Origin: a virus
DNA: 64,000 nucleotides
Reading direction: 5' to 3' (one strand)
IMG/VR virus record: IMGVR_UViG_3300028844_006119
Location: 64,001 to 128,000 of that record
A model generated the notes under the pieces. The model saw only the letters and a program-made list of their open reading frames with translations. It searched no databases and was not told the origin of the DNA. How positions within the stretch are numbered: the first letter of the stretch is position 1; every line of letters begins with the position of its first letter. This document shows, one piece after another, positions 1 through 64,000 of the stretch. A program made the translations under genes and the position numbers.

Positions 1-839
1 AGGGACGTGATCTCGTTTCCCGGATCTTGCTCTCCATTGTAGACCCAGCAGAGGTGCTCCTCAATGGTCTGCAACTTCTTGGTCAAGTTGGAGATCTCGC
101 CCTGCAAGGCAGTGATCTCCTCATCACGAGCTGCGGCCGAGGCTGCGGCCTTATCCAGCATAGTTCCGATGGTCTGCAGCATGTCGACCATGAGAGCGTT
201 GGGCTCCGTAGGCGGGGGAGTTGCCGCCGCCGCCGCCTTCTTGTTCCGGCGGGGACGCCGGCCTGGGGTCGCCTTGGCTCCCTCAACGGGAGCCTCCTCA
301 ACGGGAGCTTCCTCGACCGGCTTCTTGCGTCGAGTGCGGCGCTGCTTGGGAGGGGCTTTCTCCTCAGGCGCAGCCTCGGGGGCCTCGGGGGCCTCGGCCT
401 CCTTCTTTGGGGCCTTCGCCGCCTTCTTGGCGCCTCCGCCCAGGTCTGCTGCCAACGCCTGAAGGGCGGCGTCATCCATCTCTGCGACCCCGGAGTACAG
501 CTGTTCCCCGTTGTCATTGGTCATGGCACTGATGGCATCTACCAAGGCCTGTGCCTTCATTGGAAAGGATTTGCCCTGGCTCACAGCCCCAGAAAGAACT
601 GCCACCATGCGAAGGTGCTTGCGTGATCCGATGATATCCATATCTATGATTTGTCCTGGTTTTTGTTTGGTTTTTATTACTACTTCTGGTCCGAACAGAT
701 CTACTGCCCGGACCCTGCCATTGAGCACAGAGTCTTCTACATTTTCGAAGACCCCACACCCTTCAAGGAGCATCACCATCTCCGGGGTCGCTTTTCTGCA
801 GTGAGGCAGCGAAGCGCAGGAGATGCAGGGGCCTCTCAT
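1..839 (-). CDS. Hypothetical protein, 3' end outside the window, with Cys-rich N-terminus, Ala/Lys/Glu/Pro-rich linker and coiled coil; missing from the ORF track
   Basis: Manual translation from ATG at 839 (ATGA overlap with the upstream stop): MRGPCISCASLPHC...AKKAAKAPKKEAEAPEAPEAAPEE...EITALQGEISNLTKKLQTIEEHL; open to the window edge. Confidence 0.8.
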   Translation of the reverse strand, partial: MRGPCISCASLPHCRKATPEMVMLLEGCGVFENVEDSVLNGRVRAVDLFGPEVVIKTKQKPGQIIDMDIIGSRKHLRMVAVLSGAVSQGKSFPMKAQALVDAISAMTNDNGEQLYSGVAEMDDAALQALAADLGGGAKKAAKAPKKEAEAPEAPEAAPEEKAPPKQRRTRRKKPVEEAPVEEAPVEGAKATPGRRPRRNKKAAAAATPPPTEPNALMVDMLQTIGTMLDKAAASAAARDEEITALQGEISNLTKKLQTIEEHLCWVYNGEQDPGNEITS

Positions 840-1126
840 AGGATGTCTTCTTTGAGTCCCATCCAGCATCGAACGACGATCATGTTTGGGCACCCGTAGG
901 ACACACACTTTCCATTACACCCCGGAAGTTGTGTCCGAAGTCTCCGGAAATTCCTACGGATATGGTCCTGCATCTCCTGTCTATGGGCAGAGAGAGGACA
1001 TTCCTCTCCTTCTTCCCCGTCTAGGGTGGCCTCGAGCTCCGACCGAGGCCCGTCTCTGTGGACATTCTTACCGTCCACTTCCCTGCAGAGCTCCTGGAGC
1101 TCCGTTCTATTCAGCTCGTCGTACAT
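836..1126 (-). CDS. Hypothetical protein, Cys-containing
   Basis: ORF in operon context; N-terminal LNRTELQELC resembles a SAP/Rho-N-like helix; four C-terminal Cys. Confidence 0.65.
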   Translation of the reverse strand: MYDELNRTELQELCREVDGKNVHRDGPRSELEATLDGEEGEECPLSAHRQEMQDHIRRNFRRLRTQLPGCNGKCVSYGCPNMIVVRCWMGLKEDIL

Positions 1127-1580
1127 CCGGGATCCCATAGTTTTCTGGGTCTCCGGGCCTCAGAATCATTCTAAGGCCTGTCGGCTCTCCCATGCTTTTG
1201 GTTAGGGTCAGACGGAAAAACAGGCAGTCGTCGATCTCTCCGAGAGTCTCTACGAGACAGTCCTCGACCAACTTACGCCTATTCCCTACGTCAAACTTCT
1301 TATGCAGTGTTTTGGCCTTCTTTTTCGCCCAGCCTTTATTGATCACTGTCTCGAAGAAGAAGTGAATATCAAGCTCGTAGATGCTCCGCTCGTCGTGAAG
1401 TCCTACGAATTGGCTCATTTCAATCAAGTAGTTTTGTCGAATATGCTCCGAGAAAAGCTTCTTGAAGTCGCGAGCCTCCTTTGAGTAAACCTGTCCTCCC
1501 TGCCACCTGTGAACCCGAATTCGGTTTTCAGAGGGAGGAAGGAAGGGGATGAACAGACTTAGCTCCCTATTTGAAGTCAT
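1107..1580 (-). CDS. RusA-like endodeoxyribonuclease / Holliday junction resolvase
   Basis: PFLPPSEN near the N-terminus and DVGNRRKLVEDCL...IDD match the RusA D-x-x-N-x-x-K-x-x-x-D...DD pattern. Confidence 0.7.
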   Translation of the reverse strand: MTSNRELSLFIPFLPPSENRIRVHRWQGGQVYSKEARDFKKLFSEHIRQNYLIEMSQFVGLHDERSIYELDIHFFFETVINKGWAKKKAKTLHKKFDVGNRRKLVEDCLVETLGEIDDCLFFRLTLTKSMGEPTGLRMILRPGDPENYGIPDVRRAE

Positions 1581-2133
1581 TGCCGCCCCCGCTCCACTTC
1601 TTCCGTCCAATGTTCCCGTCCCTGCGGTTCATGCTGATCTCCATCTCCTTGGTGGTGATGAGGCGCGACACCACGCGCAGGTCCCTGCTGGCGGCCTCCG
1701 CGCGGATCTCTACAAGTCTCGAGTACGTGTCCTCCTCAACGTAGTTGGCATTGGCCTCCACCCACCGAGAATCCGTTACCGTCTTGTCCTCTTTGTCCTG
1801 GACAGTGCCGGTCTGTCTCTTCCTGATCTGAGCCTTGGCCTGCTTCAGCTTCTGCTCTGCATTAGATGCGGCGGCCTTCGCCACTGTCAGCAGCCCGTGA
1901 ACCCAATCAGTAAAGCGGCACTGCAGAGAGTAGATCTCCCCCAGCTCTTTGTTGGTGTAGCTGTTGATATCCGCAGGGAGATGCCCGTCATAGTAGGACC
2001 CGTCATCCAGCATGGGACGTGGAGCCATCTGGAGGCCCACATCCTCAAGGCGCTGAATGGCTCTCATCGTCGCGTTGTCGTACTTCTCATCGGCCTCGTC
2101 CAGGCGAATGGAGTAATCCATGCCGCTTTTCAC
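1567..2133 (-). CDS. Helical protein, possibly a UvsY-like recombination mediator
   Basis: Coiled-coil composition, size and position near RecA; weak resemblance only. Confidence 0.35.
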   Translation of the reverse strand: MKSGMDYSIRLDEADEKYDNATMRAIQRLEDVGLQMAPRPMLDDGSYYDGHLPADINSYTNKELGEIYSLQCRFTDWVHGLLTVAKAAASNAEQKLKQAKAQIRKRQTGTVQDKEDKTVTDSRWVEANANYVEEDTYSRLVEIRAEAASRDLRVVSRLITTKEMEISMNRRDGNIGRKKWSGGGNDFK

Positions 2134-2942
2134 GACAGCCTCTGGTCACAGAAGTAGTTGTAGGGGCACTGCTGACACATGTTCTTGTCTGCATCTGCGA
2201 TAGGCGCGATGCCCGACTCAATCGCGTCATCTACTTTCTTGCCCTTATTTCTCCACCACTTCTTGTAGGTGCGCGGGTTGTACGGGACTACGAACTCCTT
2301 GACGGAGTGCGGCCACAGCTTCGACACGTACAGGAAGCTGATGAACGGGATGTCCAACGCCGTCGCATAGATGCCCTCTGCCTGAACCAGATGCTCCTTC
2401 TTGGGCTCGGTGAGCTTATCGAACTCCTTGCCGATGCTCTTGATCTCGAGAAGGACTCTTGCCTTCGGCAGCTCAACCACGCCATCTGTGCGGCTGTTCA
2501 GAACAAAAGCCTCGGGCAGATCCACCCGGACCTCATCCCTGAACTTTCCCGGTAGGGCGACGTGTAGCGCCCGCTGAACCACATCGTGGATTGCATGGCC
2601 CATGGAGAAGGTCACCAGAAGCTCTGGGCGGAACTCCGACTTTGGGGCTCTGTCCGCGATCACATCGTAGTACAGGCGACGCCGACACGTATGTGCGGAT
2701 GACGCGTGAATGGTCCCTACCGACCGCATCCCCTTCTTCCAAAGACCCGTGCCGTCGCAGGTCCGACAGGTTTCTGTTGGCGGAGCCTCCTTCCACTCCT
2801 CATACTCGTCGAGGGTGGATCCGGTCTCTCGGCCCATTTGTCGGGCACCCTTGTAGTAGTACTCACGGAGCTTGATCCCGCTCCGAACTTCCTCTACCTC
2901 TTCTGCGCTTGAGTTGAGCAAATCTTCAATTGTCCAAATCAT
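2130..2942 (-). CDS. Cas4-like PD-(D/E)XK exonuclease with Fe-S cysteines
   Basis: HASSAHTCRRRLYY, GHAIH, RTDG, LEIKS, Q-x-x-x-x-Y and C-terminal CQQCPYNYFC; extra CRTCDGTG motif. Confidence 0.8.
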   Translation of the reverse strand: MIWTIEDLLNSSAEEVEEVRSGIKLREYYYKGARQMGRETGSTLDEYEEWKEAPPTETCRTCDGTGLWKKGMRSVGTIHASSAHTCRRRLYYDVIADRAPKSEFRPELLVTFSMGHAIHDVVQRALHVALPGKFRDEVRVDLPEAFVLNSRTDGVVELPKARVLLEIKSIGKEFDKLTEPKKEHLVQAEGIYATALDIPFISFLYVSKLWPHSVKEFVVPYNPRTYKKWWRNKGKKVDDAIESGIAPIADADKNMCQQCPYNYFCDQRLS

Positions 2943-3393
2943 TAAATGCCTCCAGCATCTGGATGAACCAGTCCTCAGGTACGATGTAATAGGCCTGGCC
3001 CTGCTTTCGGAACTCCACATAGAACAGGGGAATCTGGTCCCCCTCGGACTGGTTGGCGATCTTCTGCAGTTCCTCGGCCTTCAAGCTGTATGACTTCTTA
3101 TCCGTGTACTTGCATTCGACGCGGACAGTGTCTGACCGGACATCCCCTTTATCGATGGGGGTCTGCCCGGAAGCGATGGTCTGACGAGCGCCTAGATTCT
3201 TGGCCACTCTTTTCTCTTGTTTATCTGCCTGCCTGCGGGTGCTTTTAGACTTAGGTTTCTTGGGTGTGTATTCCCGAGAAACGGCCTGGAACTTAGAGAA
3301 GGTTCTGCGGCATGTGCCACAAATGGTCTTCCCCAAGGCCCAGGCCTTGATGTTGAAGCCACCACAATGCGGGCATGAATCCCGCTTGCCCAT
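2926..3393 (-). CDS. Zn-ribbon plus PD-(D/E)XK nuclease (Hjc-like resolvase)
   Basis: CPHC...CGTC, followed by QEKRVAK...ASG...KGDV...VECK. Confidence 0.7.
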   Translation of the reverse strand: MGKRDSCPHCGGFNIKAWALGKTICGTCRRTFSKFQAVSREYTPKKPKSKSTRRQADKQEKRVAKNLGARQTIASGQTPIDKGDVRSDTVRVECKYTDKKSYSLKAEELQKIANQSEGDQIPLFYVEFRKQGQAYYIVPEDWFIQMLEAFNDLDN

Positions 3394-4547
3394 CAGTGGC
3401 TACACCGGATTCCGGCCTTAGAGAGCGTAAGCCTCTCGATCTCGTCAAGCAGATCATTCTCGATGACGTACTGAGCCGCCTTTGCAGCTCCCTGTCCGAT
3501 CTGCTCTCCGTTGTACGAGTACCAGGCTCCCGCCCGCTCCACTACTCCATGTTGTGCGGCGACAGACACACTGTGCTCTGCTCGGGCAATCCCACACAGG
3601 GAGTAGTAGAAGTCGTACTTGCCCTGAGCCCCCTCGTGACCGCCAGCCTTCTGCTTTGTGATCTCCCAGCGGATCGTCTTTCCGATCTTGCCCTTCTTCG
3701 GATCCTTGATCGTAGCGACCGGGCTCATCTGCAGAGTGACCCACCGAGCGTGCTTCAGAGCCCAGCCCCCGGCTTCAATCGTCTTCGGGCTGTACTTGTT
3801 GGCGCGGTCAGTGTTGTCCCGGACCTGATTGATCGCCAGGACGCAGGTGAGGTTGGGGTTCCCCTTCTCGTCAGGCGCCATGGCGAAGTTCAGCTTTCTG
3901 GCGAAGCGGGTGTTCAGCATCGCTGCGCCACCCACTCGCTGAGACCCCGACAGATCGTTCTCGTCGTCATGCTCCGTCAGCAACGAGCCGAACGAATCAA
4001 TCAGTACGATGTCGAACTCCCGGCTGCCGATCAGCTCAAGGGCAATAGAGAGGCTGTCCTCTGCGGTGGACGGAGGTACGGTGACGAAGTCCCCTACCTG
4101 ATCCGTCAGCTCCTCAACCTCTTCGTCGGAGAGACCCTCTTCGCCCTCCCGCTCCATCTGGCGGTTGAGCTCGTTGACCTCTAGCTCTGAGAGTGCGACT
4201 CGCACCCCGCAGCTCTTCGCAAAGAGCTTGTCGTACACCATCTCCGTGCTGACTACGGCGATGGAGGTGTTCTCCCCATGTCGGATTTGGTGCTCCCTAA
4301 TCACCTGATTGGCGATCCAGTTCTTCCCGACACCCTGCTTCCCGGTCAGGAAGCTCATCCCTCCGGCGGGGAATCCGCCTGAGAGAGCGATGTCCAGGTC
4401 CAGGAGGGACGTAGACAAGCGCTTCAGCATCCAGGGCATTGTGTACTCCCCGGCGTTAAACACCTTTCCGGGGTACCGGGACTTTAGCTGGTTGAGTACT
4501 CCAGCAACGCCGCTACTTGCGGCGGTTTCCTTCTTCTTTCTTGGCAT
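3393..4547 (-). CDS. recA: RecA-family recombinase
   Basis: LDIALSGGFPAG, Walker A GKQGVGKN, IVLIDS, INQVRD, GGWALKH, GAWYSYNGEQIGQG. Confidence 0.93.
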   Translation of the reverse strand: MPRKKKETAASSGVAGVLNQLKSRYPGKVFNAGEYTMPWMLKRLSTSLLDLDIALSGGFPAGGMSFLTGKQGVGKNWIANQVIREHQIRHGENTSIAVVSTEMVYDKLFAKSCGVRVALSELEVNELNRQMEREGEEGLSDEEVEELTDQVGDFVTVPPSTAEDSLSIALELIGSREFDIVLIDSFGSLLTEHDDENDLSGSQRVGGAAMLNTRFARKLNFAMAPDEKGNPNLTCVLAINQVRDNTDRANKYSPKTIEAGGWALKHARWVTLQMSPVATIKDPKKGKIGKTIRWEITKQKAGGHEGAQGKYDFYYSLCGIARAEHSVSVAAQHGVVERAGAWYSYNGEQIGQGAAKAAQYVIENDLLDEIERLTLSKAGIRCSH

Positions 4548-4698
4548 TTTTCTCCCAGGGACGAGTCCCACAGTTCGGGCAATGAGGCGTCATGCCTCGG
4601 TAATTTACGGATCGAGACCCGCAGGAAGAGCAGGGGGCCGCCCCCTGCATAGCGGTCTTGTTCATTTCTTCGTCGGTTACGACTGCGTACTTGTCCAT
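4513..4698 (-). CDS. Small Zn-ribbon protein
   Basis: CSSC...CPNC in 61 aa; overlaps both neighbours as in an operon. Confidence 0.6.
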   Translation of the reverse strand: MDKYAVVTDEEMNKTAMQGAAPCSSCGSRSVNYRGMTPHCPNCGTRPWEKNAKKEEGNRRK

Positions 4699-4964
4699 CT
4701 GTTCAACTCCTGTCGAAAGGCTCTCATTGGCTTTACTGAGAGTAGGAGCATCCTAACCTTCGACGTCGTCCCGTGGACAGGGTCTCGTAGCGTTTTCGGA
4801 CGCATAGCTGAGCGCAGACGGAAGAGGGACTTGAAAGCTACTTCCTCCTGTCTGGTCAACGCTTCTCTTATGACGTTGTTCTGCGTGTCCATGAACAAGC
4901 GCACCGCGTTGCGCGGCATGCCCGTCCTCTTAGCGATCTCTCGCTCCATCTCCTTATCCGTCAT
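4677..4964 (-). CDS. HU/IHF-like DNA-binding protein
   Basis: MTDKEMEREIAKRTG...IREAL...EEVAFKSLF...RDPVHG...KPMRAFRQELN follows the HU fold pattern. Confidence 0.8.
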   Translation of the reverse strand: MTDKEMEREIAKRTGMPRNAVRLFMDTQNNVIREALTRQEEVAFKSLFRLRSAMRPKTLRDPVHGTTSKVRMLLLSVKPMRAFRQELNRWTSTQS

Positions 4965-5166
4965 TGTTGACCACGGTGAAGGAGGCCGTACTGCCAAAAA
5001 CGAGAGCGCCTTTCTCACTCCGAAACAGCAGGCCAAGCTCCGAAGCCTCCTCAAAGGTGACTGCTATCGCTGGCTCAATTTTAATCCCATCGAGGGAGTA
5101 GAGAAGGACTTCTACTCCCTCTAAGGATCGAAGTTTGGGGCGATATTCTACGGTGACTCCCATCAC
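4954..5166 (-). CDS. Hypothetical protein
   Basis: 70-aa ORF coupled to the polymerase stop codon. Confidence 0.55.
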   Translation of the reverse strand: MMGVTVEYRPKLRSLEGVEVLLYSLDGIKIEPAIAVTFEEASELGLLFRSEKGALVFGSTASFTVVNNDG

Positions 5167-7574
5167 TTTGCTTCTCCCCAGCTGTGGGCCTGGTCCATGG
5201 AAATGATGATAGGAACGTCCATTGGGATGGGGTTCTCCATCAGCTCCTTGATCAAGCTCATCGCCTCTTCGATTACTTCCGGGATGTCAGGCACCTCGAA
5301 GACCAATTCGTCATGGATCTGCATCAGCATCCGTACTCCCAACGATCGGAGGTCCTTGCTGTACTCACAGTTCAGCATGGCCTCAACAGCGATGTCCGCT
5401 GCTGAGCCCTGAATGATCGAGTTGACCGACTGCCTGCGGGCCATTGACGCCATTGCCCGGTCATCACTAATGATATCCGGGAGCCTCCTGTATCTCCCCT
5501 GAATGGTCTGTACGTACAGATCTTCTTCGCACCGGTCGTGGGTGTCGTAGATGAATCGACGAACATTGGGGTAGATCTCGAAGTACGTCTCGATCAGCTC
5601 TTGTGCCTTGGGGCAGGAGTCGTACGTCCTCCCGTTCTTCATGGTCTTTGTGTGCAGCGGAAGTCCCAGCTGAGCGCCCAACTTTCCCGCCCCAATTCCA
5701 TACAGCAGGCCAAAACCAACAGCCTTCATTCCAGCACGAAGCTCGATGAGGGCTTTCTGGTCGTCTGTGGGACTGCTGGCTTTCTTTGCCGCAACAATCT
5801 CATCGTAGTCAGCGCCCACAGCAAGTGCGCCGGTCATGGAGTGAAGGTCTTTGCCCTCTCTGATTGTTTCAATCATCGTAGGATCCTGGCTCATGTGAGC
5901 CATGATCCGCATCTCCAGCTGCTCGTAGTCGGCCACGATCAGTGTCATGGGCTGGCGACAGTCGTAGTCAGGCAGAGAAATGTGGCGAAGCGGCCGAACC
6001 GTATGGTCCCCACAATCTCCGTACTTTCCGGCCACAAATAGCTCGCGCAGCCTTGTGCCCCACTCTCCACGGGAAGGGATGTTCTGGAGGTTTGGGTTTC
6101 CAGAAGAGAGACGCCCCGTGACGGTCCCGTGGATCTTCAGATCGGTGTGGATTCTGCCGATCTTGTCTGTAGTGGCGGGCAAGCCCGTCAGGTACGTCCC
6201 GTGCAGCTTCTTTAGGACACGGTGTTCCTGGAGACATTCTGCCAGAGGCTCTCCCTTTTCTGCCCACTCCTTGATCACCTCTTTGTTGGTGGAGGGGTTC
6301 TTGATCCCCGTAGACCCGCCTTTTGTCCAAACTCGAGGCTTGTTCCCAAAGGGGTCCTTCCAGTTTCCAGAAGCATCCTGAGAGAAGAACAGCTTCAGGA
6401 GCTGTTTGGGGCTGTTTGGGTTTACGTCCCACCCGGCCATACGCACCAGGGTTCTCTCCAACCTGTCGATGTCCTTGCCCATGGGGATGCGGAGAGCGTG
6501 CGTAGCTGGAAGGTCAATGAAGAACCCCCTCCGCTCCATGTTCCACAAAGTCCGAAGGAACTTAGTCGTAGTCTTGTAGTAGTACTCCTTCAGAGTCATT
6601 GAGTCGGTCATTTGGACCGCCTCCATCTCATCACAGAGGGTGTCCACCAGGGTGTAAGAGGCCCAAGCGTCCAAGGAGGCGTAGTCGCCTACCAGAAGCT
6701 TGAGCATCTCAAGGGGCTCCTCGTCTGCGCGCACCATGCCCTTCAGGCTCTCTAGGACGATCTCATGCGCGTCCTCCAATAAGAGAGGCTCTTGGAGCGC
6801 GTCTTTGTACTTGCTGCGCTCGTCTCTCTCCACCGCCGGGAGACCCAGTAGCTCCATAAAGTCGGACACGTACCCCAGACGGGTGCGGGTCTTTGGACAT
6901 ACCCCGAACTTTCGGGCAATGCTCAGGAGGCTCGACGCCGTCATCAGATTGGTTGCCTGACCGGAAGCTCGGAACTCTCCGAGGGCCTTGCTGACCTTCT
7001 TGAGGGCCTGGATCACAGCGTCGTCCCCATAGACCTTCCCCACCAGGGCCAGAAGTTCGAGCGCGTAGCCCTCGTCCTTGGCCTCCAGGGCGTCGTGCAT
7101 GTGAACCAGGGTCTCTACTTCCTTATCTATGGAGCCCACTCCCCCAAATACGTCCTTGAAGGGAGCCATACGAAGGCCCAGGTAGTCAGACGCGCACTGC
7201 TTCAGGCCGTGCCTGCCCCTGCGATTCTCATCCAACAGCCAGTCCATGGCTACTGTGTCTTCCAGGACGCCCCGCAAGTCGATGCCGTGACTGGCGACCA
7301 TGTGCATGTCGAACTTTGCATTCGTCATACGCTTCGAAATCTTGGGATCCTCCAAGATTCCCTTGAAGAAATCGAGCAGCCGCACCGGGGCGCAGATCCG
7401 AGTATCCCCATCTGAGAAGGAAAAGAACTTAACTCTAGCCGCTGTCTTGGATAGGCCTGTCGTCTCCGTGTCGAAACCAATCTTGTGGCAGCTTTCGTAG
7501 CGGGCTGCCCACTCCTCCGCTTCCTCTTCGGTATCAACGTATACCGGGTCTGGGGTCCTGATGAACCTATACAT
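5163..7574 (-). CDS. polA: DNA polymerase, family A, with 3'-5' exonuclease and no 5'-3' exonuclease
   Basis: FDTETTGL, NAKFD, YASLDA, TGRLSSGNPNLQNIP, ADYEQLEMR, RAGMKAVGFGLLYG, QIHDEL. Confidence 0.96.
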   Translation of the reverse strand: MYRFIRTPDPVYVDTEEEAEEWAARYESCHKIGFDTETTGLSKTAARVKFFSFSDGDTRICAPVRLLDFFKGILEDPKISKRMTNAKFDMHMVASHGIDLRGVLEDTVAMDWLLDENRRGRHGLKQCASDYLGLRMAPFKDVFGGVGSIDKEVETLVHMHDALEAKDEGYALELLALVGKVYGDDAVIQALKKVSKALGEFRASGQATNLMTASSLLSIARKFGVCPKTRTRLGYVSDFMELLGLPAVERDERSKYKDALQEPLLLEDAHEIVLESLKGMVRADEEPLEMLKLLVGDYASLDAWASYTLVDTLCDEMEAVQMTDSMTLKEYYYKTTTKFLRTLWNMERRGFFIDLPATHALRIPMGKDIDRLERTLVRMAGWDVNPNSPKQLLKLFFSQDASGNWKDPFGNKPRVWTKGGSTGIKNPSTNKEVIKEWAEKGEPLAECLQEHRVLKKLHGTYLTGLPATTDKIGRIHTDLKIHGTVTGRLSSGNPNLQNIPSRGEWGTRLRELFVAGKYGDCGDHTVRPLRHISLPDYDCRQPMTLIVADYEQLEMRIMAHMSQDPTMIETIREGKDLHSMTGALAVGADYDEIVAAKKASSPTDDQKALIELRAGMKAVGFGLLYGIGAGKLGAQLGLPLHTKTMKNGRTYDSCPKAQELIETYFEIYPNVRRFIYDTHDRCEEDLYVQTIQGRYRRLPDIISDDRAMASMARRQSVNSIIQGSAADIAVEAMLNCEYSKDLRSLGVRMLMQIHDELVFEVPDIPEVIEEAMSLIKELMENPIPMDVPIIISMDQAHSWGEAK

Positions 7575-7610
7575 AGCTTTCCTAGGTGTTAAAGAACGAC
7601 GCGCGGTAGC

Positions 7611-7656
7611 GCGAGGTGTAGGAAGACTTAGAGCCTTCCTACACCCCGCTTATGAC
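7611..7656 (-). promoter_or_regulatory. GTCATAA motif followed by an 11-bp hairpin upstream of polA
   Basis: TTATGAC at 7650-7656 on the + strand; stem GGTGTAGGAAG/CTTCCTACACC at 7615-7645. Confidence 0.55.
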
Positions 7657-7664
7657 AGCTTTTC

Positions 7665-8804
7665 CTACTTCCTGAATCGGCCGTAGCCCTTGGAGCCGGA
7701 CTCGTACCCGATGTCATCTTCTCGTAGCTCAAGGAGCTCAGAGAAGTGGGCGTTGCCCTTGGCCTCCGTGTAGAGACCCAGGTCGAACTGAGCCTTTACC
7801 AGCTTGTCCAGATCCTCTGGGAAGATCAGCTTGCCCTCGGCGTCAAGCTCCGGGTTGCCGTCCTCGTCTACCGCGACGGGGGAGGTTCCGTCCGCAAGAC
7901 GGAAGTCTGCGAGAGGAATCACCTTATCGACTCGGATCGTAGGCCACTGGCCTTCCCGCACCTTGGTGATCTGCGCCGCCACTTCCCAGAAGTGAAGAGG
8001 CGTGGGGTCTTCACAGCTATCGCAGAGGCTCTGCGACTGTGGGTAGCCCACATGGCCGCACGCCCCACACCGAATACTGTTGTCTCCAAAACGCTTGACC
8101 TCTCCCTCGGTGAGATCGGTGTCTTCTACGTCCAGAAGGATGTCCTCACACGTCTCGCAGGTGTAGACAGCGGGGAACAGAGACCCCCCGCAGCCGCACA
8201 TCTGCCCCGCCTGGCGACCAATCTCCTTGATCTTCTCAAAGTGGGTGGCGGGCAGCTCGAGGAACTTCTTTCGGAAGAAGCAGCAGTCATCAAACTGTTG
8301 CTGCTTGATAGTGTCCTTCTTCTCACGAAGGGACTTGATGGCGTCCCACCGATGAACGATCTCGCCCTTGAGCTTGCCGTGGCGGTATCGCAGGGGAGCA
8401 CCACTCTTGTCGTTCACCTGCTCTCGGCGGAACAGATCGAAGTGGATGACATTCATGAAGAACCGGTTGGGCTCCCCGTAGCGAGGCGAGGAGACTCTAG
8501 TGTCTCCACAATCTGCGCGCTCGCTGAGAGTGCAGGTGCCCGACTCTTCTCCTCGGAAGTAGCCCCAGCTCTGGTTGCCCCACTTGTTCGTGTACTGAAC
8601 CTTGTACATGGGAAGCCCCAGAAACTGGGAACGGTCCCCTTCTTCTGCGGGGTAGTCTCCGGGGGTTAGGGAGATCCAGGCGGTGTCCCCGTCCTTGAGG
8701 CGGAGCTCATCGCTCCACTTCGCTGTCCAGCCGTTCCGCTTTCCGCGGTTGTTATTGCGTTGGTTGTCTCGCCGCGATGAGGCGGTCAAAGGGATATTTG
8801 CCAT
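7665..8804 (-). CDS. Probable ssDNA-binding protein with Zn-finger insert
   Basis: Lies between primase and polymerase; several CxxC pairs; acidic C-terminal third. Confidence 0.45.
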   Translation of the reverse strand: MANIPLTASSRRDNQRNNNRGKRNGWTAKWSDELRLKDGDTAWISLTPGDYPAEEGDRSQFLGLPMYKVQYTNKWGNQSWGYFRGEESGTCTLSERADCGDTRVSSPRYGEPNRFFMNVIHFDLFRREQVNDKSGAPLRYRHGKLKGEIVHRWDAIKSLREKKDTIKQQQFDDCCFFRKKFLELPATHFEKIKEIGRQAGQMCGCGGSLFPAVYTCETCEDILLDVEDTDLTEGEVKRFGDNSIRCGACGHVGYPQSQSLCDSCEDPTPLHFWEVAAQITKVREGQWPTIRVDKVIPLADFRLADGTSPVAVDEDGNPELDAEGKLIFPEDLDKLVKAQFDLGLYTEAKGNAHFSELLELREDDIGYESGSKGYGRFRK

Positions 8805-9790
8805 TGTCGTTTTGCCTTACTGATAGTGATTGGCTTCTCGCAAAGAGTCCGCAGCTCTCCTTCCGTGAGGTCATCCGGTTGATGGATTCCCTCTGGAAGT
8901 GGAATTACGAATCTTCTTGATGTCGCCAACTGATTGCTGATTTTGATCGTTGCTCTTTGCCCGGCAACGTCATTATCCAGACAGAGAAGGATTCTCCGTC
9001 CGCTCTCCACCAGCTTTTTTTGCTGGAGTTCTGACATGTGGCTGCCCATTAGGGCGACCACGTTCTCTATTCCTGACTGCACGAACCAAAGAGCTGCTTT
9101 GAACCCCTCGACTACGTAGAGATCAGGAAGTTCTTCGCTCAGTGCTCGGTCTTCCCGCCACAGGTAGTTCGTCTTCGAAAAGGACGTCACCGTGAGGCCA
9201 TATTCTAGCAGTTCCCGGGTGTAGACCTTGTACTTACCGTATTCAGATTTCTCAGTCCTTCTGCCCACTATTCCCACCAGCTCTTCGAGCTGATTTCTGA
9301 CGGGGAAGGTCACCCGACGAAGTTTGCGATCGTATCCAATGTCATGGTCGAGCAGCAAATCTTCGTCGAACCCTTCTCTTAGTAGTGCCGTAGGGCAGAA
9401 GTCAAAGACCCCCAGAAGCTTCTCTGGGAGGACCTTTGTCTCGTCTTTCTCCTGGCTTTTAACTCGTCTCCGAGAGCCAGGGGCAGACTTCGGGAGGTTC
9501 TCTATCTTCCGGTCAATAGTTGACCGCTTCTCTCCCAGCTCCTTCAGGAATGTCCGGGCGTTCCCGCCCCCACATCCCGCAAAGCAGTACCACAGGCCTG
9601 ACTCCGAGTTCACGGAGAGACTGGGCTTTGATTTGCCTGGAGTCTCTCCGTGAATTGGACAAAAGCCCATGTAGTTGCTGTTGGCCCCAGGACGTAAGCC
9701 CTGCACGTACTCCTGATACAGCTCTAGGTAGTCAGCTTCTAAAGGGGCTGGGCCTCTTGGGGGCTTTCTTTGGGGCTTGTCCACCGCCAC
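8786..9790 (-). CDS. DnaG-like primase (CHC2 Zn finger plus TOPRIM)
   Basis: CPIH...WYCFAGC; YVVEG; CLDNDVAG. Confidence 0.9.
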   Translation of the reverse strand: MAVDKPQRKPPRGPAPLEADYLELYQEYVQGLRPGANSNYMGFCPIHGETPGKSKPSLSVNSESGLWYCFAGCGGGNARTFLKELGEKRSTIDRKIENLPKSAPGSRRRVKSQEKDETKVLPEKLLGVFDFCPTALLREGFDEDLLLDHDIGYDRKLRRVTFPVRNQLEELVGIVGRRTEKSEYGKYKVYTRELLEYGLTVTSFSKTNYLWREDRALSEELPDLYVVEGFKAALWFVQSGIENVVALMGSHMSELQQKKLVESGRRILLCLDNDVAGQRATIKISNQLATSRRFVIPLPEGIHQPDDLTEGELRTLCEKPITISKAKRQWQISL

Positions 9791-11129
9791 CTCCTGAGCT
9801 CTGCTGAGCCTCTTTGTGCTCCATCTGCTTCTTGGTTTCTAGGAATTGCTTGATGTTCACTGACTTTTCGAGGACCGAGAAGTCAGCCCCAGGGCACGCG
9901 TTGATCACAAAAGGCCTCACAACTGCCTCACGAACCTTACTAAACACGAGCATGATGGATGCACCGCGACCGGTAGGGTTCGGTCCTCGAAAGGCTCTGA
10001 TCGCCATATCCGCGTCCATTCCGAGAGCGTCAGAGAACGACAAGTCGTCCAAATCCCCACTCGGCTCCTTGGCGTTCGCCCTGTTGGCCTGGGTTGTCCC
10101 GATTACGGGGCACTCCAGGTACTGGGCCATCCCCTTCAGGTCCTGGGAGATGTGAGCGATCTGCTTCCAGTCTGCGGATTTAACCCCAGACCGGGCATCT
10201 CGCATCAAGTAGAGCCCATCCACGACGACCAAGTCGGGCTGAAACCGCTCAGCGGCGGCAATCAAGTCGTCTACTGTCGAAGACTTCCTCTTTCCCTTAT
10301 CGCTGACACAGAGGAGGGATCTCCGCTGTGCTCCCACGCTCCCGTCTTCTTCAATGTCCTCCAGGGCCTCCAGAAGGTCGAAGTAGTGCTCCTCGTCCTC
10401 TACCGACAGGTTGCCGGTAGTCAGCTTTGCGTAGTCAACTCCGCCCAGAACCGAAGTAATTCTCCGCAGGATGTCCTTAGAGGAGATCTCCTTGGAGAAG
10501 AACATGACCCTCCGGTTAGCCTGCCAAGCATGGGCAGCCATCACACAAGCAAGCCAGGTCTTCATGTTCCCCGGCCTGCCGTAGATGACAATGAACTGCT
10601 CATCCTGCATCCCTCCAGTGGGGCGGTTCAGGATGGCCCAGGGAAAGGGGATTCCTATTACACCGCCGGCCTTCTTCTTTGTCGTGTACTCCAGCCGGAT
10701 GATCTCTGAGGCGTCCAAGAGCGTGATTCCTCCATCCTCGGAGGCCTCGACATTCAGCTCCCGCAGCCTGGGCAGAAAGCTGTCCAGGATCAGAGATGGG
10801 TCGGAGTCGGACAGCAGCTCATCGCTGACGCTCTCCACAAGCTGATGAAGCTTTACTTGGGTATTTTGCCTCTTAATATCCCCAACCAACGCCCCTACGT
10901 GGTTTCGGGTAGGGCTGAAGTCGAAGTCGGGAAACTTCCTCTTCAGTCTTTCTGCGGTGGGAACCTCTCCTCGCTGCTGTGGGTTGTGAAACTCGTCCCA
11001 CAGCCAGGAGAAGACCTCAGACGCAGAGTCGAGGGAGAACATCTCTCGAGTCACTCCCTTCTTCTTAATGGTCGAGAAATCTCCGGTGTTAATGATGTTG
11101 GAGATCAGCTCTAGTTCTGGATGAGCCAT
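9732..11129 (-). CDS. DnaB-like SF4 replicative helicase
   Basis: Walker A GRPGNMKT, FSKE, VVVDGLYLM, TTQANR, DADMAI. Confidence 0.9.
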   Translation of the reverse strand: MAHPELELISNIINTGDFSTIKKKGVTREMFSLDSASEVFSWLWDEFHNPQQRGEVPTAERLKRKFPDFDFSPTRNHVGALVGDIKRQNTQVKLHQLVESVSDELLSDSDPSLILDSFLPRLRELNVEASEDGGITLLDASEIIRLEYTTKKKAGGVIGIPFPWAILNRPTGGMQDEQFIVIYGRPGNMKTWLACVMAAHAWQANRRVMFFSKEISSKDILRRITSVLGGVDYAKLTTGNLSVEDEEHYFDLLEALEDIEEDGSVGAQRRSLLCVSDKGKRKSSTVDDLIAAAERFQPDLVVVDGLYLMRDARSGVKSADWKQIAHISQDLKGMAQYLECPVIGTTQANRANAKEPSGDLDDLSFSDALGMDADMAIRAFRGPNPTGRGASIMLVFSKVREAVVRPFVINACPGADFSVLEKSVNIKQFLETKKQMEHKEAQQSSGGGGGQAPKKAPKRPSPFRS

Positions 11130-11401
11130 TACAGGGGATCCTCGTCTAAGCGGTTTAGGGACTCCTCCCGGTTTCGGTCGGATGGGGGGCGGAGACCGAG
11201 GTCTTGTAGGACGGATGCCTTAGCGGCAGTAACGAAGTCTTCCGCCAGGGACAGGACCTTCGGGTCGGTAACGACTGATTGCCCTCCGGCCACGGGGCCG
11301 GAGAACTCAGATGTCTCGAGGCATAGGATATAGGAAATCCTGACCTGGCCTTCCGAGGAGATAGTGACCTCCTGGATGTCCAGATCAAGCTCAATTTCCA
11401 T
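11129..11401 (-). CDS. Hypothetical protein
   Basis: Starts MEIELDLD after a GGAG RBS; coupled to the helicase. Confidence 0.6.
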   Translation of the reverse strand: MEIELDLDIQEVTISSEGQVRISYILCLETSEFSGPVAGGQSVVTDPKVLSLAEDFVTAAKASVLQDLGLRPPSDRNREESLNRLDEDPL

Positions 11402-11747
11402 TTCCTGTCTCCTTCTTGTACTTCTCGTACAGCCCCTTAGCTTCCAAGATGGCCTCCTGCACCATCTCCTGCGCCACCCCACTGGCGGCCTCGTAGGCAA
11501 AGCCAATAATGTCCTCGTCCTGGTCGCAGGACAGGGAGACCGATACATGAGCGTCAAACCCATTCCCGAAGTCTTTGTCCGACATACCATACGACACTGA
11601 GACCTTGGCCTTGGCGTCCCCGACCAAATCTGAAATTTCTTTTGCGCTCATGGCTAAATGCTCCGTGGTTAGTGCGTGATCGAACTTGAAGGACCTATGG
11701 CCGAGCCGGAGAGACCCCCGGATCTGGCCGACAGAGGCTACTTGCAC
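11391..11747 (-). CDS. Hypothetical protein
   Basis: ORF in operon context. Confidence 0.65.
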   Translation of the reverse strand: MQVASVGQIRGSLRLGHRSFKFDHALTTEHLAMSAKEISDLVGDAKAKVSVSYGMSDKDFGNGFDAHVSVSLSCDQDEDIIGFAYEAASGVAQEMVQEAILEAKGLYEKYKKETGNGN

Positions 11748-12166
11748 AGGTTCTTCGGGAGGGAGACCCTAGCGGTCCCAGTCTTCTTAGTCCCCAGACC
11801 TGCGTAGACGGCCCGAAGGTCACCCGGCAGTCTCTCCAGCTGTTTCCCGTCCACCGTGTACTTCAGGAAGCCCGCGGACAGGAGATCCTCCAGGTGGTCT
11901 CCGTCTTCTGCCTCCATGACGATATCGTCAACATCGAAGACAATTTTGCTCGGGCCGGGAGTCACTCGGAAGACGAGGCCGTCCCCGAAGGTATGCGAGC
12001 CCGCGCCCAAGGAGCGCAGTTCCCGCTTAGCAGCCTCTGCTGCCTTGGCCACATCTCCCAGCATCTCCCTGAGAGCTCCGGTAAGCTCAGGGGCTTGGTC
12101 TGCGAGGGCCGTCCAGGCTTCCCCAATGTTTTCGTGTAGTTCTGTGAGTTCTTCGATAGCGCTCAT
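11738..12166 (-). CDS. Hypothetical protein
   Basis: ORF in operon context, ATGA overlap. Confidence 0.7.
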   Translation of the reverse strand: MSAIEELTELHENIGEAWTALADQAPELTGALREMLGDVAKAAEAAKRELRSLGAGSHTFGDGLVFRVTPGPSKIVFDVDDIVMEAEDGDHLEDLLSAGFLKYTVDGKQLERLPGDLRAVYAGLGTKKTGTARVSLPKNLCK

Positions 12167-12879
12167 GTGTCACTTCCTCGGATAGTGTCGTAGTTTTTAA
12201 GCAGGGAGAGGCCGTATCGGAGGTCTCCCATTGTCTTGTATGTGTCCCCGGACTTCTTAGAGACCAGGGACTGGTCGCCTCGCCTCAGCAAGAAGCTGGG
12301 CGACAGGATCGCAAGCATGGGGTACCGGACGGTCCTGCCCGTTACGGGGGAGGGGATGCGGATGTCAAAGATGTCCCCCCTCTTGTCCATGATCGAAACC
12401 TTCTTCCCCAGCACTGCCGATGCTGCGATCTTTCCCGCAGCGATGATCAGTTTGGGGTCCACCGCGTAGATGGTCCGTTGCAGGCGCTCTCTGCAGTTCT
12501 TAATCTCCTCGACTGAGGGGCTTCTTTCGTGGGGCCGACAGAGTACGACGTTCGTGAAGAAGACCTTCTCCTCGACCACATCCCGTATCTGCCGGAAATA
12601 CTCCTCATTGTCCTCTAGAGAGCGCGCGGCCAGTGTCTCTTCTGTGTCCCCCCATACCATGTCCAGCATCTGTAGCAGGAGCTGCCCGGAGCGTCCCGCA
12701 AAGGGCACTCCGCTGGAGTCTTCGTCTGCGCCGGGAACTTCCCCGACGATCATGATATCCGCGCTGACACTACCCGAACCAAACACTACTTGAGTGCGGC
12801 TCTCACAGAGCAGTGGGCACTTCTCGCAGCCCTGATACTCATCGTAGAGCAGTCTTACTGCACGCCGTCCGTATGCCAT
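12163..12879 (-). CDS. Uracil-DNA glycosylase family 4-like protein (Fe-S)
   Basis: CEKCPLLC, VFGSG, GEVPG, PFAGRSG, TNVVLCRP; motif B reads SPS instead of HPS. Confidence 0.85.
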   Translation of the reverse strand: MAYGRRAVRLLYDEYQGCEKCPLLCESRTQVVFGSGSVSADIMIVGEVPGADEDSSGVPFAGRSGQLLLQMLDMVWGDTEETLAARSLEDNEEYFRQIRDVVEEKVFFTNVVLCRPHERSPSVEEIKNCRERLQRTIYAVDPKLIIAAGKIAASAVLGKKVSIMDKRGDIFDIRIPSPVTGRTVRYPMLAILSPSFLLRRGDQSLVSKKSGDTYKTMGDLRYGLSLLKNYDTIRGSDT

Positions 12880-12889
12880 ACGGGGCCTC

Positions 12890-14266
12890 CTATATTTGTT
12901 GTTTGGGTCTCCAGTCTCTTTTGACTCGATATCCGTTCCTTTTTGCTTCGTTGACGAGGGAGTAGATCATCCCTCTACAGAGGTCTACGTTGCTGTCCAG
13001 GAACAGGAAAACTGCAGGCGGCTTCTTACTGGGGTGCTCCCGAAGAATCCTCCCCACGCTCTGCTGAAACGTAATGGCAGAGTGCGCCCTTGCCGCAAAG
13101 GGGGTGACCAGCAGGAGCGTGTCGAGATCCTTACGGTTGTACGCCTCTTTGCCCACCCCTATAGTCGCGAACACCAGGTCCGAGCCATTCAGCTGATCCA
13201 GCCTATCGCCGGACTTTGTACCTCCGTGAATCAACGTGCTTCTGGGGTACCTCGCATGAAGCTCCTTCACATGTTCTACGCCGTGAGACAGGACGTAAGT
13301 AGTCCGGCCCTGATCCTTACAGTCCTTGAGGACCAGGTCTATTAGGGAGTTTCTGGCCCCGTTCTTGCCTAAAACGCCCCTCATCAGGCCCACGTTGATC
13401 TGGCCTGCTTTGTCGATCATCCCCCTATTCTCTTTGTCTGTGTACATGACCCCGGTGTCTACGAGGTAGACGGTGGGGACAAGATCCTGAGTGGTGTCGC
13501 TGAAGAACACGTTGCCCAGATGAGAGAAGAAGATCCCCTCGCATCTGTCCGTCCGGTTTGGGGTCGCACTCAGTCCAATGCGCTTCCCTATGCAGATATC
13601 GGCCGCGTTAGAGAAAAACTCTGCCGCCATGCAGTGACATTCGTCGTAGATGACTAGCCCAAATCGGCTCAGAAACTCAGCAGACGTTCTACCGTCCTGA
13701 ACTCTTCGGGCCAAGGTCTGTACCGTGGAGAGGCATATGTCTGCCTCGTACTCGAACTTTTTACCTTGAATCCATCCGATGCTCCCGGAGTGGTCGAAGA
13801 ACTGATTGAGCTCGTTGAGCCAGTTTTCCAGGTGGGCCTTCTGCGGAGATACAATCAGGGTCGGAACCTTTTCATGGCTGGCCTTCAGCCACCCTAGGAC
13901 GGTCTTGCCTTTACCGCAGGCCAGGTTCAGAATGCCTCCGTCCGACTTCTTTAGTGCTTCCCATGCCTCCGCCTGGTTGGGCCGCAGAGAAAATGAGGTC
14001 TTTGGGCTGAGGGAGATTGAAGGGAAAGAAGTAGGGCGAGCATCGATTACGGGGCATCCCATAGAGGAGAGCTGGCTGCTACTCAGTGCGCTTCGAGGAA
14101 CCTCATAGTGCGCGGGGTGTTCCTTGACCAGGACTCGGGGAGTCCCAGCAGAGTCCTCCCCAAACCGTAGAGTCCCTCGAAGCACCTTCCCTTGAATGTG
14201 ACTCTTCGGTAGGAACAGGGACCTCGCAATATAGGCGGAGCCCTCCTTCATCGGCAGTAGTTTCAT
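12890..14266 (-). CDS. SF2 DEAH helicase (UvsW/ResIII-like)
   Basis: LRPNQ, ACGKGKT, DECH, SATP, QQSVGRILR. Confidence 0.9.
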   Translation of the reverse strand: MKLLPMKEGSAYIARSLFLPKSHIQGKVLRGTLRFGEDSAGTPRVLVKEHPAHYEVPRSALSSSQLSSMGCPVIDARPTSFPSISLSPKTSFSLRPNQAEAWEALKKSDGGILNLACGKGKTVLGWLKASHEKVPTLIVSPQKAHLENWLNELNQFFDHSGSIGWIQGKKFEYEADICLSTVQTLARRVQDGRTSAEFLSRFGLVIYDECHCMAAEFFSNAADICIGKRIGLSATPNRTDRCEGIFFSHLGNVFFSDTTQDLVPTVYLVDTGVMYTDKENRGMIDKAGQINVGLMRGVLGKNGARNSLIDLVLKDCKDQGRTTYVLSHGVEHVKELHARYPRSTLIHGGTKSGDRLDQLNGSDLVFATIGVGKEAYNRKDLDTLLLVTPFAARAHSAITFQQSVGRILREHPSKKPPAVFLFLDSNVDLCRGMIYSLVNEAKRNGYRVKRDWRPKQQI

Positions 14267-14679
14267 TCCTTCTTTCCTCTCCCGAAGATGTTGCCCGTGT
14301 ACCTCTTGCGGGGGATATGAGATACTGCATCTGAGATCGTATCCACGAAGCCCTGCAGGGCATTAAGGCTACTGTTGTGTAGCGCAACTTCCCCGAAGGT
14401 ATCGCCCGGTTCCGGGTCTACCTCTGATAGGGAGTGGCTTCCGATTTTGGTCCTCTTGGTGGGTGTTTTTCCTCCTGTGGGTGAATTTCGTCTAGCTATC
14501 GGGGCGGAATTTTCCTCCCGCTTCTGCTTTCTGCGGATTACTAGCCCGCAGGTGGTGACCGAGGGACATGCTCGGCATGTTCGGTCATCCCGGTCGTAGT
14601 AATCTTCGTCTCCGTAGCACTCCGGCTTACTTGAGGTATTGGCCGTCGTGCTATATCTTTTGCTGAACTCGTCAGACAT
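14263..14679 (-). CDS. Hypothetical Cys-containing protein, first gene of the replication operon
   Basis: AGGAGG RBS; CYG...CRACP...C. Confidence 0.7.
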   Translation of the reverse strand: MSDEFSKRYSTTANTSSKPECYGDEDYYDRDDRTCRACPSVTTCGLVIRRKQKREENSAPIARRNSPTGGKTPTKRTKIGSHSLSEVDPEPGDTFGEVALHNSSLNALQGFVDTISDAVSHIPRKRYTGNIFGRGKKE

Positions 14680-14710
14680 GGGCTATGCCTCCTATTAAGT
14701 GCCAAATTTG

Positions 14711-14717
14711 TTATGAC
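14711..14717 (-). promoter_or_regulatory. GTCATAA candidate phage promoter
   Basis: Repeated motif, 32 nt upstream of the start at 14679. Confidence 0.6.
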
Positions 14718-14757
14718 GCGGTATGGTAAGATCTACATGCTCGTCCGGAGTTTCCAC

Positions 14758-15936
14758 ATGTCTGTAATCGACCACCATGACGACCTATGCGAGTCCTTCC
14801 TGGCCTCTGTAGACCCCAATCAGGTGTCTGAGATCATGAAGACCTCTTCCTGGAGGGAGTCCTCGGACCTCCTGGACCGGGACTTTGCGCTCATCCTGGT
14901 GGACGAGGTCGGCAAGGAGCACAGGAAGTTTGCCTGTTTCGACTCCGGCAATGCGCTGATGTCGGAGTGGTACCTTTTGCACGCTGAGCACGGCCTAGAC
15001 AGCGACTCCGTCAAGACCGCCGCCGCCAACATCGTAGACTCCCTGGAGCACTACGGACTGACCCCTGCACCCGCTTCCGTTTACCTGGCAGACCGTACTT
15101 CCGGGGCAGATTCTCGGAGGGTTAAGGTAGCTGGGGCTCCAATGTCTGACTCCCACAGCTCTATTCGCGCCGCAAAGGGTGGGGCGATTGGGGGAGCAGC
15201 TCTGGGAGCGATTTCTGGAGCTAAGGGAGGGGGGACTCCTCTTCAGATCGCCGGTCGGATGCTAGGCAGAGGCGCCGCAGTGGGCACCGCTGGCGCGCTG
15301 GGAGTGGGCGGTATGGACTACACAGCCAAGAACGCCTCGGCGTTTGACTACGTAGCAGACGCTGCCGCTTCGTGGGACGACCTCGATCCGTACGACAGAC
15401 ACGAAGTTGCTGTAAATCTGGTGAAGGTCGCCTCCGCAGGCGGAGCAACCGTTCCTGGCCACATTCGCGCCTACAGCGGCACTTCCTTGAGCCCGAACTT
15501 CAAGAAGATCGCAGAGGCCCGCAGGGACTTCACCTCCCAGCAAGACACCCAGGACGGGTACACGCGGTTGTCGAAGATGGCCGCGGCCATGGACCCTGAT
15601 GATGTCGTCGAGGCCATGTACCTCCTAGACGAGCAGGCCCAGATCAACCACCGCTACGGAAGTCGCATCCCCGACCCAGTTCTGTCCGTCTATGGCACCA
15701 CCAAGGAGGCAGAGTTCTCCTGGACCCACGGCGGCGACTATGTGAACGAGAGGATGCTAAAGAGGTACGCGGGCAGCGATTCCTCCCAGAAGATGGAAGA
15801 TGTCTTCACCGATGATCTCAAGGATCTCTTTCGGAGAGACCCCATCTCTGTGTTCAAGCGGATGCCCGACGAGCAGAAGATCCTCCTCGCTAGAATGGCC
15901 TCCCAGTCCCGAGATAACAATAACGGCGGATACTGA
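14758..15936 (+). CDS. Virion-associated protein with multiple K-x-A sites and an internal glycine-zipper cassette
   Basis: VKTAA, VKVAG, KNAS, VKVAS, KKIAE, SKMAA, TKEAE; GGAG RBS before the ATG at 14758. Confidence 0.7.
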   Translation: MSVIDHHDDLCESFLASVDPNQVSEIMKTSSWRESSDLLDRDFALILVDEVGKEHRKFACFDSGNALMSEWYLLHAEHGLDSDSVKTAAANIVDSLEHYGLTPAPASVYLADRTSGADSRRVKVAGAPMSDSHSSIRAAKGGAIGGAALGAISGAKGGGTPLQIAGRMLGRGAAVGTAGALGVGGMDYTAKNASAFDYVADAAASWDDLDPYDRHEVAVNLVKVASAGGATVPGHIRAYSGTSLSPNFKKIAEARRDFTSQQDTQDGYTRLSKMAAAMDPDDVVEAMYLLDEQAQINHRYGSRIPDPVLSVYGTTKEAEFSWTHGGDYVNERMLKRYAGSDSSQKMEDVFTDDLKDLFRRDPISVFKRMPDEQKILLARMASQSRDNNNGGY

Positions 15937-16727
15937 TGTCCTTGTTCAAGGACGAGCAGGCTCATCCATTGATCCTCCTCAGGAAGTACCTGGGGATGTT
16001 CGGCATTGACGCCCTGGAGTGGGAGCCGCCCGTGATCAAGAGCTCGGTAGAGGATGAGACGGGGACTTCAATCGCCCGGATCAACCTGCTGAAGCTCATG
16101 GCCGCCATCGCCGTGGCCAATCACGATTCGTTCTGGAAGGACTGGCAGACGTTCCACTTCCTTACCGCTGCCTTGAACAACAACATCCCATCCGCCGCAG
16201 TCCTGTCGGATCAGACCGTGGGACAGATGATGACCGCGGTAGACATCGCGAACACCATACGTAAAGACTTGGGGAAGGCCACGTCAGTGCCTTCCTTTGG
16301 GGAGAAAGTCGCTCGGTACATCGCAGCGCAGGCCCTCGAGTCTGGAATTTGGTACCTGCCGTCCCCTCTAGGCTTCGCAAACAAGTACTGTGCCGGGCTC
16401 ATGCAGCGGTGCGGGAGATGCAGTAATGAGGAGGAGCGTCAGGATGACGGGCTCTGTAGTTATTGTACGGAGAGGTACAGCATGGACTCCCTGCAGAAGA
16501 TGGAGCCAGATCCCGACCTGGCAGGGCAATGGGACGCATCTAAGGTGAAGCCTTTTACCCTGCACCCATACGAGGGAGTAAGTCAGCGCCTGACCGAAGC
16601 TCTCACCCATAAGGACGTGGTCCTGGGGGAGACTCAGGATGACATCTGCGCCGCTAAACTGCTGACCGGACTGGAGTACATGAGCTATAGAAGGGCTCAA
16701 CTCAGGTCTCAAGGGGCGACTCAGTGA
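15936..16727 (+). CDS. Hypothetical protein with a CxxC...CxxC insert
   Basis: ORF coupled to its neighbours; CGRC...CSYC. Confidence 0.7.
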   Translation: MSLFKDEQAHPLILLRKYLGMFGIDALEWEPPVIKSSVEDETGTSIARINLLKLMAAIAVANHDSFWKDWQTFHFLTAALNNNIPSAAVLSDQTVGQMMTAVDIANTIRKDLGKATSVPSFGEKVARYIAAQALESGIWYLPSPLGFANKYCAGLMQRCGRCSNEEERQDDGLCSYCTERYSMDSLQKMEPDPDLAGQWDASKVKPFTLHPYEGVSQRLTEALTHKDVVLGETQDDICAAKLLTGLEYMSYRRAQLRSQGATQ

Positions 16728-17689
16728 TTTCCAGCGGCTCCCTCTTTTTCTTCAGCGACGAAATACAAAAGTGTGCAGGCATGCCTGCGCCTCAGCAAGC
16801 GCAGCAACCTGAGAAGAAACAGAGCTTTCTCTCCAGGAACAAGATGACTTTGGGAGCCGGCGCTCTTGCCGCAGGGATGATCCTAAAGAACCCCCAGGCA
16901 GCCTCCAAGTACCTGGGCCAAGTGAAGCAGATGGTCACTAACCCTAAGGCAGCCCTTCAGCGTGGCTGGAGATCTGGCTCATCCAACATCACCGGCAAGG
17001 TCCCCGGGGCCTCCGAGTCGGCGTCCAAGAGAGTCAGACTGTACAAGGACGTCTTAAGCTCGGCCGAGCAAGGCAAGCTTCAGTCCGTCAAATCCCTCGA
17101 CACTATTGGCGCGGGGGGAACTTCTGCGAGAGCTTCGGGCTGGGGAAGCGCGGGTAGGTCGTTCAGTAGAGCAGGACAAGAGCTAAAGATGTCCCCCGAT
17201 CTCACTAAGAGAGTGGGAGACATGCAAGCCAAGCTCAAGGCCGGAGAAGAAGTCTCAGAGCAAGCCTTGAAGGGCCTTTATGCTGAGATTCAGGGTGCTG
17301 GAAAGGGCCTTAAGATGAGGAAGGGCCTGTCGTACTATGCCCCTGGAGAGCGTACGATGATGACAGGTCTGGGCACAGGTCTGGGGGCAACGGCGGGCCT
17401 TGAGACCCACGATGCGGAAACAGGACGCAAGAGGGGCGTGGCGGAGCGAGTTGCTCGCGGGACTGTCGGTGCTGCGACTGGCACCGCGATGTCCTCCCTA
17501 TTCATGGGACGAGGCGCAAGGCTCAGCAGCAAGAACTTATTCACAGGAAATAGAGGCTCTCTGCTCAGCCAAAAGGGACTTCTGCCAGTCGCGGCAACGA
17601 CTCCCCTACTGGTGGGTACTGAGGCCGCTGGGGAGGTCGCGGGGAAGGGCGGAGAGCTGGCCGACAGAGCCTTTGGACAGAAATCATGA
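16724..17689 (+). CDS. Leader-bearing (FFFSDEIQKCA) basic, Gly-rich putative internal virion protein
   Basis: Shared leader motif, followed by Lys/Arg-rich sequence with Gly-rich hydrophobic segments. Confidence 0.65.
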   Translation: MISSGSLFFFSDEIQKCAGMPAPQQAQQPEKKQSFLSRNKMTLGAGALAAGMILKNPQAASKYLGQVKQMVTNPKAALQRGWRSGSSNITGKVPGASESASKRVRLYKDVLSSAEQGKLQSVKSLDTIGAGGTSARASGWGSAGRSFSRAGQELKMSPDLTKRVGDMQAKLKAGEEVSEQALKGLYAEIQGAGKGLKMRKGLSYYAPGERTMMTGLGTGLGATAGLETHDAETGRKRGVAERVARGTVGAATGTAMSSLFMGRGARLSSKNLFTGNRGSLLSQKGLLPVAATTPLLVGTEAAGEVAGKGGELADRAFGQKS

Positions 17690-19788
17690 ACGTAGTTTCT
17701 AGCGAATCAAACCGATTCAACCCGCGCCCTGTCGACTATGAGGGTGGCCGGGGCTTCGGCATTCGCTACCCGTCCCCCTTCTTCGATGTCGCGCAGCAGT
17801 TTCTTCCGTCCGACGTACACCAGCTCCATCACTGGTGTCGGTACTACTTTCTGACCAACCCGGTTATCAACGCTGCCTGCTCCAAGATGGCGGAGTACCC
17901 CGTCACTCCTCTCGTCTTTGAGACGGAAGACCCCAAGCTGGTAGAGCTGGGCAAGTCCCTAGAAGATCAGCTAAAGCTGCGATCTTTTCAGGTTGAAGTC
18001 GGACTAGACTACTTTGTCTACGGAAATGCGTTCATCTCGCTGTTCTTCCCGTTTGAGAAGTACCTCCTCTGCCCGAAGTGCAAGGAGCGTTACCGCGCCA
18101 GCAAGAACCGCTTCAGATACAAGTGGCGGAGCGGTCGCTTCTATCTGAAGGAGTGCAAGTGCGGGTACCAGGGGTACGCGAAGCAGCAGGATGTCTACAT
18201 CCGCAGCGCGCGCGACATTCGCCTGGTTCGGTGGAATCCAGAGAACGTCAACATCAAGTACAACGAGATCACAGGTAAGGCGAAGTACTACTTCAAGCTG
18301 CCTCGAGCGATCGCCAACGATATCAAGTTGGGCGACGCGGACACGATCGAGACGCTACCCCTTGAGTTCCTAGAGGCTGCCCGTAAGAAGAAGTCCCTCC
18401 TGTTTACTCAGGACAACCTCTATCACTTGAAGCGTCCGACGATTGCCCAGAAGGATCAGGGCTGGGGCACTCCCCTGATCTACCCCTTGCTGAAGGACGC
18501 GTTCTACCTGCAGGTCATGAAGAAGGCGAACGAGGCGGTCCTCATGGAACACATCGTTCCTATGAGGATACTCTTCCCTGGGCAGAGCACGGGCGGGAAT
18601 GAGGGTCCATACGGATCCTATAACCTGAGCAACTGGAAAAAGAAGGTAGACGCTGAGATCAACATGTGGCGTCGGGACCACAACTACATCCCAGTTCTGC
18701 CCGTGAACGTCGGGTTCCAGCAGATCGGCGGACAGGGCCGAGCCCTTCTGATGTACCAGGAGATGCGTCTTCTTTCGGAGCAGATGCTCGCGGGCGCAGG
18801 AATCCCTGTCGAGTTCATCTTCGGCGGGCTTCAGTGGAGCGGGTCCAGCACCTCCCTCCGGGCTCTGGAGAACATGTTCCTGGGGTACAACAAGCAGCGC
18901 CATGAGCTCGTAAACAAGTTCATCGTGGAGAAGGTTTGCTCCTTCATGCGTTGGCCCAAGATCTCGGTGCGCTTTGACAAGTTCAAGATGGCCGACGATC
19001 TGCAGAGAAGCATGTTCTACCTGCAGCTCAACCAGGCGCAGAAGGTCAGTGACCGCAGGCTGCTTGAGGAGATCGGAGAGAACTTCGATCTCGAGAACGA
19101 TCGCATGATGTCCGAGCTAAAGAAGAACCTTCAGACGCAGCGCACCATGCAGGTCGCCGGTGCTGACGTTCAGGGAGAGATCCAGCTTCGCACTTCCCGG
19201 TACCAGGCTAAGTCTCAGTCCCTAATGGCGAAGGCACAGGCCGAAGTCCAGATGGAGATGCAGAAGAAGCAGCTGGAGATGCAGCAGCAGATGCAGCAGC
19301 AGGTGCAGCAGGGTGCAAACCCTCAACAGGTTCAGGCGGCGCAGCAGGCGGCGCAGCAACAACAAGGCGCAGCAGCACAGGCCGCCCCGCAAGGTCAGGC
19401 TCAGCAGGGCGGAGGTCAGGCTCAGCAGACTCCCGGTATGCCGGACGGGGCCACCGCGTACGATGAGAACGCGAAGTCTCCTAACGACACGGGGATGCCC
19501 GCAGCTATGGCGGGTATGACTTCTCAGATCCAGCAGGGAGCTGGAGGAGTAGACCTTCGATACATCGCCCAGAGAGCCGCGGCGTTCTTGAAAACGGTCA
19601 AGAAGGAGCAGGGCCCTGAGGCCATGTACAAGTCTTTGGCCGAGATGCAAACCGGCAATCCGAATCTCTATCAGCTGGTTGTCCAGCTATTGAACGATAC
19701 AGGATCTAAGGAAAATCCCCAGAACGCCCAGGCGGCCCCCAAGCCTAACGGGAATCCGCAAGCGGATATTTCCCGTCAGGTGGGGTAG
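17686..19788 (+). CDS. Portal protein with Zn-ribbon insertion and Gln-rich C-terminal tail
   Basis: YYFLTNPVINAA, DYFVYGNAF, WNPENV, LYHLKR, GWGTPLI and GIPVEFI occur in the order expected for phage portals. Confidence 0.75.
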   Translation: MNVVSSESNRFNPRPVDYEGGRGFGIRYPSPFFDVAQQFLPSDVHQLHHWCRYYFLTNPVINAACSKMAEYPVTPLVFETEDPKLVELGKSLEDQLKLRSFQVEVGLDYFVYGNAFISLFFPFEKYLLCPKCKERYRASKNRFRYKWRSGRFYLKECKCGYQGYAKQQDVYIRSARDIRLVRWNPENVNIKYNEITGKAKYYFKLPRAIANDIKLGDADTIETLPLEFLEAARKKKSLLFTQDNLYHLKRPTIAQKDQGWGTPLIYPLLKDAFYLQVMKKANEAVLMEHIVPMRILFPGQSTGGNEGPYGSYNLSNWKKKVDAEINMWRRDHNYIPVLPVNVGFQQIGGQGRALLMYQEMRLLSEQMLAGAGIPVEFIFGGLQWSGSSTSLRALENMFLGYNKQRHELVNKFIVEKVCSFMRWPKISVRFDKFKMADDLQRSMFYLQLNQAQKVSDRRLLEEIGENFDLENDRMMSELKKNLQTQRTMQVAGADVQGEIQLRTSRYQAKSQSLMAKAQAEVQMEMQKKQLEMQQQMQQQVQQGANPQQVQAAQQAAQQQQGAAAQAAPQGQAQQGGGQAQQTPGMPDGATAYDENAKSPNDTGMPAAMAGMTSQIQQGAGGVDLRYIAQRAAAFLKTVKKEQGPEAMYKSLAEMQTGNPNLYQLVVQLLNDTGSKENPQNAQAAPKPNGNPQADISRQVG

Positions 19789-20048
19789 CGCAGCATGGGG
19801 AGATCTATGCCCGCAGGGAACTTCAGCGGATCCCCGGCCCCTGAGGGGTACAGGTACGCAAGGATTTCCCTGGAGTTGTCTATTAGGCATCTTTCGTGGA
19901 AGATCGGCTCTTGGTCTCCTGAGTCGAAGTAGGTCTCCGATACGGTGTACCTCTTTGGCCTCCTCCCCACCTCATACCTGGACAGGCTGACCATCTTCTC
20001 ATTCTCTACGATCTGGGCCGTGCACCAGTCGCACTTGAATCTATCCAT
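19776..20048 (-). CDS. Small Cys/His protein
   Basis: CDWC...HERC; overlaps the upstream ORF. Confidence 0.6.
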   Translation of the reverse strand: MDRFKCDWCTAQIVENEKMVSLSRYEVGRRPKRYTVSETYFDSGDQEPIFHERCLIDNSREILAYLYPSGAGDPLKFPAGIDLPMLRYPT

Positions 20049-20352
20049 CGACGATGGCCAGCATCAGTACTCCGCTCTCATACCCGCAGATTTCGCATTT
20101 ACCGTTGCCGTAGTAAGGCTGTAGGATGAGACCCTCGGTGCAGGTCGAGCAGACCCACAAGTAGTCCCCAAACGCATTATCGATAAGAGAGCATGTCTCA
20201 CACGCCACATCACTACAGAGGCTTTCGGCCAAGGGACAGTACGCCGTATGTATCGGCTCGTCCCTCTGCTTCTTCTCTGTCGGGACCGCCGGGGCATCTA
20301 AAGAGAAGCCGGAGGGCCGGGCAAAAAGCCCGGCCCTCCTCTTCTTACTCAC
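20041..20352 (-). CDS. Small Cys-rich Zn-binding protein
   Basis: CPL...C...CETC...CSTC...CEIC. Confidence 0.6.
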   Translation of the reverse strand: MSKKRRAGLFARPSGFSLDAPAVPTEKKQRDEPIHTAYCPLAESLCSDVACETCSLIDNAFGDYLWVCSTCTEGLILQPYYGNGKCEICGYESGVLMLAIVDG

Positions 20353-20452
20353 CGTCGAGCTCGTCTAGCTCAGCGAGCGCGTCCTTCAGGACGCGCTCGC
20401 TCTGCTGCATCAGCCCCACCACGAAGGCGAGGCCGAATAGCCCCACGACCAC
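20345..20452 (-). CDS. 35-aa single-TM peptide, not in the ORF track
   Basis: GGGAGG RBS, GTG start overlapping the upstream TAG; MVVGLFGLAFVVGLMQQSERVLKDALAELDELDGE. Confidence 0.5.
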   Translation of the reverse strand: MVVGLFGLAFVVGLMQQSERVLKDALAELDELDGE

Positions 20453-20535
20453 TACGCCTCCCGAAAGAGGCGGTCAACCTCTTCTTGTGGGGTCTCGGGG
20501 GTCGGGGTCTCAGTCTCGTCAGCTGTATAGATCAT
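20452..20535 (-). CDS. 27-aa acidic peptide, not in the ORF track
   Basis: AAGGAG RBS; MIYTADETETPTPETPQEEVDRLFREA; first ORF after a GTCATAA motif. Confidence 0.5.
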   Translation of the reverse strand: MIYTADETETPTPETPQEEVDRLFREA

Positions 20536-20546
20536 TCTTCACTCCT

Positions 20547-20584
20547 TTTTGGTCGGGCTATGTCCCGACCAAAAGAGTTATGAC
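20547..20584 (-). promoter_or_regulatory. GTCATAA motif plus 11-bp hairpin
   Basis: TTATGAC at 20578-20584; TTTTGGTCGGG/CCCGACCAAAA at 20547-20574. Confidence 0.6.
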
Positions 20585-20605
20585 TCGTAAACAATAAGGA
20601 TTCAC

Positions 20606-23600
20606 ATGGCAAACCTGGCTCCAGGGGACGCATACCGCCTCCTCGAAGAAAGAACCAAAGAAGCCATCAAGAGTCACTTCCCGGTCGAAGGCCGAGAAAA
20701 CAGACTCGAGTTGGTAGATATTTCCACGGATGAGGATGCCTCCTCTGCGTCTGGAAAGCACCACAGCTACAACCACACGTCTCAGACGGACGCAAAGCTC
20801 CATGACAGAACATGGGGTCCCAACATCGTAGGGACGTTCCGGCTCGTAAACATGGAGACGGGTAAGGTCGTAGACCAGGGGAAGCGCACCCTGGGCCAGC
20901 TGCCTAAGATCACCAGTCGGTACAGCTACATCGTTGAGGGGAACGAACGTCAAGTCGACAGCGTCTTCCGCCTTAACCCCGGCGCCTATCACGTAGAGGC
21001 CGACAACGGAGATCTTCTTGCGAAGTGGAACGTCGCCGCAGGATCCAAGGTTGGTTCGTTCAAGATCTCCATTGAGCGTAAGCATCCCAAGAAACTGGGG
21101 GCCATGTACCTGATTGTGAAGAGTGGCACGCAGTCTACTCGCAAGATCCCGGCGTACGGAATCCTCTCCGCCCTGGGAGTATCCGACCCTGCTATGCGCA
21201 AGGCGTGGGGAGAATCCGTATTCGAGGTAAACCGCAGGATCTCCAAGCCCAACGACCTTCTAAACTTTCACGAAGCGGTGGAGAAGCGCCGAGCGGGCAA
21301 GGATAAGTACGAGACGCCTACCCTCTCCGAGGCCCGCAAGTTTGCGAAGGAAGTCTTCGAGGGCGCAGAAGTAAACCCCGATACGATGCTTGCTACGCTG
21401 GGCAAGAAGTTCACCAACATCTCTGGGGACGCTCTCCTGGCCTCCTCGGCCAAGGTGGTGGGAATTAGCAAGGGGACCGCGGAGCCTGACGACAGACAGT
21501 CTCTCTCCAACAAGCGCCTCTTCGGGATGGAAGATTTCATCCACGAGGAGATCTCTAAGGGATCGTCTCGGTTCGAGATGCAGAAGAAGATCCGGAACAA
21601 CCTCGATCGTAAGGGCAAGATCTCAGACATTCTTCCGGCTGCGTCCGTGGGGTATGGGAGGCTGATCACGCGCAAGTTCAAGGCTGCCCAACTTCCGACC
21701 CAGACAAATCCCCTTCAGTTCGTGTCTAACCACACGAAGACGACCATTCTCGGTCAGGCGTTTGGCGGAATTAAGGGAGACAATGTCAACCTTGATCGAG
21801 ACAAGCTGATCAATCCCTCTCACTTGGGGCTGCTTGATCCTCTGCAGACACCAGAGAACACCTCTACCGGCGTCTCGCTGCACATCCCAATCGGGGCCAA
21901 TAAGAAAGGTCAGCAGCTTTACACAAAAGTCCTGAACGTAAAGACCGGGAAGTTCGAGAATAAAAACGCAGCGGAGATGGAGAAGGCCGTCGTTGCATAC
22001 CCCGACCAGGTGAAAATCACCCGCACGAAGACCGGAGCCACAGTCCGGCCCCTGCACCCCGACGTTGTCGTCTATGACTCAGACCGCAGCACGGCCAAGA
22101 GGCCCTGGAAGGACGTCCAGTACGTTCTTCCCAACGCAAAGACACTATTCTCGGTTAGCGCAAACATGATCCCGTTCGTTCAGAACGACAACGGGAACCG
22201 AGCCATGATGGCCGCTAAGCACCAGGAGCAAGCAGTCTCTCTGAAAGACCGAGAAGCCCCGCTGGTTCAGGCTGAATTTGCGGGAGGGGTCTCATTCGAC
22301 CAGATGATCGGCAAGTTGAACTCTACTACCGCTAGTGTGGCCGGAACTGTGTCGAGAATCACCAAGGATTCTGTTTACATAAAGGGCGCGGCAGGAAAAG
22401 CGGTGTCCCACCCGATCTACAACCACCATCCCCTCAACGGCACGAAGCACATGATGCATTCGACTCCGGTTGTGAAGGTGGGAGACAAGGTAAAGGTTGG
22501 ACAGCTCATCGCCGACTCTAACTTCACCAAGGACGGCACCCTATCCTTGGGTACGAATCTTCGCGTCGGGTATCTGCCGTACAAGGGCTACAACTTTGAG
22601 GACGGGACCGTCATCTCGGAGACTGCCGCCAAGAAGTTGGTGTCCACCCATCTCCACATCGAAGAAGCGGAGATGTTCGCCAACGTAGTCGTAAACAGGA
22701 AGCTGTGGAGAAACTTCGCTGGGGCCAACAAGGCCACGGCAGAAGTGATGAGCAAGCTGGACGAGGATGGCGTCATCAAGGAGGGAGCCAAGGTAGTTCC
22801 CGACGATGTGTTGATCACTCGGCTGGTCAAGGCGGAGATGACTCGAGAGAACCAGGACGTCAAGAGGTCCCTGAAGAAGGCTATCCGGGACTACAAAGAC
22901 GCCGCAGTGGTCTGGAAGCATGAGTACGGCGGCACTGTCGTTCGAGTCGTCAAGACTGCGAAGAAGATCCAGGTTCATATCCGCACTGAGCAGACAATGG
23001 AGCCCGGAGATAAGCTGTCGGGGCGTCACGGTAACAAGGGAATCATCACCAAGATCCTGCCTGACGATATGATGCCCAAGGATAAGAGCGGGAAGCCCGT
23101 CCATGTCCTGATGAGCCCCGCAGGCGTCCCATCCCGTATGAATGTCGGGCAGGTCCTGGAGACGGCTGCAAGTAAGATTGCCCGCAAGACGGGAAAGTCG
23201 TACAAGATCGAGAACTTCGATGCCTCCGTTGATTACTCCCAGAAGATTAAGGATGAGCTCAAGAAGCACAATCTTTCCGATACGGAGGAGCTTTTCGATC
23301 CCGAAACCGGAGAGTCTCTCGGGCAGATCTTTACGGGTGAGCAGTACATGCTCAAGCTGGACCACCAGGCCGAAAAGAAGGTGTCTGCCCGATCTGGAGG
23401 ATCTGGGTATGCCTATCGGCCCACCGGCGAGGCAATCTCCGGTTCGGGCATCGGGAAGGGCGGGCAACGAATTGGTGGCCTAGACACCTACGCTCTGCTG
23501 GCACACGGAGCCAAGAGAAATCTGATGGAGATGCAGACCTACAAGTCTGACTCCGAGCAGGCCCGGGATGTCTGGATTCGGGTGATGCAGGGACAGCGTC

Positions 23601-26600
23601 CGCCTCCCCCCAAGGTCCCTACCTCGATGGAGCACTTCAAGAAGTACCTACGGGCTACGGGGGTCTATGCCGAGGAGACTGGCGGTGTGTACTCCCTGTC
23701 TCCCATGACGGATGCTCAGACCCTAGGGCAGAGTAAAGGCGCGCTCGTAGCGGCGGATAAGACGCTGGTGGCAAAGGGGATGCTCACCAAGGAAGAAAAG
23801 GGCGGCCTGTTTGATAGGGGCAAGACCGGAGGCATGGAGGGCAAATTCTGGTCCCACATCGACATGAAGACCCGGATGCCCAACCCAATGTTTGAGACCG
23901 CAATCCAGTCTCTGCTCGGCCTAAAAAAGGCGGAGTTTGAAAAGCTGGTCTCCGAAAACGGAGCCGTGGGGAAGAAGTCCGGGTTCCAGATCATTGAGGA
24001 GCGTCTGCGCGCCATCAAGGTTCCCTCCGAGCTAAAGAAGGCGGAAGAGGAGCTGAAGACCGCTAAGAAGGCGGACCTCAACAAGAAGTACAAGAAGGTC
24101 CGGTATCTTCGCGCGCTGAAGGAGCTCAAGACCTCTCCGGTAGACGCCTATACGAACCAGCATCTCCCAGTGCTGCCTCCCATCTTGAGGCCGGTAAAGA
24201 TTGGATACGACGGCACACAGATGATTGATGCCGCGAATCAGTACTACGCCATGATCGGCCAGATGACCAAGCAGGTAGAGCAGGGGAAGAAGGAGGGGCT
24301 GCCGAAGGCCGACATCTTCAAGAGAGAAGCGCAGCTATACGACCTGGTCCGTGCGTTGCGCCTGAATGGCATGACTCAGGAAGGCAGGGAGCTTCCCAGT
24401 CTGATGGACAAGATGACGGGCTCGAAGCCCAAACACTCATTCTTTCAGCAGGGTGTTCTGTCGAAGCGGCAGGACTTGTCGGGCCGGACGGTCGTTACCC
24501 CAGAGCCCGCATTGAAGATGGACCAGGTGGGCATCCCTGTCGATATGGCGATGGAGACGTACAAGCCGTTCGTCATCAGAGAGCTGTGGCGTCGTATGGG
24601 AATCGCCAAGAGCCCTGGCGAAGCAAGACGCATGATCAAGAAGAACCACCCCTCCGCCAAGAAAGCGTTGGAGAGGGTGATTACTCAGCGTCCAGTAATC
24701 ATGAAGAGAGACCCTGCGCTTCATATGTTTTCTACTATGGCCTTCAAGCCAGTTCTTGTGCCGGGGAAGTCGATCAAGATCCACCCACTTGTGTGCGGCG
24801 GCTTCAACGCGGACTTCGATGGCGACACCATGGCCATGTATGTGCCCGTGACTGAGGAAGCTGCGGAGGAGGCCCTGGAGAAGATGCTCCCGTCTAAGAA
24901 CCTGTTTTCCCCCACACACGGGGGCCTCATGTTGACCCCCAGCCAGGATGCCGTTCTCGGCATCTACCAGGCTACAAAGTGGGGCAAGAAGGTTCCTGGA
25001 ATCCTTACGGAGGAGCAGGCGCTTCAGCAGCTGAAGAACGGAAAGTTGAAGTCTGACAACGTCATCACGGTCAAGGGCCACAAGAAGCCTACGACTGCGG
25101 GAAGACTGCGGATCAACAAGACCCTGCCCGGCAGCGTAAAGAATGATCCCGAGCTTCTATACGATCCCAAATTCCGCATGGCCAAGGGCGCTATGAAGGG
25201 ATTCGCAACTCGAGTAGCCCAATCCGATCCGGATGAGTTCTCCGGCATGATCGACGGATGGAAGGAGTTGGGGTTCACGCTGTCATATAAGAACGGTAGT
25301 TCGTTCAGCCTGAATGATTTTCACGACGGTAAGACCATCCGAGACAACGTCCTGAAGAAGTACAAGAAGGAAGAGAATGTGATTCGCAAGTCTGGTATTT
25401 CTCGTAAAAAGAAGGACCAGAAGATTATCGCCCTGTACCAAAAAGCAGGCGAGGAACTCAAGGTTATCGGGCAGGCCCACTACAAGGCTAAAAAAGACAA
25501 CCGTATGTGGGAGTGGGCTGAAAGCGGTGCGCGAAGCAACTGGGGCCAGTTCGGTCAGTTGGTCATGGGGCCCATGCTTGTGCAGAACCCCTCCAAGGAG
25601 TTTGTGCCTGTACCGCTCACTACCTCGTTTGGGGAGGGGCTCCCGATCTCTCAGTACTGGGCAGCGCTGCATGGCGCCCGAAAGGGAACCCTGGATCGCG
25701 CAGCAGGAACTAGAGACCCCGGAGCGCTCACCAAGGAGTTGATCAACACAGTCATTGCGTACTCTGTGACCGACAAGGACTGTGGTACTTCCAAGGGCAC
25801 TCTGATGTCCGTCATGGCGAAGGACATCGAGGGCAGGTACCTGGCGCGCGAGGTGCCCCTGAAGAGCGGGGACAAACTGACCCGTGGAACCCTGGTCAGC
25901 TCGGCATTGTTGACCAGGATGAAGAACTCCGGCCCCCAGAAGGTCCTGGTGCGCTCCCCTCTTCACTGCCAGCAGGCAACGGGCATTTGCGCCACTTGCT
26001 ATGGGCTTAACGAGAGAGGAACTCTCTACAAAAAGGGAACCAACGTTGGCATCATTGCCGGCCATGCCCTCGGAGAGCCAGTCACTCAGATGCAGATGCG
26101 GACGTTCCACACGGGCGGCGCCGGAACCGACGGGCTGACGGATTACTTCCAGCAGGCAAAGGACCTCTTCAAGGTGCCCGAGAAGCTACGAGGTGCCGCT
26201 ACGTTGGCGGAGGTCACCGGCAGGGTAGATAAAATCGAGACGGATGCCCTTGGCGGTAAGAAGGTCACGATTGGCGGAAAGCTGCACGTTGTCCCCCACT
26301 CGACCCCACTCCTCCCGAAGATTAGGGTCGGGGCGGACGTGAAGAAGACAGACGCGCTCTCTGTTGGTCGGAAAAATCCGCACGACATCCTTCGGATCTC
26401 CAACAACATCCATGCTGTCCGCAATCACCTCACGACAGAGCTAGACTCTCTGTACGTAGAGACTACGGGGAACGAGAGGCGGAGGAACATCGAGACGGTG
26501 ATCCGTGCGATGACCGATGTTGCGCAGGTGACCGAAAGCTCTGAGCACGAGAACCTGCTCAATGGGCAGATGATGTCTCTTTCCCGGATTGAGAACAGGA

Positions 26601-26944
26601 ACAAAGAGCTGAAGAAGTTGGGACTCCCCACCATCCAGCACAAGCCTCTGCTGAAGCCTATGGACAAAGTCCCGCTTTCCGGTAAAGAAGACTGGATGGC
26701 GCGACTAAACTTCCAGAGGCTTAAGGACACCCTTATCGAGGGCGGGGCACAGAACTGGAAGTCAGATATCCAGGGTCACCCCATCCCAGGCCTGGCGCAT
26801 GGTGCGGCGTTTGGACTGCAAGCCCCAAAGACCGCAGCCATAAGCTCCCCTTTCCCCAAGCCCCCCAAACCTGTTAAACTTCCGGCACCTGTGCCTGCCG
26901 CCCCGCAGGGCATCTTCGGGTCCTTCTTTGGAGCAAAGTCATGA
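20606..26944 (+). CDS. DNA-directed RNA polymerase, fused beta/beta-prime single chain
   Basis: Beta motifs: TPE, DNGNRAMM, GYNFED, GDKLSGRHGNKG, PSRMNVGQ, YMLKLDH, GGQRIG. Beta-prime motifs: KRQDLSGRTV, RDPALH, NADFDGD (24806-24826), HGARKG bridge helix, RSPLHC..ICATCYG, GEPVTQMQMRTFHTGG. Confidence 0.97.
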   Translation: MANLAPGDAYRLLEERTKEAIKSHFPVEGRENRLELVDISTDEDASSASGKHHSYNHTSQTDAKLHDRTWGPNIVGTFRLVNMETGKVVDQGKRTLGQLPKITSRYSYIVEGNERQVDSVFRLNPGAYHVEADNGDLLAKWNVAAGSKVGSFKISIERKHPKKLGAMYLIVKSGTQSTRKIPAYGILSALGVSDPAMRKAWGESVFEVNRRISKPNDLLNFHEAVEKRRAGKDKYETPTLSEARKFAKEVFEGAEVNPDTMLATLGKKFTNISGDALLASSAKVVGISKGTAEPDDRQSLSNKRLFGMEDFIHEEISKGSSRFEMQKKIRNNLDRKGKISDILPAASVGYGRLITRKFKAAQLPTQTNPLQFVSNHTKTTILGQAFGGIKGDNVNLDRDKLINPSHLGLLDPLQTPENTSTGVSLHIPIGANKKGQQLYTKVLNVKTGKFENKNAAEMEKAVVAYPDQVKITRTKTGATVRPLHPDVVVYDSDRSTAKRPWKDVQYVLPNAKTLFSVSANMIPFVQNDNGNRAMMAAKHQEQAVSLKDREAPLVQAEFAGGVSFDQMIGKLNSTTASVAGTVSRITKDSVYIKGAAGKAVSHPIYNHHPLNGTKHMMHSTPVVKVGDKVKVGQLIADSNFTKDGTLSLGTNLRVGYLPYKGYNFEDGTVISETAAKKLVSTHLHIEEAEMFANVVVNRKLWRNFAGANKATAEVMSKLDEDGVIKEGAKVVPDDVLITRLVKAEMTRENQDVKRSLKKAIRDYKDAAVVWKHEYGGTVVRVVKTAKKIQVHIRTEQTMEPGDKLSGRHGNKGIITKILPDDMMPKDKSGKPVHVLMSPAGVPSRMNVGQVLETAASKIARKTGKSYKIENFDASVDYSQKIKDELKKHNLSDTEELFDPETGESLGQIFTGEQYMLKLDHQAEKKVSARSGGSGYAYRPTGEAISGSGIGKGGQRIGGLDTYALLAHGAKRNLMEMQTYKSDSEQARDVWIRVMQGQRPPPPKVPTSMEHFKKYLRATGVYAEETGGVYSLSPMTDAQTLGQSKGALVAADKTLVAKGMLTKEEKGGLFDRGKTGGMEGKFWSHIDMKTRMPNPMFETAIQSLLGLKKAEFEKLVSENGAVGKKSGFQIIEERLRAIKVPSELKKAEEELKTAKKADLNKKYKKVRYLRALKELKTSPVDAYTNQHLPVLPPILRPVKIGYDGTQMIDAANQYYAMIGQMTKQVEQGKKEGLPKADIFKREAQLYDLVRALRLNGMTQEGRELPSLMDKMTGSKPKHSFFQQGVLSKRQDLSGRTVVTPEPALKMDQVGIPVDMAMETYKPFVIRELWRRMGIAKSPGEARRMIKKNHPSAKKALERVITQRPVIMKRDPALHMFSTMAFKPVLVPGKSIKIHPLVCGGFNADFDGDTMAMYVPVTEEAAEEALEKMLPSKNLFSPTHGGLMLTPSQDAVLGIYQATKWGKKVPGILTEEQALQQLKNGKLKSDNVITVKGHKKPTTAGRLRINKTLPGSVKNDPELLYDPKFRMAKGAMKGFATRVAQSDPDEFSGMIDGWKELGFTLSYKNGSSFSLNDFHDGKTIRDNVLKKYKKEENVIRKSGISRKKKDQKIIALYQKAGEELKVIGQAHYKAKKDNRMWEWAESGARSNWGQFGQLVMGPMLVQNPSKEFVPVPLTTSFGEGLPISQYWAALHGARKGTLDRAAGTRDPGALTKELINTVIAYSVTDKDCGTSKGTLMSVMAKDIEGRYLAREVPLKSGDKLTRGTLVSSALLTRMKNSGPQKVLVRSPLHCQQATGICATCYGLNERGTLYKKGTNVGIIAGHALGEPVTQMQMRTFHTGGAGTDGLTDYFQQAKDLFKVPEKLRGAATLAEVTGRVDKIETDALGGKKVTIGGKLHVVPHSTPLLPKIRVGADVKKTDALSVGRKNPHDILRISNNIHAVRNHLTTELDSLYVETTGNERRRNIETVIRAMTDVAQVTESSEHENLLNGQMMSLSRIENRNKELKKLGLPTIQHKPLLKPMDKVPLSGKEDWMARLNFQRLKDTLIEGGAQNWKSDIQGHPIPGLAHGAAFGLQAPKTAAISSPFPKPPKPVKLPAPVPAAPQGIFGSFFGAKS

Positions 26945-27363
26945 ACAAGATCGCCGCATACGAAATCGCACTCGAGAGAATCGAACTTGAGAAGCGGGCT
27001 GACTCCCTGGTGGAGGCCTACGGCACCAGTGAGGGCTACATGCCGGGTGCCTACCTTCAGGCGTTTGATCAGATCGAGAAGGAAGCCGGAATCCAGGCTA
27101 TCGCAAATATCGGGAGCCGCCTCTCAACAGCGGCGCGAGGCACCATTAAAGGGATGATGGGGAGCGGCGGGGCAGTAGTCCGAAAGGGCGGGAAGATGCA
27201 GCTTAGCAGGGGAGCCGGACTTGGGGACACGGCTAAGTACTACGGAGCTCGAGGCGTGCAGCGCGCGGGAAGATTCGCCATGCAGAATCCCGGCGCGACT
27301 GCAGCTGTTGGCGGGGTCGGAGGTGTCGGAGCTGCCGGCCTCGGGTACAAGGCTCTGAAGTAG
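26941..27363 (+). CDS. Leader-bearing (MNKIAAYE) protein with cationic glycine-zipper cargo
   Basis: Acidic N-terminal part ending in EKEA, then a basic part ending GGVGGVGAAGLGYK. Confidence 0.7.
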   Translation: MNKIAAYEIALERIELEKRADSLVEAYGTSEGYMPGAYLQAFDQIEKEAGIQAIANIGSRLSTAARGTIKGMMGSGGAVVRKGGKMQLSRGAGLGDTAKYYGARGVQRAGRFAMQNPGATAAVGGVGGVGAAGLGYKALK

Positions 27364-27364
27364 A

Positions 27365-28564
27365 ATGCCCGCACCCGTCTCCCCAGCAGCGCCTTCTCCG
27401 GCATTGATCCTCCAAGGGCGCATCTCTGAAGTAGATGCGCCCCGGTGGCTATGCAAGGTGCGGGTTGACGGGAGAGACGATGATGTGACCACGACCATCC
27501 CATCTGTGTACTCTCATCCGATGAACGGGGAGGGGATCCACTTCTTGCCGGAGGTTGGAGCGTTTTGCTACGTCTGCTTTAGCTCCGACAAGAAGACCAT
27601 CCCCTTCCTGCTTTCTGCTGGAGCCGCAACGGTGCCGAAGGATCGGTCTTCATCCGAAGGCCTTCCCGGGTCGATGGATATGTTCCGTCCCCTCCTGACC
27701 GCAGGGGACATTGCCCTTCTCACTAGAGACGGCAACGGCCTTACCCTGCGCAGAGGAGGAGTGACGGAACTCAAGGGCACGTCCCTGGCTAAGATCGTGT
27801 TCAACCCGACGATGAACCAGGTGTTCACCATCGCTGAGAACTACCGGGTCCAGACGTTTGGAGGATCTACTGAGTGGAAGAACCTCCGACGCGAGGAAAA
27901 CCCAGATGGCCAGGTCAGGACGCGGCTCTCTACTGTGGTCAAGGAGTACGCCACCTCCAAGGGCTACAGTGTCCGTCTCCAGATGGGTGCCACTGAGGGA
28001 GCGCCTGTTGCGCTTCAGGGCGACGATTCGGCAGAGAAAGCGCCGGACAAGGTGGTGGAAGAGTCGGAAGCTGTGACGCTCTCCGGTACAGGAGATACAT
28101 ACACGGTCACGGTGCCCAAGTCTGTTCCGCTGCTGGACAGCACTAGGGTTGTGGACTTCAGGATCTACGAGGACGAGACGGTCGCTGAAGATGCGCTAGA
28201 GGTAGTGATGAATCTCGGCATGGACCGAGAAGGAGACATCCAACTCGAGACCGATGGCGCTATGAAGATCGACGTGCCCAAGAAGTGGGTGGAGATTGTC
28301 GTTGGAGGCAGCACTCCGTTTATCAATACGGAAGCGGCAGGGGCGCAGAAGGTACTGGTAACTACTGGGACACAGGGCAACACTGAGCCGGTGATCAAGG
28401 GATTCGCATTCCTGTCAGATCTTGCGGCCTCTCTGACCGAGATTAAGACGGCCCTGAACGGGCTCGGCATTCCGACTGTCTCGACGGATGCCCTATTGGC
28501 AAACATCCTTACTTCTGTGGCGGACGGAGCTCCATATCTGTCTACTACTCTGGAGAGTGAATAA
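27365..28564 (+). CDS. Baseplate spike (gpV/gp5-like, OB-fold N-terminus)
   Basis: GRISEVD...CKVRV...GIHFLPEVGAFCYVCF, followed by beta-rich sequence. Confidence 0.65.
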   Translation: MPAPVSPAAPSPALILQGRISEVDAPRWLCKVRVDGRDDDVTTTIPSVYSHPMNGEGIHFLPEVGAFCYVCFSSDKKTIPFLLSAGAATVPKDRSSSEGLPGSMDMFRPLLTAGDIALLTRDGNGLTLRRGGVTELKGTSLAKIVFNPTMNQVFTIAENYRVQTFGGSTEWKNLRREENPDGQVRTRLSTVVKEYATSKGYSVRLQMGATEGAPVALQGDDSAEKAPDKVVEESEAVTLSGTGDTYTVTVPKSVPLLDSTRVVDFRIYEDETVAEDALEVVMNLGMDREGDIQLETDGAMKIDVPKKWVEIVVGGSTPFINTEAAGAQKVLVTTGTQGNTEPVIKGFAFLSDLAASLTEIKTALNGLGIPTVSTDALLANILTSVADGAPYLSTTLESE

Positions 28565-28797
28565 TGCCCCTCACCGGCACCGAAGATGCTCTCTCTGCTG
28601 CGATTAAGGCTAAGGTCCAGACTAATAACCCTGACTTTGCCAGTAAGATCGGGGATGATTGGGATTGGCTGTTTGACTCTATCGCCAAGGCGGTTGTAGA
28701 TCACGTCAGAGACAATATTTTGGTCGCCGGCACTACGGTTACGACGTGTGGTGCTGGTGCCGGTTCCGGTGTCTTCACCCACGTTTCCACTTCTTGA
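28564..28797 (+). CDS. Small protein, possibly the spike tip
   Basis: 77 aa, directly after the spike gene. Confidence 0.4.
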   Translation: MPLTGTEDALSAAIKAKVQTNNPDFASKIGDDWDWLFDSIAKAVVDHVRDNILVAGTTVTTCGAGAGSGVFTHVSTS

Positions 28798-28805
28798 GGA
28801 CTAAA

Positions 28806-30146
28806 ATGGCACAACTCCTATTTCTGCCTGATGTCGACCCGAATTCCTTTTTCGAGAAGGAGGCGTCGATCTCGAAGATGCCCGAGGACGAGAAGGATTG
28901 GCCCAGCCACATCCTGAGCATGCTGTACGAGCAGCTGCCCTTCCTCAGCAAGTTCTCGGTCAACATCATGATCCAGAGAATGGAGCCGGAGGCAGGATTT
29001 GCGTTTGGTTACGCCCTGGTTCTGTCTAAGAGCGATCCGCGGGTCTCCACTGAGTCCAAGAACGTTGAGAACGGGATCCGCATTCCTCTCATCGTGGCAG
29101 ATCGGCAGCTCCAGCCGTTCCATACCTTTGAGCTGAAGGGACAGGTCCGGCCCCTTACTCCTGAACGAGTCGCGGCTGCCATGATGAACCCCGCGATGTT
29201 CGACGGCCCGGCCACAAAGCCCGAGACTCAGAAGTCTCTCGTCGATCAGATGTACCCGCCCTACCAGCAGCGCCAGGGCTTCGGCATGACCAGCAGTGGA
29301 AATGCAGGAGGCATGGGTAAGGTCAGTTCTATGCCCCTCTCTGCTATGACGGCCCCACAGCTAAAGCAGCACGCCCGACTGAAGGAAACTGAGAGGGGAG
29401 ATGCCGCTGCGGCATCCATGACCAGCGGTCAGCGGCTGGAGCAGGCAGGAAGAGCTGCCATTGTCCCCACTGCTGCGGGTGCGTTGATCTCGGCAGGCAG
29501 AGGTGCCATGAAAGGCGGCGGGACTTGGAAAAACAGACTTGCCCGTGGGGCGGCTGGGGTCACTACCGGAGCCCTAACGGGTGCGGGAATCTCTGCAGTA
29601 AATACCGGAGTTCAGGAGTCCGCTAGAGTGGCACGGGATGCTCAGAGGGCTAAGTTGGCCTCCCGGATTAAGAAGGGTCTGCCTCCTGCGCTCGCCCGCA
29701 ACGCAGCAAAGGTAAAAGCAGTGCAGAATCCGGAGGCGGGCGCAGAGGTCCCTGCGGGGCTGCGGAAGAAGGGTTCGGTAAGGGAAGCCCACGTAAAGGA
29801 AGCACTGGCCCGCCTGGACTTCAATCCCAGCCGTAGGATTCCTTCAAACATGGTTATGAAGGGCTCTAAGGTCAAGGTGATGCCGGGCGTTACCGCCATG
29901 TCCCTGCGCTTCTTCCCCGTCATGGGAACAAAATTTGTAATAGGCGTGGATACCAAGCTGGCGAAGAAGCTCGGGAAGATGAAGGATCAGAATCAGATCC
30001 GGCAAGCACTAATGGGGCCCATGAAGGCGGAGATCCGGGCTGCGCGCGGTAAGCGCCCCTCCCCCGGAATGTTCATGCTCTTCTCCAAGACGAAGACGGG
30101 ATACGCGTACCAGGTTCCCACCCCCATCCCCGGGATGGCCGCGTGA
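28806..30146 (+). CDS. Virion protein: globular N-terminal domain plus basic Gly-rich modules
   Basis: FEKEAS, GKVSS, KKGS and VKEA boundaries. Confidence 0.65.
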   Translation: MAQLLFLPDVDPNSFFEKEASISKMPEDEKDWPSHILSMLYEQLPFLSKFSVNIMIQRMEPEAGFAFGYALVLSKSDPRVSTESKNVENGIRIPLIVADRQLQPFHTFELKGQVRPLTPERVAAAMMNPAMFDGPATKPETQKSLVDQMYPPYQQRQGFGMTSSGNAGGMGKVSSMPLSAMTAPQLKQHARLKETERGDAAAASMTSGQRLEQAGRAAIVPTAAGALISAGRGAMKGGGTWKNRLARGAAGVTTGALTGAGISAVNTGVQESARVARDAQRAKLASRIKKGLPPALARNAAKVKAVQNPEAGAEVPAGLRKKGSVREAHVKEALARLDFNPSRRIPSNMVMKGSKVKVMPGVTAMSLRFFPVMGTKFVIGVDTKLAKKLGKMKDQNQIRQALMGPMKAEIRAARGKRPSPGMFMLFSKTKTGYAYQVPTPIPGMAA

Positions 30147-30961
30147 TTCCCTTCTACCCCAAGTTTGGAAGCCAGGAGGATGCTCCAGGGTATGGCCCTG
30201 CTGCGTCCGAGGATAAGTGCGAGAACTGCGCGCATTATCGTAACTTGGGGAACCAAGGGCACTGCGAGAAGTTCTCGTTTATGTGCCAGCCTGAGTACGC
30301 CTGTGACGACTTCCGGCCTTCGGGAGTAATCAAGGAGTCCAGCGTGGTTGCGGAGGCTGCGGCCCTCCCCCGGAAGAAGGTCGAGGCGGTACAGGACACT
30401 GCGCGTGCCCTAAAAGAGAGAAACATCTCTCGAGCCCTGAACTCTGCCCAAAAAGACCTGATGCCGGGGAGATACGACAAGGCCATTGAGAACCTAAAGC
30501 ATCTATACCCCAAAGAGGCTGCTTCTCCTTTCATGCAGGGACTCGATCCTCTTGCAGGGGAGGTCGCCCGGGGAGCTATCCGGGATCGGCTGAATCCCGA
30601 CGTCTCTTCGGAGGAAATGACCCGCAGACGGAGACTCGCGACGCTGGGCGGAGTAGTCGGAGGCGGAGTCCTGGTCCCTGGCGCAGTCTCCGCTGTCCTA
30701 GGGGCCGGTGTTGGAGCTATGGGGAATAGAGGGTTGGGGAGAGTTACGGGAGCCGCGCGCCAGGCAGGGCGGGCTCTGCGAGGAACCTTTACCCGGGCAG
30801 GAAGTCCTGCTCTTATTGCCGGGGCAGGGATCGGAGCAATGGGGGCTCGCTCCCAATACGATTTAGGGGCGGGGCTTGCCGAGCTTGCCGCCGAGAAGCA
30901 CGCCTCTACCGACCACAGCTTGCGGTCTTTTCTTAGGAAGAATCATGAACAAGAACGCTAA
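30143..30961 (+). CDS. Cys-rich N-terminal domain plus glycine-zipper module
   Basis: CENCAHY...C...C...CDDF; IKESS, PKEAAS, EKHAS. Confidence 0.65.
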   Translation: MIPFYPKFGSQEDAPGYGPAASEDKCENCAHYRNLGNQGHCEKFSFMCQPEYACDDFRPSGVIKESSVVAEAAALPRKKVEAVQDTARALKERNISRALNSAQKDLMPGRYDKAIENLKHLYPKEAASPFMQGLDPLAGEVARGAIRDRLNPDVSSEEMTRRRRLATLGGVVGGGVLVPGAVSAVLGAGVGAMGNRGLGRVTGAARQAGRALRGTFTRAGSPALIAGAGIGAMGARSQYDLGAGLAELAAEKHASTDHSLRSFLRKNHEQER

Positions 30962-32933
30962 GGTCTTTGGGGCCACCCACGACTCCGACAGAGCGAACAA
31001 TGCGGCCATCCCCTACTCTGGTAGGCGGCGGGAATATGTTCTCTACCTCAATGCGAAGTCTAAGGAATCCCCCACCAAGCTGGTTACGGCGCTCCTAACT
31101 GGGGCAGGTCTCGGAGGACTGGCGGGAGGACTTGCCGGCCTTGGTGGGGGCGCGAAAGGTGCCCTAGTTGGTATCCTTGCTGGGGCCCTTGGTGGCTCCC
31201 TCTTCGGCGCCCTGGCTAAGGCCATCGATGATGGGAACATTCAAGAGGCTAAGCGCATCCTCCGTAAGGGCCACATCGACCAGGGGCTTGGGGAAGCCAT
31301 CATGCGAAACCAGCGAGCCAAGGAACAGGTGGCCCGGAGCAGACACTCCGAGACCCAACGCCGTCTCTCTGGAATCGAGAGAGGTATGAGTCGAGCCAGC
31401 AGCTACCCACACCGTAGTCGTAGGGTCACTGTGAAGGTCGGATCTCTTTGTTCCAAGATCGCAGGTACCTTGAACGAGTCCGACTTCGAGCGCTTCAATG
31501 AGGTGTTTTCCGACGCCAATACTCGACGAATGATTGAGAAGAACGCCTCCGTCATGGAGTGCCTCACCCTCCTGACTGACTCGGAGATTCACAGCACCGA
31601 CAAGATGGCTTCGGCGGCGGCCTCGGCATTCACGATGGGCTACGACGTGGTCCAGGTGAGACCTTCCGGCTACGGCTACACAGTCAAGGTGTCCGCTGCT
31701 CCGCAGGGCGTGGCCCCGCAAGAAACCCAGATGACTCAGCAGCAGGCTCAGCAGGCTCTTCCTCCTGAGATGCTTCAGGCTGCAGACCAGCAGGGCGCTG
31801 GCACGGTCACCAACGTGCAGGCAGACCCCGATCCGCTCGCGGAGAAGATGGCGCCGGCTACCGGGTTCGGCCTCTACAAGGTCACCGATGCTACTTCAGG
31901 CAAGCAGGTCGTTGGCTATGTCATTCCCGGACTGTTTGATCCGGTCTCGGGACAGCCCTCGCAGGTGAGCCTGTTCACCAACGGCTCCGCATACTGCGTG
32001 CAGCCGGTCATCAGCGGCTCCCTGTTGGGCGTGAACTTCAATCTTCCCATCCCGGAGAGCCCGGAAGTTCGCGGTTTGGGCGTGTTCGTCAAGAACAACG
32101 AGAAGGCCATCATCGCGACCATGCCGTACAACATCATCACTAAGGTGTCGGTTGAAGGTAAGGGCTACTTCGCCGCGCAGGACATGCAGGGCAACGACAT
32201 CCGCATCATCCCTTCTGAGGGCATTGCAAAGCCGGTTGCGACCTCTGCCACCGAGATTGTGATTCCCGCAGACTACAAGTTCATGCCTCTCGAGAACCCC
32301 ATCCAGCTTGCTGGCGGGGAAGAGCTGATGAAGTCCGCTCAGGCCAACGCGTTCCATACGATGATGGAGCTCCGGGCCTGGAGTGGAGGATGTCGCCTCG
32401 ATGGTCCCGTCTTCGAGAAGGTGGGATCGGGTGAGCACGACTGGGCCGACGGTGTCTTCTGGATGGCCGCTGCCGGTGTCCCCCAGAACGTAGGCTCTGC
32501 ACTTCTGGAGAAGGCAGCTTCCACAGGAGAGCCTCTCCGTCTGTTTGGTCTTGCGCCGCTTTCTACTCGAGAGGAGTACGTGGTCGAGGCAGAGAAGGAA
32601 GCCATGGCGGAAATGGCAGACATCGAGATTCCCCAGAGAGTCAACCTCCTTAAGGAGATCGCAGCGGTGACCTTCTCCAAGGAAGCATCGGCACTTGTGG
32701 ACACTACGTCTGTGGATGCCGTGCTTGCCCTCAACTTCCTCAACCCCGAGAATGTTGAGACCTTTGTAGAGCACCTGCCGCAGCTTGAGCACGCTTCCGA
32801 GAAGCTTGCCAATATCGTTCTGGCGTCTCAGCTGGGGCTTCAGTCCATCTCTAAGACCGCAGCCGTCCGTGCGATGTTTGCACTTGAAGATGTCATCTCA
32901 GGACTCAAGAGCCTCAAGACGTACTCGGTGTAA
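30945..32933 (+). CDS. Large virion/core protein with N-terminal glycine zipper and many K-x-A sites
   Basis: GAGLGGLAGGLAGLGG; SKIAG, EKNAS, DKMAS, MKSAQ, EKAAS, EKEAM, SKEAS, SKTAA. Confidence 0.7.
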   Translation: MNKNAKVFGATHDSDRANNAAIPYSGRRREYVLYLNAKSKESPTKLVTALLTGAGLGGLAGGLAGLGGGAKGALVGILAGALGGSLFGALAKAIDDGNIQEAKRILRKGHIDQGLGEAIMRNQRAKEQVARSRHSETQRRLSGIERGMSRASSYPHRSRRVTVKVGSLCSKIAGTLNESDFERFNEVFSDANTRRMIEKNASVMECLTLLTDSEIHSTDKMASAAASAFTMGYDVVQVRPSGYGYTVKVSAAPQGVAPQETQMTQQQAQQALPPEMLQAADQQGAGTVTNVQADPDPLAEKMAPATGFGLYKVTDATSGKQVVGYVIPGLFDPVSGQPSQVSLFTNGSAYCVQPVISGSLLGVNFNLPIPESPEVRGLGVFVKNNEKAIIATMPYNIITKVSVEGKGYFAAQDMQGNDIRIIPSEGIAKPVATSATEIVIPADYKFMPLENPIQLAGGEELMKSAQANAFHTMMELRAWSGGCRLDGPVFEKVGSGEHDWADGVFWMAAAGVPQNVGSALLEKAASTGEPLRLFGLAPLSTREEYVVEAEKEAMAEMADIEIPQRVNLLKEIAAVTFSKEASALVDTTSVDAVLALNFLNPENVETFVEHLPQLEHASEKLANIVLASQLGLQSISKTAAVRAMFALEDVISGLKSLKTYSV

Positions 32934-32934
32934 A

Positions 32935-33801
32935 ATGGCACATCCTGCAGAGTTCTTCATTAAGTACCTATTGGTAGCCGACGAGGGTATCTCGTTGGAC
33001 TCCATCAATAGTACGTTGGAGCTCCACGGGATCTCATCGATTGAGGGCTCTGACCTAAAGATCATTCGAGAGGATCTTGGGCAGAGACCCTCTGACTTTC
33101 AGCCGTGGGACAGGTCTCATAGGGCTACAAATAGCTGGCTAAAAAAGAAGCGCATCTTCTCGCTTGTGCATCCTGATGTCAGCACGTTGGAGATGAAGAA
33201 GACTATCCTCTCCAGTGGCCGGACTCGGGAGAAGGTGGACCGACTTCTCTTGGGGAACGTCTCGTACTTGGAGGCTTCCCACAGGGTCACCAAGCTTGGG
33301 ATGCGCGTCTCCGATGCTGCGATCTCCGAGTACTGTCACTACTTCTGGAACACCCAGACGATGGGCGTGAGTGATTGGGCGGCGTACCTGGAGCGAGATT
33401 CTTCGGAGAGAACCTCTGCTGTGCGGAGCGCCTACTCCCTGGCGATGATGGCAGGCCCGGATGCCGCGATGTACCGCATCGGCGTCAAGAAGCAGCTGGA
33501 CGGCAAGAAGATCATGATGGAGGTGCAGGCAGAGCTGTACCACACCTTCTTGGAGACCAGAACACTGCCGCTATCCACGAAGAAGGTGGAGATGCTCTCG
33601 GCATTGGCTCGCGGACTTGCTAGAATCGACGAGCGCGTTCAGGCGGGGGACTCTGCACTGCAGGAAACCCTGAAGAAGTTCGAGAAGTTCAAGGTCCTAC
33701 ATAACGAGGCCAAGCCTCCCAGCCTTCTAGAGCTTGCACCTGCGGGATCTGTTAGCAATAGGTCTCGCGACGAAATCCTTACCTCCGGGGCACAAAAATG
33801 A
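32935..33801 (+). CDS. Hypothetical helical protein
   Basis: ORF starting MAHPAEFF. Confidence 0.7.
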   Translation: MAHPAEFFIKYLLVADEGISLDSINSTLELHGISSIEGSDLKIIREDLGQRPSDFQPWDRSHRATNSWLKKKRIFSLVHPDVSTLEMKKTILSSGRTREKVDRLLLGNVSYLEASHRVTKLGMRVSDAAISEYCHYFWNTQTMGVSDWAAYLERDSSERTSAVRSAYSLAMMAGPDAAMYRIGVKKQLDGKKIMMEVQAELYHTFLETRTLPLSTKKVEMLSALARGLARIDERVQAGDSALQETLKKFEKFKVLHNEAKPPSLLELAPAGSVSNRSRDEILTSGAQK

Positions 33802-34745
33802 CCATCAAAGCAAGAACTACTCGGACGGAGAACGATCTCGTTGCCTTCGCCAATGCCAACAACATCCCCCTGTCCACGCTAGACCACACGGTCAACAGCT
33901 CTGGGATGTTCACGGTGTTCCATTCGGATGCAACGGTGGACCATGGCGCGGTAGTCTACGGCACGGACGGTACTACGGGGGCTGCGCCTGGCGTCACCAA
34001 TATCGCCACGGCCATTGCTTCGGGATCGTACACGCAGCCCATCAACGTAGCAAACTCTGGGTCTCTTACCCTTTGGCTCACGGTAGTGGCGAGTAACAAC
34101 TCCAAGCTAGATATCTACGTTCGGGAGTCTCGGCTTGGCGAGCCCGACGCGGCCGTAGCTACAAATTGGCATCTCCCTCGGTTCGAGACGCGAGCAAGCG
34201 GATCGGGAACTGTTGTTCTCAAGGAGCACAAGACTGAGCTACAGAGCTCGGACATGAATGTCGCCGGCGGCAAGTACGTGTTCAGCATTCCAGTTGACCA
34301 CGCGAACTGGGTCTCCCTAGTATTCGTCGGAAATGCCGTTCACAGAATCACCGTCATTGCAGAGGTACCGAACTGTACCGAACTGATGAGTACGCCTGAC
34401 TTTATGCAAGATCCCGATCGCTCAAAGCCGGGACATGAGGTTGCCTTCAACGTTCCCCCTCGTATGCTGTACGAGGGCCGAAACTTCAAGGCAGAGATCG
34501 TCACTCGAGGAGATGATCTCATCTACCAGTTCTTTCGTACGCGCCACACGGACTTCCGAAGCCTGGTAGCAGAGATCATCGAAGACCACTTCGGGGACTC
34601 CTCTAAGTTCTCCGCAGCCACTGTCCCGGAGCTCAAGTCTCTGGGTGTTCGTGCTCGGGGCGTTCTGGACGCTCCATTTTTCAATCTAGACCACTACACG
34701 TCCTCCTTTTTGGGCCTGGTCGATGCTTGCCTCGACGAAGGCTAA
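33798..34745 (+). CDS. Hypothetical protein, beta-rich N-terminal part
   Basis: ORF coupled by ATGA overlap. Confidence 0.7.
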   Translation: MTIKARTTRTENDLVAFANANNIPLSTLDHTVNSSGMFTVFHSDATVDHGAVVYGTDGTTGAAPGVTNIATAIASGSYTQPINVANSGSLTLWLTVVASNNSKLDIYVRESRLGEPDAAVATNWHLPRFETRASGSGTVVLKEHKTELQSSDMNVAGGKYVFSIPVDHANWVSLVFVGNAVHRITVIAEVPNCTELMSTPDFMQDPDRSKPGHEVAFNVPPRMLYEGRNFKAEIVTRGDDLIYQFFRTRHTDFRSLVAEIIEDHFGDSSKFSAATVPELKSLGVRARGVLDAPFFNLDHYTSSFLGLVDACLDEG

Positions 34746-34746
34746 G

Positions 34747-35178
34747 ATGGAGAGACTTAAGATGGATCCAGTTACTGCAATTGTTATTGCCATCCTTGTT
34801 GGGGTTGGTGCGGGCATTGGTACTGGCGTGGGCATTAGCGGTGCCGCGCATTCAAAGGCTACTGCCAAGGCGATTGAAGCGCAGGCAGACAACATCGAGG
34901 CGCTGCAGTCGGGCCAGGCAGTCATTCTAGAGAATGCCACCAAGCCGATTGTGATTGATGCGGAGATCCGCAGCACGCTGGCAGATGTCCCAGTCCAGTG
35001 CCGCACAGAAGTTGGCGGAGACCCTACGACGGTAGAGTGTCAGTGGGCTACCTGCATTCAGTACGGGCAAAGCAGCGCGAACCGACCGGAGTGCCGGGAA
35101 GTCGAAAAGCTGATGATCGCAAAGCTGCAGGAAGTGGCCTGCCCTGAGCCCGCTATTGGCGACGACGAGGGCGAGTAG
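34747..35178 (+). CDS. Single-TM membrane protein with Cys-rich C-terminal domain (spanin-like candidate)
   Basis: TAIVIAILVGVGAGIGTGVGISG, coiled segment, five Cys. Confidence 0.5.
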   Translation: MERLKMDPVTAIVIAILVGVGAGIGTGVGISGAAHSKATAKAIEAQADNIEALQSGQAVILENATKPIVIDAEIRSTLADVPVQCRTEVGGDPTTVECQWATCIQYGQSSANRPECREVEKLMIAKLQEVACPEPAIGDDEGE

Positions 35179-35488
35179 CGTCCTTCTTGAAGGGCGTGTT
35201 GTCCTGCACTGGACCGAGTCCTTTGATCAAAATCAGCGCCTTAAAGTCCCACTTACTCCAGTGGGACTTTTTGTATACGGCGTCATTGGCCTCGCACCAC
35301 TCCTTCAATAGGGACCTAAAAAAAGCGACCTCCTCTTTGCGCACTCTCCGGTGAAGCCGCAAGTGGAACACCCAACGAAGGGGGTCCACTTGCGGCTTCA
35401 AGTCCCAGGCGTAGAGATCACCGAGCAGGGCTCGCTGAAAGCTCTCCACCGCTCTGGGTACCCATTTGAGGGAGAGGGGTGTACTCAC
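35153..35488 (-). CDS. Hypothetical protein
   Basis: Second gene of a minus-strand island. Confidence 0.55.
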   Translation of the reverse strand: MSTPLSLKWVPRAVESFQRALLGDLYAWDLKPQVDPLRWVFHLRLHRRVRKEEVAFFRSLLKEWCEANDAVYKKSHWSKWDFKALILIKGLGPVQDNTPFKKDATRPRRRQ

Positions 35489-35981
35489 CGAGTCCCTCCT
35501 TTAGGGTGTGTTTCTTCTTCCTAGCATCCCACTCTACCTCGATCATGAGACCGAGTGGGTATTCCGAGACGAGGTCTCGGAAGGTGGAATTCCACACACT
35601 CCTCACTTGCTCTTTGTTGTAGAGCCGCATCTTAGCCTCCACAGCGAGGACCGCGATGTTTCGCGGCCCCTGTGGAGTCTTGATCTCGCAGTGGAGCCAA
35701 CACTGCATTCCGAACCATTTATGGAACGTGATCGTGTGGCCCCTTACGGGAAGGATCCCCTCGTCCTGGCAGCGCCAGGAGTAGAAGCGCTTACAGCGCC
35801 TCTTGATCTCCTCGGCGGACTCGTCGTATGTCTTTCCTACATCCGAGGCCAAATCCTCCTCGTCCAGAATGGAAAAGGTATGGACCCGGAGAAGAGGATC
35901 CTGGAGATGGACGAGAGTAAACTCTCGGCCTCTCATCATCCTCTTCTCTACTCCGCACAGCAAAAATTCTGATTCTGACAT
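35418..35981 (-). CDS. Hypothetical protein
   Basis: AAGGAGG RBS and an upstream GGCATAA motif. Confidence 0.7.
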   Translation of the reverse strand: MSESEFLLCGVEKRMMRGREFTLVHLQDPLLRVHTFSILDEEDLASDVGKTYDESAEEIKRRCKRFYSWRCQDEGILPVRGHTITFHKWFGMQCWLHCEIKTPQGPRNIAVLAVEAKMRLYNKEQVRSVWNSTFRDLVSEYPLGLMIEVEWDARKKKHTLKEGLGEYTPLPQMGTQSGGELSASPAR

Positions 35982-36010
35982 TAGTGCCTCCTTTTTTGTT
36001 AGCAGAGGAC

Positions 36011-36017
36011 TTATGCC
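36011..36017 (-). promoter_or_regulatory. GGCATAA candidate phage promoter
   Basis: TTATGCC, 30 nt upstream of the start at 35981. Confidence 0.55.
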
Positions 36018-36046
36018 TTACAATGGTCCAAACTTTAGGAGGCCAG

Positions 36047-37771
36047 ATGGATAACTCTGAGCCCTGGGATTATGCTCCTCCCTCAGTCGACCCGGACTTG
36101 GAGCAGGCATACGAAGAGGAAACCGCGGACATCCGCCTCCCCGTGTTGCCGTCCCAGTTCATTGAGACTTCCGTCTTGATGCCAGATCCGCACACGCGGA
36201 GCCTCACCAACTTTTCCTTTGGCGAGAGAAAGTATCTTCGGGAGATCTACGACATCCGGGCTCCGAGAGTCCTTCTTATGTGCGGCAGGCAGGTTGAGAA
36301 AAGTACTACGCTGGGCAACAAGGCCCTTGCCTACTCGTGCCTCATTCCGCACTTCAAGATTCTCTATGTCTCTCCGTCTAGTACGCAGACCAAGGAGTTC
36401 TCCAAGACGAGACTGAAGGAGCCCCTCGAGACGTGCCCGGACCTGAAGACCTGGTTCCCGTCTCATTTGACGGACAACGTCTTCGAGAAGAAGGCCATCA
36501 ACCGGAGTCAGATCACTCTCCGGTATGCGTTCCTGAACGCCGATAGATGCCGTGGCCTCTCGGCAGACCTCATCTGCATGGACGAGTTTCAGGATCTGCT
36601 CCTGGACAACATTCCGGTCATCGAAGAGGCCGCCTCGCACAGCCCCTTCAAGTGGTTCATCTACAGTGGGACGCCTAAGTCCCTGGACAACCCCATCCAG
36701 CACTACTGGGATACCTACTCCACGCAGAACGAGTGGGTGGTTCCGTGTGATAGGCACGGCACCCCAAACAACCCAGGGTCGTGGCACTGGAACATCCTTG
36801 GGGAAAAGAACATCGGCATCAATGGGCTGATCTGCGACAAGTGCGGAAACCTCATCAAGCCCGACCACCCCATGTCTCAATGGGTGAAAACCGGAAATCC
36901 CAACCCCAAGTACGACACGTTTGAGGGGTACCGCATCCCCCAGCTGATGGTGCCCTGGATTGAGTGGTCGAACATCCTCACCAAGTACAACCAGTACCCC
37001 AGAGGTAAGTTCTACAATGAGGTTTTAGGCGCAAGCTTCGACTCTGGGCAGCGCCCACTGACTCGTCAGGATGTCTACGACAACTGCGACCCAGAGATGA
37101 GCATGTCTGTGGAGGGCGTTCAGAAGAACAAGACCGGAGCCACGCAGCTCTACGCCGGGATCGACTGGGGACAGGACAGCACAAACTCCTACACCATCGT
37201 CACCATCGGCGGATACATCGGCGGCAAGTTCAAGATTATCTTCGCGCACAGGTTCAGCGGCGCGGAATCTGAGCCCAAAGTCCAGATCGAGAAGATCAAG
37301 AAGCTCCTGGTCAGCTTCAATGTCGTTCGGGTAGGAGTTGACTATGGTGGAGGTTATTGGCCGAATGACGAGCTGCTGAGAAGCTTTGGCTCTCAGAGGA
37401 TTGTCAGGTACCAGTACTCCACCCCAAAGACGATGATGAAGTACGACTCGAACAAGGGCCGGTTCTTGATCCACCGGTCTGAAGTGATGAGTGCTGTGTT
37501 CAATGCGATCAAGCGTCGGTCGGTCTTTCGGTTCCCCAAGTGGCCTGAGTGGGGAACTCCTTTCGGGTCCGACATGCTGGCCATCTTCAGCGAGTACAAT
37601 GAGCGAAGTCGGAACACCGAGTACAAGAAGTCCCCTAATACGACGGATGATACGTTTCACGCGCTGGTGCTGTGCTTCTTGGCGTCGATGATAGACAACC
37701 CTCGACCCGACATCCTGGTTCCAAACCAGGCTATTGACCGCAGGCTAAACGATCTCGAAGATTACAGCTAA
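36047..37771 (+). CDS. terL: Terminase large subunit
   Basis: GRQVEKST Walker A-like motif, ICMDE Walker B, SGTP, Zn motif C..H..CDKC, nuclease GIDWG and DDTFHA; AGGAGG RBS. Confidence 0.9.
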   Translation: MDNSEPWDYAPPSVDPDLEQAYEEETADIRLPVLPSQFIETSVLMPDPHTRSLTNFSFGERKYLREIYDIRAPRVLLMCGRQVEKSTTLGNKALAYSCLIPHFKILYVSPSSTQTKEFSKTRLKEPLETCPDLKTWFPSHLTDNVFEKKAINRSQITLRYAFLNADRCRGLSADLICMDEFQDLLLDNIPVIEEAASHSPFKWFIYSGTPKSLDNPIQHYWDTYSTQNEWVVPCDRHGTPNNPGSWHWNILGEKNIGINGLICDKCGNLIKPDHPMSQWVKTGNPNPKYDTFEGYRIPQLMVPWIEWSNILTKYNQYPRGKFYNEVLGASFDSGQRPLTRQDVYDNCDPEMSMSVEGVQKNKTGATQLYAGIDWGQDSTNSYTIVTIGGYIGGKFKIIFAHRFSGAESEPKVQIEKIKKLLVSFNVVRVGVDYGGGYWPNDELLRSFGSQRIVRYQYSTPKTMMKYDSNKGRFLIHRSEVMSAVFNAIKRRSVFRFPKWPEWGTPFGSDMLAIFSEYNERSRNTEYKKSPNTTDDTFHALVLCFLASMIDNPRPDILVPNQAIDRRLNDLEDYS

Positions 37772-37790
37772 AGTGTGCCGGTAGGGCACA

Positions 37791-37822
37791 GCCCGGCCCC
37801 CGAAGGGGCCGGGCCTATTTTC
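37791..37822 (+). terminator. Intrinsic terminator between convergent genes
   Basis: GCCCGGCCCC-CGAA-GGGGCCGGGC followed by CTATTTT. Confidence 0.7.
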
Positions 37823-37833
37823 TGCTGGCCAGC

Positions 37834-38211
37834 TTAGATGGCCCCGACGACCTCGCGGGCGCCGGGAGCCTTGTTCTCGGCATCTTTGACCTCCGCGAGG
37901 AGACGGCGGATCTCCTTCTTGGTCTTGTCGTTGATGCGGCCGGCCTTGAGCTCGCGCTCGACACTTGCCGCGATCAACTGGGACGAGACCCCCTCGTCAA
38001 CGAGCAGCTTGCGGGCTGTCATGGACAGCCCCAGTCCAGCGAAGGCACCCGCAAAGGGCGCCCACCAGTTGTTTGCGATCATCTCGACCCCGGCGTACTT
38101 GCCGACGGCGAAGGTCCCAGCGCCCGCGGCTCCGGCGTGAACGGCGTGCGTGCCGTTCTTGCCCAATCCGAGAGAACCTTCCATGAAGTTGTAGTAACCG
38201 TATGCACTCAT
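37834..38211 (-). CDS. Small membrane protein
   Basis: Two Gly/Ala-rich hydrophobic segments; preceded by GTCATAA and a hairpin. Confidence 0.65.
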   Translation of the reverse strand: MSAYGYYNFMEGSLGLGKNGTHAVHAGAAGAGTFAVGKYAGVEMIANNWWAPFAGAFAGLGLSMTARKLLVDEGVSSQLIAASVERELKAGRINDKTKKEIRRLLAEVKDAENKAPGAREVVGAI

Positions 38212-38224
38212 GATATCTCTCCAT

Positions 38225-38262
38225 GCAGAGGAGTTAGATCCCCTCTGCTCAATGTTTATGAC
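38225..38262 (-). promoter_or_regulatory. GTCATAA motif plus 7-bp hairpin
   Basis: TTATGAC at 38256-38262; GCAGAGG/CCTCTGC. Confidence 0.55.
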
Positions 38263-38284
38263 CCATTTTTTGGGCCTTTTTAGA

Positions 38285-38749
38285 CTAAGCCAGGTACCGC
38301 TTGTACTTGACTCTTAGCTTCTGGATCAGAGCCTCGTGCTCCTGCACGAGCGCCTCTTGAACCCCCATCCAGGGAGCGACTACGTCGCGCAGCCTGGTGA
38401 CTCGTTCATTGACCGACGCCACAGATAGGGGAGCATTCTCCCCGACGTTCCCCGCCCGGTAGGTCTCGACCAAGCCGTCGACCCGTCCCTCTAGCGCCGC
38501 AACCTGCTTGCGGAGCTTCGTGTTCTCGCCCTTGAGGGCGGCGACCTGCTTCGCCGTGGGAGGCGTGAGGTTCTTGATCGCCTCCTTCTCTTCTTCGAGA
38601 GCCTGCGAGAAGCTCTCACCCGCCTCCTCCATCCTCTTGTCAAGCCGAGCCATGAGCTCGGCCTCAAGGGCCGGCAGGCCCTTCTTCAATTCTGCAGTCA
38701 GAATTGACAGGGACTCTCGCCCCTCCCTGGTGATCGCTTGCACGGCCAT
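38285..38749 (-). CDS. Coiled-coil protein
   Basis: AAGGAG RBS; heptad pattern; GGCATAA motif at 38787-38793. Confidence 0.7.
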   Translation of the reverse strand: MAVQAITREGRESLSILTAELKKGLPALEAELMARLDKRMEEAGESFSQALEEEKEAIKNLTPPTAKQVAALKGENTKLRKQVAALEGRVDGLVETYRAGNVGENAPLSVASVNERVTRLRDVVAPWMGVQEALVQEHEALIQKLRVKYKRYLA

Positions 38750-38786
38750 GTGTTCTCCTTCGCTAAGGTAGTCCTCAACGAAAGTC

Positions 38787-39494
38787 TTATGCCGTGTTTT
38801 CTCCCCTTTTTAAGATCTTACGGAATAGGGCATCTGAGGTCGTAGAGGTCCCTACGTGCTGCCCCTCCAACTCCGGGGCGACGGCCCCCGCAAGCTCTCC
38901 GTAGATAAACGCGCTGATCCGCAACTTTCTTCGGGAGGATGCCAATATTTTGTGGAGCCCCTGCAGCTCCAGGGAAGCCGCATACTCTGGCCGAGTAACG
39001 ACAAACCCCATCATCATGGTGCAGAGCCGCAAGAATGTTCTCCAGGGGTGGATATCGGAGGTCTGCCCTGCCATCACTACGAAGTCATCCTCGGAGAGCC
39101 TGTCGAAGATCTCTACCCACGGAGCGATCTCCGTCGTCTCCCAGGCTCCTCTCTTCGTGTGGGCCACCGCAAACGTATACAGCTCTGAAGAGTAGGAGGG
39201 GCTCAGCCCCAGTGCCGCATCCTTCGCGTCTAAGATTCTAAGGACGACCTCCATGTGCGACTCCAGCCGGCGCACCTTAGAGCGCAGGCGAATCAGCTCC
39301 TGCCTGGAGACGACAGGGGACGCGGAGTCCATGTCTTCTTTCAGGTCCTGGACCTCCTCCGGGCGAAGGTATACGCTCCGGCCCTTCTTCTCCTTGGACA
39401 GCAAGCCTTTTTTGATATAGTTTCTGACGGTCCTGTCGGTTACTGAGAGGAACCTAGCTGCGTCCTGTAGCGTCATCATGTTATCGTGACTCAT
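38787..39494 (-). CDS. MerR/excisionase-type HTH DNA-binding protein
   Basis: MTLQDAARFLSVTDRTVRNYIKKGLL...VYLRPEEV, then a coiled coil. Confidence 0.8.
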   Translation of the reverse strand: MSHDNMMTLQDAARFLSVTDRTVRNYIKKGLLSKEKKGRSVYLRPEEVQDLKEDMDSASPVVSRQELIRLRSKVRRLESHMEVVLRILDAKDAALGLSPSYSSELYTFAVAHTKRGAWETTEIAPWVEIFDRLSEDDFVVMAGQTSDIHPWRTFLRLCTMMMGFVVTRPEYAASLELQGLHKILASSRRKLRISAFIYGELAGAVAPELEGQHVGTSTTSDALFRKILKRGENTA

Positions 39495-39512
39495 CCCTAC
39501 TCCGGGCGGTTC

Positions 39513-40394
39513 ATGTTTGGTTTAAGCATCACTAAAGACGATCTGAGAGAGCTGGCCTCCTGTGCCGCTACAGATTTTCTTGAGACTAAGACCCCGCTCA
39601 CCGAAGCGGTAGTCAAGGTCGCAAGTGGCTGCGAGAGGGATCTTACCTCAGAACACGTTCGCCGCATCTGTGAGATGACCTATCACGACGCGTATGAGAG
39701 ACTGCACAAGTCTGCCTCGGCTGCCGACAGGTACATTACTTTCGACCCGCCGGACGCGCCTACAGCAATTGGCATGCTTCGGGCTAAGAAGGTAGAATCC
39801 ATGCACAAGGCGGCCAGCTTTGCAGGAGCCGGAACCATGATCGATAAGACCGCAAGCGCCCCACACCGGACCAAGTTTCAGGCTGCGAATGCCTTTGACG
39901 CTCTGATGAAGACCGCCTCTGTCGAGGAAGAGGGTGTCGACCATCGATACTTGCACCGTATCCGTCAGGATCTCAAGGAGGCAGTGGCCTCGGTAAGCTC
40001 TGAGCACGCTGGCGTTGTGGTTGCGGCCGACCTGGAGATGGGCTCCCTGATCAAGGAGGCGTACTCCTCCTACCGAGATGGGTACTCCGTGGAGGAGATC
40101 CTGCACGCGTGCTTCTCCGGGGCGGACCTGTCCGAGATCCCTAGATCTGCCTCCGTCAAGGTGGCCTCCATCCTCTCTGCTGAGCTGGCAAGAAAGGCCG
40201 TGAAGACCGCAGGTCTCGGAATCAACAAGACTGCCTCTCTCGGGGAAGTCGATCCTACACACCCGCTGCCCTCCCGCTTTACGAAGGCGGCGCAGCTAGA
40301 GACTGAGCGGGCACATCTGGAGCTTACTCTGTCGGACCTCAAGCGGGACCGGGACGGTTTCCGTAAAAAGGTCGAGTCTCTGTATGACCGATAG
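39513..40394 (+). CDS. Head core/scaffold-like protein with about 10 K-x-A sites
   Basis: VKVAS, HKSAS, HKAAS, DKTAS, MKTAS, IKEAY, VKVAS, VKTAG, NKTAS, TKAAQ. Confidence 0.7.
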   Translation: MFGLSITKDDLRELASCAATDFLETKTPLTEAVVKVASGCERDLTSEHVRRICEMTYHDAYERLHKSASAADRYITFDPPDAPTAIGMLRAKKVESMHKAASFAGAGTMIDKTASAPHRTKFQAANAFDALMKTASVEEEGVDHRYLHRIRQDLKEAVASVSSEHAGVVVAADLEMGSLIKEAYSSYRDGYSVEEILHACFSGADLSEIPRSASVKVASILSAELARKAVKTAGLGINKTASLGEVDPTHPLPSRFTKAAQLETERAHLELTLSDLKRDRDGFRKKVESLYDR

Positions 40395-40677
40395 CCTGCT
40401 AACTCCCCAAGTCATGACGGCGTTCTCCGACGAGATCGAGAAGCTCGCCTTCTCCGTAATTGGCCGGGCGGCTAAGGGAGCTGCGGACATGGGGTTTAAG
40501 GGCGTCGGTTCCGTGGCTAAGGCAGCGGTAAACAACCCCAAAGCGGCTCTCATGGGAACCGCAGCACTCGGCGCAACCGGCCTCGGGGGAGCCCACGTAC
40601 TTAAGAAGTCCAGGCAGGGCTTTGAGGCCCAGAGTATGGGCTCTCTTCCTGGCCGGCATGGTACTTTAACCACATAG
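40384..40677 (+). CDS. Leader-bearing (AFSDEIEKLA) cationic glycine-zipper peptide
   Basis: Leader followed by FSVIGRAAKG...TAALGATGLGGAHVLKK. Confidence 0.7.
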   Translation: MTDSLLTPQVMTAFSDEIEKLAFSVIGRAAKGAADMGFKGVGSVAKAAVNNPKAALMGTAALGATGLGGAHVLKKSRQGFEAQSMGSLPGRHGTLTT

Positions 40678-40687
40678 GAGTCTAATC

Positions 40688-41209
40688 ATGGAAATTCCCG
40701 CAGAAGCATACGAGCTTTACGCTCGAGGCGAGATCACTGACCGGGAGATGCACGAGCTTGAGAAGTTCGCAGAGGCTCTCGAGAAGACCGCCTTCGATTA
40801 TGGGAAGGCGGGGCTGATGATGGGCGGAATGGCGCTGGCTGCTCCGGCGCTGGCGTATGCCGCAAACCAGGTCCCTAAGACCTTGCAGGGTATGGCGAAC
40901 TCCATGCGCTTCGAGTCCGGCCTAAACAAGGCTCTCGAGATCAACCCGCAGCTCGGTAGTGCTAAGGACCCGAACTTGCGCATGGCGTACAAGACGCTCC
41001 AGACGACCAACCCGGACTACGCCAAGGATCCTCTGATCGCCGGTACCATTCTGGACATGGTCATGTCGAACCGCATGGACCCTGATGATCCCGGCAGCGC
41101 ACCTCGTTTCGACCCGACACTTCTCAATGAGATTCAGAAGAGCGCTCCCAGATCGCCTGACATGACCCAAACCATGGGAAGCGCGGCAATGACCGCCGCC
41201 AAGGGATAG
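40688..41209 (+). CDS. Putative internal virion protein with acidic propeptide ending in EKTA
   Basis: ELEKFAEALEKTA followed by hydrophobic GLMMGGMALAAPALAYA. Confidence 0.65.
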   Translation: MEIPAEAYELYARGEITDREMHELEKFAEALEKTAFDYGKAGLMMGGMALAAPALAYAANQVPKTLQGMANSMRFESGLNKALEINPQLGSAKDPNLRMAYKTLQTTNPDYAKDPLIAGTILDMVMSNRMDPDDPGSAPRFDPTLLNEIQKSAPRSPDMTQTMGSAAMTAAKG

Positions 41210-41218
41210 AGGTCTGAT

Positions 41219-43192
41219 TTGGACAAGTACGCGCTATACCCCGGAAAGGCTGCTGACGGCCGGCCCAGAGTTCACCTGGTTGAGCCGGGTACTGGGTATG
41301 GTATGGCCAGTACTGACGGAGTCACCAAGACCGCGTCGGGAGAGCACCTTCCGGAAGTCATGGAGCTTATTGAGTCGATCGAGGCGCAGCCCGGAAGGCT
41401 GTACTTGGTCAACTCAGCTCTGGGTGCTGGGGAGAACGTTGGGTTCAATCTTCGAGGTGACTGGTTCACTGAGAAGGGCCTGAATCACACTCCTCCCGGA
41501 TTCGAGCAGATCCCGGTGTGGGATATCGAAGCGCGGAGAAAAGCCGCAAACATCACAGAGGCTGTGCCTCGGTGGGGGTCTTTGGCGTGGGGCTACCCTA
41601 CGTTCTACAACGCGCATAGATTCCGGCACCACGTCAACAAGGACCCAAACAAAGCCTACGGATTCATTCTGGGGGCTTTTTGGGATGACCGTATGAAGCG
41701 GGTCATCCTGGTGTCTGAGCTGATTAAGACCATGTGCGCCAAGATGGGGGCTCTTGATCTGTACAACCGGATCCAGGGTGGGGACTTTCCAGACTCCAGC
41801 ATGGGCAGCAAGGTCCCGTACGACCGATGCGCTATTTGTAACCACCATGCCCGCACACCAATGCAGTATTGTGAGCATGTCCGTAAGGGAGCTTCTCCTC
41901 CCTATGGAATGAAGTCCATGCTCCCGGACGGGCGTATCTGCGGTGTTTACAACGACTACCCGAGATTCTTCGACGATTCATTTGTGTTTGTCGGGGCCGA
42001 GCGATCTGCGAAGGTGATGTCGGATGTCACGAATCAGGTCTCGGGGAGAAACGCGTACTCCCAGAAGATCTACCCGTTCTCGCGCCCCATCCAGAAGATT
42101 GCTTCTGCAGCCGGGGTAGCGGATGTAACTCCTATCTCTGATGCTCCGTCTCCGCAGACGCAGAAGCCGAACATCCCGGACTTTGTTTTAGAGGAAAAAC
42201 TTACTCGGGCTGTCCAGCTGATTCCCGTAAGCACCTCTGCTGAGCGAGAGACGCTTAGATTCTTCATGCAAGAGCGCCTAGCGGAGGAAAGAGTCCGTGC
42301 GGGGACAATGTCCTCCACTGAGATGCAGATGTGGAAGGACCTCTCGCGGAACGTATTACTGAGGCAGTACGGGGTCTCCCCAGAGCAGATGGTCCACCTA
42401 AAGGTACTGTTCAACACCCGAGCAAATCAGGTACTTGGGATTACTAAGGTTGCGGAGATGCCCAAGTGGGCAGAGATTCTGAAGAGAATCCCCGCCCCCT
42501 CTCCGGAGCACATGAGCATCGTGCGTAGAGAGGAGAAGTGCCTCCCCGAGATTCCTAGAGAAATCCTGGACGAAATCGCAGATGCTCCTGGGCCAAATCT
42601 CCGTGCTGCAGCACGGATGGGCATCGTGGCCCGTCCCAATGAGTTCCAGTACATCATGCTGCGGCAAAGAGACCCGGACTTAGCGAGTAGACTCCACACG
42701 AATAGAGTGGTATTTCGCCCTACTTCCCTTCGTAGGGAGACATCAGCGTTCAATACGGGCTATGTCCCTCGCGACACTATGCACTCCATCATCCATAAGT
42801 TGGCACCTCTTATAGCCTCACGCTCCTTTGCGCCTTCGGCTATTAGAGCGCGGATCATTAAGATCACGCCCATGCCTAAGATCGCAGAGTTCTCAGAGAC
42901 CGAGAACTTGGATGAGGTCTCAGAGCTATACAATCAGTATCGCCTGGGGCTTATGCTATCTCCTACAGACCTCACGGCAGTGACCGTGCCCTCTGTTTTC
43001 TCCGATAGAATCGATGACGATGTGAAAATTGCCGGTGATTCTGTTAGTCTTTCTGCCCTAATGACGAGCCTTGCCTATTGGCCCGGTTTACAGTTAGGAT
43101 TAAACTCGGCTGAGGGGTCCTCCTCCGAAGACGCCACCCACTCTCAACCCCATATTGGAGAAATCCATCATGTCACTCCTTACGGAGCTTGA
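41219..43192 (+). CDS. Prohead (capsid maturation) protease
   Basis: NLRGDWF, FRHH, DSSMG followed by CAIC..YCEH, FFDDSFVFVGAE; lies upstream of the scaffold and capsid genes; carries its own KTAS/KIAS sites. Confidence 0.7.
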   Translation: MDKYALYPGKAADGRPRVHLVEPGTGYGMASTDGVTKTASGEHLPEVMELIESIEAQPGRLYLVNSALGAGENVGFNLRGDWFTEKGLNHTPPGFEQIPVWDIEARRKAANITEAVPRWGSLAWGYPTFYNAHRFRHHVNKDPNKAYGFILGAFWDDRMKRVILVSELIKTMCAKMGALDLYNRIQGGDFPDSSMGSKVPYDRCAICNHHARTPMQYCEHVRKGASPPYGMKSMLPDGRICGVYNDYPRFFDDSFVFVGAERSAKVMSDVTNQVSGRNAYSQKIYPFSRPIQKIASAAGVADVTPISDAPSPQTQKPNIPDFVLEEKLTRAVQLIPVSTSAERETLRFFMQERLAEERVRAGTMSSTEMQMWKDLSRNVLLRQYGVSPEQMVHLKVLFNTRANQVLGITKVAEMPKWAEILKRIPAPSPEHMSIVRREEKCLPEIPREILDEIADAPGPNLRAAARMGIVARPNEFQYIMLRQRDPDLASRLHTNRVVFRPTSLRRETSAFNTGYVPRDTMHSIIHKLAPLIASRSFAPSAIRARIIKITPMPKIAEFSETENLDEVSELYNQYRLGLMLSPTDLTAVTVPSVFSDRIDDDVKIAGDSVSLSALMTSLAYWPGLQLGLNSAEGSSSEDATHSQPHIGEIHHVTPYGA

Positions 43193-44123
43193 ATCACGGG
43201 GCGTCACAGCTGAGGATCTTGAGAAAGCGGCATCTGTCCGTTTATTTGAGAAGGCTGCTGCCGCCGAAGACGTGGATCTCGGCTCACTTGATGAAAATCA
43301 GGTAGAAGACCTCTACGTCACATTCCTTTCCAACCAGTCCAATGATGACTACACAAAAGAGGCTTCCGCCATGAACGACGAAATCGTTGACCTTTTCGAA
43401 AAGACCGCTGCAGCCGAGGGCATTGACCTCGACGACATGGCGGACCACGAGCTTGCTGAGCTCTACAACCACTACGTTGAGAACGTTCTGCCCGAGCAGG
43501 TCGAAGAGTACGAGAAGGGTGCTTCGTACGAGGTCGACGAGGCCACCGAGAAGCTCGCTGAGGCCGAGATTCTCGGTCGCCACATGGCGCGTGCCTACAT
43601 GGATGAGTTCGACAAGGAGGCTGCGAGCGCAGCAGCGGCCGGTGCCAGACTGGACGCTGCTGCGGCCGAGGCCGGACGATGGGGCCAGTCGGGCAAGGTC
43701 GAGGCGCAGAACGCCGCGAACCGTGCCAAGGAATCGATTGGACGAGGCTACGAGTCTGCCAAGGCGAAGGGCAAGGCTGGCTATGAAGCTGGTGTCCGTG
43801 GTGCTAAGGCCACTGGTGCCGCAGTTGCTTCCGGTGCTCGGTCCTACGGCAATGCTATGACTGGTAAGCAGTTGCGAGAGGCTGTCTCCACCATGCGTAA
43901 GCAGAAGGGTGGATATCGATCTTCCGCAATGGGCCGCGGTAAGGCCCTTCGTGGCGGTGCCAAGACGCTAGCCGCATGGGGCGCAACCGGTGCAGCTGGC
44001 TACGGCGCCAAGAAGGGCTACGACAGGATGACCAAGAAGTCCTCGATTGACGAGATCATTGAGGACCGCGCCAACGAGCTTCTCGGAGAGTTCCTCTTCG
44101 AGAGCGGTGTCGAGCTGGACTGA
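43170..44123 (+). CDS. Acidic scaffold-like protein with internal repeat and an embedded cationic cassette
   Basis: LFEKAAAAEDVDL / LFEKTAAAEGIDL repeat; basic Gly/Ala segment between KEA and KKS. Confidence 0.7.
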   Translation: MSLLTELESRGVTAEDLEKAASVRLFEKAAAAEDVDLGSLDENQVEDLYVTFLSNQSNDDYTKEASAMNDEIVDLFEKTAAAEGIDLDDMADHELAELYNHYVENVLPEQVEEYEKGASYEVDEATEKLAEAEILGRHMARAYMDEFDKEAASAAAAGARLDAAAAEAGRWGQSGKVEAQNAANRAKESIGRGYESAKAKGKAGYEAGVRGAKATGAAVASGARSYGNAMTGKQLREAVSTMRKQKGGYRSSAMGRGKALRGGAKTLAAWGATGAAGYGAKKGYDRMTKKSSIDEIIEDRANELLGEFLFESGVELD

Positions 44124-44125
44124 GA

Positions 44126-44413
44126 GTGGAAATGCCTGCCAACACAGACATCATGAGATTCTTCTCAGACGAGATCTGTAAGTTGGCAGGCATGCCCGCA
44201 CTCAAGGTTCCGGGCATGGGCAGTAAGGGACAACTATCTTCATTGATGGCCCGACCTGCCCATGCCCAGGCCGGTAACTTCGCAAAAGCACAAAAAGCAC
44301 TGAAAACACCCACCACAGGAAGCGCCCCGAAAGGGATTAATCATGCTTCGTTAAAGGCGGTGGGCTCCACGGGATCTGTATCTTTACCGCCACCTCCCGT
44401 GAAAACCGTCTAA
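44126..44413 (+). CDS. Leader-bearing (FFSDEICKLA) basic peptide
   Basis: Shared leader; Lys/Pro-rich cargo without acidic residues. Confidence 0.65.
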   Translation: MEMPANTDIMRFFSDEICKLAGMPALKVPGMGSKGQLSSLMARPAHAQAGNFAKAQKALKTPTTGSAPKGINHASLKAVGSTGSVSLPPPPVKTV

Positions 44414-44437
44414 ACTTCCCACTTTTAGGGTGACCCA

Positions 44438-45178
44438 ATGAGCAACTACCGAAGCATGATTGATGACGCACTCCAGAGTGCAAGAGCCCGTATCGATGGC
44501 GGCAGCGCAGATCTGATGAAGACCGCTTCTGCCCCCGAGAACAGCATGGTCAAGGAGGCGTCCGAACTCGCAGACGCCCTTGAGTATGTTGCCCACGCCT
44601 CTACGAACACTGGCTCCGCCGCTGACGCTGTTCGTGGCGAAATGGTTCGTTCCTTCTTTAAGAGCGCGGCAGGCGCTCCTGCCCAGAGCAGCACATCTGT
44701 TCAGGGCACCCAGGCACACGCCCCCACTGGAAAGAAGATCCAGGCAAAGGGCCAGTCTGTCGGAGGCTCGGCTCCTCAGTCGGAGACCACTCCCGCCCCC
44801 GCAGATGGCCAGAAGCCGCTGCTCGAGTCCTTCAAGCAGGCAGAGGGTCAGTCTCTCTACGACATCCTGATGGCCAGTAAGACCGCAGGCAAGGGTGGCC
44901 CCTCCGAGAGCACGGCTACTGAGTCTGCTCAGGGCATTCCTTCTGGTAACGAGAACTCCAACCGTCAGGCGATTCTCGAGAGCAACGAGGCTCCGGTCAA
45001 CGCGACCCGCCGTCAGGCTAAGGCTCCCGTCCGTAAGCGCCTCGCGGAGGCGTTTGCCCACACGAACAGCACCACTGGCGACTCCACGCTGAATGCAATG
45101 TTCCCTCAGGCCGCAGGTAAGGGATCCCACAAGATCGCCTCCGTGAAAGATCGGCTGAGCGCAATGGCTGGTGAGTAA
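44438..45178 (+). CDS. Scaffold/core-like low-complexity protein
   Basis: MKTAS, VKEAS, FKSAA, SKTAG, HKIAS. Confidence 0.7.
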   Translation: MSNYRSMIDDALQSARARIDGGSADLMKTASAPENSMVKEASELADALEYVAHASTNTGSAADAVRGEMVRSFFKSAAGAPAQSSTSVQGTQAHAPTGKKIQAKGQSVGGSAPQSETTPAPADGQKPLLESFKQAEGQSLYDILMASKTAGKGGPSESTATESAQGIPSGNENSNRQAILESNEAPVNATRRQAKAPVRKRLAEAFAHTNSTTGDSTLNAMFPQAAGKGSHKIASVKDRLSAMAGE

Positions 45179-45485
45179 TATGTCCTCTATTAGAGACAGG
45201 CTTGAGAAGATCGCTGCTGCCAAGGACGATAAGGGTGACCTCGCCCTTTATGTCTCTAAGAAGCTCTCGGAGAAAAGAGCATCCGTTGCGGAGTACTCTG
45301 TGCTCTTCGATAAGGTTGCCTCCGGTGACCTAGGAGAGCACACCCGTCAGGCCCTACTCGGCATCTGCGACACGATCCCAGAACCCACTACTCTTTCGGA
45401 AAAGACAGCATCTGTGTATGATGTTATGGACTTTTCTGAGAATGACGCAAGAAGAGCTAGACTAGATCAGCTCCTAAAGCGTTAA
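45171..45485 (+). CDS. Small core-like protein
   Basis: EKIAA, EKRAS, DKVAS, EKTAS in 104 aa. Confidence 0.7.
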   Translation: MSNMSSIRDRLEKIAAAKDDKGDLALYVSKKLSEKRASVAEYSVLFDKVASGDLGEHTRQALLGICDTIPEPTTLSEKTASVYDVMDFSENDARRARLDQLLKR

Positions 45486-45509
45486 ACTTCCTTCCGCCGG
45501 AGAATTAAC

Positions 45510-45875
45510 ATGATGAAGATCGGGAATGCACAGCTTGCTGCTGTCTCCGCAAAGGGGGCGGCGACTATCCGTACTCTGGTGGAGAAAGTCGCTAGCTTGG
45601 AGACGGAGAACGTCTCCCTCCGAACAAAACTAGCTTCTATTGCGCGCGACTCTCAGATCTCTGAGCTTGCACGCGAGATGGAAGACAAGAGCCTTAATGT
45701 TGACATGACTTTCGAAGAAAAGGTTGCACACCTGCGGGGTCAGGCAAACCTAGAGAACGTCACTGAAGCAGTAAAGATGGCGAGCGCGGGCCATGTCCGA
45801 CTTGCCGATGTTTCCGACCATCCCGGGACGGGAGCGATCGACCCACTCACCTCTTTCTGCCTTTCCGGCGAATAA
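45510..45875 (+). CDS. Coiled-coil scaffold-like protein
   Basis: EKVAS, TKLAS, EKVAH, VKMAS. Confidence 0.7.
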   Translation: MMKIGNAQLAAVSAKGAATIRTLVEKVASLETENVSLRTKLASIARDSQISELAREMEDKSLNVDMTFEEKVAHLRGQANLENVTEAVKMASAGHVRLADVSDHPGTGAIDPLTSFCLSGE

Positions 45876-45893
45876 TCAACTAGGAGATACGTC

Positions 45894-46508
45894 ATGGCTG
45901 GCACTTTCGTCACGCTCGTTAATCCCGGGTATTCCTCTCTGTTTACCCGAGACCTTTCCACTGCTACGACGGCTAACGTCGAGGGCAGTACTTCCCTGAA
46001 TCTGTTTGATCCCGATTCGACCCATCCTCTTCAGGAGGGTGAGTGGCTCGGCATCAACAGTAGCTACAAGTTCTCTCGTCCTTCGGGCGGAGACGTCACG
46101 GGATCTTCCAACTCGACCGGAGTCCTGGAGATCGTCGAGGACGCGCAGAACACGGCCGCTACCGGCCTGTGCTACATGTACTTCCAGGAGCGCGGTCGTT
46201 ACGACGCCCAAGTCACCAAGAAGGCTCACTGCATCGTCGGACCGGGGAACTTCGAGTTCCGCACCAAGATGATCGTCTGCGCAGCCGGGGACGAAGGCGA
46301 AAAGGTCTTCGTGTATGTCTGCCAGGACTCCAGCAACCGTCTAGTCTCGGCTTTGGTCTCCGCTAGCGCGGCCATCGCTGCGACTACGGCTGTCGCTCCC
46401 GCCGTGGGTACCGCCGCCACCACTGACGGCTCTTGGTACGCTGGTGTTATTTCCCGTGTTCACGGGACCAACGACGCTACCGTGCTGTTCCAGCCCGGCT
46501 TCCTCTAA
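45894..46508 (+). CDS. Probable head decoration/cement protein
   Basis: Beta-rich 204-aa gene immediately upstream of the major capsid gene. Confidence 0.5.
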   Translation: MAGTFVTLVNPGYSSLFTRDLSTATTANVEGSTSLNLFDPDSTHPLQEGEWLGINSSYKFSRPSGGDVTGSSNSTGVLEIVEDAQNTAATGLCYMYFQERGRYDAQVTKKAHCIVGPGNFEFRTKMIVCAAGDEGEKVFVYVCQDSSNRLVSALVSASAAIAATTAVAPAVGTAATTDGSWYAGVISRVHGTNDATVLFQPGFL

Positions 46509-46531
46509 ACCCCCAGTCCTAGGAGAACATC

Positions 46532-47668
46532 ATGGATTATTCCGCTGAAATGGTGAATTCGGGCTTCATTGAGCGCCTCGAGACTGAGGGTTCCACGAAG
46601 ACCGCCGCCGCCTCTCTCAACTACATCAAGGATCGCCTGCGCGAGTCCAGCTTTGCCGACATGATCGTTCCGAACGAGCGTGTTGTGCGTGGCGACTTGC
46701 AGCGCAGCACCCAGCACGACACCCTCGTGAAGATCGTCGACATCGAGCCGGGTTCCCGCGCGATGGCCGTCAACTTCCGTGGTCAGCCTACCGCTGAGTA
46801 CGTGTCTGGTAAGCGCTACGCAATCGGCTTCTTCACCATCTCGAGCCTCAAGTTCGAAATCGTGGAGCAGGAGCTGATGGCATACGAGATGCCCGTCACC
46901 CGCATCATCGAGGAGAACAGCCTCAAGGACATGGTCGAGGTCAAGGATCGCGAGTTCCTGAACCACGTCGAGTCCTGCATCGATGCAATGCAGAGCGAGG
47001 GTGGTATCACCACCTTCAACACCTCGACTTGGACAGCTGGTTCCCAGTTCTCGAAGATCAAGGGCTCTCTGGCTCTGCAGCAGACCACCGACAACTTCAA
47101 CGTCCAGGCAATCCAGCGGACTGACATTGTGGAGCTCAAGAAGCTTCTCAAGCGTCAGGTGCTTGATAGCTCCGGTAACGTGGTTCGTCAGGGTCGTCTT
47201 CGTCCCGCGCTGATGCTCATGACTGAGTCCGACGCTGACGACTTCGATCAGTGGACTCACGAGGACTACGGTGATCGTCTCCAGAGCGAAACCGCTCTCG
47301 ACGGCTACACCTACAACAAGGTCCTCGGTCTGCGCATCGTCCGTACCATCAAGAACGACATCCTGCGTGAGGGCAACGTTTACGTGTTCACCGCACCGGA
47401 GTTCTTCGGCCGGAACTACACGCTGAACGATGTCAAGTTCTACATCGATAAGATTGCGAACCGCATCTTCTGGCAGGCATGGATGGACGTGGGCATGGGC
47501 TTCGGCAACATCGCCTCGGTCGTCAAGCTTGAGCTCTACTCCGGTAGTGTCAGTGGCACGCCGGATTCCGGCTTTGCTGCAGCGATGCCGACTGACGAAG
47601 AGAACCTGGGTGGCCAGAACAACAAGGCCGCTGATGGTCTGACCTACCCGAGCCTCAACATCTTCTAG
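46532..47668 (+). CDS. Major capsid protein (HK97-fold expected)
   Basis: 378 aa; follows the protease/scaffold genes; AGGAG RBS; strongly biased codons; followed by a terminator. Confidence 0.75.
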   Translation: MDYSAEMVNSGFIERLETEGSTKTAAASLNYIKDRLRESSFADMIVPNERVVRGDLQRSTQHDTLVKIVDIEPGSRAMAVNFRGQPTAEYVSGKRYAIGFFTISSLKFEIVEQELMAYEMPVTRIIEENSLKDMVEVKDREFLNHVESCIDAMQSEGGITTFNTSTWTAGSQFSKIKGSLALQQTTDNFNVQAIQRTDIVELKKLLKRQVLDSSGNVVRQGRLRPALMLMTESDADDFDQWTHEDYGDRLQSETALDGYTYNKVLGLRIVRTIKNDILREGNVYVFTAPEFFGRNYTLNDVKFYIDKIANRIFWQAWMDVGMGFGNIASVVKLELYSGSVSGTPDSGFAAAMPTDEENLGGQNNKAADGLTYPSLNIF

Positions 47669-47698
47669 TCTATCGCTAGAAAGAGTTGACTCTTTTCA

Positions 47699-47739
47699 GG
47701 GCCCCGGTTCCCATAAGGGGGCTGGGGCCCTTTCGTTTT
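47699..47739 (+). terminator. Intrinsic terminator after the capsid gene
   Basis: GGGCCCCGGTTCCC-ATAA-GGGGGCTGGGGCCC followed by TTTCGTTTT. Confidence 0.8.
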
Positions 47740-47758
47740 CTCAGAGGAATTCATCGCT

Positions 47759-48325
47759 ATGAAACTGATGATCAGAAACACATCTAGGGATAAGACGACC
47801 GCTGCCATGCGAAAAGCGCGGCCTGGAGATGTCCAGCCAAACCCTACGATCAAGAAGGTCAGACTTCCTCCCGGCGGATCCCTTACCGTTGATTCCAATG
47901 ATCTGAGCAGCCTCGACGCACGGCTGATTCAGAAGCTTATGGGCTGTGGATGCCTCCGCACATTTGCGATGACATCCTCGGGGCCTATGCGCGCTATCGA
48001 TGCCGATGAGATCGGAGAGCTGTGTGATCTTTCGATCCCTGTTCCCCCTCCGGCGCCTGCGCCCGCACCCACGATTCCTGAGCCCGAGCCCGCAGTCGAA
48101 GAGATTGTGGCGGCCCCCGAGCCTGAACCGGAACCCGAACCGGAACCCGAACCGGAGCCAGAGGAAGACCTCGGCCCCGAAGAGGCTCCATACCTAGAAG
48201 CGGAGCTAAAGGCGATGAAAAACGTTGACCTTCGCTCCATCCTTTCTGACATGGACTTCGGCCGGACTACCGGCATGAACAAGTCCTCCCTAGTCAACGC
48301 AATCCTCGAGATGCAGGAGTCTTAA
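47759..48325 (+). CDS. Protein with (PE)n linker and C-terminal Rho-N/HeH-like domain
   Basis: PEPEPEPE tract; LKAMKNVDLRSIL...MNKSSLVNAIL. Confidence 0.7.
   Translation: MKLMIRNTSRDKTTAAMRKARPGDVQPNPTIKKVRLPPGGSLTVDSNDLSSLDARLIQKLMGCGCLRTFAMTSSGPMRAIDADEIGELCDLSIPVPPPAPAPAPTIPEPEPAVEEIVAAPEPEPEPEPEPEPEPEEDLGPEEAPYLEAELKAMKNVDLRSILSDMDFGRTTGMNKSSLVNAILEMQES
48116..48162 (+). repeat. Coding hexamer tandem repeat (Pro-Glu)n
   Basis: GAACCG/GAACCC units. Confidence 0.75.
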
Positions 48326-48326
48326 A

Positions 48327-48803
48327 ATGCCGCAGGTTCGCATTCACAACATCACCGATCGTCCCAATGTCGATACCCCTGCGTACGCAGTCAAGGTTGC
48401 GGGTCAGCGGGTTCGCCCCGGCAAGTCTATTTCCGTGGATGATGGCCTGCTGTCTCCTAAGTTTCGTAAGCTGCACGGCACGGACATTTGGATTGGGGCA
48501 CAGGTCCCCGCCAAGTACAAGGCCACCAGCAAGGCGGCTCTCCGGGCCCTCAACGAGAACACCCCTCCGATGACGGCAGACCAGGCACGCGAGTACTTGG
48601 CGACCCTTCCGAAGAGCGATCTTCTCCAGCTGTGTGATCATATGAGCCCCTCGCTCTCCTTCGCCAAGGAGCCTTCCAGCCGGATGCTCGTGGTCAAGGT
48701 CGCACGCGCTGCCTTCTCCGATTCTCGAGTTCTGAGCCCAGAGCACTTCTTCTGGCTCCGGCGATGGAACAAGCAGGGCAATACCTTCGTTGAGCGCGAC
48801 TGA
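48327..48803 (+). CDS. Hypothetical protein
   Basis: ORF in operon context. Confidence 0.7.
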   Translation: MPQVRIHNITDRPNVDTPAYAVKVAGQRVRPGKSISVDDGLLSPKFRKLHGTDIWIGAQVPAKYKATSKAALRALNENTPPMTADQAREYLATLPKSDLLQLCDHMSPSLSFAKEPSSRMLVVKVARAAFSDSRVLSPEHFFWLRRWNKQGNTFVERD

Positions 48804-49300
48804 TGTTCTCCACCACCACTCAGATCCCGGCAGCAAGCAAAAGAATGAACCAGATGGTGGCGATGATTCGCCTCTATCTTCGGGACTTTCCCGAGCTGAA
48901 CCGGCTGATTAGTGGTGAGGAGACCAGTGACCGTATGATCGCCTGGTCGATCATCGATGCCCTCGACGACTACAACACGACTCCTCCGTTCATCGGGGCG
49001 GCTAGTCTCACCAGCTTCCCCTCCACCTCGCTATTGCGCGAGGGGGCTGTAATCCGAATTCTCGAGTCCGTCGGACTCTTGCAGGTTCGGAATCAGATGA
49101 ACTACTCGGACGGAGGGGTCTCTGTTTCGGTCTCCGATAAGGCACCTCTGTTGATGGGCTGGATTCAGATGTTCCGGCAATCCTATGAGCAGAAGAAAGT
49201 CCGCATCAAATCGTCTATGAACGTAGAGATGGCGTTCGAGGGAGACGGAATTCACTCCGAATACTTCGTCGTCAACGGCATCTACTTCTCTGGCTTTTAG
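48803..49300 (+). CDS. Probable head-tail adaptor (neck) protein
   Basis: Helical 165-aa protein with a YSDGGVSVSV beta hairpin, downstream of the capsid gene. Confidence 0.55.
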   Translation: MFSTTTQIPAASKRMNQMVAMIRLYLRDFPELNRLISGEETSDRMIAWSIIDALDDYNTTPPFIGAASLTSFPSTSLLREGAVIRILESVGLLQVRNQMNYSDGGVSVSVSDKAPLLMGWIQMFRQSYEQKKVRIKSSMNVEMAFEGDGIHSEYFVVNGIYFSGF

Positions 49301-49309
49301 GAGCTCTAA

Positions 49310-50158
49310 ATGTCTGACTGGTTCAAGAATCCCGCCTCTGAAATCCCCGATGAGATGTGGAGAGCTCCTGCCCCCATGCAGCGCCAGGCGGACGCCGTGG
49401 TGATGTGGGCTGAGCTCACGGGCAAGCACGCTTCCTTCGACGGCGTCAAGGCGTTTGGGCAAACCCTTCGGCTAAACCCGCGAAGTGATGATCTAGAGAA
49501 TGCCTTTGCTCACTATGAGAAAAAGACGGGCAAACGTAGGAACCAGATGTCCCAGAGAGACGTCTACAACTCTTTGCGGGCTACGGGCATGGGAAAGTCC
49601 GCCGCATTCAAGCCCCTCTGGGAGCAACAGGGCGTCAAATCGTGGGCACAGGAAGATGCTTTGATGGCGGCCATCAAAGCCGAGGCTACTCCTGCAAGAA
49701 AGGCAAAGCTTATTCAGAGGCTCCGTAAGTTAGAGAGCTCCAACCTAGAAGGGGATTACGGCATTAAAAGTGCCTCCCTTGCTGAGATGGTGGGGCACAA
49801 AGAAGCCGCCTGGAAGCCTGGAGTCAAAAAGGCCATTCACATGGCTGGGGACAACATCGAGCTCACGGGTGCTGCAATCGGAGCGCCACTTGGCGGCCTA
49901 AAGGCATACACGGACTATCGTGAGGGGAAGGGTGGGATTAGCAAGGCCGAGGCAACCCTTAAGGGGGAGATCACCAAGGCGCAGTCTCAGAAGGCGGACA
50001 AGAAGCGGATCGCTAAGCTGAGGCAGAAGCTCCAGACCGCCAAGTCCCGCAGAGAGAACATCGGCGCAACGACCGCAAAGGGGATCGGCCTCGGGGCGAC
50101 GACTGGAGCCCTCGGCATGCACGCAATTAAGCGGATGCGCGGGGCAGGGCCGAAGTGA
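49310..50158 (+). CDS. Multi-module putative internal virion protein
   Basis: GKHAS, GKSAA, IKSAS and HKEAA separate short modules; the last is basic with glycine zippers. Confidence 0.65.
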   Translation: MSDWFKNPASEIPDEMWRAPAPMQRQADAVVMWAELTGKHASFDGVKAFGQTLRLNPRSDDLENAFAHYEKKTGKRRNQMSQRDVYNSLRATGMGKSAAFKPLWEQQGVKSWAQEDALMAAIKAEATPARKAKLIQRLRKLESSNLEGDYGIKSASLAEMVGHKEAAWKPGVKKAIHMAGDNIELTGAAIGAPLGGLKAYTDYREGKGGISKAEATLKGEITKAQSQKADKKRIAKLRQKLQTAKSRRENIGATTAKGIGLGATTGALGMHAIKRMRGAGPK

Positions 50159-51033
50159 TCAAGTTTTGCAATGAAAGAGTGCTCTCTTTTGAGCTGGATT
50201 ACCTGGACGTCATGTGGGAAATCGAGCCCACAACTGAGGACGTTCAGGAGTACCAGTTCTTTGTAGAGCGCTCTGAGGCGGAGGCAGGGCCTTGGCTTCA
50301 GATTGCAGGACCCCTCGTCGATGTCTACCGATTCCGGGACAACGCTACTCCCCAGATTACGACCAATGCCCGGACTCTCTTCTACCGAGTAAAGGCACTT
50401 CATTCCCCTACCGGAAGGATTGTCTACTCTCCTCTTTTCGACCAAGAGGGGCCTATTTCTTTACACGCTAAAGAAATGGTGAGACTGGAGAGAGTGCTGT
50501 TTGAGGAATTCGTCGCAATCCACTGTTGGATTTTCCCTCGCCGCACGTTTGGGCAGAGATGCCCGAACTGCTATGACGACGTCCTGGACAAAGTCATTGA
50601 TGACTCCTGCCCTACCTGCTGGAGTACCGGATTCAGTGGCGGTTACCACCACCCCATCTCTTTTTGGGCCCAGATTGATGCCCCAGAGCAAACGGAGCAG
50701 GTGTCTCTTGAGGACCACCGAAGGGTGCTGTATTACCAGATTCGGTGTGGCCCAAGCCCCGCGCTGAAGCCTATGGACCTAATCATCGATCACCAAAACA
50801 GAAGGTACCGGGTGGTGACGGTCTCCGGCACTGCCCGACTGGGGGTAACTGTTCGGCAGGAGGCACGTCTGGTCCAGATCCAGAGGGGCTCCATCGAGGA
50901 CAAGATCCCGCTGAAGGTAGATACTGCTACAGTAAAGAGATTCCCAGAAAAGGTCTTTACCAACCCCCACTCGTTAGAGGCCGCAGAGCCTGACATCTCT
51001 AGCATCTTCGGTGCCTACGGATACACCCCATGA
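50155..51033 (+). CDS. Probable head closure/neck protein with FN3-like N-terminus and Zn motif
   Basis: VMWE...YQFFVERSE...YRFRD...FYRVKA; CPNC...CPTCWSTGFSGGY. Confidence 0.5.
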   Translation: MIKFCNERVLSFELDYLDVMWEIEPTTEDVQEYQFFVERSEAEAGPWLQIAGPLVDVYRFRDNATPQITTNARTLFYRVKALHSPTGRIVYSPLFDQEGPISLHAKEMVRLERVLFEEFVAIHCWIFPRRTFGQRCPNCYDDVLDKVIDDSCPTCWSTGFSGGYHHPISFWAQIDAPEQTEQVSLEDHRRVLYYQIRCGPSPALKPMDLIIDHQNRRYRVVTVSGTARLGVTVRQEARLVQIQRGSIEDKIPLKVDTATVKRFPEKVFTNPHSLEAAEPDISSIFGAYGYTP

Positions 51034-51386
51034 CGAATCGCAAGACGGACAACGGAAGGCCCTTCACTCGAGGGATGCTTCTTCCGGCTGCAGCAACCGG
51101 CGCTGGGATGTTTGCCGGAGGCATGATGGGTGCCGCCGGAGCACGGGCCATTCTCCGCTCCCCCGGTATGGCAGAAAAGCTCCGCAGAATGAGCCCGGCA
51201 CAAAGAAAGGTCTTCGGCGAGCGAGCCCTTCTGGTGACTAATACCGCAGGCAACATGGCTGGGGCTGGGGCCGGGTACCTCGCCCACTCGCTCTTTCAGG
51301 ACGAGATGGACAAGAGAAAGAAGAGCAGGGAGAAGACTGCCTCCGCGTTTCTCTACTGCTTGGAGTACCTAAACAGCTATGAGTAG
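51030..51386 (+). CDS. Cationic glycine-zipper protein with C-terminal EKTAS
   Basis: GAGMFAGGMMGAAG; AGAGAGY; REKTASAF. Confidence 0.65.
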   Translation: MTNRKTDNGRPFTRGMLLPAAATGAGMFAGGMMGAAGARAILRSPGMAEKLRRMSPAQRKVFGERALLVTNTAGNMAGAGAGYLAHSLFQDEMDKRKKSREKTASAFLYCLEYLNSYE

Positions 51387-52218
51387 CCCCACTATCAGAC
51401 GATCTGCGCTTGAGTTGGGCCGGGGAGACGACCCAGTTGTCTACTCCCTGCGTCTATACGTGCAGTATCTTCAGGGGCTTTTTAACTTCATGCCTAAGGG
51501 CTCCTTTTATTGGGACCCAGACAAGGAAGTCTCTGAGATCGTCATTAGGGCGCAGGCTCCTTTAGATCTCAAGACGGTAGGGAAACGCCCCGCGATCACT
51601 GTGGTGATGGGCCCATATAACTTCTCCAATATCGGCCTCGACAATCTTTTATCGTATAATCCTCGGACGGGGGCTCGGGTCCGAACGGATCTGATCAGCG
51701 GCCACTTGGTGGTATACTGTATAGCGAATTCGGACATCCTGGCGATGAGGCTGTCCCACCTGGTCGCGCACCACACTCGAGTCAACCAGCGCCTACTGGA
51801 GAGCCCGGGAGGATTTCATTCTATCGCTCGACCTGCCCCTCAGGTAAACTCCCCCAGCCCTCCGGGACAGCTGGTGATGGGTGACCCAGGACAGCTGATC
51901 ATGACTCAGGTCAATATCCCCTTTCAGATGCAATGGACGTGGGAAACTACCCCAAAGCAGTCCGCTCAGTTAAGGTCGCTTAGCATGATCACCGATAACC
52001 GCCGCCCCTCAGAGGTTGAATATCAGGAGCCTACGCAGGTAGAATCAATTACTCTTGCTATGTCGACTTCTGATGTGCGGGTGCGTCGATTAAACAATAG
52101 AAGTATCATCACCCAAAGTGACGGACTTCCCACCAGTTCAAAGCCCTCGGTAGTCAAGATCCACGATGGTATTGATGACTTCCAAACTTCCGGCCTAGAA
52201 TCTTTTCAGGAGAATTAA
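51379..52218 (+). CDS. Probable tail completion/terminator protein
   Basis: Directly upstream of the sheath gene; RPAITV motif. Confidence 0.5.
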   Translation: MSSPTIRRSALELGRGDDPVVYSLRLYVQYLQGLFNFMPKGSFYWDPDKEVSEIVIRAQAPLDLKTVGKRPAITVVMGPYNFSNIGLDNLLSYNPRTGARVRTDLISGHLVVYCIANSDILAMRLSHLVAHHTRVNQRLLESPGGFHSIARPAPQVNSPSPPGQLVMGDPGQLIMTQVNIPFQMQWTWETTPKQSAQLRSLSMITDNRRPSEVEYQEPTQVESITLAMSTSDVRVRRLNNRSIITQSDGLPTSSKPSVVKIHDGIDDFQTSGLESFQEN

Positions 52219-52221
52219 TCA

Positions 52222-55200
52222 ATGGCTTCCGAGACCCGCCCTGGCGTTATCGTTGTGCAGGAGCTTTCAGAGACGCCCGCGGCTGTCTCGGCCCCTACAC
52301 TTGTTCCTGTTGTTGTCGGCCCTTGCTATCAGATCGTCGAGGCTCTTGAGAGCGACGGCTCTCTGAATGCAGACGCACAGTATGCCGACGAGCAGTACAA
52401 CCAGGTGGCACTTGCCATCCCGCAGGCAGATCTGCCTGACCCCCGCAGCAACATCACCGAAGTCAATATCGATGAGTCGCAGGTGGGCCTGAGTCTGTAC
52501 TTCGGTGGCCTGCTGGCCACGGTTGCGCGGGGCTCCAACAGCAGCACTGGGTCTTCCTTCCTTAAGGGAGTCAACCTCTGCGCGAAGCCCGCAATCTTCA
52601 CGGACGAAGTCAGCGGCACCTACGATTTCACCAGCTACGGCGATGCCGGTGCGCTGCTGACTCTGGCCTTTGATCTTCCCAGCTCCTCCGTCACCTCCAA
52701 CGACGTGACGATTACGTTCACTGGTTCGATGACGGCAACCGAGGTTGCGGACGCGATCAATGGCGCTGTGGGCGCAGATGTCGCCGAAGTCGTCGACAGC
52801 ACCAACAGCTACGGGATCTCCAGCTTTACTAGCGCCGCTTACGAGCTGGTTCTGATCTACACAGCAGGGTTCGGCGCGACCTCGAACATCACTGTTCGGG
52901 CCAACGGCTCGGCTCTCGCAGTCCTCTTCACCGGACTGTCCACCTCCGTGGACCACCGCATCGAAGGTGCTGGCTTCCGCGGAGAGGATGATGATGACGG
53001 AGACCTCACTACGCCTTGGATCGAGTGGCACCGCGGGGCGTACAAGTTTGGTACCCCCGGTACCGCGCTGACAGGCAACGCCTCCGCAGATGACGCGTTC
53101 AACACTTCCGGCGGCCCCGGCCCCTCTGCTGCAGACTTTGTGGGGCTCATTGACCTGAATGGTGCGTACACCGGCTCCAAGGCCACGGATGTCACCTTTA
53201 CCGGAAGTGCTCCGGTCGTTCCTCTTTCGGCAGCCACGACCACCCTCGAAGGGGATGAGTTCTGGGGCGATGGCTCTCAGGTCGGAGACGGCGTAATCAC
53301 TGTCGTAGAGCAGCGACGGTTTAAGGTCGGCGTCCTGGACAACGCACTGTCTACCTTTGACGGTAACGGTGACCCCACTTCGGCGGTCTACACTACCCTC
53401 GAGGTCAACACCCCCTCCCACGGAACCCCGTTTTCTCCGAAGTACTCGTACTTCGTTGCGAACAACTTGGTCTACGGGGAGGTCACTCCCGAGGGAACTG
53501 CAGCCGCAGTCACGGGCTCGATCACTGGCCTCGCTCCGCAGTCGGCCACGGTTTATACCTCGACGGTTTCTTCTTCCTGGCTCACGGCTATGCCGGCCAC
53601 CGACGTACTCCTGTCTGGGGGCACTCTGACCATCCAGATCACGGAGGACGGAGTTCAGGGTGACGAAGTTACCTTTAACTTTGCCGAAGGTGCCGCGCAC
53701 GCTGGTGCGTATGCGACCGTCGCAGAGATTGCGGCCGATCTGACCTCCGGGTTTGACGGTGTCACAGTTACTGCGTTTGATTCTGATGGCGACGGAGAGG
53801 ATGACTCCCTGGTCTTCCAGACCACTAAGACTGGCTCCGACCAGAGCATCAGCGTGAAGACGACGGGCACCAACAGCATCGCGTCTAGCTTGGGCATCAC
53901 CTCTACCCTTACCGGTACCGGTAAGGACTACGAGTTCGCAGAGCAGGCGATCATCACGGGCGATTACATCACCGTGCCGCTGCCCTCCGACCAGAGCGCT
54001 GCCATTGAGTTCACCGTCGTTGACTCCTTTGGTACGCATACCTTCGACGCAGGGGCTGCCGCTACCACAGCACTGGCGGACCTGGATGCTCTCGGACAGG
54101 CAATCTCGGGAGACACCTCGCACGCCAGTGGCGTCTACAGCGTCAACCTGAACGCGACCTCTGGCGGCTTTGAAGTCGCGACTCTGTACTTCATCGACGA
54201 AGACGGAGATGTCATCACCAACCCTGTCGGCGCCCTCAATGGTCGCATGGTCATCAAGACCACGCAGGGCGGTAGCAGCGTCGACGTGTCCGTGGATTCT
54301 ACGGACGACACGGATCTGATCCTTCTCGGCTTCACGGACACCGGCTTCGCTGCGGAGCTCAGCGGTGACGTCGTGGATGGAAGTAGCATCCTTGTAAACA
54401 CCGCTGGCGATACTCTCACGGTGTACGACGGCACTACGACTTGGACGTTCACCGCTTCCGGGGACATTACTACGGCGGCTGCGCTAGTCGCTGCGCTGAA
54501 CGATGATGCTGAGGCACAGTGGGGCGGAGATGCTGCTGCGGTAACTGCGGCGGCTCACTTCTTTGTGGTTCCCCAGTCTGTTGTGGGAACGAACCAGATC
54601 GGGGTCCGGCTAATCAACGGCGGAACTCTAACTCTAGGCGGCACCCAGACTCAGAGCCTTACCGGCGGAGCCGACGACTCGGTTGCAGCGGCCAGCAACA
54701 CCGATACCGGAGTGGATGAGCTCTCGGGCACGCGCCTGGCGTTCACCCTCGATGAGAACCCTTACGTCTACGAGATCGACTTCACGTCGAACTCGCTCGA
54801 CGACGGTGTCACTCTCATCAACACCACTATCGGCGGCTCTTCCGACATCGCCTCTGAGAGCGGCGGTGCCTTGGCACTGACCTCCAGCTTTGCTGGTGCG
54901 GCTTCTCGGGTCACGATTGACGACACAACGACTGCTGAGGTCACCAACGACAACGCCGAGGACGCAGGTACGGTCCTGGGAGTTACCAGTGGTGATTCGA
55001 CAGGCTCTGGCCGCCCCAACCCTGATTTCTACCAGGACGGTTCCGGCACGGTGTACGTCGGCGCGAACATCCTGCGAAACCGAAGCACTGGCGTTCCGTA
55101 CAGCCTGGCTTCCGCCCTTGCAGACATCTACTTTGACTATGTCGGCCTCCGGCTGGATGTCTCGCCTGCTGCTGCCGACCCGGCGCTGCTGAGCTTCAAC

Positions 55201-56535
55201 GATGTGACCACGATGATTGCGGCCATTGGCCCGGTCAGCACGGACAACCCGTTGGCTCTTGCCTGCTTCCTGCAGCTCTCGAACGCTCCCAGTCAGTCGG
55301 TCTCGGCTCTGGGCCTCAGCGAGACTTCCGCCGCCGCACCCCTGGGTTCGGTGACGGCACATGCAGAGGCTCTGGACTTCCTGGAGGCTAAGGAGGTCTA
55401 CGCAATCGCTCCTCTGACGGATGATGGATTCGTTCATCAGCTGTACGCGACGCACGTAGAGTCCATGTCCGCTCCTTCCGAGCGGGGTGAGCGCATCGCC
55501 ATCGTGTGGGCTCCGCAGCCTACCCGTGACACGGATGACTCCATCCAGTCCGGCACAGACGCGGAGACCAACGGCACCGACAGCTCAGTGACTCTGGGAA
55601 GCAACCCAGTCAGTGCCATCATCGGTGCGGGCGCCTCGGATGTTTCCGCTCTCACCGTGGCGGACGGCATCTACATGGAGGTGGTCATCGTCAGCCTCGG
55701 GTCTACCGAGGTCCGAAACTACAGCCTCTCGTCTCAGACCGGCGTGATCAGTGCCTTCCGCACTTCTTTCGCCTCGGGCGAGAATGACGATGGCTTCTAC
55801 TCGACCACCGCATTGGATGGAGATGCTGGGTACACCAGCATGACCTACGCTATTCGTAAGCGTGGGGAACTCCTGTTGGTGACGGGAACGACCATCCCCG
55901 ACTATGGGGCGATTGCAACCGCCGCCGCCGCGACTGGAGCTTCTTACGCCAGCCGTCGTGTCTTCCATGTCTACTGTGACTCGGTCGATACTTCGATCGA
56001 CGGTGTTGTGACCAACGTGCCCGGCTACTACACCTGCGCTGCGATCACCGGCATGATTGCTGAGCAGCCTCCGCAGCAGCCCTTTACTCGCCTGTCCATG
56101 ACCGGTTTCTCCAAGGTGTACGGCTCTGACGACACCTTCAGCGAGAACCAGATGGACACTATCGCTGATGGGGGTCGGTACATCCTCATCAACCAGGGTG
56201 GTCGGATCGCATCCCGCCACCAGAGGTCTACCGCGAGTACCAGTATCGAGGCTCGTGAGCTCTCGATTACTAAGGCGATTGACTACCTGGCCAAGGGTCT
56301 TCGGGCCACGAACCGGGTGTACATCGGTCGTTACGTCATCAACCCCGGATTTATCGACCAGCTGGTCATGTCGAACGAGGGTTTCCTCGCTCGCACCGTC
56401 CAGTCGGGCGTGGTGAACTCCGCCGCACTTAAGAGCGTGCTCCAGGATGAGAGTGCGCCCGATACAGTCCTCATTGAGGTCGAGGTTGCCCCGGCCTACC
56501 CCTGCAACAAGATTCGAATCACCATCGTTTCGTAA
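52222..56535 (+). CDS. Contractile tail sheath protein, very large (1437 aa)
   Basis: N-terminal RPGVIVVQE; C-terminal ELSITKAIDY...YIGR...PDTVLIEVEVAPAYPCNKIRITI. Confidence 0.88.
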   Translation: MASETRPGVIVVQELSETPAAVSAPTLVPVVVGPCYQIVEALESDGSLNADAQYADEQYNQVALAIPQADLPDPRSNITEVNIDESQVGLSLYFGGLLATVARGSNSSTGSSFLKGVNLCAKPAIFTDEVSGTYDFTSYGDAGALLTLAFDLPSSSVTSNDVTITFTGSMTATEVADAINGAVGADVAEVVDSTNSYGISSFTSAAYELVLIYTAGFGATSNITVRANGSALAVLFTGLSTSVDHRIEGAGFRGEDDDDGDLTTPWIEWHRGAYKFGTPGTALTGNASADDAFNTSGGPGPSAADFVGLIDLNGAYTGSKATDVTFTGSAPVVPLSAATTTLEGDEFWGDGSQVGDGVITVVEQRRFKVGVLDNALSTFDGNGDPTSAVYTTLEVNTPSHGTPFSPKYSYFVANNLVYGEVTPEGTAAAVTGSITGLAPQSATVYTSTVSSSWLTAMPATDVLLSGGTLTIQITEDGVQGDEVTFNFAEGAAHAGAYATVAEIAADLTSGFDGVTVTAFDSDGDGEDDSLVFQTTKTGSDQSISVKTTGTNSIASSLGITSTLTGTGKDYEFAEQAIITGDYITVPLPSDQSAAIEFTVVDSFGTHTFDAGAAATTALADLDALGQAISGDTSHASGVYSVNLNATSGGFEVATLYFIDEDGDVITNPVGALNGRMVIKTTQGGSSVDVSVDSTDDTDLILLGFTDTGFAAELSGDVVDGSSILVNTAGDTLTVYDGTTTWTFTASGDITTAAALVAALNDDAEAQWGGDAAAVTAAAHFFVVPQSVVGTNQIGVRLINGGTLTLGGTQTQSLTGGADDSVAAASNTDTGVDELSGTRLAFTLDENPYVYEIDFTSNSLDDGVTLINTTIGGSSDIASESGGALALTSSFAGAASRVTIDDTTTAEVTNDNAEDAGTVLGVTSGDSTGSGRPNPDFYQDGSGTVYVGANILRNRSTGVPYSLASALADIYFDYVGLRLDVSPAAADPALLSFNDVTTMIAAIGPVSTDNPLALACFLQLSNAPSQSVSALGLSETSAAAPLGSVTAHAEALDFLEAKEVYAIAPLTDDGFVHQLYATHVESMSAPSERGERIAIVWAPQPTRDTDDSIQSGTDAETNGTDSSVTLGSNPVSAIIGAGASDVSALTVADGIYMEVVIVSLGSTEVRNYSLSSQTGVISAFRTSFASGENDDGFYSTTALDGDAGYTSMTYAIRKRGELLLVTGTTIPDYGAIATAAAATGASYASRRVFHVYCDSVDTSIDGVVTNVPGYYTCAAITGMIAEQPPQQPFTRLSMTGFSKVYGSDDTFSENQMDTIADGGRYILINQGGRIASRHQRSTASTSIEARELSITKAIDYLAKGLRATNRVYIGRYVINPGFIDQLVMSNEGFLARTVQSGVVNSAALKSVLQDESAPDTVLIEVEVAPAYPCNKIRITIVS

Positions 56536-56547
56536 TAGGAGAACAAA

Positions 56548-56994
56548 ATGGCCGTTTCCGCAACAGCTAAGTCCCTCATCAACGCCGACAGCTACAGCAC
56601 CAAGTGGCATCAGAAGCGCATTCACCGCAAGCTGGATGACCGCGATGATGTCCTGGACGAGGCTCTTCAGATCATCGAGTCCCATGACGCAAGTGCGCTT
56701 CCCCGCATGACCGGCATGACCGGCTTCGGTCTTTCTCAGGCCAGCCCCGGCTCGTCCTCCGCGACTCTGACTGTCGGAGGAGCCGGCTGCACGGCTGCCT
56801 CTACGGTCACGCTTGTCCTGGGCGCTACTTCCATCGATGTCACTGCCGGCGTCAACGAGGTCACGGTCGACACCGACGGCGACGTAGACACCGTTATTGC
56901 GGCTACTACCGCAGGCGGTAAGGACGTAGTCCCGGTCTACCTGACGGTGGATGGTGTGCTTTGCCCCGTCATCACCCTGATTACTCTGGCCTAA
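56548..56994 (+). CDS. Virion accessory protein (LDDRDD family)
   Basis: N-terminus shared with the next gene; beta-rich C-terminus. Confidence 0.65.
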   Translation: MAVSATAKSLINADSYSTKWHQKRIHRKLDDRDDVLDEALQIIESHDASALPRMTGMTGFGLSQASPGSSSATLTVGGAGCTAASTVTLVLGATSIDVTAGVNEVTVDTDGDVDTVIAATTAGGKDVVPVYLTVDGVLCPVITLITLA

Positions 56995-57003
56995 GATAAG
57001 TAA

Positions 57004-57612
57004 ATGCCAGTCTCTAAAGCCCTAGAAAGCGCTACCAACTACGCTACTCGCTGGACCAGCGAGCGCGTGGAGCGCCGTTTGGACGATAGAGACGACCTAC
57101 TTAGCGAAGGCCTCTACAACCTCGAGAACCGTACCGTCACTCTCTCGGGAGACGCTACGGGGACCGGAACCGTAGACAGTAGTGGTGATCTAGACATTGC
57201 GGTCTCCCTAGCAAGCTCGTCCTTCGCGGGACTTGCTTCTACGGGAGATCTTGATGTCGACGGCGACACTACGATGGGTGGCGATCTAACATTCGATAGC
57301 ACCGTCTCCCAATCCATCACCGGACCGGTGACCGCATCTCTTTCGCTATCGCCCGGAGCTGCGGATCAGTCCCTACTTCTGTCTATTCCTACCTACGGGA
57401 ATATGGTGGAGATGAACGGCCCCAACATGGGGTTTTTCAGAGCAAGTCCTGTCGGGCAGCCCTCGAGCACCGGGGAGACCTCCGGCGTCACTGCAGGATT
57501 GGGCACTGCCCTTAATGATGATTCTACTTTCACTGGTGGAGTCGGTACGACTGCATACACCATTAGTGATATTGTGAAGCATCTCAAAAACCTAGGCCTG
57601 CTCGCGCAGTGA
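57004..57612 (+). CDS. Virion accessory/fibre-like protein (LDDRDD family)
   Basis: Shared N-terminus; TLSGDATGTG and GDLDVDG fibre-like repeats. Confidence 0.65.
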   Translation: MPVSKALESATNYATRWTSERVERRLDDRDDLLSEGLYNLENRTVTLSGDATGTGTVDSSGDLDIAVSLASSSFAGLASTGDLDVDGDTTMGGDLTFDSTVSQSITGPVTASLSLSPGAADQSLLLSIPTYGNMVEMNGPNMGFFRASPVGQPSSTGETSGVTAGLGTALNDDSTFTGGVGTTAYTISDIVKHLKNLGLLAQ

Positions 57613-57635
57613 TCTCCATCCTTTAGGAGCCTAAA

Positions 57636-58334
57636 ATGGCATCTCTTTCTCAGTGGTCTCCGTACGAGGACAACGTCCAGGGCGGCATGTCCGACGGGCG
57701 CTTCATGAACGCCGCATACACGGTCGTGTGTGCAGGCCCTCCTCGCCTCTCCCAGGTCGGCGGTCCCGAGTTCCTCGGCGCTGCCCTGGCTGCCGGCTCC
57801 GGTACCGAGGACATGCTCGCGTACCCGATTGGCGTGATTCAGAACTTCAATCTGAGCCACAACATGCAGCTGAGCCGGATCTTTGAGCTCGGCTCTGTCC
57901 GGTCGTACTTCATCCCCGGTCGGGTGATGGGTCAGATTGGTCTTGGTCGCGTGCTGTACCACGGCCCGTCGCTTCTGCGCGTGCTGTACGCGTACTACAC
58001 CGACATCATCCCGCCCACGTTTGTGGATCCGGTCTTCTCGAACATTGGCGCTGCTACGGTCGCCAACCCGCACGATGTCATCATCCCGCCGGGCTACGAG
58101 AACATCTTCCTCAACCTGGCTTCGGACCTCTTTACTCAGCCTGTCGGTCTGCTTCTCCTCATGAAGGACAGCAACGAGGACACTCTGGGTGCTGGTTACT
58201 TCGAGTCGTGCTACATCCCCAACCACAGCATCTCTACTGACGCCATGGGCACGCTCATCCAGGAGCAGGCCGGTGTGCAGTTTGAGCGCATGGTTCCCGT
58301 CAACACCGAGGTTGTCGGCCTAATCACCGGATAA
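57636..58334 (+). CDS. Tail tube protein
   Basis: IGVIQNFNLS...IFELGS...FIPG...SCYIPNHSIS...IQEQAGVQFE; downstream of the sheath gene. Confidence 0.75.
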   Translation: MASLSQWSPYEDNVQGGMSDGRFMNAAYTVVCAGPPRLSQVGGPEFLGAALAAGSGTEDMLAYPIGVIQNFNLSHNMQLSRIFELGSVRSYFIPGRVMGQIGLGRVLYHGPSLLRVLYAYYTDIIPPTFVDPVFSNIGAATVANPHDVIIPPGYENIFLNLASDLFTQPVGLLLLMKDSNEDTLGAGYFESCYIPNHSISTDAMGTLIQEQAGVQFERMVPVNTEVVGLITG

Positions 58335-58344
58335 AGGAAGAGAC

Positions 58345-58587
58345 ATGAATAAGATCGCAATGTACGAAGAGCTGCTCGAAAATCACCCTCTCTGGAGCAA
58401 AGAAGGAGGCATTAGTTCGGGGCTGAAGGCCCTGAAGGCCTCCGGTCTGAAGGCCTCCGGTCTGAAGGCGGGGACGGCTAAGAAGATGCTTGCAGCACGA
58501 CCGATGTCGCAGGGGGGGTCGCAGAGATGGATGATGAAGAGCACACCATCGCTGAGGCAGAATGTCGGGTCTCTTTTCAAGAGGTAG
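58345..58587 (+). CDS. Leader-bearing (MNKIAMYE) cationic peptide with LKASG repeats
   Basis: Leader ending in SKEG, followed by GLKALKASGLKASGLKAG. Confidence 0.65.
   Translation: MNKIAMYEELLENHPLWSKEGGISSGLKALKASGLKASGLKAGTAKKMLAARPMSQGGSQRWMMKSTPSLRQNVGSLFKR
58424..58470 (+). repeat. 15-bp coding tandem repeat CTGAAGGCCTCCGGT
   Basis: Two full copies plus partial copies. Confidence 0.75.
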
Positions 58588-58594
58588 GTAAGCG

Positions 58595-58882
58595 GTGGAT
58601 CTTGAAGTCCTACATTTCTTCTCTGATGAGGTGGAGAAGACTGCGTCTGGCCCGTGGAATCAGAACGCTGGCGCGTTCGCAAGTGTCGCCGGGGAGCTGG
58701 ACGATGGCGGCGGGTTCACTGTCTCTGATCTTCGGAAGTACCTGCGCTACCCACAGTCGCGATCCTCAGTTCAGCGACCTACTAAGCCTACGGTGATGTG
58801 GACCTCCTCGGATGCAGAGGACTGGCTCATCTTCAGCCCAAACAAGCACCGGGCGTTTGTTCGCTGGGCTAGAGGCAAATGA
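58595..58882 (+). CDS. Leader-bearing (MDLEVLHFFSDEVEKTA) small protein
   Basis: GTG start; leader duplicated in the next gene. Confidence 0.7.
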   Translation: MDLEVLHFFSDEVEKTASGPWNQNAGAFASVAGELDDGGGFTVSDLRKYLRYPQSRSSVQRPTKPTVMWTSSDAEDWLIFSPNKHRAFVRWARGK

Positions 58883-59127
58883 TGGATCTCGAAGTCTTAC
58901 ATTTCTTTTCTGATGAGGTGGAGAAGCTCGCAGCGAAGAGTCGGCACAACTACTACATGCGGAATCGTAATCAGATTCTGCAGAAGCAGCGTCAGTACCG
59001 AGCCAAGAACAAGGCCGGTATTGCACGCAGGCAGAAGATGTACCGGCGGAAGGTAAAGATGGGCGCGCATAGACAGCGTAAGCGCATCTCTACGGGCCAC
59101 TCCTACACCTACGGCGGGTACAGATAG
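58879..59127 (+). CDS. Leader-bearing (MDLEVLHFFSDEVEKLA) protamine-like peptide
   Basis: Cargo is very rich in Arg/Lys/Tyr and has no acidic residue. Confidence 0.7.
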   Translation: MMDLEVLHFFSDEVEKLAAKSRHNYYMRNRNQILQKQRQYRAKNKAGIARRQKMYRRKVKMGAHRQRKRISTGHSYTYGGYR

Positions 59128-60062
59128 TGGATGTCCCTGACCTATTCGACCAGAAGAGGAAGAAGGTCTCTGGGCTAAAGATGCCCAGGCAGTTTACTCC
59201 GCGGTTACCCGGCGCATCCACTAAGGGGCAGGCTCCCATAAACCCGTTCTCAGGAAATAAGATGAAGGTCGCATCCCTGTCTTCTTTCCGAGAAGCTCAG
59301 CTCATAAAGACTGCCTCTGCGGAAGACGCTCATCTCTACTTTGAGATGTGCAAGCTTGCGGATACTGGGGATGAGCTTAAGATTCGCATGTTCCTAGCGC
59401 AGCATCCTGAGATGGAGAAAGACGCTGGGATCATCGGCCACGGCTTCAGGCTGCTGAGTAAGGCCCTGGGAGGGGCAGGTAAGACTTTCAACAGTAGCCG
59501 CTTGACTGCCGCCGCAGGCAAAGCTGAATACGCAGCAGCAAAAAGGTTCAGCGGGGCGGCGGTAAATCCTAGAAACCTAGGGCAGGCCGCTAAGGAAACC
59601 CAGTACGCCTCTCTAGCGGGAGCTTCTGGTAAGCGGGGAGGGGAGCTCACCGCTGCCGCAAAAAACATCCGAGAAGCCAAAGCCGTCAAATCTCAGGTAA
59701 ATGCTGGGCAGTTTGCTGCACCTGCTGCGGCTCCTGCTCCCTCTAACGTCGTCCCTGGCGCCCCTTCCGCGTTTAAGGGACAGCCGGACAAATATGTAAA
59801 GGCATATGCGGACGTCGGGGATGAGACAGCTAAGAGGACCCTGGCCGGCAGAGTAAGTGAGAAGCAGCTCGAAGCTGTCGCGAAGACCGCTCCTACTCCT
59901 AAGACGGAGCTGCTCTCGAACAGTACTCTCGGCAAGGCCATCGTGGGCACGGCCGCCGTAGGCGGGGTCGGGGCTGTGGGCTACGGAGGCTACAAGGGCG
60001 TTCAGCGCGGAAAGGCGCAGAACCTGCAGCAGCAGGCTCGCGGGTTCAACTACGGGATGTAG
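59127..60062 (+). CDS. Putative internal virion protein with K-x-A sites and C-terminal glycine zipper
   Basis: MKVAS, IKTAS, CKLAD, EKDAG; AAVGGVGAVGYGGYK. Confidence 0.7.
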   Translation: MDVPDLFDQKRKKVSGLKMPRQFTPRLPGASTKGQAPINPFSGNKMKVASLSSFREAQLIKTASAEDAHLYFEMCKLADTGDELKIRMFLAQHPEMEKDAGIIGHGFRLLSKALGGAGKTFNSSRLTAAAGKAEYAAAKRFSGAAVNPRNLGQAAKETQYASLAGASGKRGGELTAAAKNIREAKAVKSQVNAGQFAAPAAAPAPSNVVPGAPSAFKGQPDKYVKAYADVGDETAKRTLAGRVSEKQLEAVAKTAPTPKTELLSNSTLGKAIVGTAAVGGVGAVGYGGYKGVQRGKAQNLQQQARGFNYGM

Positions 60063-60318
60063 ACACGGCTCTTAGGAGCCCTTCAGTGTCGAAGCTGGTA
60101 GACCTGCCTTTCTTCTCCGCCTGGCATACCTTCTTGCGCAGAGGGTCCATAGGCTCTGATGTCTGAGGGTCATAGATCCCCTCGTCCTCGATGGCCGTGT
60201 CGATAAGCGCGTACAGCACTTCCTTCTTGCTGACTTTCCTGTCCAGTCTCTCAGACAGGGTCCTGGCAGTTCGCTCCAGGTAGGCAGATTGGTGCTGATT
60301 AATCGTCATGGTCGGCAT
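60046..60318 (-). CDS. Small ribbon-helix-helix-like protein
   Basis: PTMTIN strand followed by two helices, VSKKEVLYALID. Confidence 0.5.
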   Translation of the reverse strand: MPTMTINQHQSAYLERTARTLSERLDRKVSKKEVLYALIDTAIEDEGIYDPQTSEPMDPLRKKVCQAEKKGRSTSFDTEGLLRAVSTSRS

Positions 60319-60331
60319 AAAAGTTCCACCT

Positions 60332-60359
60332 AAAAGACAGTGGGGTTTCCCCCACTGTC
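60332..60359 (-). terminator. Intrinsic terminator after the vWA gene
   Basis: GACAGTGGGG-GAAA-CCCCACTGTC-TTTT on the minus strand. Confidence 0.75.
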
Positions 60360-60364
60360 AGACC

Positions 60365-62215
60365 TCATCGGCCCATGTGTGACTCAATCATAACCCGAGC
60401 GCTCTCTTCGAGGGCCTTGGGCAGATCGGGTACGGTTGCTACAAGCCCGTAGCGCCCCACACCAAAGGCATTGTCGTAGTAGTCAGAGTTCTGAGATCCA
60501 ATGCCCAGAATCGATACCACGATCCCATCTACTCGCATCTCCCGAAGGACTGCGTGAAGGTCTTCTACGGCGTTCCCGGTGCTTCTCCGCCCTCGGCAGC
60601 TAGTCGGGAACCCGTCTGTAATCATCAAGACGGCCCTATCTGTCTTGGCCGTCTTGGCCCATTCCCAGGCGGCATCCAAGGCCTGGACCATAGAGGTCAT
60701 CCCCATTGTAAGTCCGGGGACGTTCTTTGGGCTGCCCACCTTGGAGAAGAAGAAGAGCTCGGAAGAGAACCCCCAGAGCTGAAGTCGGACATTCACTCCC
60801 TTGCAGGCAAAGTCGATATTAGCGACTGCCTGGTCCAGGAGGTCCATGCCCCACCCAGCCATGGACCCGGACACGTCCATCAGGACCAACAGGTCCATGC
60901 CTCCGTACTTACGAGTCTCCTTAAAGAGCTTGGTCGTAGAAAACGAGTTCGAGATCTTTGCGTTGATCACGGACTCAATGTCCAGGTCTTGCCCTGTCCA
61001 GGCCCTACGCATCTCCTTCTTCATCTTCACGTTCTCGAGATGCCTGCGCATGCGGGCCGCCCGAGGCGTGGGACTAGGAAGTCTCTGGGAGGGGGTGACC
61101 ATAGATCCCCGAATGCCGGAGACCTTGGCTGCAGACAGGAGGATGTCCTCTTGCCCACGCTTTCGGCTCTTCTTAGCCTTCCCCAGCTCCTTCTTGGCTA
61201 CCTGAATTCGGGAGAACATCTTCTCAGTCCCGCTCTTTAGGAGCTTCTCCAGGGAAGAGTCTTCCTTCGAGCCGTCCTTTCCGGTCTTGCTGTCATCGTC
61301 CTTGGCTGTCATCAGCTTCTGGATCTCAAGCAGCTTCTTGGCGGAGACCTTCTTCTTCCTCTTCCTGCCAGTAGGGTCATTCTCGGGCTGGAGGTCTTTC
61401 CCTCCAAGTGGATTGTCCTCGTTATCCCCGTGGCCTTTTCCCGAATCTCCCATGTTGGAGATGGCCTTGTTCAGCAGGTCCAGCTTCATCTGCTGCTGTT
61501 GCTGTCGGGTGCTGTTTTGCTGCGGATCTGGCGGGAACTGCTTCAACAGCTCATCGGCGATGTCGTCGACTAGGCGGGACGTAAGGGCAATACACGCCTT
61601 GTTGTCTACAAGCTCTACTCTCGAGCGAGCAATCTTCATATGCTTGGCACATGCCTTGAACTCATCGGGAGCGCCAGGGGTCTCCACCCCGGCAGCGATT
61701 CTTCCCAGGTAGGAGATCAAGTCCTTCTCAGCCTGATCCTCCATGTCGTTTGCCGCAATGTCATGCCATCTCTGCCGAAGAAGGTCTGCACCTCCAGCGT
61801 ACAGTTCTCCCCACACCGAACAGCACCGCCAGTCCTCCAGGACGTTCCACAGGTGATGAACCAGGCCCTCCAGCTTAGCTGTATAGGGAATGGCGTCCGG
61901 GTGGGTCTTGGGAATGCTGGCTTTCTTCAGTAGCCGCTCTACCGCCTTCTCACGGAAAGCCTCCGTCAGCTCGAGGTCTGTGCCCCCGAATGGGTGGCTG
62001 ATCTCATGCTCCAGGATGAGGTATGCCTCCGGGTCTTGGAGAGGCACCCGGAAGAATGTGGCGCAGTCTGTGCTTCCAGACGGGGCATTGACCAGGTCAA
62101 AGTCCTTCCCCATCATCTTAGAGAAGGTGGCCGTGAGGATCTGCATACGTTCCAGCAGTTCCCCAGGCGTCCCTCCCATTGCCCCCAGGTCGAGGGGGGT
62201 TCGATTACCAGTCAT
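60365..62215 (-). CDS. vWA-domain protein with N-terminal HExxH motif (MoxR partner)
   Basis: LEHEISH, NVLED; MIDAS DVSGSM, T, ITDG. Confidence 0.85.
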   Translation of the reverse strand: MTGNRTPLDLGAMGGTPGELLERMQILTATFSKMMGKDFDLVNAPSGSTDCATFFRVPLQDPEAYLILEHEISHPFGGTDLELTEAFREKAVERLLKKASIPKTHPDAIPYTAKLEGLVHHLWNVLEDWRCCSVWGELYAGGADLLRQRWHDIAANDMEDQAEKDLISYLGRIAAGVETPGAPDEFKACAKHMKIARSRVELVDNKACIALTSRLVDDIADELLKQFPPDPQQNSTRQQQQQMKLDLLNKAISNMGDSGKGHGDNEDNPLGGKDLQPENDPTGRKRKKKVSAKKLLEIQKLMTAKDDDSKTGKDGSKEDSSLEKLLKSGTEKMFSRIQVAKKELGKAKKSRKRGQEDILLSAAKVSGIRGSMVTPSQRLPSPTPRAARMRRHLENVKMKKEMRRAWTGQDLDIESVINAKISNSFSTTKLFKETRKYGGMDLLVLMDVSGSMAGWGMDLLDQAVANIDFACKGVNVRLQLWGFSSELFFFSKVGSPKNVPGLTMGMTSMVQALDAAWEWAKTAKTDRAVLMITDGFPTSCRGRRSTGNAVEDLHAVLREMRVDGIVVSILGIGSQNSDYYDNAFGVGRYGLVATVPDLPKALEESARVMIESHMGR

Positions 62216-62558
62216 TTTCTTTCTTCATCCTCTCCTTAATTGCCCCAGCGATTGCCCAGGCCTTTGGCTTGCGCCGGTAGCTGATGACGGTCCAGTGCCC
62301 CATGGGGGCATCGGACTCGAGCATGGACGTCACATCCTCCGTGTACTGCTCCTGGGCCTCCGCCTCGCACTGTCGGAGTAGCTTACTGCTCCTTCGAGAC
62401 CGCTCCATTCTGCGAAGTTCGCCCTCCAAGAGATACTCCGCTTCCTCCTCTACGCAGGTGTTGAGATACTGAAGGACCGAGTCCATGTCGGCCTTCCTTG
62501 CCCGGTTGGTGAACCACCCGGTCAGCTCTTCGAAAGTACCGAACATGCGGGCTCCCAT
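62205..62558 (-). CDS. Hypothetical protein
   Basis: ORF between the ATPase and vWA genes. Confidence 0.65.
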   Translation of the reverse strand: MGARMFGTFEELTGWFTNRARKADMDSVLQYLNTCVEEEAEYLLEGELRRMERSRRSSKLLRQCEAEAQEQYTEDVTSMLESDAPMGHWTVISYRRKPKAWAIAGAIKERMKKENDW

Positions 62559-63415
62559 AGCTTCACGTTAGCGATGTTGACGGAGAAGATGCTCTGAATT
62601 CGAGCTCGAATCTTGTCCCTATGGTCCGGCTCGAACTTGGCCTCCAGGATGCGAAACATCCTCTCCTTCCCGATTCGCTCTGTAAGGCGGACCAGGTAGC
62701 AGAGGTCACGAGTGGAGAGGGCGTAGTCCCATTCCCCGGTACGAGATTCTCCCGCCAGGGTCAGTAGACGGCTGACGAGTCTCCGCTCATTGACCGCTGC
62801 GGGAGAAGAGAACTGCGCCTCCAGTAGCCGGGACTCGTCCTTTTCGTCCATGTACGAGACTTCCGCGAAGTTAAAGCGCGACTGCAACGCCTCGTTCAAG
62901 GAGTAAGTGCCGCCATAGCCCGGGTTCATCGTACCGACGATCCAGAACTGACAGCCCTTGTTCACCTTGAAGGTCTTGCCCAGGAACGGGGCTTCTACTG
63001 CACGCCGGAAGTCAGCGACGCTGAACAGGGCGGAGTGCATCTCTGGGCGGAGGGTGTTGATCTCCTCCAAGATCAGAACGCATGCGCCAGTCTCATTCGC
63101 CACCTCGATGGCAGTAGTCAGGGTGCCCAGCGTAAAGAAAACGCTGTCTCCCTGCATGCCGAAGGTGCCGATCAGGTCCCGCGTGTCTGTCTCGCTGTTG
63201 CAGTTCTGCCGGACACGGGACGCGCCAATCTCCGAGCAGAACTCTTCGATGGCCAAGGTCTTGCCCGTGCCCTTGGGGCCCTTCAGGATTAGAGGATCTC
63301 CCCAGGCCAACTCCTCCAGGGTCCCCACAATTCCAGTATCCACGAACAGGTCGTCGTGGTCAGGTACCAGGTCTTCGGCGCTAAGCCGTACGAATGGAAT
63401 ATCTCCCATTTTCAT
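62522..63415 (-). CDS. MoxR/CbbQ/NirQ-family AAA+ ATPase
   Basis: GPKGTGKT, DLIG, LILEEIN, TMNPGYGG, ALQSRF, STRDL. Confidence 0.9.
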   Translation of the reverse strand: MKMGDIPFVRLSAEDLVPDHDDLFVDTGIVGTLEELAWGDPLILKGPKGTGKTLAIEEFCSEIGASRVRQNCNSETDTRDLIGTFGMQGDSVFFTLGTLTTAIEVANETGACVLILEEINTLRPEMHSALFSVADFRRAVEAPFLGKTFKVNKGCQFWIVGTMNPGYGGTYSLNEALQSRFNFAEVSYMDEKDESRLLEAQFSSPAAVNERRLVSRLLTLAGESRTGEWDYALSTRDLCYLVRLTERIGKERMFRILEAKFEPDHRDKIRARIQSIFSVNIANVKLWEPACSVLSKS

Positions 63416-63449
63416 CTCCGAGTGCTATGTGGTTCGTTCCACAAAACTC

Positions 63450-63456
63450 TTATGAC
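63450..63456 (-). promoter_or_regulatory. GTCATAA candidate phage promoter
   Basis: 35 nt upstream of the ATPase start. Confidence 0.6.
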
Positions 63457-63521
63457 GCGCATCTTCGATTTTTGTGCTAACAAATATTGCGCTGTGCTCA
63501 CACTCTGGATACCCTGACCCC

Positions 63522-63779
63522 ATGGAAGATCCCAAAGACGACGACATCGACCTCTCTGCGATGAGCAAGGAGCAGGTCCTCGCGGGTGTCGGGGACCTGC
63601 TCATGACTATGCTGGGCTCGAACAGGCTTGCAGTCGTAGCAATGAGCGGGAAGGGGGCCGTCACCTTCCTCAATCCCCTGCTCGCCCTACACATCCCCCC
63701 GGAAGAGCTGGCGCGAGTTCTCCTGGAGTCCTGGGATGACACCGAGGTGGAGGAGCTTCTCGCACATGTCTACGAATAA
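63522..63779 (+). CDS. Hypothetical acidic protein
   Basis: ORF starting MEDPKDDD. Confidence 0.55.
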   Translation: MEDPKDDDIDLSAMSKEQVLAGVGDLLMTMLGSNRLAVVAMSGKGAVTFLNPLLALHIPPEELARVLLESWDDTEVEELLAHVYE

Positions 63780-64000
63780 TGTCTTCCCCCTGTGGAAGAA
63801 GACGGGCTGCATCCCGGCCCCTAAGATGGAAGGAGACCGAGTCTCTCTCGGCCTTCTCCAGTCCATGCTTGCCCGGCAGGTGGGCAGACACGAGACCTTC
63901 TCCGATGAACTATTGGAGGAGATGGAGATGACCATTCAGAAGGTCATCACAGACGAGACATCTATTGATTTCTCCGAGAGCGAGAAACACCTCTGCGTGG
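63766..64000 (+). CDS. Hypothetical protein, 3' end outside the window
   Basis: GGAGGAG RBS; MSTNNVFPLWKK... open to the window edge. Confidence 0.55.
   Translation, partial: MSTNNVFPLWKKTGCIPAPKMEGDRVSLGLLQSMLARQVGRHETFSDELLEEMEMTIQKVITDETSIDFSESEKHLCV

Follow-up and report, generated by a model that had tools for sequence, protein, structure and literature searches.

The sequence analysed here (the window) is a 64,000 nt stretch from the 142-kb record of an uncultured phage, the record being an estimated 77% complete. The features considered below are listed in Table 1, where ORFs are designated by their first nucleotide, a site is a K-x-A-[SAG] motif, expected site numbers are those of composition shuffles, and a slash marks the presumed scissile bond. 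A prohead protease gene (ORF 41219) lies in a head core of 11 ORFs (39486-47668), which also contains the major capsid protein gene and several ORFs rich in the motif. The portal, RNA polymerase and large terminase genes precede the head core, and other motif-bearing ORFs are found on both sides of it.

Table 1. Genes, sites and catalytic residues in the window
Feature	Position (nt)	Strand	Remarks
407-aa protein	14713..15936	+	5 sites (aa 101, 138, 206, 238, 288) vs 0.68 expected
321-aa protein	16724..17689	+	shared leader type, FFFSDEIQ-KCA/G at aa 8-19 (nt 16745-16780)
Portal protein, 700 aa	17686..19788	+	blastp to Bacillus phage G portal gp14, E 1e-15; 0 sites; internal negative example
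Fused beta-beta' RNA polymerase, 2112 aa	20606..26944	+	Pfam Rpb2_6, Rpb2_7, Rpb1_2, Rpb1_3, Rpb1_5
685-aa protein	30876..32933	+	6 sites vs 1.1 expected
Large terminase, 595 aa	35984..37771	+	PHROG 675, E 5e-60; 0 sites
Helical head protein, 302 aa	39486..40394	+	8 sites vs 0.72 expected
Prohead protease ORF, 657 aa	41219..43192	+	predicted N-propeptide aa 1-39, protease domain aa 42-291, C-terminal 360-aa extension
KTAS, aa 37-40	41327..41338	+	predicted N-terminal autoprocessing site; kept in 8/8 orthologs
Folded protease domain	41342..42091	+	invariant His138, Ser194, Asp252 (alignment columns)
His138	41630-41632	+	invariant in protease-family alignment
Ser194 in DSSMG	41798-41800	+	invariant in protease-family alignment
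Asp252	41972-41974	+	candidate third triad residue; invariant in protease-family alignment
KIAS, aa 293-296	42095..42106	+	predicted C-terminal autoprocessing site; kept in 7/8 orthologs, flanks 32% identical
Acidic Ala-rich protein, 322 aa	43155..44123	+	6 sites vs 1.4 expected, all within aa 24-157
95-aa protein	44126..44413	+	N-terminal leader RFFSDEIC-KLA/G (nt 44159-44191); site kept in 3/5 orthologs
Head protein, 246 aa	44438..45178	+	5 sites (aa 28, 39, 75, 148, 232) vs 0.94 expected
Head protein, 104 aa	45171..45485	+	4 sites (aa 13, 35, 48, 78) vs 0.22 expected
Head protein, 121 aa	45510..45875	+	4 sites (aa 15, 26, 40, 89) vs 0.27 expected
Major capsid protein, 378 aa	46532..47668	+	PHROG 2522 major head protein
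Capsid KTA/A site, aa 23-26	46598-46609	+	single site; invariant in 7 orthologs
Two adjacent small ORFs (58595-58882, 58879-59127)	58595..59127	+	each starts with MDLEVLHFFSDEVE-K-x-A
Ala/Lys-rich protein, 311 aa	59127..60062	+	possible substrate; 3 sites (aa 47, 61, 98) vs 1.7 expected

Enrichment of K-x-A-[SAG] in the head genes

The original prediction was that the motif recurs densely in the virion region. When counts in the individual ORFs were compared with 1000 composition shuffles, the recurrence proved to be real and far above chance: the head core contained 34 motifs (5.9 expected) and the other virion-region ORFs 33 (18 expected), whereas the 7 found in non-virion ORFs corresponded to chance level (6.7 expected). 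In an unbiased enumeration of approximately 50,000 gapped patterns of two to three residues, K.AS came out on top for the virion-region ORFs (37 occurrences against 6.3 expected, p=6e-17). The identical enumeration, applied to T4 gp20-gp24 as a method control, yielded I.E patterns, in agreement with the established code of gp21, and K.AS did not appear. The order of the residues matters, since SA.K and K.SA occurred only 6 and 4 times, respectively, and substitution of Arg for Lys was not seen in the motif. The codons at the motif sites are varied, thus a repeat at the DNA level does not account for the motif. Written in full, the consensus reads hydrophobic(P5)-[E/V](P4)-K-x-A-[S>A>G]-[A/V].

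Eight ORFs were individually significant in the shuffles: ORFs 39486, 45171 and 30876 and, at p≤0.004, ORFs 14713, 43155, 44438 and 45510, as well as ORF 41219 itself, which has four sites. A site between aa 5 and 51 was present in 17 of the 42 virion-region ORFs (3.7 expected). The four motifs predicted for the 104-aa protein were exactly those found. For two other genes the predicted enrichment was confirmed with lower strict counts: ORF 39486, whose start had been placed at 39513, has 8 motifs rather than about 10, a number explained by its 11 K.A with any P1', and the gene said to contain 8 (ORF 30876) has 6, or 12 K.A of any kind. A public record places the start of the latter ORF at 30945.

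The predicted scarcity of the motif in replication genes and terminase was also observed, with chance-level numbers in the former and none in the latter. Sheath and tube genes were not identified, a PF04984 search of the record giving no match. The RNA polymerase has four K.AA sites (3.9 expected), one of which is conserved in relatives of 64-66% identity. The assumption of about 20 substrates was too generous: 22 ORFs have at least one site, and approximately 13 have sites conserved in relatives; it is these that we regard as well supported putative substrates. Nor does the motif simply mark the proteins inside the head, as had been proposed: single sites occur at chance frequency, which would account for about half of those lying outside the head core, and likely virion proteins, for example the portal protein, have none.

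Conservation and placement of the sites

K-x-A sites stand out as conserved islands when orthologs about 50% identical are compared, and their Lys and Ala are more conserved than the other Lys and Ala residues of the same proteins. Of 57 virion-region sites, 40 were kept in one or both of the related genomes G001 and G002, compared to 2 of 11 control sites (Fisher p=0.002). Several sites are present in 8 of 8 orthologs although P2 varies and their flanks are just 11-33% identical. KTAS28 and KTAG148 of ORF 44438 are kept in all eight orthologs, as is KTAS78 of ORF 45171, the flanks of which are 11% identical. Some sites turn over between orthologs, within variable linkers. Judged from these alignments, the motif sites appear to be under purifying selection.

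The sites of ORF 39486 (aa 44, 75, 108, 121, 142, 225, 240 and 248) are likewise conserved islands, in which P2 varies and some of which turn over, and in the AF2 model seven of the eight are at helix ends or in low-confidence linkers. ORF 43155, a scaffold candidate by its position directly after the protease gene, kept 6 of 6 sites in both G001 and G002, and its motif Lys residues are 93% conserved versus 39% for its other Lys residues. Relatives kept three of the four sites of ORF 45510 and four to five of the six sites of ORF 30876, for which family and fold searches gave no lead. In ORF 14713 a conserved C-terminal domain lies after the last site; four of its five sites are kept in G001, G002 and four aligned orthologs, and these orthologs have extra sites in the variable linker.

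Conserved N-terminal leaders of the FFSDE type, ending in the motif, are common to unrelated proteins. The KCA/G of ORF 16724 is not at the aligned column in G001 or G002, thus support for this site is weaker. KLAA16 of the small ORF 58879-59127 is kept in G001. In the case of ORF 59127 the site count was not significant by itself in the shuffles, and an ortholog search for conservation found none. The single site of the major capsid protein implies a predicted propeptide of 25 aa, and the capsid proteins of Salmonella phage Arash and Vibrio phage D181 (25% identical) carry KEA/G at aa 27.

The protease and its relatives

ORF 41219 matches PHROG 18299 'head maturation protease' (aa 126-224, E 1e-4) and has no Pfam match, PF03420 included. 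Its AF2 model (pLDDT 83.5) aligned in VIA-align with T4 gp21 (5jbl) at Z 9.2 and with the VZV and PrV proteases at Z 8.2-8.3, and the 32 best matches were all gp21 or assemblin. These Z-scores are moderate. By this model the enzyme has the fold shared by T4 gp21 and herpesvirus assemblin. Sequence similarity to T4 gp21 was not significant in hhalign (E 0.26), the sole aligned segment of which placed Ser194 on Ser140 of gp21. A cluster of cysteines (Cys204/207/218) sits in an insertion of the protease domain. With 2336 clusters in its family, the protease belongs to a large, undescribed sequence family.

The KTAS and KIAS sites of the protease lie in its only disordered linkers, one on either side of its domain (segments 22-41 and 292-312 of the AF2 model). 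Among 49 homologs of 31-43% identity, 39 have K.A[SAG] at aa ~28-33, and 36 have a site near the C-terminal domain boundary. Cleavage at KIAS is predicted to free the protease domain.

In 59 distant loci, chosen solely for a 32-45% identical protease, K.AS was found 783 times against 101.8 expected. It was the top a.bc pattern in 50 of these loci and among the top three in 56; P1' varies by lineage (K.AE, K.AQ, K.AA) and K.A is constant. Since all these loci were found via the protease, and the motif-bearing ones may be one large clade sharing all head genes, the co-occurrence does not identify this enzyme in particular as the one that reads the motif.

Arash, Vibrio phages D69, D148 and D181, and Bacillus phage G (gp19) have a homologous protease (29-32% identity), and the capsid proteins of Arash and the Vibrio phages are 25-26% identical to that of ORF 46532. 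Phage G is more distant. The motif patterns are at or near the top in the head modules of Arash and D181, including the capsid N-terminus; in phage G, where the motif occurs at the protease flanks, K.AS is first, more weakly. Unlike in the window, the RNA polymerase subunits of all these phages are encoded by separate genes. No K.AS enrichment was detected in Mycobacterium phage Myrna (gp97), the most distant cultured relative tested. The paper on the virion proteome of Arash is silent on processing, the published descriptions of Arash and phage G mention no protease code, and a literature search found no paper describing a Lys-x-Ala head-protease code.

The motif as a putative recognition code

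T4 gp21 (MEROPS S77) recognizes (L/I)-x-E sites, and T4 internal proteins carry capsid-targeting propeptides; phiKZ gp175 and SPN3US gp245 act at A/S/G-x-E. Herpesvirus assemblin (MEROPS S21) cuts (V/L/I)-x-A/S at its R and M sites. In T4, phiKZ and SPN3US the protease cleaves numerous head proteins at a short motif; these enzymes also take off N-terminal propeptides and undergo self-cleavage (PMC5694885, PMC10052503). ORF 41219 resembles T4 gp21 in fold, in the order of His and Ser (spacing 56 versus 55 in T4), in its location in the head module ahead of scaffold-like and capsid genes, and in the repetition of one short motif in many head proteins; short N-terminal propeptides, fragmented scaffold-like proteins and self-processing sites are predicted similarities. 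It differs from gp21 in a motif with P3 Lys and presumed P1 Ala instead of Glu, in its length and C-terminal extension, in the Cys-rich insertion between the Ser and Asp strands, and in the self-cleavage predicted on both sides of the domain. With assemblin it shares the fold class (Z 6-8.3 to the VZV, PrV, HSV, HCMV, KSHV and EBV proteases), Ala-Ser at the presumed scissile bond, and predicted self-release from a longer precursor with a scaffold-like C-terminal part. In contrast to assemblin, P3 is Lys and the hydrophobic residue is at P5, Asp and not a second His is the apparent third catalytic residue, in line with phage enzymes, and the sites number dozens, spread over more than ten putative substrates, instead of two sites in one precursor family.

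The indirect tests all point to a recognition code read by the ORF 41219 enzyme, and we consider it fairly probable that the K-x-A-[SAG] tags are prohead-protease cleavage sites. The original reading as a recognition code agrees with the head specificity, conservation and placement of the motif and with its tracking of the protease; its corollaries on head marking and substrate number were not borne out in full (see above). The bond cut would most probably be Ala-Ser (P3 Lys, P1 Ala), because the P1 and P1' residues are small and by analogy with assemblin. A cut elsewhere in or next to the motif, after Lys or after a P4 Glu, is unlikely, although the Lys is as invariant as the Ala and HK97 cuts between Lys and Ser. 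Glu is the commonest residue before Lys (16 of 61 window sites, about one third of the Arash and D181 sites), and every gp21-type enzyme that has been characterised cleaves behind a Glu (PMC5694885), a rule that cleavage after P4 Glu, if true, would keep. However, Glu precedes Lys in just a quarter to a third of the sites, with Val nearly as common, the small residues flanking the Ala-Ser bond match assemblin sites, and it is P1' that shifts by lineage while K.A is fixed. The 2.1-fold enrichment of [LI].E in the head core is generic, because it is 1.6-fold in non-virion ORFs too, and [LI].E is absent from the first 30 residues of the capsid protein.

The motif might also be an uncut docking or capsid-targeting signal, whose binding partner would be the C-terminal extension of the protease, the scaffold or the interior of the capsid. 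The leaders shared by unrelated proteins look like such a signal, and the T4 capsid-targeting sequence both targets and gets cleaved, thus the two roles can coincide. We regard docking without cleavage as distinctly improbable, since it leaves unexplained the four to eight copies per small protein at linker positions, the sites flanking the protease domain throughout a family of 31-43% identity, and the turnover within variable linkers. Cleavage by a different protease has a precedent in staphylococcal phage 80alpha, where a host protease trims capsid and scaffold proteins, and a second phage enzyme could be unrecognised or encoded in the ~23% of the genome missing from the record. Cleavage by another protease is very improbable: the motif follows the phage protease family over unrelated hosts (Salmonella, Vibrio, Bacillus/Lysinibacillus), which argues against a host protease, the sites flank the domain of ORF 41219 itself, and no S77, S78 or ClpP prohead-protease family was found in the ~77% complete record. 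The richest motif proteins are helical and contain 10-18% Ala, as would suit a by-product of composition or of coiled-coil periodicity in Ala/Lys/Ser-rich scaffold proteins. This explanation was rejected on the basis of composition shuffles, reversed and permuted motifs, conservation relative to flanks and replication in 59 distant loci, and its probability is negligible.

If the motifs are prohead-protease sites, the protease would enter the prohead with its C-terminal extension serving as a tether, and by cutting both flanking sites would free its catalytic domain (aa ~40-295). It would then strip the propeptide off the major capsid protein and trim the short N-terminal leaders, FFSDE-type included, of small head proteins. 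The scaffold-like or core proteins (ORFs 39486, 43155, 44438, 45171 and 45510) would be cut into small pieces, of a predicted 8-83 aa for ORF 39486, and parts of 14713 and 30876 likewise. Cleavage of the Ala-Ser bond, if true, would make the enzyme resemble assemblin and depart from the Glu-specific proteases of T4, phiKZ and SPN3US.

Enrichment of K-x-A-[SAG] in the virion region

Curation of the window gave a set of 67 ORFs, which are named here by their start coordinates; the virus record, 142,186 bp long and here covered from 64001 to 128000, has an estimated completeness of 77%. Genes for the terminase, capsid protein, protease, portal and RNA polymerase are included in a plus-strand block at 14713-60062 (Table). 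PHROG and Pfam searches with about 50 ORFs returned almost no match besides the terminase, the capsid protein, the protease (weak), the RNA polymerase, a sigma factor and a gp5-like OB domain, and megablast of the head region found no near relative among GenBank phages. The portal gene lies approximately 20 kb away from the protease-scaffold-capsid cluster (39486-47668), with the RNA polymerase and baseplate-like genes in between, an unusual split of the head module. The RNA polymerase ORF carries beta domains (Rpb2_6, Rpb2_7) followed by beta' domains (Rpb1_2, Rpb1_3, Rpb1_5); it is a compact fused enzyme of the multisubunit type, encoded inside the virion-gene block. Vibrio phage D181 encodes the two halves separately, and gp216 of Salmonella phage Arash matches part of the fused ORF.

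The original prediction was that K-x-A followed by Ser, Ala or Gly recurs in virion-region proteins as the recognition code of the prohead protease. K.A[SAG] (the dot stands for any residue) was counted ORF by ORF, with 1000 composition shuffles as control. The recurrence was confirmed: 34 sites were found in the head core (11 ORFs at 39486-47668) where 5.9 were expected, 33 versus 18 in the other virion-region ORFs, and 7 versus 6.7 in the non-virion ORFs. Eight ORFs were individually enriched (p<=0.004, Table). The numbers of sites originally counted for ORFs 39486, 45171 and 30876 (about 10, 4 and 8) were roughly right, the strict counts being 8, 4 and 6, with 11 and 12 K.A of any kind in the first and the last.

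Features of the window and motif counts in the individually enriched ORFs
Feature	Position	Strand	Match	K.A[SAG] seen / expected	Identity of site flanks
Large terminase	35984	+	PHROG 675, E 5e-60
Major capsid protein	46532	+	PHROG 2522
657-aa ORF, weak 'head maturation protease' match	41219	+	PHROG 18299, E 1e-4	4 / 0.56
Portal	17686-19788	+	blastp to phage G gp14, E 1e-15
Fused beta-beta' RNA polymerase, 2112 aa	20606-26944	+	Pfam
ORF 39486	39486			8 / 0.72	KTAS121, 33%
ORF 45171	45171			4 / 0.22	KTAS78, 11%
ORF 45510	45510			4 / 0.27
ORF 44438	44438			5 / 0.94	KTAS28, 33%
ORF 43155	43155			6 / 1.4
ORF 30876	30876			6 / 1.1
ORF 14713	14713-15936			5 / 0.68
FFSDE-type leader, ORF 16724	16745-16780
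FFSDE-type leader, ORF 44126	44159-44191
FFSDE-type leader, ORF 58595	58613-58648
FFSDE-type leader, ORF 58879	58900-58935

When about 50,000 gapped two- and three-residue patterns were enumerated, K.AS ranked first (37 versus 6.3, p=6e-17) and EK.A second; no comparable pattern emerged from the ORFs outside the virion region. As a method control, the same enumeration was applied to T4 gp20-gp24, where it yielded patterns of the I.E type, the experimentally known code of T4 gp21, and a single K.AS in 2174 residues. The order of the residues matters (37 K.AS, 6 SA.K and 4 K.SA), and no substitution of Lys by Arg was seen at the motif. Ser occupies the presumed P1' position in 37 of 61 sites and the P3 Lys is invariant. 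At the motif, Ala is encoded by all four of its codons and Ser by codons of both families; the selection is thus on the peptide, and the recurrence is no DNA repeat.

Because sheath and tube were not identified (PF04984 had no match in the record), the head-versus-tail contrast is limited to the unnamed ORFs downstream of the capsid gene (48803, 50155, 52222 and 57636), which contain no motif site, and to three giant upstream ORFs, which also contain none (2.4 expected). The further claim that the motif would mark the proteins residing in the head did not hold in this form: single sites can arise by chance and the portal has none, thus the motif alone is no proof of head residence.

The protease ORF and the predicted position of the cut

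In sequence searches, ORF 41219 did not match any Pfam family at E<=0.01, herpesvirus assemblin (PF00716/MEROPS S21) included, nor any entry in a PDB sequence search. Over the whole record PF03420 (Peptidase_S77) had no match at E<=1, and PF04586 and PF00574 had none either. Alignment of a 45-sequence family profile with T4 gp21 by hhalign was not significant (E 0.26). No S77-type sequence model recognized the ORF, the weak PHROG match being the only one. With the AF2 model of aa 1-330 (pLDDT 83.5), the best VIA-align match was T4 gp21 (5jbl, Z 9.2, rmsd 2.8 over 133 residues), followed by the herpesvirus proteases (Z 6-8.3); the top 32 matches were all gp21 or herpesvirus proteases, and unrelated MCE-domain proteins began at Z 5.2. 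Foldseek E-values were weak (0.04-0.1). As judged from the model, the domain at aa 42-291 has the gp21/assemblin fold.

At His138, Ser194 (in DSSMG) and Asp252, candidate catalytic residues in the order of the T4 gp21-type triad, an alignment of 45 sequences shows no variation. The one segment aligned by hhalign places Ser194 on Ser140 of T4 gp21, with a His-Ser spacing of 56 versus 55. Asp252 is a candidate for the third catalytic residue, as in the phage enzymes; in this ORF 41219 would differ from assemblin, whose triad is Ser-His-His, although the fold is common to both. A Cys-rich insertion (aa 202-247), in which Cys204, Cys207 and Cys218 are nearly invariant, separates the strand of the catalytic Ser from that of Asp252. 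It has no counterpart in T4 gp21 and may be a metal-binding module. Complex prediction with the protease domain (aa 42-291) and the first 60 residues of the capsid protein gave a score of 0.02, which is evidence in neither direction.

The protease itself carries conserved sites at the borders of its domain. KTAS37 (present in 8/8 orthologs) and KIAS293 (7/8) bracket the region common to distant homologs, and they fall exactly in the main low-confidence stretches of the model, 22-41 and 292-312; otherwise pLDDT drops below 50 only at 324-330. In a set of 49 protease homologs (31-43% identity), a site lies at aa ~28-33 in 39 and close to the C-terminal boundary in 36.

That a motif-reading protease processes many substrates during head maturation is textbook knowledge for T4 and phiKZ-like phages. 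The cleavage pattern of the T4 type is (L/I/A/S/G)-x-E, cut after Glu, whereas assemblin cuts (V/L/I)-x-Ala|Ser. To our knowledge, all phage enzymes of the gp21 fold characterised so far cut after Glu. A Glu-type, T4-like code was considered because [LI].E is about 2-fold enriched in the head core. Going by sequence patterns, it was rejected as the head-specific signal: the top head pattern was K.AS and not x.E, [SAG].E was not enriched (48 versus 53.6), and [LI].E was similarly enriched in the non-virion ORFs and is thus generic. A cut after the Lys, or after the P4 Glu, which is common without being obligatory, is a less probable alternative. For Glu, the enrichment of [LI].E in the head core stands against its similar enrichment outside the virion region and its absence from the predicted capsid propeptide. 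Taking into account the small residues on either side, the Ala|Ser specificity of assemblin, and the fact that K.A stays fixed while P1' drifts from lineage to lineage, the predicted cut is most probably after the Ala of K-x-A. The site would then share Ala-Ser with that of assemblin and differ from it in having Lys instead of V/L/I at P3.

Conservation and placement of the sites

Orthologous head modules were compared across fourteen IMG/VR loci. The Lys and Ala of the motif are better conserved than the other Lys and Ala residues of the same proteins (orthologs 38-62% identical), and many sites are kept in all orthologs in spite of poorly conserved flanks (Table) and a variable P2, while others shift position within variable linkers, indicating turnover. 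Of 57 virion-region sites, 40 were kept in at least one of two related genomes, compared with 2 of 11 control sites (Fisher p=0.002). Only 1 of 4 sites is kept in the RNA polymerase in spite of 64-66% identity, which marks these as chance sites. Conserved sites were found in about 13 ORFs.

ORF 14713 has a 68-aa Gly/Ala-rich cassette (aa 141-205) between KVA|G138 and KNA|S206; in four aligned orthologs the cassette is absent, and its place is taken by short linkers that bear additional K.AS sites. One upstream site has also been lost from the window copy, which reads KTSS at the position of K[TE]AS in the orthologs.

Sites are placed preferentially near the N-terminus: 17 of 42 virion-region ORFs have one at aa 5-51 (3.7 expected). 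The sole site of the capsid protein is at aa 23, and in Arash and D181, whose capsid proteins are 25% identical to it, KEA|G is found at aa 27. The sequence FFSDE[IV]x-K-x-A opens four otherwise unrelated ORFs (16724, 44126, 58595 and 58879), and the adjacent ORFs 58595 and 58879 have the entire MDLEVLHFFSDEVEK in common. As a sequence pattern, the arrangement of a T4-style capsid-targeting propeptide, a short leader ending at the motif, is present in several unrelated head proteins, and the FFSDE-type leader looks like a portable targeting-and-cleavage leader. In an AF2 model of ORF 39486 (moderate, pLDDT 72), 7 of the 8 sites are at helix ends or in low-confidence linkers; for ORF 30876 ESM Atlas gave no usable result.

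Upstream of the window (genome positions 16242-19564 and 32958-33791), four ORFs each have K.A[SAG] at aa 8-13: an endonuclease VII-like, a zinc-ribbon and a sigma-factor ORF, and a 494-aa ORF with a 'DNA pilot'-like C-terminus. These may be processed virion cargo.

The motif in related phages and its meaning

The protease family comprises 2336 clusters at 50% identity, and its profile was used to scan IMG/VR. The 59 loci with proteases of only 32-45% identity contain 783 K.AS in total, where 101.8 were expected; among patterns of the form a.bc, K.AS leads in 50 of these loci and is one of the first three in 56, and a few lineages favour K.AE, K.AQ or K.AA. Pooling the sites gives the consensus [LMIF]-[EV]-K-x-A-[S>A>G]-[AV]. 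Among cultured phages, Arash had L.K.A first (21 versus 2.1), EK.A second and K.AS third (13 versus 1.7); in D181 K.AS was second (19 versus 3.5), just below the acidic run E.E.E, and in Bacillus phage G it was first with a weaker signal (10 versus 2.0). The head module of the much more distant Mycobacterium phage Myrna gave no K.AS signal, so the most distant relatives may fall outside the code. The gene of Myrna gp97 (1211 aa, annotated 'tape measure') lies immediately in front of that of the major head protein, and gp97 matches the protease family at its N-terminus (E 3e-4); gp97 is probably a mis-annotated protease fusion. Several protease homologs of about 1000 aa (P0058, P0083, P0088, P0092, P0096, P0100, P0108, P0112 and P0120) contain intein-type Pfam domains (Hint_2, Intein_splicing, LAGLIDADG_3). 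The alignment of these homologs with the query is interrupted around aa 197-217, as would be expected of inteins inserted close to the catalytic Ser of the head protease.

The proteases T4 gp21, phiKZ gp175 and SPN3US gp245 recognize a three-residue motif in many head proteins and cut after its Glu; they also take off N-terminal propeptides, break long ones into fragments and process themselves (PMC5694885, PMC10052503). All observations made here fit this logic with a different code, and we infer that cleavage occurs at the K-x-A sites and is performed by ORF 41219. No description of a Lys-x-Ala phage protease motif was found in the literature, and the papers on Arash and phage G do not address cleavage specificity.

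More broadly, we give an even chance to the proposal that a very large, mostly uncultured clade of 130-200-kb phages (more than 2,300 protease clusters at 50% identity, with Arash, the Vibrio D-phages and megaphage G among its cultured members) has re-tuned a head protease of the gp21/assemblin fold to Lys-x-Ala|Ser, and that the code and the portable N-terminal leaders form a general address-and-release system for head cargo. The proposal is testable now, as cultured relatives (Arash, Vibrio D69/D148/D181, phage G) and virion mass-spectrometry data exist. If true, it would add a new specificity in a widespread, unannotated family that has no Pfam model, and the P1 Ala specificity would be a functional tie between phage and herpesvirus proteases in addition to the common fold. 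The processed head proteome would be readable from sequence alone, and propeptides, mature N-termini and scaffold or cargo proteins would become predictable in thousands of environmental phage genomes, in which almost all head genes are 'hypothetical'.

What the first reader, a model, noticed from the sequence alone, without database searches (positions are those of the whole stretch)
16724..59127. Portable N-terminal leader (F-F-S-D-E-[IV]-x-K-x-A) fused to unrelated cargos: candidate capsid-targeting and cargo-loading system
Seen: five scattered genes start with the same short acidic leader and are unrelated afterwards. They are 16724 (LFFFSDEIQKCA), 40384 (MTAFSDEIEKLA), 44126 (MRFFSDEICKLA), 58595 (LHFFSDEVEKTA) and 58879 (LHFFSDEVEKLA). 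Looser versions occur at 40688 (KFAEALEKTA) and internally at 26941 (AFDQIEKEA) and 43170 (AYMDEFDKEA). Most cargos are cationic or glycine-zipper peptides. Known: T4 internal proteins use a 10-aa N-terminal capsid-targeting sequence that the prohead protease removes. Inference: this leader is an analogous but unrelated address tag ending in a cleavage site. It would let the phage load a changeable set of peptides into the head for injection or DNA packing, and could be a programmable protein-packaging tag.
Basis: partly seen in the sequence, partly recalled or inferred. Interest (0 to 1): 0.92.

Follow-up and report, generated by a model that had tools for sequence, protein, structure and literature searches.

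The report
Shared leader helix on phage head proteins
An uncultured 140-200 kb phage lineage puts the same ~17-residue acidic helix, ending in the probable cutting motif (Lys-x-Ala) of its own head-maturation protease, on several unrelated small basic proteins, most likely to load them into the capsid as phage T4 does with its internal proteins; no cutting or packaging has been measured.

Summary
The motif F-F-S-D-E-[IV]-x-K-x-A occurs five times in the window, against about 0.001 expected by chance. All five lie on the + strand, 8-16 residues from the start of ORFs whose downstream parts are unrelated. Codons differ between copies, so selection acts on the peptide. A sixth copy lies outside the window, inside its protein.

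Related IMG/VR phages keep the helix on at least six cargo families. Metagenomic proteins carry 2-4 tandem leader-cargo units. All six cargos in this genome are basic (pI 10-11.8) and the leaders are acidic.

The last three residues of the leader belong to a wider code. Hydrophobic-x-K-x-A-[S/A/G] is strongly enriched only in head-assembly proteins (z about 8). It sits at the capsid-protein N-terminus, at domain borders and at a gene fusion/split point. It is conserved in the cultured distant relatives Salmonella phage Arash and Vibrio phage D69, which lack the F-F-x-D-E part.

The adjacent 657-aa protein has a T4 gp21/herpesvirus-assemblin protease fold (Z 9.3).

The best reading is a T4-CTS-like targeting propeptide removed by an Ala|Ser-cutting head protease. 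It is inferred, not shown. It is a new variant of a known kind. This scan has reported analogous leader systems on other phage DNA.

The parts
16724..17689 (+). Leader protein 1 (321 aa). The motif is at 16748-16777. The cargo is 303 aa, pI 10.4. The gene lies directly upstream of the probable portal gene.
   Evidence: Orthologue with a weaker leader in G002/G004.
40384..40677 (+). Leader protein 2 (97 aa). The motif is at 40420-40449. The cargo is a basic Gly/Ala-rich peptide. In relatives an equivalent tail is fused to the upstream protein through ...F-G-E-K-T-A|S.
44126..44413 (+). Leader protein 3 (95 aa), directly after the scaffold-like gene. The motif is at 44159-44188. An orthologue is present, with the leader retained in diverged form, in every relative examined.
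58595..58882 (+). Leader protein 4 (95 aa). The motif is at 58616-58645. Its leader matches the next gene's at 41 of 45 nt.
   Evidence: P0126
58879..59127 (+). Leader protein 5 (82 aa). The motif is at 58903-58932. The cargo is very basic (33% K+R, pI 11.8). Orthologues with the leader occur in G001, G005 and metagenomes.
41219..43192 (+). Probable head-maturation protease (657 aa). Residues 42-290 have an assemblin/T4 gp21 fold, bracketed by K-T-A|S (37-40) and K-I-A|S (293-296). The C-terminal part is a helical domain.
43155..44123 (+). Acidic scaffold-like protein with 7 hydrophobic-x-K-x-A sites. It has a conserved internal leader-like site (A-Y-x-D-E-x-x-K-x-A), followed by a variable basic Gly/Ala cassette and a conserved C-terminal helix.
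39486..40394 (+). Head-region protein (302 aa) with 9 K-x-A sites, most followed by Ser. The sites are conserved in relatives and in Arash gp220 and its D69 homologue.
40688..41209 (+). Protein (173 aa) with the looser leader (E-K-F-A-E-A-L-E-K-T-A at residues 24-35) before a Gly/Ala-rich stretch. It is conserved in relatives.
45171..45485 (+). Small protein (104 aa) with four K-x-A-[S/A] sites and an N-terminal second leader type (I-R-D-R-L-E-K-I-A|A).
46532..47668 (+). Major capsid protein. It has a conserved N-terminal T-K-T-A|A-A-S site at residues 21-28. The site is at the same aligned place in the Arash and D69 capsid proteins.
26941..27363 (+). Protein (140 aa) that starts M-N-K-I-A|A and has an internal A-F-D-Q-I-E-K-E-A|G before a basic Gly-rich tail.
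14713..15936 (+). Head-block protein rich in K-x-A sites (6 sites, z 4.9).
30876..32933 (+). Protein rich in K-x-A sites (8 sites, z 4.8).

Best explanation
The window is the virion-gene block of an uncultured large phage. Its head-maturation protease (41219-43192) has an assemblin/T4 gp21 fold. It probably cuts after the motif hydrophobic-x-Lys-x-Ala, preferring Ser, Ala or Gly next, a specificity that resembles the Ala|Ser sites of herpesvirus assemblin.

This motif marks the N-terminus of the capsid protein and the borders of the protease domain. It also marks many positions in scaffold or core proteins that would be degraded during maturation.

The 'leader' is an extended version of such a site. 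It is a ~17-residue acidic amphipathic helix (two hydrophobics, x, F-F-x-D-E-hydrophobic-x-K-x-A) placed in front of small, unrelated, strongly basic proteins. The proposed mechanism has three steps:
1. The helix docks the precursor to the assembling prohead core. The receptor is unknown; candidates are the scaffold-like protein, the protease C-terminal domain and the inner capsid surface.
2. The protease removes the helix at or near K-x-A.
3. The basic cargo stays with the packaged DNA, as a DNA-condensing or injected protein.

Shown here: the motif, its modularity and conservation, the enrichment of K-x-A sites, and the protease fold. Inferred: cleavage, its exact position, docking, and packaging.
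For: Motif and modularity
- The motif is real and far beyond chance: 5 observed against 0.0009 expected. Conservation is at the peptide level.
- The six cargos are unrelated to each other. All are basic, and all leaders are acidic.
- The leader is conserved in every related contig examined, on at least six cargo families.
- A profile search of 1.84 billion proteins gave 15 hits at E<=1e-3. About 12 look genuine. Most carry the motif within the first ~40 residues, before basic or Gly-rich tails. P0129, P0130, P0132 and P0137 carry 2-4 leader copies, in P0132 and P0137 each followed by a different segment.

The K-x-A code
- Hydrophobic-x-K-x-A is enriched only in the head block: 55 observed against 19.5 expected (z 8.2). 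The tail block has z 0.4 and the replication block z -0.3.
- In the head block 33 of 119 K-x-A are followed by Ser, against a background of 7.6% (p 5e-11). The rest of the genome shows no excess (p 0.62).
- The same few gene families are enriched in G001 and G002.
- Sites sit at meaningful places: the capsid-protein N-terminus, both ends of the folded protease domain next to disordered or hypervariable linkers, and the point where the 39486 protein is fused to or split from a Gly-rich cargo.
- The code is conserved in the cultured distant relatives Arash and D69 at matching positions, although their core proteins are only ~30% identical.

Protease identity
- PHROG 'head maturation protease' matches 22 of 25 family members (best E 8e-7).
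- The N-domain model has pLDDT 76 and pTM 0.73.
- The best structural match is T4 gp21, 5jbl_A (Z 9.3, rmsd 2.9 A over 133 residues). Next come the VZV, HCMV and KSHV proteases. Foldseek's top ~30 hits are nearly all herpesvirus proteases or T4 gp21.

Precedent
- T4 loads diverse internal proteins through a conserved capsid-targeting sequence (PMC3012670).
- SPN3US head proteins lose N-terminal propeptides of 20-254 residues at A-x-E sites with Ser preferred at P1' (PMC10052503).
Against: - There is no experimental evidence for cleavage, packaging or binding in this lineage.
- In several leaders the residue after K-x-A is F, I, V, R or D rather than S/A/G. The cut, if any, may lie elsewhere or be less efficient.
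- The leader is not always N-terminal. It is internal in the gyrB-adjacent family and C-terminal in G001.
- The cultured relatives Arash and D69 have the K-x-A code but no F-F-x-D-E leader. The extended helix is therefore not needed for this head type in general.
- Two leader genes lie outside the head module.
- The protease link rests on fold and one PHROG only. Pfam S77 and S78 models and hhalign against T4 gp21 find nothing by sequence, and the catalytic residues were not mapped.
- Within-protein shuffling does not control for local composition in Lys/Ala-rich helical proteins, so part of the enrichment could be structural.
Confidence: 0.5

Rival explanations
1. The leader is a propeptide without an address function. 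It is only an N-terminal protease substrate or exosite and an acidic 'safety catch' that neutralises very basic DNA-binding or membrane-active cargos until maturation. The cargos reach the head by binding DNA or by other means, or do not reach it at all.
For: - Acidic leaders are paired with basic cargos in all six cases.
- Arash and D69 appear to manage with minimal K-x-A N-termini, for example M-F-K-S-A|S on the post-scaffold basic protein of D69, and have no long helix.
- The K-x-A code alone explains the last three residues.
Against: - Many internal K-x-A-S sites lack the F-F-x-D-E part, so that part is not needed for recognition by the protease.
- F7, D9, E10 and K13 are near-invariant across unrelated cargos. 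This argues for one common binding partner rather than cargo-specific neutralisation.
- The helix works in tandem, internal and C-terminal positions.
Confidence: 0.2
2. The helix is an uncleaved structural element. It would be a docking or oligomerisation helix that stays on the mature proteins, for example binding the portal, DNA or a tail/baseplate part. K-x-A-S would then be a helix-capping or repeat feature of Lys/Ala-rich scaffold-like proteins rather than a cut site.
For: - Several leaders have non-small residues after K-x-A.
- The enrichment test does not control for local composition.
- The Arash paper reports 100% peptide coverage for gp221, gp223 and gp224 in particle preparations.
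Against: - K-x-A-[S/A/G] is conserved at the capsid-protein N-terminus and in disordered linkers flanking the protease fold, not only inside helical repeats.
- It marks a gene fusion/split junction.
- Ser after K-x-A is enriched fourfold only in the head block.
- The Arash preparation detected 116 proteins and was searched with tryptic rules, so coverage cannot exclude processing.
Confidence: 0.15
3. The leader is an export or bacteriocin-type leader. The acidic amphipathic helix would direct small cationic, Gly-rich peptides to a transporter or to the membrane, for lysis, superinfection exclusion or killing of competitors. This would be like the double-glycine leaders of class II bacteriocins.
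For: There is a formal resemblance (from general knowledge). Double-glycine leaders are ~15-25-residue acidic amphipathic helices in front of cationic, GxxxG-rich peptides. Some cargos here are Gly/Ala-rich.
Against: - There is no G-G cut site.
- No C39 peptidase or transporter was found in the 142-kb record, while the control search gave matches in 7 of 14 reference genomes.
- The hydrophobic stretches are weak.
- The genes are embedded among protease, scaffold, capsid and portal genes. They share the K-x-A code with the capsid protein.
- A sigma factor carries a related leader.
Confidence: 0.05

Closest known systems
Phage T4 capsid-targeting sequence (CTS) of internal proteins IPI-III and Alt, removed by prohead protease gp21 (PMC3012670; Mullaney and Black 1996, as cited in PMC10052503)
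   Same: A short conserved N-terminal amphipathic peptide sits on otherwise unrelated, mostly basic proteins. It ends in the cutting motif of the phage's own head protease, and that protease has the same fold (gp21, Z 9.3). Some cargo genes are scattered outside the head module.
   Different: - There is no sequence similarity to the T4 CTS. The leader here is ~17 rather than 10 residues long and is acidic with an F-F-x-D-E core.
- The putative cut is after Lys-x-Ala, not after Leu/Ile-x-Glu.
- The phage is not T4-like (Arash-like lineage with a single-chain RNA polymerase).
- The tag also occurs internally, in tandem and at a C-terminus.
- Packaging and cleavage are unproven here.
Propeptides of phiKZ / 201phi2-1 / SPN3US head and ejection proteins, cut at (A/S/G)-x-E (PMC10052503)
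   Same: Many head proteins carry one protease motif, with several copies inside regions that are degraded. Ser is preferred at P1'. Short propeptides of 20-24 residues occur on some head proteins. The virion packages an RNA polymerase (by analogy with the Arash particle proteome, PMC10585845).
   Different: The motif differs (K-x-A against A-x-E). SPN3US propeptides are not a shared portable sequence. The phage lineage is different.
Herpesvirus assemblin maturational (M) and release (R) sites, Ala|Ser, next to the capsid-binding tail of the scaffold (general knowledge)
   Same: The protease fold is the same (VZV Z 7.7, HCMV Z 6.2, KSHV Z 5.4). The proposed cut lies between Ala and Ser. A short amphipathic docking helix lies directly beside the cut site and would be released by it.
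   Different: The herpesvirus helix is C-terminal on the scaffold and binds the major capsid protein. Here the helix is usually N-terminal on small cargos and its receptor is unknown. A Lys is required two residues before Ala.
Adenovirus core-protein precursors (pVII, pre-Mu) processed by the adenovirus protease (general knowledge)
   Same: Very basic DNA-associated internal proteins are made with N-terminal propeptides that a virion protease removes after assembly.
   Different: The protease family and virus type are unrelated. Adenovirus has no shared portable leader.
Double-glycine leaders of class II bacteriocins; encapsulin cargo-loading peptides (general knowledge)
   Same: These are portable short peptides that address diverse cargos. 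Bacteriocin leaders are acidic helices in front of cationic Gly-rich peptides. Encapsulin peptides dock cargo to the inside of an HK97-fold shell.
   Different: There is no G-G site and no C39 transporter here. Encapsulin peptides are not cleaved and differ in sequence.

Membership tests
T4-type capsid-targeting sequence system | The same short N-proximal peptide on several otherwise unrelated proteins of one phage | tested here: met
   There are five copies in the window and one outside it. The cargos share no similarity. The peptide is conserved in relatives on at least six cargo families.
T4-type capsid-targeting sequence system | The peptide ends in the cleavage motif used by the phage's own prohead protease on capsid and scaffold proteins | tested here: inconclusive
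   The leader ends in K-x-A. This motif is enriched in head proteins and present at the capsid-protein N-terminus. That it is a cleavage motif is inferred, and several leaders lack S/A/G at the next position.
T4-type capsid-targeting sequence system | Sequence similarity to the T4 CTS and an (L/I)-x-E cut site | tested here: not met
   The leader consensus shows no likeness to the T4 CTS and ends in K-x-A. It is an analogue, not a homologue.
T4-type capsid-targeting sequence system | Cargo found inside proheads or virions with the leader removed | not testable with these tools
   This needs virion mass spectrometry. The Arash particle proteome was searched with tryptic rules, and Arash lacks the leader.
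Assemblin / gp21-fold prohead serine proteases (MEROPS S21, S77, S78, S80) | Assemblin-like fold | tested here: met
   Model of residues 1-310: pLDDT 76, pTM 0.73. VIA-align gives T4 gp21 Z 9.3 (rmsd 2.9 A, 133 aligned), VZV 7.7, HCMV 6.2 and KSHV 5.4. Foldseek's top hits are nearly all the same two families, at weak E values of 0.017-0.3.
Assemblin / gp21-fold prohead serine proteases (MEROPS S21, S77, S78, S80) | Catalytic His and Ser in the conserved order and position | tested here: inconclusive
   H138 and S194 are invariant and 56 residues apart. No residue-level superposition was available, and hhalign against T4 gp21 gave no alignment.
Assemblin / gp21-fold prohead serine proteases (MEROPS S21, S77, S78, S80) | Match to the family sequence models | tested here: inconclusive
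   Pfam S77 and S78 give no match in the record, and Pfam and NCBIfam scans of the family find nothing. PHROG 18299 'head maturation protease' matches 22 of 25 members (best E 8e-7).
Class II bacteriocin double-glycine leader | G-G (or G-A/G-S) cut site and a C39-peptidase ABC transporter | tested here: not met
   The leaders end in K-x-A. There is no Peptidase_C39 match in the 142-kb record, while the control gave matches in 7 of 14 genomes. The record is only 77% complete.
Sec/Tat signal peptide | Basic n-region followed by a hydrophobic h-region | tested here: not met
   The leaders have a net charge of -1.3 to -4.4 and no hydrophobic core.

The most novel reading that the evidence does not exclude
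A widespread, entirely uncultured lineage of 140-200 kb phages uses a packaging code of its own. The tag is a position-independent 17-residue acidic docking helix, F-F-x-D-E-hydrophobic-x-K-x-A. It is flanked by cut sites of a gp21/assemblin-fold protease that has a herpesvirus-like Ala|Ser specificity plus a Lys requirement. The code would load a changeable set of basic proteins into the capsid for co-injection. A related R-x-R-L-x-K-I-A helix would do the same for the phage sigma factor that serves a virion-borne single-chain RNA polymerase. This would be a second, independently evolved and transplantable capsid-addressing system beside the T4 CTS.
Probability: 0.3. Interest if true: 0.75.

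Novelty: new variant of a known kind. Interest (0 to 1): 0.6.

Why it matters
If the reading is right, three things follow.
- It gives a second, sequence-unrelated example of the T4 strategy of addressing arbitrary proteins to the inside of a capsid, in a phage lineage that is common in metagenomes but has no cultured member with this leader.
- It predicts a new prohead-protease specificity (Lys-x-Ala|Ser/Ala/Gly). This links phage gp21-fold proteases functionally, not only structurally, to herpesvirus assemblin, which also cuts Ala|Ser.
- The code makes the maturation map of a whole head module readable from sequence: which proteins are trimmed, which are degraded, and which peptides remain. 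This can be tested at once in the cultured relatives Arash and D69.

A short, position-tolerant tag with defined invariant residues would also be a practical handle for loading foreign proteins into phage capsids. All of this is prediction. The immediate value is a precise, cheap set of experiments.

Tried and rejected
- Co-fold of the full 41219 protein with residues 1-50 of the 44126 protein, both with alignments: no answer, ipSAE 0.00 in two runs, controls not run. This is not evidence either way. Other candidate receptors (capsid protein, scaffold-like protein, portal) could not be tried because only one job was allowed.
- Full-length model of the 41219 protein: poor (pLDDT 65), with no meaningful Foldseek match. 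Folding the N-domain alone solved this.
- Sequence routes to name the protease all found nothing: PDB phmmer, Pfam and NCBIfam scans of 25 members, Pfam S77 and S78 against the genome, and hhalign against T4 gp21.
- PHROG and Pfam scans of the nine leader and leader-like proteins gave nothing useful.
- A word-based homologue search with the first 40 residues of the 58879 protein returned only its own orthologues. It was therefore uninformative about portability.
- A DNA- or RNA-level element as the cause of the repeat was rejected because of the synonymous-codon differences.
- Chance was rejected.
- Paralogy of whole genes was rejected, because the cargos show no similarity beyond one 11-residue patch.
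- The Arash supplementary file holds only gene and protein lists, no peptide data, so cleavage could not be read from it.
- Reading the upstream regions by eye found no shared promoter motif for the leader genes.
- The genomic context of the tandem-leader proteins P0129, P0132 and P0137 could not be seen, because they lie on contigs of 1-3 kb.
- Three of the 15 profile hits (repeats of Q-T-D-E-I-C-K-L-A-V-Q-Q-N-G type) are unrelated repeat proteins and were discarded.
Full report
SETTING. The window is bases 64001-128000 of a 142,186-bp IMG/VR virus record that is estimated 77% complete.
- The - strand of 1-14.7 kb carries replication genes: family-A DNA polymerase, primase, DnaB-like helicase, UDG-like protein, SF2 helicase and RecA-like protein.
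- From 14.7 to 60 kb the + strand carries virion genes:
  - a weak portal candidate at 17686;
  - a 2112-aa single-chain RNA polymerase with beta and beta' domains at 20606-26944;
  - a gp5/VgrG-type OB protein at 27365;
  - the large terminase at 35984;
  - a 657-aa protein at 41219;
  - an acidic scaffold-like protein at 43155;
  - the major capsid protein at 46532.
- Related contigs of up to 165 kb are present in IMG/VR. The 657-aa protein has more than 150 cluster representatives in metagenomes, on contigs of up to 199 kb.
- The nearest cultured relatives are distant: Salmonella phage Arash and Vibrio phages D69, D148 and D181. Their polymerase and 657-aa-protein homologues are about 30% identical to those here.

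THE OBSERVATION.
- All five ORFs carry F-F-S-D-E-[IV]-x-K-x-A (A-F-S-D-E in 40384), 8-16 residues after the likely start. A six-frame scan finds only these five, all on the + strand.
- The expectation for the whole record is 0.0009, and 100 codon-shuffled genomes gave none.
- Codons differ among the copies, so the peptide is what is conserved. The adjacent genes 58595 and 58879 share 41 of 45 leader nucleotides and nothing afterwards.
- A sixth copy lies outside the window on the - strand, downstream of a complete gyrB homologue and a terminator-like hairpin. Alignment with relatives shows that this family has a conserved ~55-residue N-terminal part, so here the helix is internal. In contig G001 the helix ends a 393-aa ORF.
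- The six cargos have no detectable similarity. All are basic (pI 10.0-11.8, net charge +4 to +23), whereas the leaders carry -1.3 to -4.4. The Gly/Ala-rich stretches are only weakly hydrophobic.

PORTABILITY.
- An iterated profile of the helix finds it in all related contigs, at about 1-6 copies per contig.
- The carriers are:
  - the protein after the scaffold gene (in every relative);
  - the very basic 58879 family;
  - the family before the portal gene;
  - the gyrB-adjacent family;
  - several small Gly-rich proteins.
- Invariant or nearly invariant positions are F7, D9, E10 and K13, with a hydrophobic residue at 11 and Ala or Ser at 15. This spacing fits one face of an amphipathic helix with i/i+4 salt bridges (inference).
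- A profile search of 1.84 billion representative proteins returned 15 hits at E<=1e-3. About 12 are genuine-looking. Most have the motif in the first ~40 residues, ahead of basic or Gly-rich sequence. P0129, P0130, P0132 and P0137 contain two to four leaders; in P0132 and P0137 each leader is followed by a different segment. Three hits are unrelated repeat proteins.
- The motif is therefore rare in the protein universe and is not a general feature of host proteins. One further leader gene, P0133, sits alone on one strand among small opposite-strand genes near a ribonucleotide reductase.

A WIDER CODE.
- The end of the leader, K-x-A, belongs to a much more frequent signal. In + strand proteins of 14.7-60 kb, hydrophobic-x-K-x-A occurs 55 times against 19.5 expected from within-protein shuffles (z 8.2). 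K-x-A-[S/A/G] occurs 59 times against 21.8 expected (z 7.9).
- The tail-fibre/baseplate block upstream and the replication block show no excess.
- Ser follows K-x-A in 33 of 119 cases in the head block, against a Ser background of 7.6% (p 5e-11). In the rest of the genome it follows in 12 of 143 cases (p 0.62).
- A few proteins account for the excess:

| Protein | Sites | Length |
|---|---|---|
| 39486 | 9 | 302 aa |
| 30876 | 8 | 685 aa |
| 41219 | 8 | 657 aa |
| 43155 (scaffold-like) | 7 | 322 aa |
| 14713 | 6 | 407 aa |
| 45171 | 4 | 104 aa |

. Their homologues are also the enriched genes in contigs G001 and G002.
- Conserved sites sit at telling places:
  - T-K-T-A|A-A-S at residues 21-28 of the capsid protein;
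  - K-T-A|S at 37-40 and K-I-A|S at 293-296 of the 41219 protein, which coincide with the ends of the confidently folded domain;
  - the junction ...F-G-E-K-T-A|S, where in five relatives the 39486 orthologue continues into a Gly-rich tail, whereas in this genome 39486 ends earlier and the next gene is the separate, leader-bearing 40384;
  - both ends of a variable, sometimes duplicated basic cassette inside the scaffold-like protein.
- The same code is present at matching positions in Arash (gp220, gp222, gp223, gp225 and the N-terminus of capsid protein gp226) and in D69. In D69 the post-scaffold basic protein begins M-F-K-S-A|S.
- Neither Arash nor D69 has the F-F-x-D-E helix. The K-x-A code is therefore old in this lineage, and the long helix is specific to this clade.

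THE PROTEASE.
- The 41219 protein weakly matches a PHROG annotated as head maturation protease. The match holds for 22 of 25 family members (best E 8e-7). Sequence searches against PDB, Pfam and NCBIfam were empty.
- The full-length model was poor. Residues 1-310 folded alone gave pLDDT 76 and pTM 0.73, with residues 42-288 well ordered.
- The exhaustive structural search puts the T4 capsid assembly protease gp21 first (Z 9.3, rmsd 2.9 A, 133 of 165 residues). The varicella-zoster, cytomegalovirus and KSHV proteases follow, ahead of unrelated folds at Z about 5. Foldseek independently lists almost only herpesvirus proteases and gp21 at the top, with weak E values.
- I therefore accept an assemblin/gp21-fold protease. 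The catalytic residues are not mapped. The invariant H138 and S194 are candidates by order and spacing, which is an inference.
- No other prohead protease and no C39 peptidase was detected in the record.
- Herpesvirus assemblin cuts between Ala and Ser (general knowledge). The predicted K-x-A|S rule is therefore plausible for this fold.

MECHANISM PROPOSED. Taken together, the data fit the logic known from T4 and from the phiKZ-like phages.
- In T4, a conserved capsid-targeting sequence brings diverse internal proteins into the scaffolding core (PMC3012670).
- In SPN3US, head proteins lose N-terminal propeptides at one motif, with Ser favoured at P1' and several motif copies in degraded regions (PMC10052503).
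- Here the helix would dock small basic proteins to the prohead interior and would be removed at or near K-x-A. The basic products would remain with the DNA.
- The fusion/split of 39486 and 40384 suggests a reason for the free-standing gene's own tag. In relatives the Gly-rich tail rides in as part of a larger, site-rich core protein. When encoded separately it carries the helix (inference).
- The receptor is unknown. The only co-fold allowed gave no answer.
- I put the full model at about 0.5. The component claims are: K-x-A-[S/A/G] is the protease motif, about 0.65-0.7; the leader is cleaved, about 0.55; the helix is the address, about 0.4-0.45.

RIVALS. Four alternatives were considered:
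- a pure propeptide or charge-neutralising role without targeting (0.2);
- an uncleaved structural docking helix, with K-x-A-S as a structural feature of Lys/Ala-rich helices (0.15);
- an export or bacteriocin-like leader (0.05);
- chance or decayed paralogy (under 0.03, rejected).

The main weaknesses of the preferred model are these:
- several leaders have non-small residues after K-x-A;
- the tag is sometimes not N-terminal;
- some tag genes lie outside the head module (as T4 ip genes also do);
- there are no proteomic data at all.

COMPARISON AND NOVELTY.
- Functionally this resembles the T4 CTS system, but it is not a member of it. There is no sequence similarity, the cut motif is different, and the phage lineage is different.
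- It also parallels the herpesvirus arrangement of a docking helix next to an Ala|Ser site.
- This scan has already reported comparable leader systems on other phage genomes, mostly T4-like, and one with an apparent Ala/Ser-cutting protease. None of them is related in sequence to this phage.
- I class the finding as a new variant of a known kind. It is of moderate to good interest, because it gives a concrete, testable protease code and tag for a widespread uncultured lineage and for two cultured relatives.

Noticed in passing
window 20606-26944 (+): A single 2112-aa ORF joins bacterial-type RNA polymerase beta (Rpb2_6, E 1e-65) and beta' (Rpb1_2/3/5) domains, inside the virion-gene block. It is about 30% identical to the split or fused homologues of Vibrio phage D69 and Salmonella phage Arash. 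In Arash particle preparations the beta subunit gave the most spectra, and beta' and a sigma factor were also detected (PMC10585845). A virion-borne single-chain polymerase is therefore plausible.
   Followed up: partly
outside the window: G000 genome 32958-33791 (+) = L066:18958-19791: A sigma factor (Sigma70_r3 match) begins with S-L-R-D-R-L-Q-K-I-A|A-K-D-P. This N-terminal helix is conserved in three relatives. It resembles the N-terminus of the 45171 protein and the starts of small Gly-rich proteins in L009 and L013, and forms a second leader type (R-x-R-L-x-K-I-A). It could address sigma to the capsid together with the polymerase.
   Followed up: partly
window 39486-40677 against L003-L008, L015-L016 and G001: Gene fusion/split. 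In five relatives the 39486 orthologue runs on through ...F-G-E-K-T-A|S into a Gly/Ala-rich tail. In this genome and in L009, L011 and L013 the protein ends earlier. In this genome, L009 and L013 a separate small leader-bearing gene follows it.
   Followed up: yes
window 43155-44123 and orthologues (L003, L005, L007, G001, G003, G005): The scaffold-like protein consists of acidic repeats, each holding F-E-K-x-A|A-A-E-G-[IV]-D-L. Between a D-E-x-x-K-x-A site and a K-K-S-S site it also carries a basic Gly-rich cassette that varies greatly in length. Both the repeat number and the cassette are duplicated in some relatives.
   Followed up: partly
window 46532-46610 (capsid protein N-terminus): The capsid protein's first 25 residues contain G-F-I-E-R-L-E, followed a few residues later by K-T-A|A. 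Arash and D69 have S/A-F-I-D-K-[IL]-D ... K-E-A|G at the same place. This resembles a stretched version of the leader core and may be its evolutionary source.
   Followed up: no
homologues of the 41219 protein: P0062, P0083, P0091, P0095, P0100, P0104, P0113, P0117, P0125: About 1000-aa versions of the protease carry intein/Hint and LAGLIDADG domains (PF14890, PF13403, PF14528). Inteins are known to favour conserved sites of essential proteins, so this fits a highly conserved essential enzyme.
   Followed up: no
window 58345-58587 (+) and 26941-27363 (+): Two small proteins both start M-N-K-I-A, a minimal K-x-A N-terminus like M-F-K-S-A|S in D69. The 58345 protein also has three tandem S-G-L-K-A units.
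   Followed up: no
G001 141860-142200 (L040): An ORF ends three residues after a truncated leader (H-F-F-G-D-E-L-L). The DNA after it translates like a tRNA gene region. It may be a leader-cargo gene disrupted by an insertion.
   Followed up: no
outside the window: G000 genome about 133355-133395 (-) = L065 about 5355-5395: A G+C-rich hairpin followed by a T run lies directly after gyrB and before the sixth leader gene. That gene is therefore probably transcribed separately from gyrB.
   Followed up: no
window 41219-43192, residues 204-220 of the product: A conserved C-x-x-C ... C-x-H cluster (C204, C207, C218, H220) lies inside the protease domain. It is a possible zinc site, which I do not recall from T4 gp21 or assemblins.
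   Followed up: no

Follow-up and report, generated by a model that had tools for sequence, protein, structure and literature searches.

A predicted single-chain bacterial-type RNA polymerase encoded downstream of the portal gene of an uncultured marine phage

Identification of the polymerase

An uncultured marine phage (IMG/VR record IMGVR_UViG_3300028844_006119, about 77% complete) carries a gene, located at 20606–26944 on the plus strand, whose product, judged from its sequence, is an intact RNA polymerase core of the bacterial type, with the beta and beta-prime parts joined in a single chain that is predicted to be catalytically intact. Positions refer to the window, i.e. the whole stretch of 64,000 nucleotides analysed (64,001 to 128,000 of the record). 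With this protein, the mReC/Arash-like lineage, already known but biochemically uncharacterised, gains a new member; no report on the biochemistry or structure of the family was found in the literature searched. It belongs to the same family as gp206 plus gp216 of the Salmonella phage Arash, which come with the sigma factor gp10, and as the enzymes of the Vibrio phages D69, D181 and D148, at about 30% full-length identity. The order portal, small gene, polymerase is common to Arash and the present phage, both have a gp10-type sigma and no alpha, and the polymerase and the sigma of Arash were both among the proteins detected in its virions. In Arash, however, the beta-prime part is divided between two genes, with the split near residue 1500, and the long proline-rich tail is missing.

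Architecture and catalytic motifs

The reading frame runs without interruption for 2112 amino acids (232 kDa). Matches above the curated Pfam cut-offs were obtained for RNA_pol_Rpb2_6 (residues 611–932, E 1e-65), Rpb1_2 (residues 1287–1425, E 4e-30), Rpb1_5 and Rpb1_3, while a partial match to Rpb2_7 stayed below its cut-off (26.6 vs 32.1 bits). Among PDB structures, the best matches were the beta-prime (E 1e-113) and beta (E 1e-86) subunits of bacteria. Pfam matches, PDB matches and motif positions agree in placing core motifs of both large subunits in one chain. This claim of an earlier note on the same DNA is borne out, as are those of one unbroken reading frame and of a length below that of beta plus beta-prime, which amount to 2749 residues in Salmonella; the open frames of the Staphylococcus subunits, taken from stop to stop, comprise 1185 and 1215 codons, or about 2400 together. 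Identity of the core to bacterial enzymes is about 30%, and beta can be aligned up to residue 1339 of 1342.

The beta part comprises residues 1 to about 1024 (20606–23677, +). In an alignment of the family HMM to Salmonella RpoB, residues 50–235, 424–931 and 1048–1339 of the latter are covered; 236–423 and 932–1047 have no counterpart, and we read them as insertions of the E. coli lineage that are absent from the phage chain. The active-site motif GDKLSGRHGNKG occupies residues 801–812 (23006–23041, +); in a 26-sequence family alignment, G801, D802, K803, R807, N810, K811 and G812 are invariant, and G806, H808 and G809 nearly so. The double-psi barrel of beta is represented by this conserved-lysine motif (GDK...GRHGNKG) and the Rpb2_6 domain, that of beta-prime by the catalytic motif NADFDGD, the bridge helix and the trigger loop. 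NADFDGD (residues 1401–1407; 24806–24826, +) shows invariant A1402, D1403, D1405, G1406 and D1407 and a nearly invariant F1404. In the trigger loop GEPVTQMQMRTFHTGG (residues 1823–1838; 26072–26119, +) the SI3 insertion is missing, as indicated by the HMM alignment, which skips RpoC 949–1129. Active-site residues are mostly invariant across the 26 family members, which share 38–82% identity.

At the junction (residues 1019–1087; 23660–23866, +), the beta end ...GVYAEE passes directly, essentially without a linker, into the equivalent of beta-prime residue ~14 onward, and the same junction is kept across the 26 aligned sequences. The N-terminal zinc finger of beta-prime (C70, C72, C85 and C88 in E. 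coli) is absent from the chain, the first cysteine of which is residue 1397; a short glycine-rich loop, GGLFDRGKTGGMEGKFWSHIDM, takes its place, and the corresponding region of the relative P0059 and of Arash gp206 is likewise devoid of cysteines. The second zinc site (C1726, C1788, C1795 and C1798; 25781–26005, +) is retained, aligning to the C814/C888/C895/C898 region of E. coli, and its four cysteines together with C1397 are the only ones in the protein. The RpoBC proteins of Helicobacter and Wolinella also have the C-terminus of beta joined to the N-terminus of beta-prime in one reading frame. These, however, belong to the normal RNA polymerases of cells, complete with alpha, omega and zinc finger, whereas the phage protein falls into a separate clade and has lost both the finger and about 13 residues from the start of beta-prime.

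Aligned without gaps between the anchors NPL and LG, the rifampicin-pocket segment (21683–21754, +) shows D516→T, H526→N, S531→T and F514→L relative to E. coli, and the family consensus has the same replacements. The polymerase is predicted to be insensitive to rifampicin.

Gene neighbourhood and possible packaging

The polymerase gene lies downstream of the gene for the portal protein (17686–19788, +), which matched Arash gp204 (blastp, E 1e-91) and its D69 counterpart, and on the same strand as the head and tail genes. The co-oriented block also contains the large terminase (35984–37771, +; Arash gp1, blastp E 2e-48; Pfam GpA_ATPase), the major capsid protein (46532–47668, +; Arash gp226, blastp E 4e-25) and tail genes. 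The co-orientation with structural genes proposed earlier was found as described, and so was the overlap with the next gene: the polymerase stop and the start of a gene for a 140-residue protein (26941–27363, +), which has a homologue of 50% identity at the same position in the relative L010, share the sequence ATGA. A portal gene was present in all 16 relatives searched; in about 10 it is situated on the same strand no more than about 5 kb upstream of the polymerase, and in about four this linkage is missing.

Between portal and polymerase genes, the minus strand carries two small cysteine-rich ORFs (19776–20048 and 20041–20352) with homologues at the equivalent site of L010 (E 3e-14 and 1e-17). 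An ORF on the opposite strand just ahead of the polymerase (20193–20597, +) is antisense to these conserved ORFs and probably spurious. At 20311–20339, a hairpin with a stem of 12 base pairs, of which 11 are G-C, resembles a two-way terminator and sets the polymerase gene apart from the portal unit. The 70-nt gap ahead of the polymerase start contains a leftward promoter-like motif, GTCATAAC (20577–20584, –). Motifs of this type are found upstream of minus-strand ORFs, with 19 minus-strand copies in the genome vs one on the plus strand, the strand of the polymerase and structural genes.

The polymerase may travel inside the virus particle; packaging is plausible by analogy with Arash. According to the accessible part of the Arash report, Gp206 gave 3516 spectra and 128 unique peptides in virion mass spectrometry, exceeding the other named proteins in both counts; the capsid protein accounted for 1333 spectra and 30 unique peptides, Gp216 for 1210 spectra and the sigma factor Gp10 for 467 (PMC10585845). 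The same part of the report gives a sucrose gradient as the sole purification and lists 116 "virion" proteins, among them primase, helicases and ribonucleotide reductase; since plainly intracellular enzymes are included, carry-over is possible, a point on which its authors agree (PMC10585845).

Alternatively, the polymerase might be an exclusively intracellular middle or late enzyme, made after infection from its own promoter behind the hairpin, with the early genes read by the host polymerase; T7 RNAP and the non-virion enzyme of phiKZ are parallels. The hairpin and the minus-strand cassette insulate the polymerase from the portal operon, so that separate timing is possible. The Arash signal, in a list with many non-structural enzymes, may be carry-over, and the polymerase lacks an N-terminal leader, its N-terminus being conserved family-wide and part of the fold. 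Against an unpackaged enzyme stand the retention of the gene behind the portal in the head block even among relatives of only 30–45% identity, the excess of the Arash polymerase over the capsid protein in spectra and unique peptides, and the finding that the polymerase strand makes no use of the motif that precedes non-structural genes of the minus strand. On balance, we regard a purely intracellular enzyme as unlikely, though a serious possibility.

Partner subunits

The earlier note had recognised no alpha, omega or sigma gene, which holds within the window but, for sigma, not for the genome: 30 kb outside the window, a gene of the sigma-70 family (G000:C1:32958-33791; Pfam Sigma70_r3, E 2e-8) encodes a homologue of Arash gp10 (E 1e-19). 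Seven of the eight relatives with a completeness of 90% or more carry this gene, as do the two isolates, Arash and D69, and this conservation speaks against a sigma-less enzyme. The polymerase is likely to pair with this sigma of the phage itself, as predicted from the gene content. In the clamp-helix segment (24236–24292, +), the sigma docking site in bacteria, the phage sequence NQYYAMIGQMTKQVEQGKK stands opposite NDLYRRVINRNNRLKRLLD of E. coli, with its basic residues replaced.

Pfam profile searches of the record, which is about 77% complete, detected neither alpha (PF01000, PF01193) nor omega (PF01192), and PF01000 was likewise without a match in the eight near-complete relatives, Arash and D69. 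The chain could still recruit a host alpha dimer, perhaps with omega, for assembly or activity, like the fused RpoBC of Helicobacter, in which case "minimal single-chain RNAP" would be an overstatement. Beta/beta-prime fusions in bacteria, both engineered and natural, still use alpha, and the phage core is close to the bacterial enzymes in identity and in the extent to which beta can be aligned. The lack of an alpha gene in eight relatives and two isolates argues against such a dependence, which, if the enzyme is packaged, would require host alpha inside the capsid; moreover, alpha is missing from the other multisubunit polymerases of phages, which form no stable association with the host subunits (PMC13282480). 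A requirement for host alpha appears rather improbable, albeit worth keeping in view.

The C-terminal tail

The chain ends, as described in the earlier note, in ...FGLQAPKTAA, a proline-rich stretch and GIFGSFFGAKS (26819–26941, +). Comparison of the tails of relatives indicated a hypervariable linker and a conserved aromatic end, with at least two aromatic residues among the last 12 in 30 of 32 long-tailed relatives. The proposal that the tail is cleaved at APKTAA did not hold up: K-x-A occurs 17 times in the polymerase vs 17.1 expected and K-x-A-[ASG] four times vs 3.9, i.e. at chance level; P0122, which clusters with the present protein at 90% identity, has KTT instead, and P0003 lacks the site. 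A propeptide cut by a prohead protease after packaging would agree with the start of the tail directly behind the conserved end of beta-prime and with the presence of K-T-A-A, yet besides the chance-level counts and the loss of the site it conflicts with the selection acting on the distal tail end, and with the 100% peptide coverage given for Arash Gp206 in the accessible part of that report (PMC10585845). We consider it improbable. Because the aromatic end is conserved, a docking motif fits better than a discarded propeptide.

Family, distribution and phylogeny

The family comprises more than 100 protein clusters, and the same enzyme was located at 246 IMG/VR loci. A protein search returned 452 matches; among the 120 matches listed, most have 2020–2120 residues. 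One polymerase set was found per related genome searched, and the present gene is the sole polymerase gene detected in the record (about 77% complete). No fused form was found among phage isolates, the fused relatives all being uncultured. In our tree, the split forms constitute a single clade (support 1.0) nested among the fused forms, suggesting that fusion is the ancestral state, from which the split enzymes of the cultured Arash and D69 arose as one derived clade. The phage sequences as a whole are set apart from cells by a stem 1.06 substitutions per site long, with support 1.0, in a tree with three bacterial outgroups only.

The mReC lineage likewise consists of uncultured tailed-phage contigs of IMG/VR, with beta and beta-prime alignable to the cellular subunits and forming a clade apart from cells, as set out in the accessible part of its description (Weinheimer & Aylward 2020, PMC7481178); the present tailed-phage contig, with its cell-like beta and beta-prime in a clade separate from three bacterial outgroups, shares these features. 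In the same part of that paper, beta and beta-prime appear as separate subunits, "fused" and "fusion" refer to crAssphage only, and the words "sigma", "virion" and "packaged" are absent (PMC7481178). As for its marker families, the capsid protein of the present phage has no Pfam match, PF07068 included, and the terminase matches PF05876, not PF03237; the two markers are given there for only 8 and 31 of 97 contigs, respectively (PMC7481178).

That the gene is a host rpoBC captured recently, a bacterial contaminant or a chimera of the assembly has nothing in its favour beyond the general likeness to bacterial RNA polymerase and can be practically discounted, given a GC content equal to that of the surroundings, the flanking portal and head genes, the absence of a match among 185,579 species genomes searched, the well-supported phage clade on its long stem, the junction kept across the family, and near-identical DNA from at least four independent marine studies.

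Proposed role and relation to other phage polymerases

The explanation we favour, and hold to be somewhat probable as a whole, is that of a one-chain polymerase that is packaged with the phage's own sigma and delivered, gives a rifampicin-insensitive start to infection, and is active without any phage-encoded alpha or omega. This sigma, a sigma-70-family factor whose gene lies elsewhere in the genome, would confer promoter specificity. The polymerase would be produced alongside the head proteins and packed with sigma into the capsid; its delivery with the DNA would allow rifampicin-insensitive early transcription, and the remainder of the programme would be transcribed by newly made copies. 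The proline-rich tail would act as a flexible tether, the conserved aromatic end of which docks on some partner, with no removal at APKTAA.

A bolder combination, which we put forward as speculative and rather doubtful, would make one chain plus phage sigma a complete machine without alpha or omega, loaded into the capsid via the aromatic C-terminal peptide and threaded through the tail with the DNA, so that the whole infection would be independent of host polymerase, with the one-chain state ancestral in a deep lineage. The aromatic peptide on its proline-rich tether would then resemble the cargo-loading peptides of HK97-fold encapsulins. The one-chain state may have been selected because a single chain needs no subunit re-assembly after ejection.

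Like the present enzyme, the phiKZ and AR9 polymerases are phage two-barrel enzymes without alpha or omega, one set of which is packaged and injected for early transcription. Theirs are, however, split into four to five polypeptides in two paralogous sets, very divergent and without a sigma-70-family factor, whereas one near-bacterial chain in one set goes with a bona fide sigma here. Single-chain polymerases of very large size also travel in the virions of the crAss-like phage phi14:2 (gp66) and of N4 (vRNAP) and are delivered to the host. They differ in that gp66 is sigma-independent and the N4 enzyme is T7-like and of unrelated fold. In the mReC study, the crAss enzyme was too divergent for the cellular beta/beta-prime HMMs (PMC7481178).

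Should the favoured explanation be true, the family would represent the smallest natural bacterial-type RNA polymerase, consisting of one chain plus sigma without alpha, omega or zinc finger, and would offer a direct test of an old question, namely whether the bacterial core folds and initiates without the alpha scaffold. Virion-delivered transcription, for which N4, phiKZ and the crAss-like phages each have an independent solution, would also gain a fourth, and the sole one with a true sigma factor. A 2026 review of jumbo phages describes phage multisubunit polymerases without alpha, sigma or omega homologues, and phage sigmas that act with the host polymerase (PMC13282480). Unlike in that picture, the lineage described here, whose polymerase occurs widely in marine metagenomes, encodes both, a multisubunit polymerase and a sigma factor of its own.

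Architecture of the polymerase

The polymerase is encoded by a single uninterrupted ORF of 2112 aa (232 kDa) at 20606–26944 on the plus strand, and the core motifs that the earlier note had claimed are present, with GDKLSGRHGNKG at residues 801–812, NADFDGD at 1401–1407 and the trigger loop at 1823–1838. The protein ends, as described there, in ...FGLQAPKTAA, a Pro-rich stretch and GIFGSFFGAKS, and its stop codon shares ATGA with the start of the downstream gene. The chain is also shorter than a bacterial beta plus beta-prime, being 23% below Salmonella (2749 aa) and about 12% below the two Staphylococcus frames, which total about 2400 aa from stop to stop. Pfam matches to Rpb2_6 (611–932, E 1e-65), Rpb1_2, Rpb1_3 and Rpb1_5 were above the curated cut-offs, while a partial match to Rpb2_7 was under its own; the closest solved structures are those of bacterial beta-prime (E 1e-113) and beta (E 1e-86).

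A family HMM built from 26 members was matched to Salmonella RpoB and RpoC, with the ends taken from hmmsearch local domains; MAFFT --add and glocal hmmalign placed these ends wrongly. The HMM covers RpoB 50–235, 424–931 and 1048–1339, and RpoC 166–948 and 1130–1348. RpoB 236–423 and 932–1047 and RpoC 949–1129, which are without counterpart in the family HMM, are read as three large insertions of the E. coli lineage. The beta part ends (...GVYAEE, about residue 1024) at most three residues short of the E. coli beta C-terminus and passes immediately into sequence corresponding to beta-prime from approximately residue 14 onwards, the two parts being joined directly, head to tail.

The beta-prime zinc finger is absent, GGLFDRGKTGGMEGKFWSHIDM standing in for the Cys-rich segment. 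Of only five Cys residues in the polymerase, C1397 is located just N-terminal of the catalytic motif, and C1726, C1788, C1795 and C1798 constitute the second zinc site, which is retained. The clamp helices, which in bacteria are the docking site of sigma region 2, have lost their basic residues. A gap-free alignment of the rifampicin pocket between the NPL and LG anchors indicated the replacements D516 to T, H526 to N, S531 to T and F514 to L. Based on the established rifampicin-resistance positions, the polymerase is predicted to be insensitive to rifampicin.

Genomic context, transcription signals and virion association

The source record is a 142-kb IMG/VR virus genome, estimated to be about 77% complete, of which the window spans bases 64001–128000. 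Searches with the ten neighbouring proteins gave no matches in PHROGs, and nothing in Pfam except a weak Phage_base_V match at 27365–28564; their identities were instead obtained from blastp against Salmonella phage Arash. Portal (17686–19788; E 1e-91), terminase (35984–37771), major capsid protein (46532–47668) and several further virion proteins are all encoded on the plus strand, confirming the claimed co-orientation of the polymerase with structural genes.

Between portal and polymerase, a minus-strand cassette (19776–20535) comprises two conserved Cys-rich, zinc-ribbon-like ORFs and also holds a 35-aa hydrophobic and a 27-aa acidic peptide; a 12-bp GC hairpin is located at 20311–20339, and a gap of 70 nt directly precedes the polymerase start. 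A plus-strand ORF coding for 134 Ser/Pro/Arg-rich residues (20193–20597) overlies the conserved ORFs in antisense and is probably spurious. The order of head genes, portal, small cassette, polymerase, 140-aa gene and 399-aa gene is the same in a relative with 66% identity and, with a ribonucleotide reductase inserted, in one with 41% identity. In about ten of 16 long IMG/VR relatives, the portal gene precedes the polymerase on the same strand at a distance of at most about 5 kb, and in about four it is far from it. In the source genome the polymerase is sited in the head module. The 399-aa protein (27365–28564), encoded by the second gene after the polymerase, is kept in relatives at 28–38% identity; its match to the Phage_base_V spike OB domain (E 3e-4) is below the cut-off. 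The strong GC hairpin and T-run (GGGCCCCGG...CTGGGGCCC TTTCGTTTT) following the capsid gene at 47680–47760 is a typical terminator of a highly expressed gene.

Sigma-70-type promoters were not found in 19600–28700 (no matches vs 3.1 expected). The promoter-like motif G[GT]CATAA occurs in 19 minus-strand copies and one plus-strand copy in the 142-kb record, often with an A-tract 12–14 nt upstream, and copies whose spacing was worked out lie 34–82 nt upstream of minus-strand ORF starts. The nine copies in the window, at 4867–4874, 7649–7656, 14710–14717, 20577–20584, 36010–36017, 38255–38262, 38786–38793 and 63449–63456 on the minus strand and at 60314–60321 on the plus strand (the only such copy in the record), are within chance (5.1 ± 2.4 expected); the signal consists in strand bias and placement, not in the window count. 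The motif may mark early or middle leftward transcription units, and the copy in the gap before the polymerase faces away from it. The polymerase is thus encoded, like the structural genes, on the plus strand, which is free of the motif; this weakly supports their co-regulation. The element AAAGAGTT..GACTC, located before the polymerase and after the capsid gene, was rejected as a late promoter: there are just two copies, and the first is no more than the leftward GTCATAAC motif read on the opposite strand.

In Arash, a split form of the enzyme and a sigma factor were reported from virions that had been subjected to sucrose gradient centrifugation and mass spectrometry (PMC10585845). In the portion of these data available to us, Gp206, comprising beta and the N-terminal part of beta-prime, ranked top with 3516 spectra (128 unique peptides, 100% coverage); Gp216 was represented by 1210 spectra (40 unique peptides, 89% coverage) and the sigma factor Gp10 by 467 spectra (24 unique peptides, 100% coverage). 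These data, which concern Arash and not directly the phage studied here, favour packaging for the family, short of proof. The same study called 116 proteins "virion", primase, helicases and reductases among them, and its authors allowed for carry-over (PMC10585845). That the polymerase is confined to the infected cell is a possible, if rather unlikely, alternative to packaging.

Sigma factor and missing subunits

The earlier note had recognised no alpha, omega or sigma gene in the window. This holds, as a search of the window for all three found none, but a sigma-70-family protein (Sigma70_r3, E 2e-8) is encoded elsewhere in the genome, at G000:C1:32958–33791 of the source record. Its homologues include Arash gp10 (E 1e-19) and are present in seven of the eight relatives with a completeness of 90% or more, as well as in both isolates. 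Of the weak Sigma70_r4 matches in the genome, only the third is the sigma factor. The two others are an HTH_17/MerR-type DNA-binding protein, encoded between terminase and head genes (38787–39494, minus strand), and a ParB_N/KorB-like protein just past the window end (G000:C1:127965–128969).

No alpha gene was detected in eight near-complete relatives or in two complete isolate genomes. At the level of sequence, the phage encodes an intact one-chain core of bacterial type with a conserved phage sigma and without a phage alpha or omega. Recruitment of host alpha, on which the enzyme would then depend, is compatible with a packaged as well as an intracellular polymerase; we regard such a dependence as doubtful. 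The source genome and the relatives searched have one polymerase set each, whereas phiKZ-like phages have two.

C-terminal tail

Cleavage of the tail at APKTAA, as proposed previously, is not supported. K-x-A occurs 17 times in the polymerase vs 17.1 expected from composition, and K-x-A-[ASG] four times vs 3.9; the site reads KTT in P0122, a homologue that falls in the same 90%-identity cluster, and other homologues lack it. Among 102 relatives with an anchored C-terminus, 32 are long-tailed (median 42 aa, about 20% Pro). The linkers of these 32 do not align with one another; 30 of the 32 have at least two aromatic residues in the last 12 (e.g. GIFGSFFG, FSFFGK, GFFSFL), and Tyr is the final residue in 51 of the 70 short-tailed forms, both of which argue for selection on the extreme C-terminus. 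A tethered docking motif would fit these patterns better than a discarded propeptide, and cleavage is accordingly judged improbable. Capsid, scaffold or portal proteins are the leading guess for the docking partner. Binding to a sliding clamp, an idea modelled on T4 late transcription, was also considered, as QGIFGSFF fits a PIP-box-like pattern; since the Gln is not conserved and a clamp gene was not found, this role is unlikely, with the host clamp a remote candidate. At the N-terminus, LLEERTKEA resembles the leader pattern F-x-D-E-I-x-K-x-A, but the helix belongs to the beta fold and is conserved throughout the family, its KEA being restricted to close relatives; a leader was therefore rejected.

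Family and phylogeny

A protein search yielded 452 matches (E ≤ 0.001), the best 120 of which share 37–82% identity, are mostly 2020–2120 aa long and lie on contigs of up to 215 kb. A scan of IMG/VR found 246 relatives; a scan of 185,579 species genomes found none, and therefore gives no hint of a host or a prophage. Apart from the likely source, marine metagenomes of four or more studies contain near-identical DNA, and contamination or a recent capture of the ORF can practically be dismissed.

Of 24 loci examined, 16 are fused, six split and two interrupted by in-frame stops. The fused form is absent from the cultured phages of the isolate collection; the nearest isolates (about 30% identity), Arash and the Vibrio phages D69, D181 and D148, have beta-prime split near residue 1500. 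In the split-form locus L048 (genome G009), the polymerase genes are at 112029–117191 (plus strand) and 58249–60183 (minus strand); the gene for the C-terminal part of beta-prime is thus about 52 kb from the first and on the opposite strand, so the split halves need not be linked. In L044 (G004, a 210-kb record, 100% complete), the polymerase match is broken by three in-frame TGA codons, and in L029 the frame is in two ORFs of 603 and 1030 aa; TGA may be read as a residue in these phages. The homologues P0034, P0038, P0041, P0042, P0073, P0083, P0086, P0090, P0095 and P0097 reach 2400–3370 aa because their polymerase genes contain intein, LAGLIDADG or homing-endonuclease domains. An insertion is also suggested for the portal gene of relative G001, whose open frame is 1953 aa long and whose two portal matches are separated by 4 kb.

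In a FastTree phylogeny (LG+gamma, 1375 columns) of 50 phage and three bacterial sequences, all phage enzymes group together (support 1.0) and are set apart from the bacterial ones by a long stem; with three outgroups from two phyla, the tree was not used for deep placement. All eight split forms make up one clade (support 1.0) nested among the fused forms, and deeper nodes have supports of 0.81 and 0.55. Because of this nesting, the one-chain state is probably ancestral and the split state derived, as rooted by these outgroups.

Tailed phages whose beta and beta-prime resemble those of cells are known from metagenomes as the mReC lineage (PMC7481178). With this lineage and Arash already described, the polymerase is a further member of a known phage lineage. 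In the part of PMC7481178 accessible to us, "fused" or "fusion" refers only to crAssphage, and "sigma", "virion" and "packaged" do not occur. A literature search on the polymerase family found no biochemical or structural work, and the accessible literature found on the lineage mentions neither the one-chain architecture nor that this state is likely to be ancestral. A 2026 review on jumbo phages describes phage multisubunit polymerases without sigma, and phage sigmas that work with the host polymerase (PMC13282480); it does not appear to cover the combination of own polymerase and own sigma. In the packaging model, the polymerase would be made together with the head proteins and packed with sigma into the capsid; delivery with the DNA would allow rifampicin-insensitive early transcription, and the same polymerase would then serve the remainder of the cycle.
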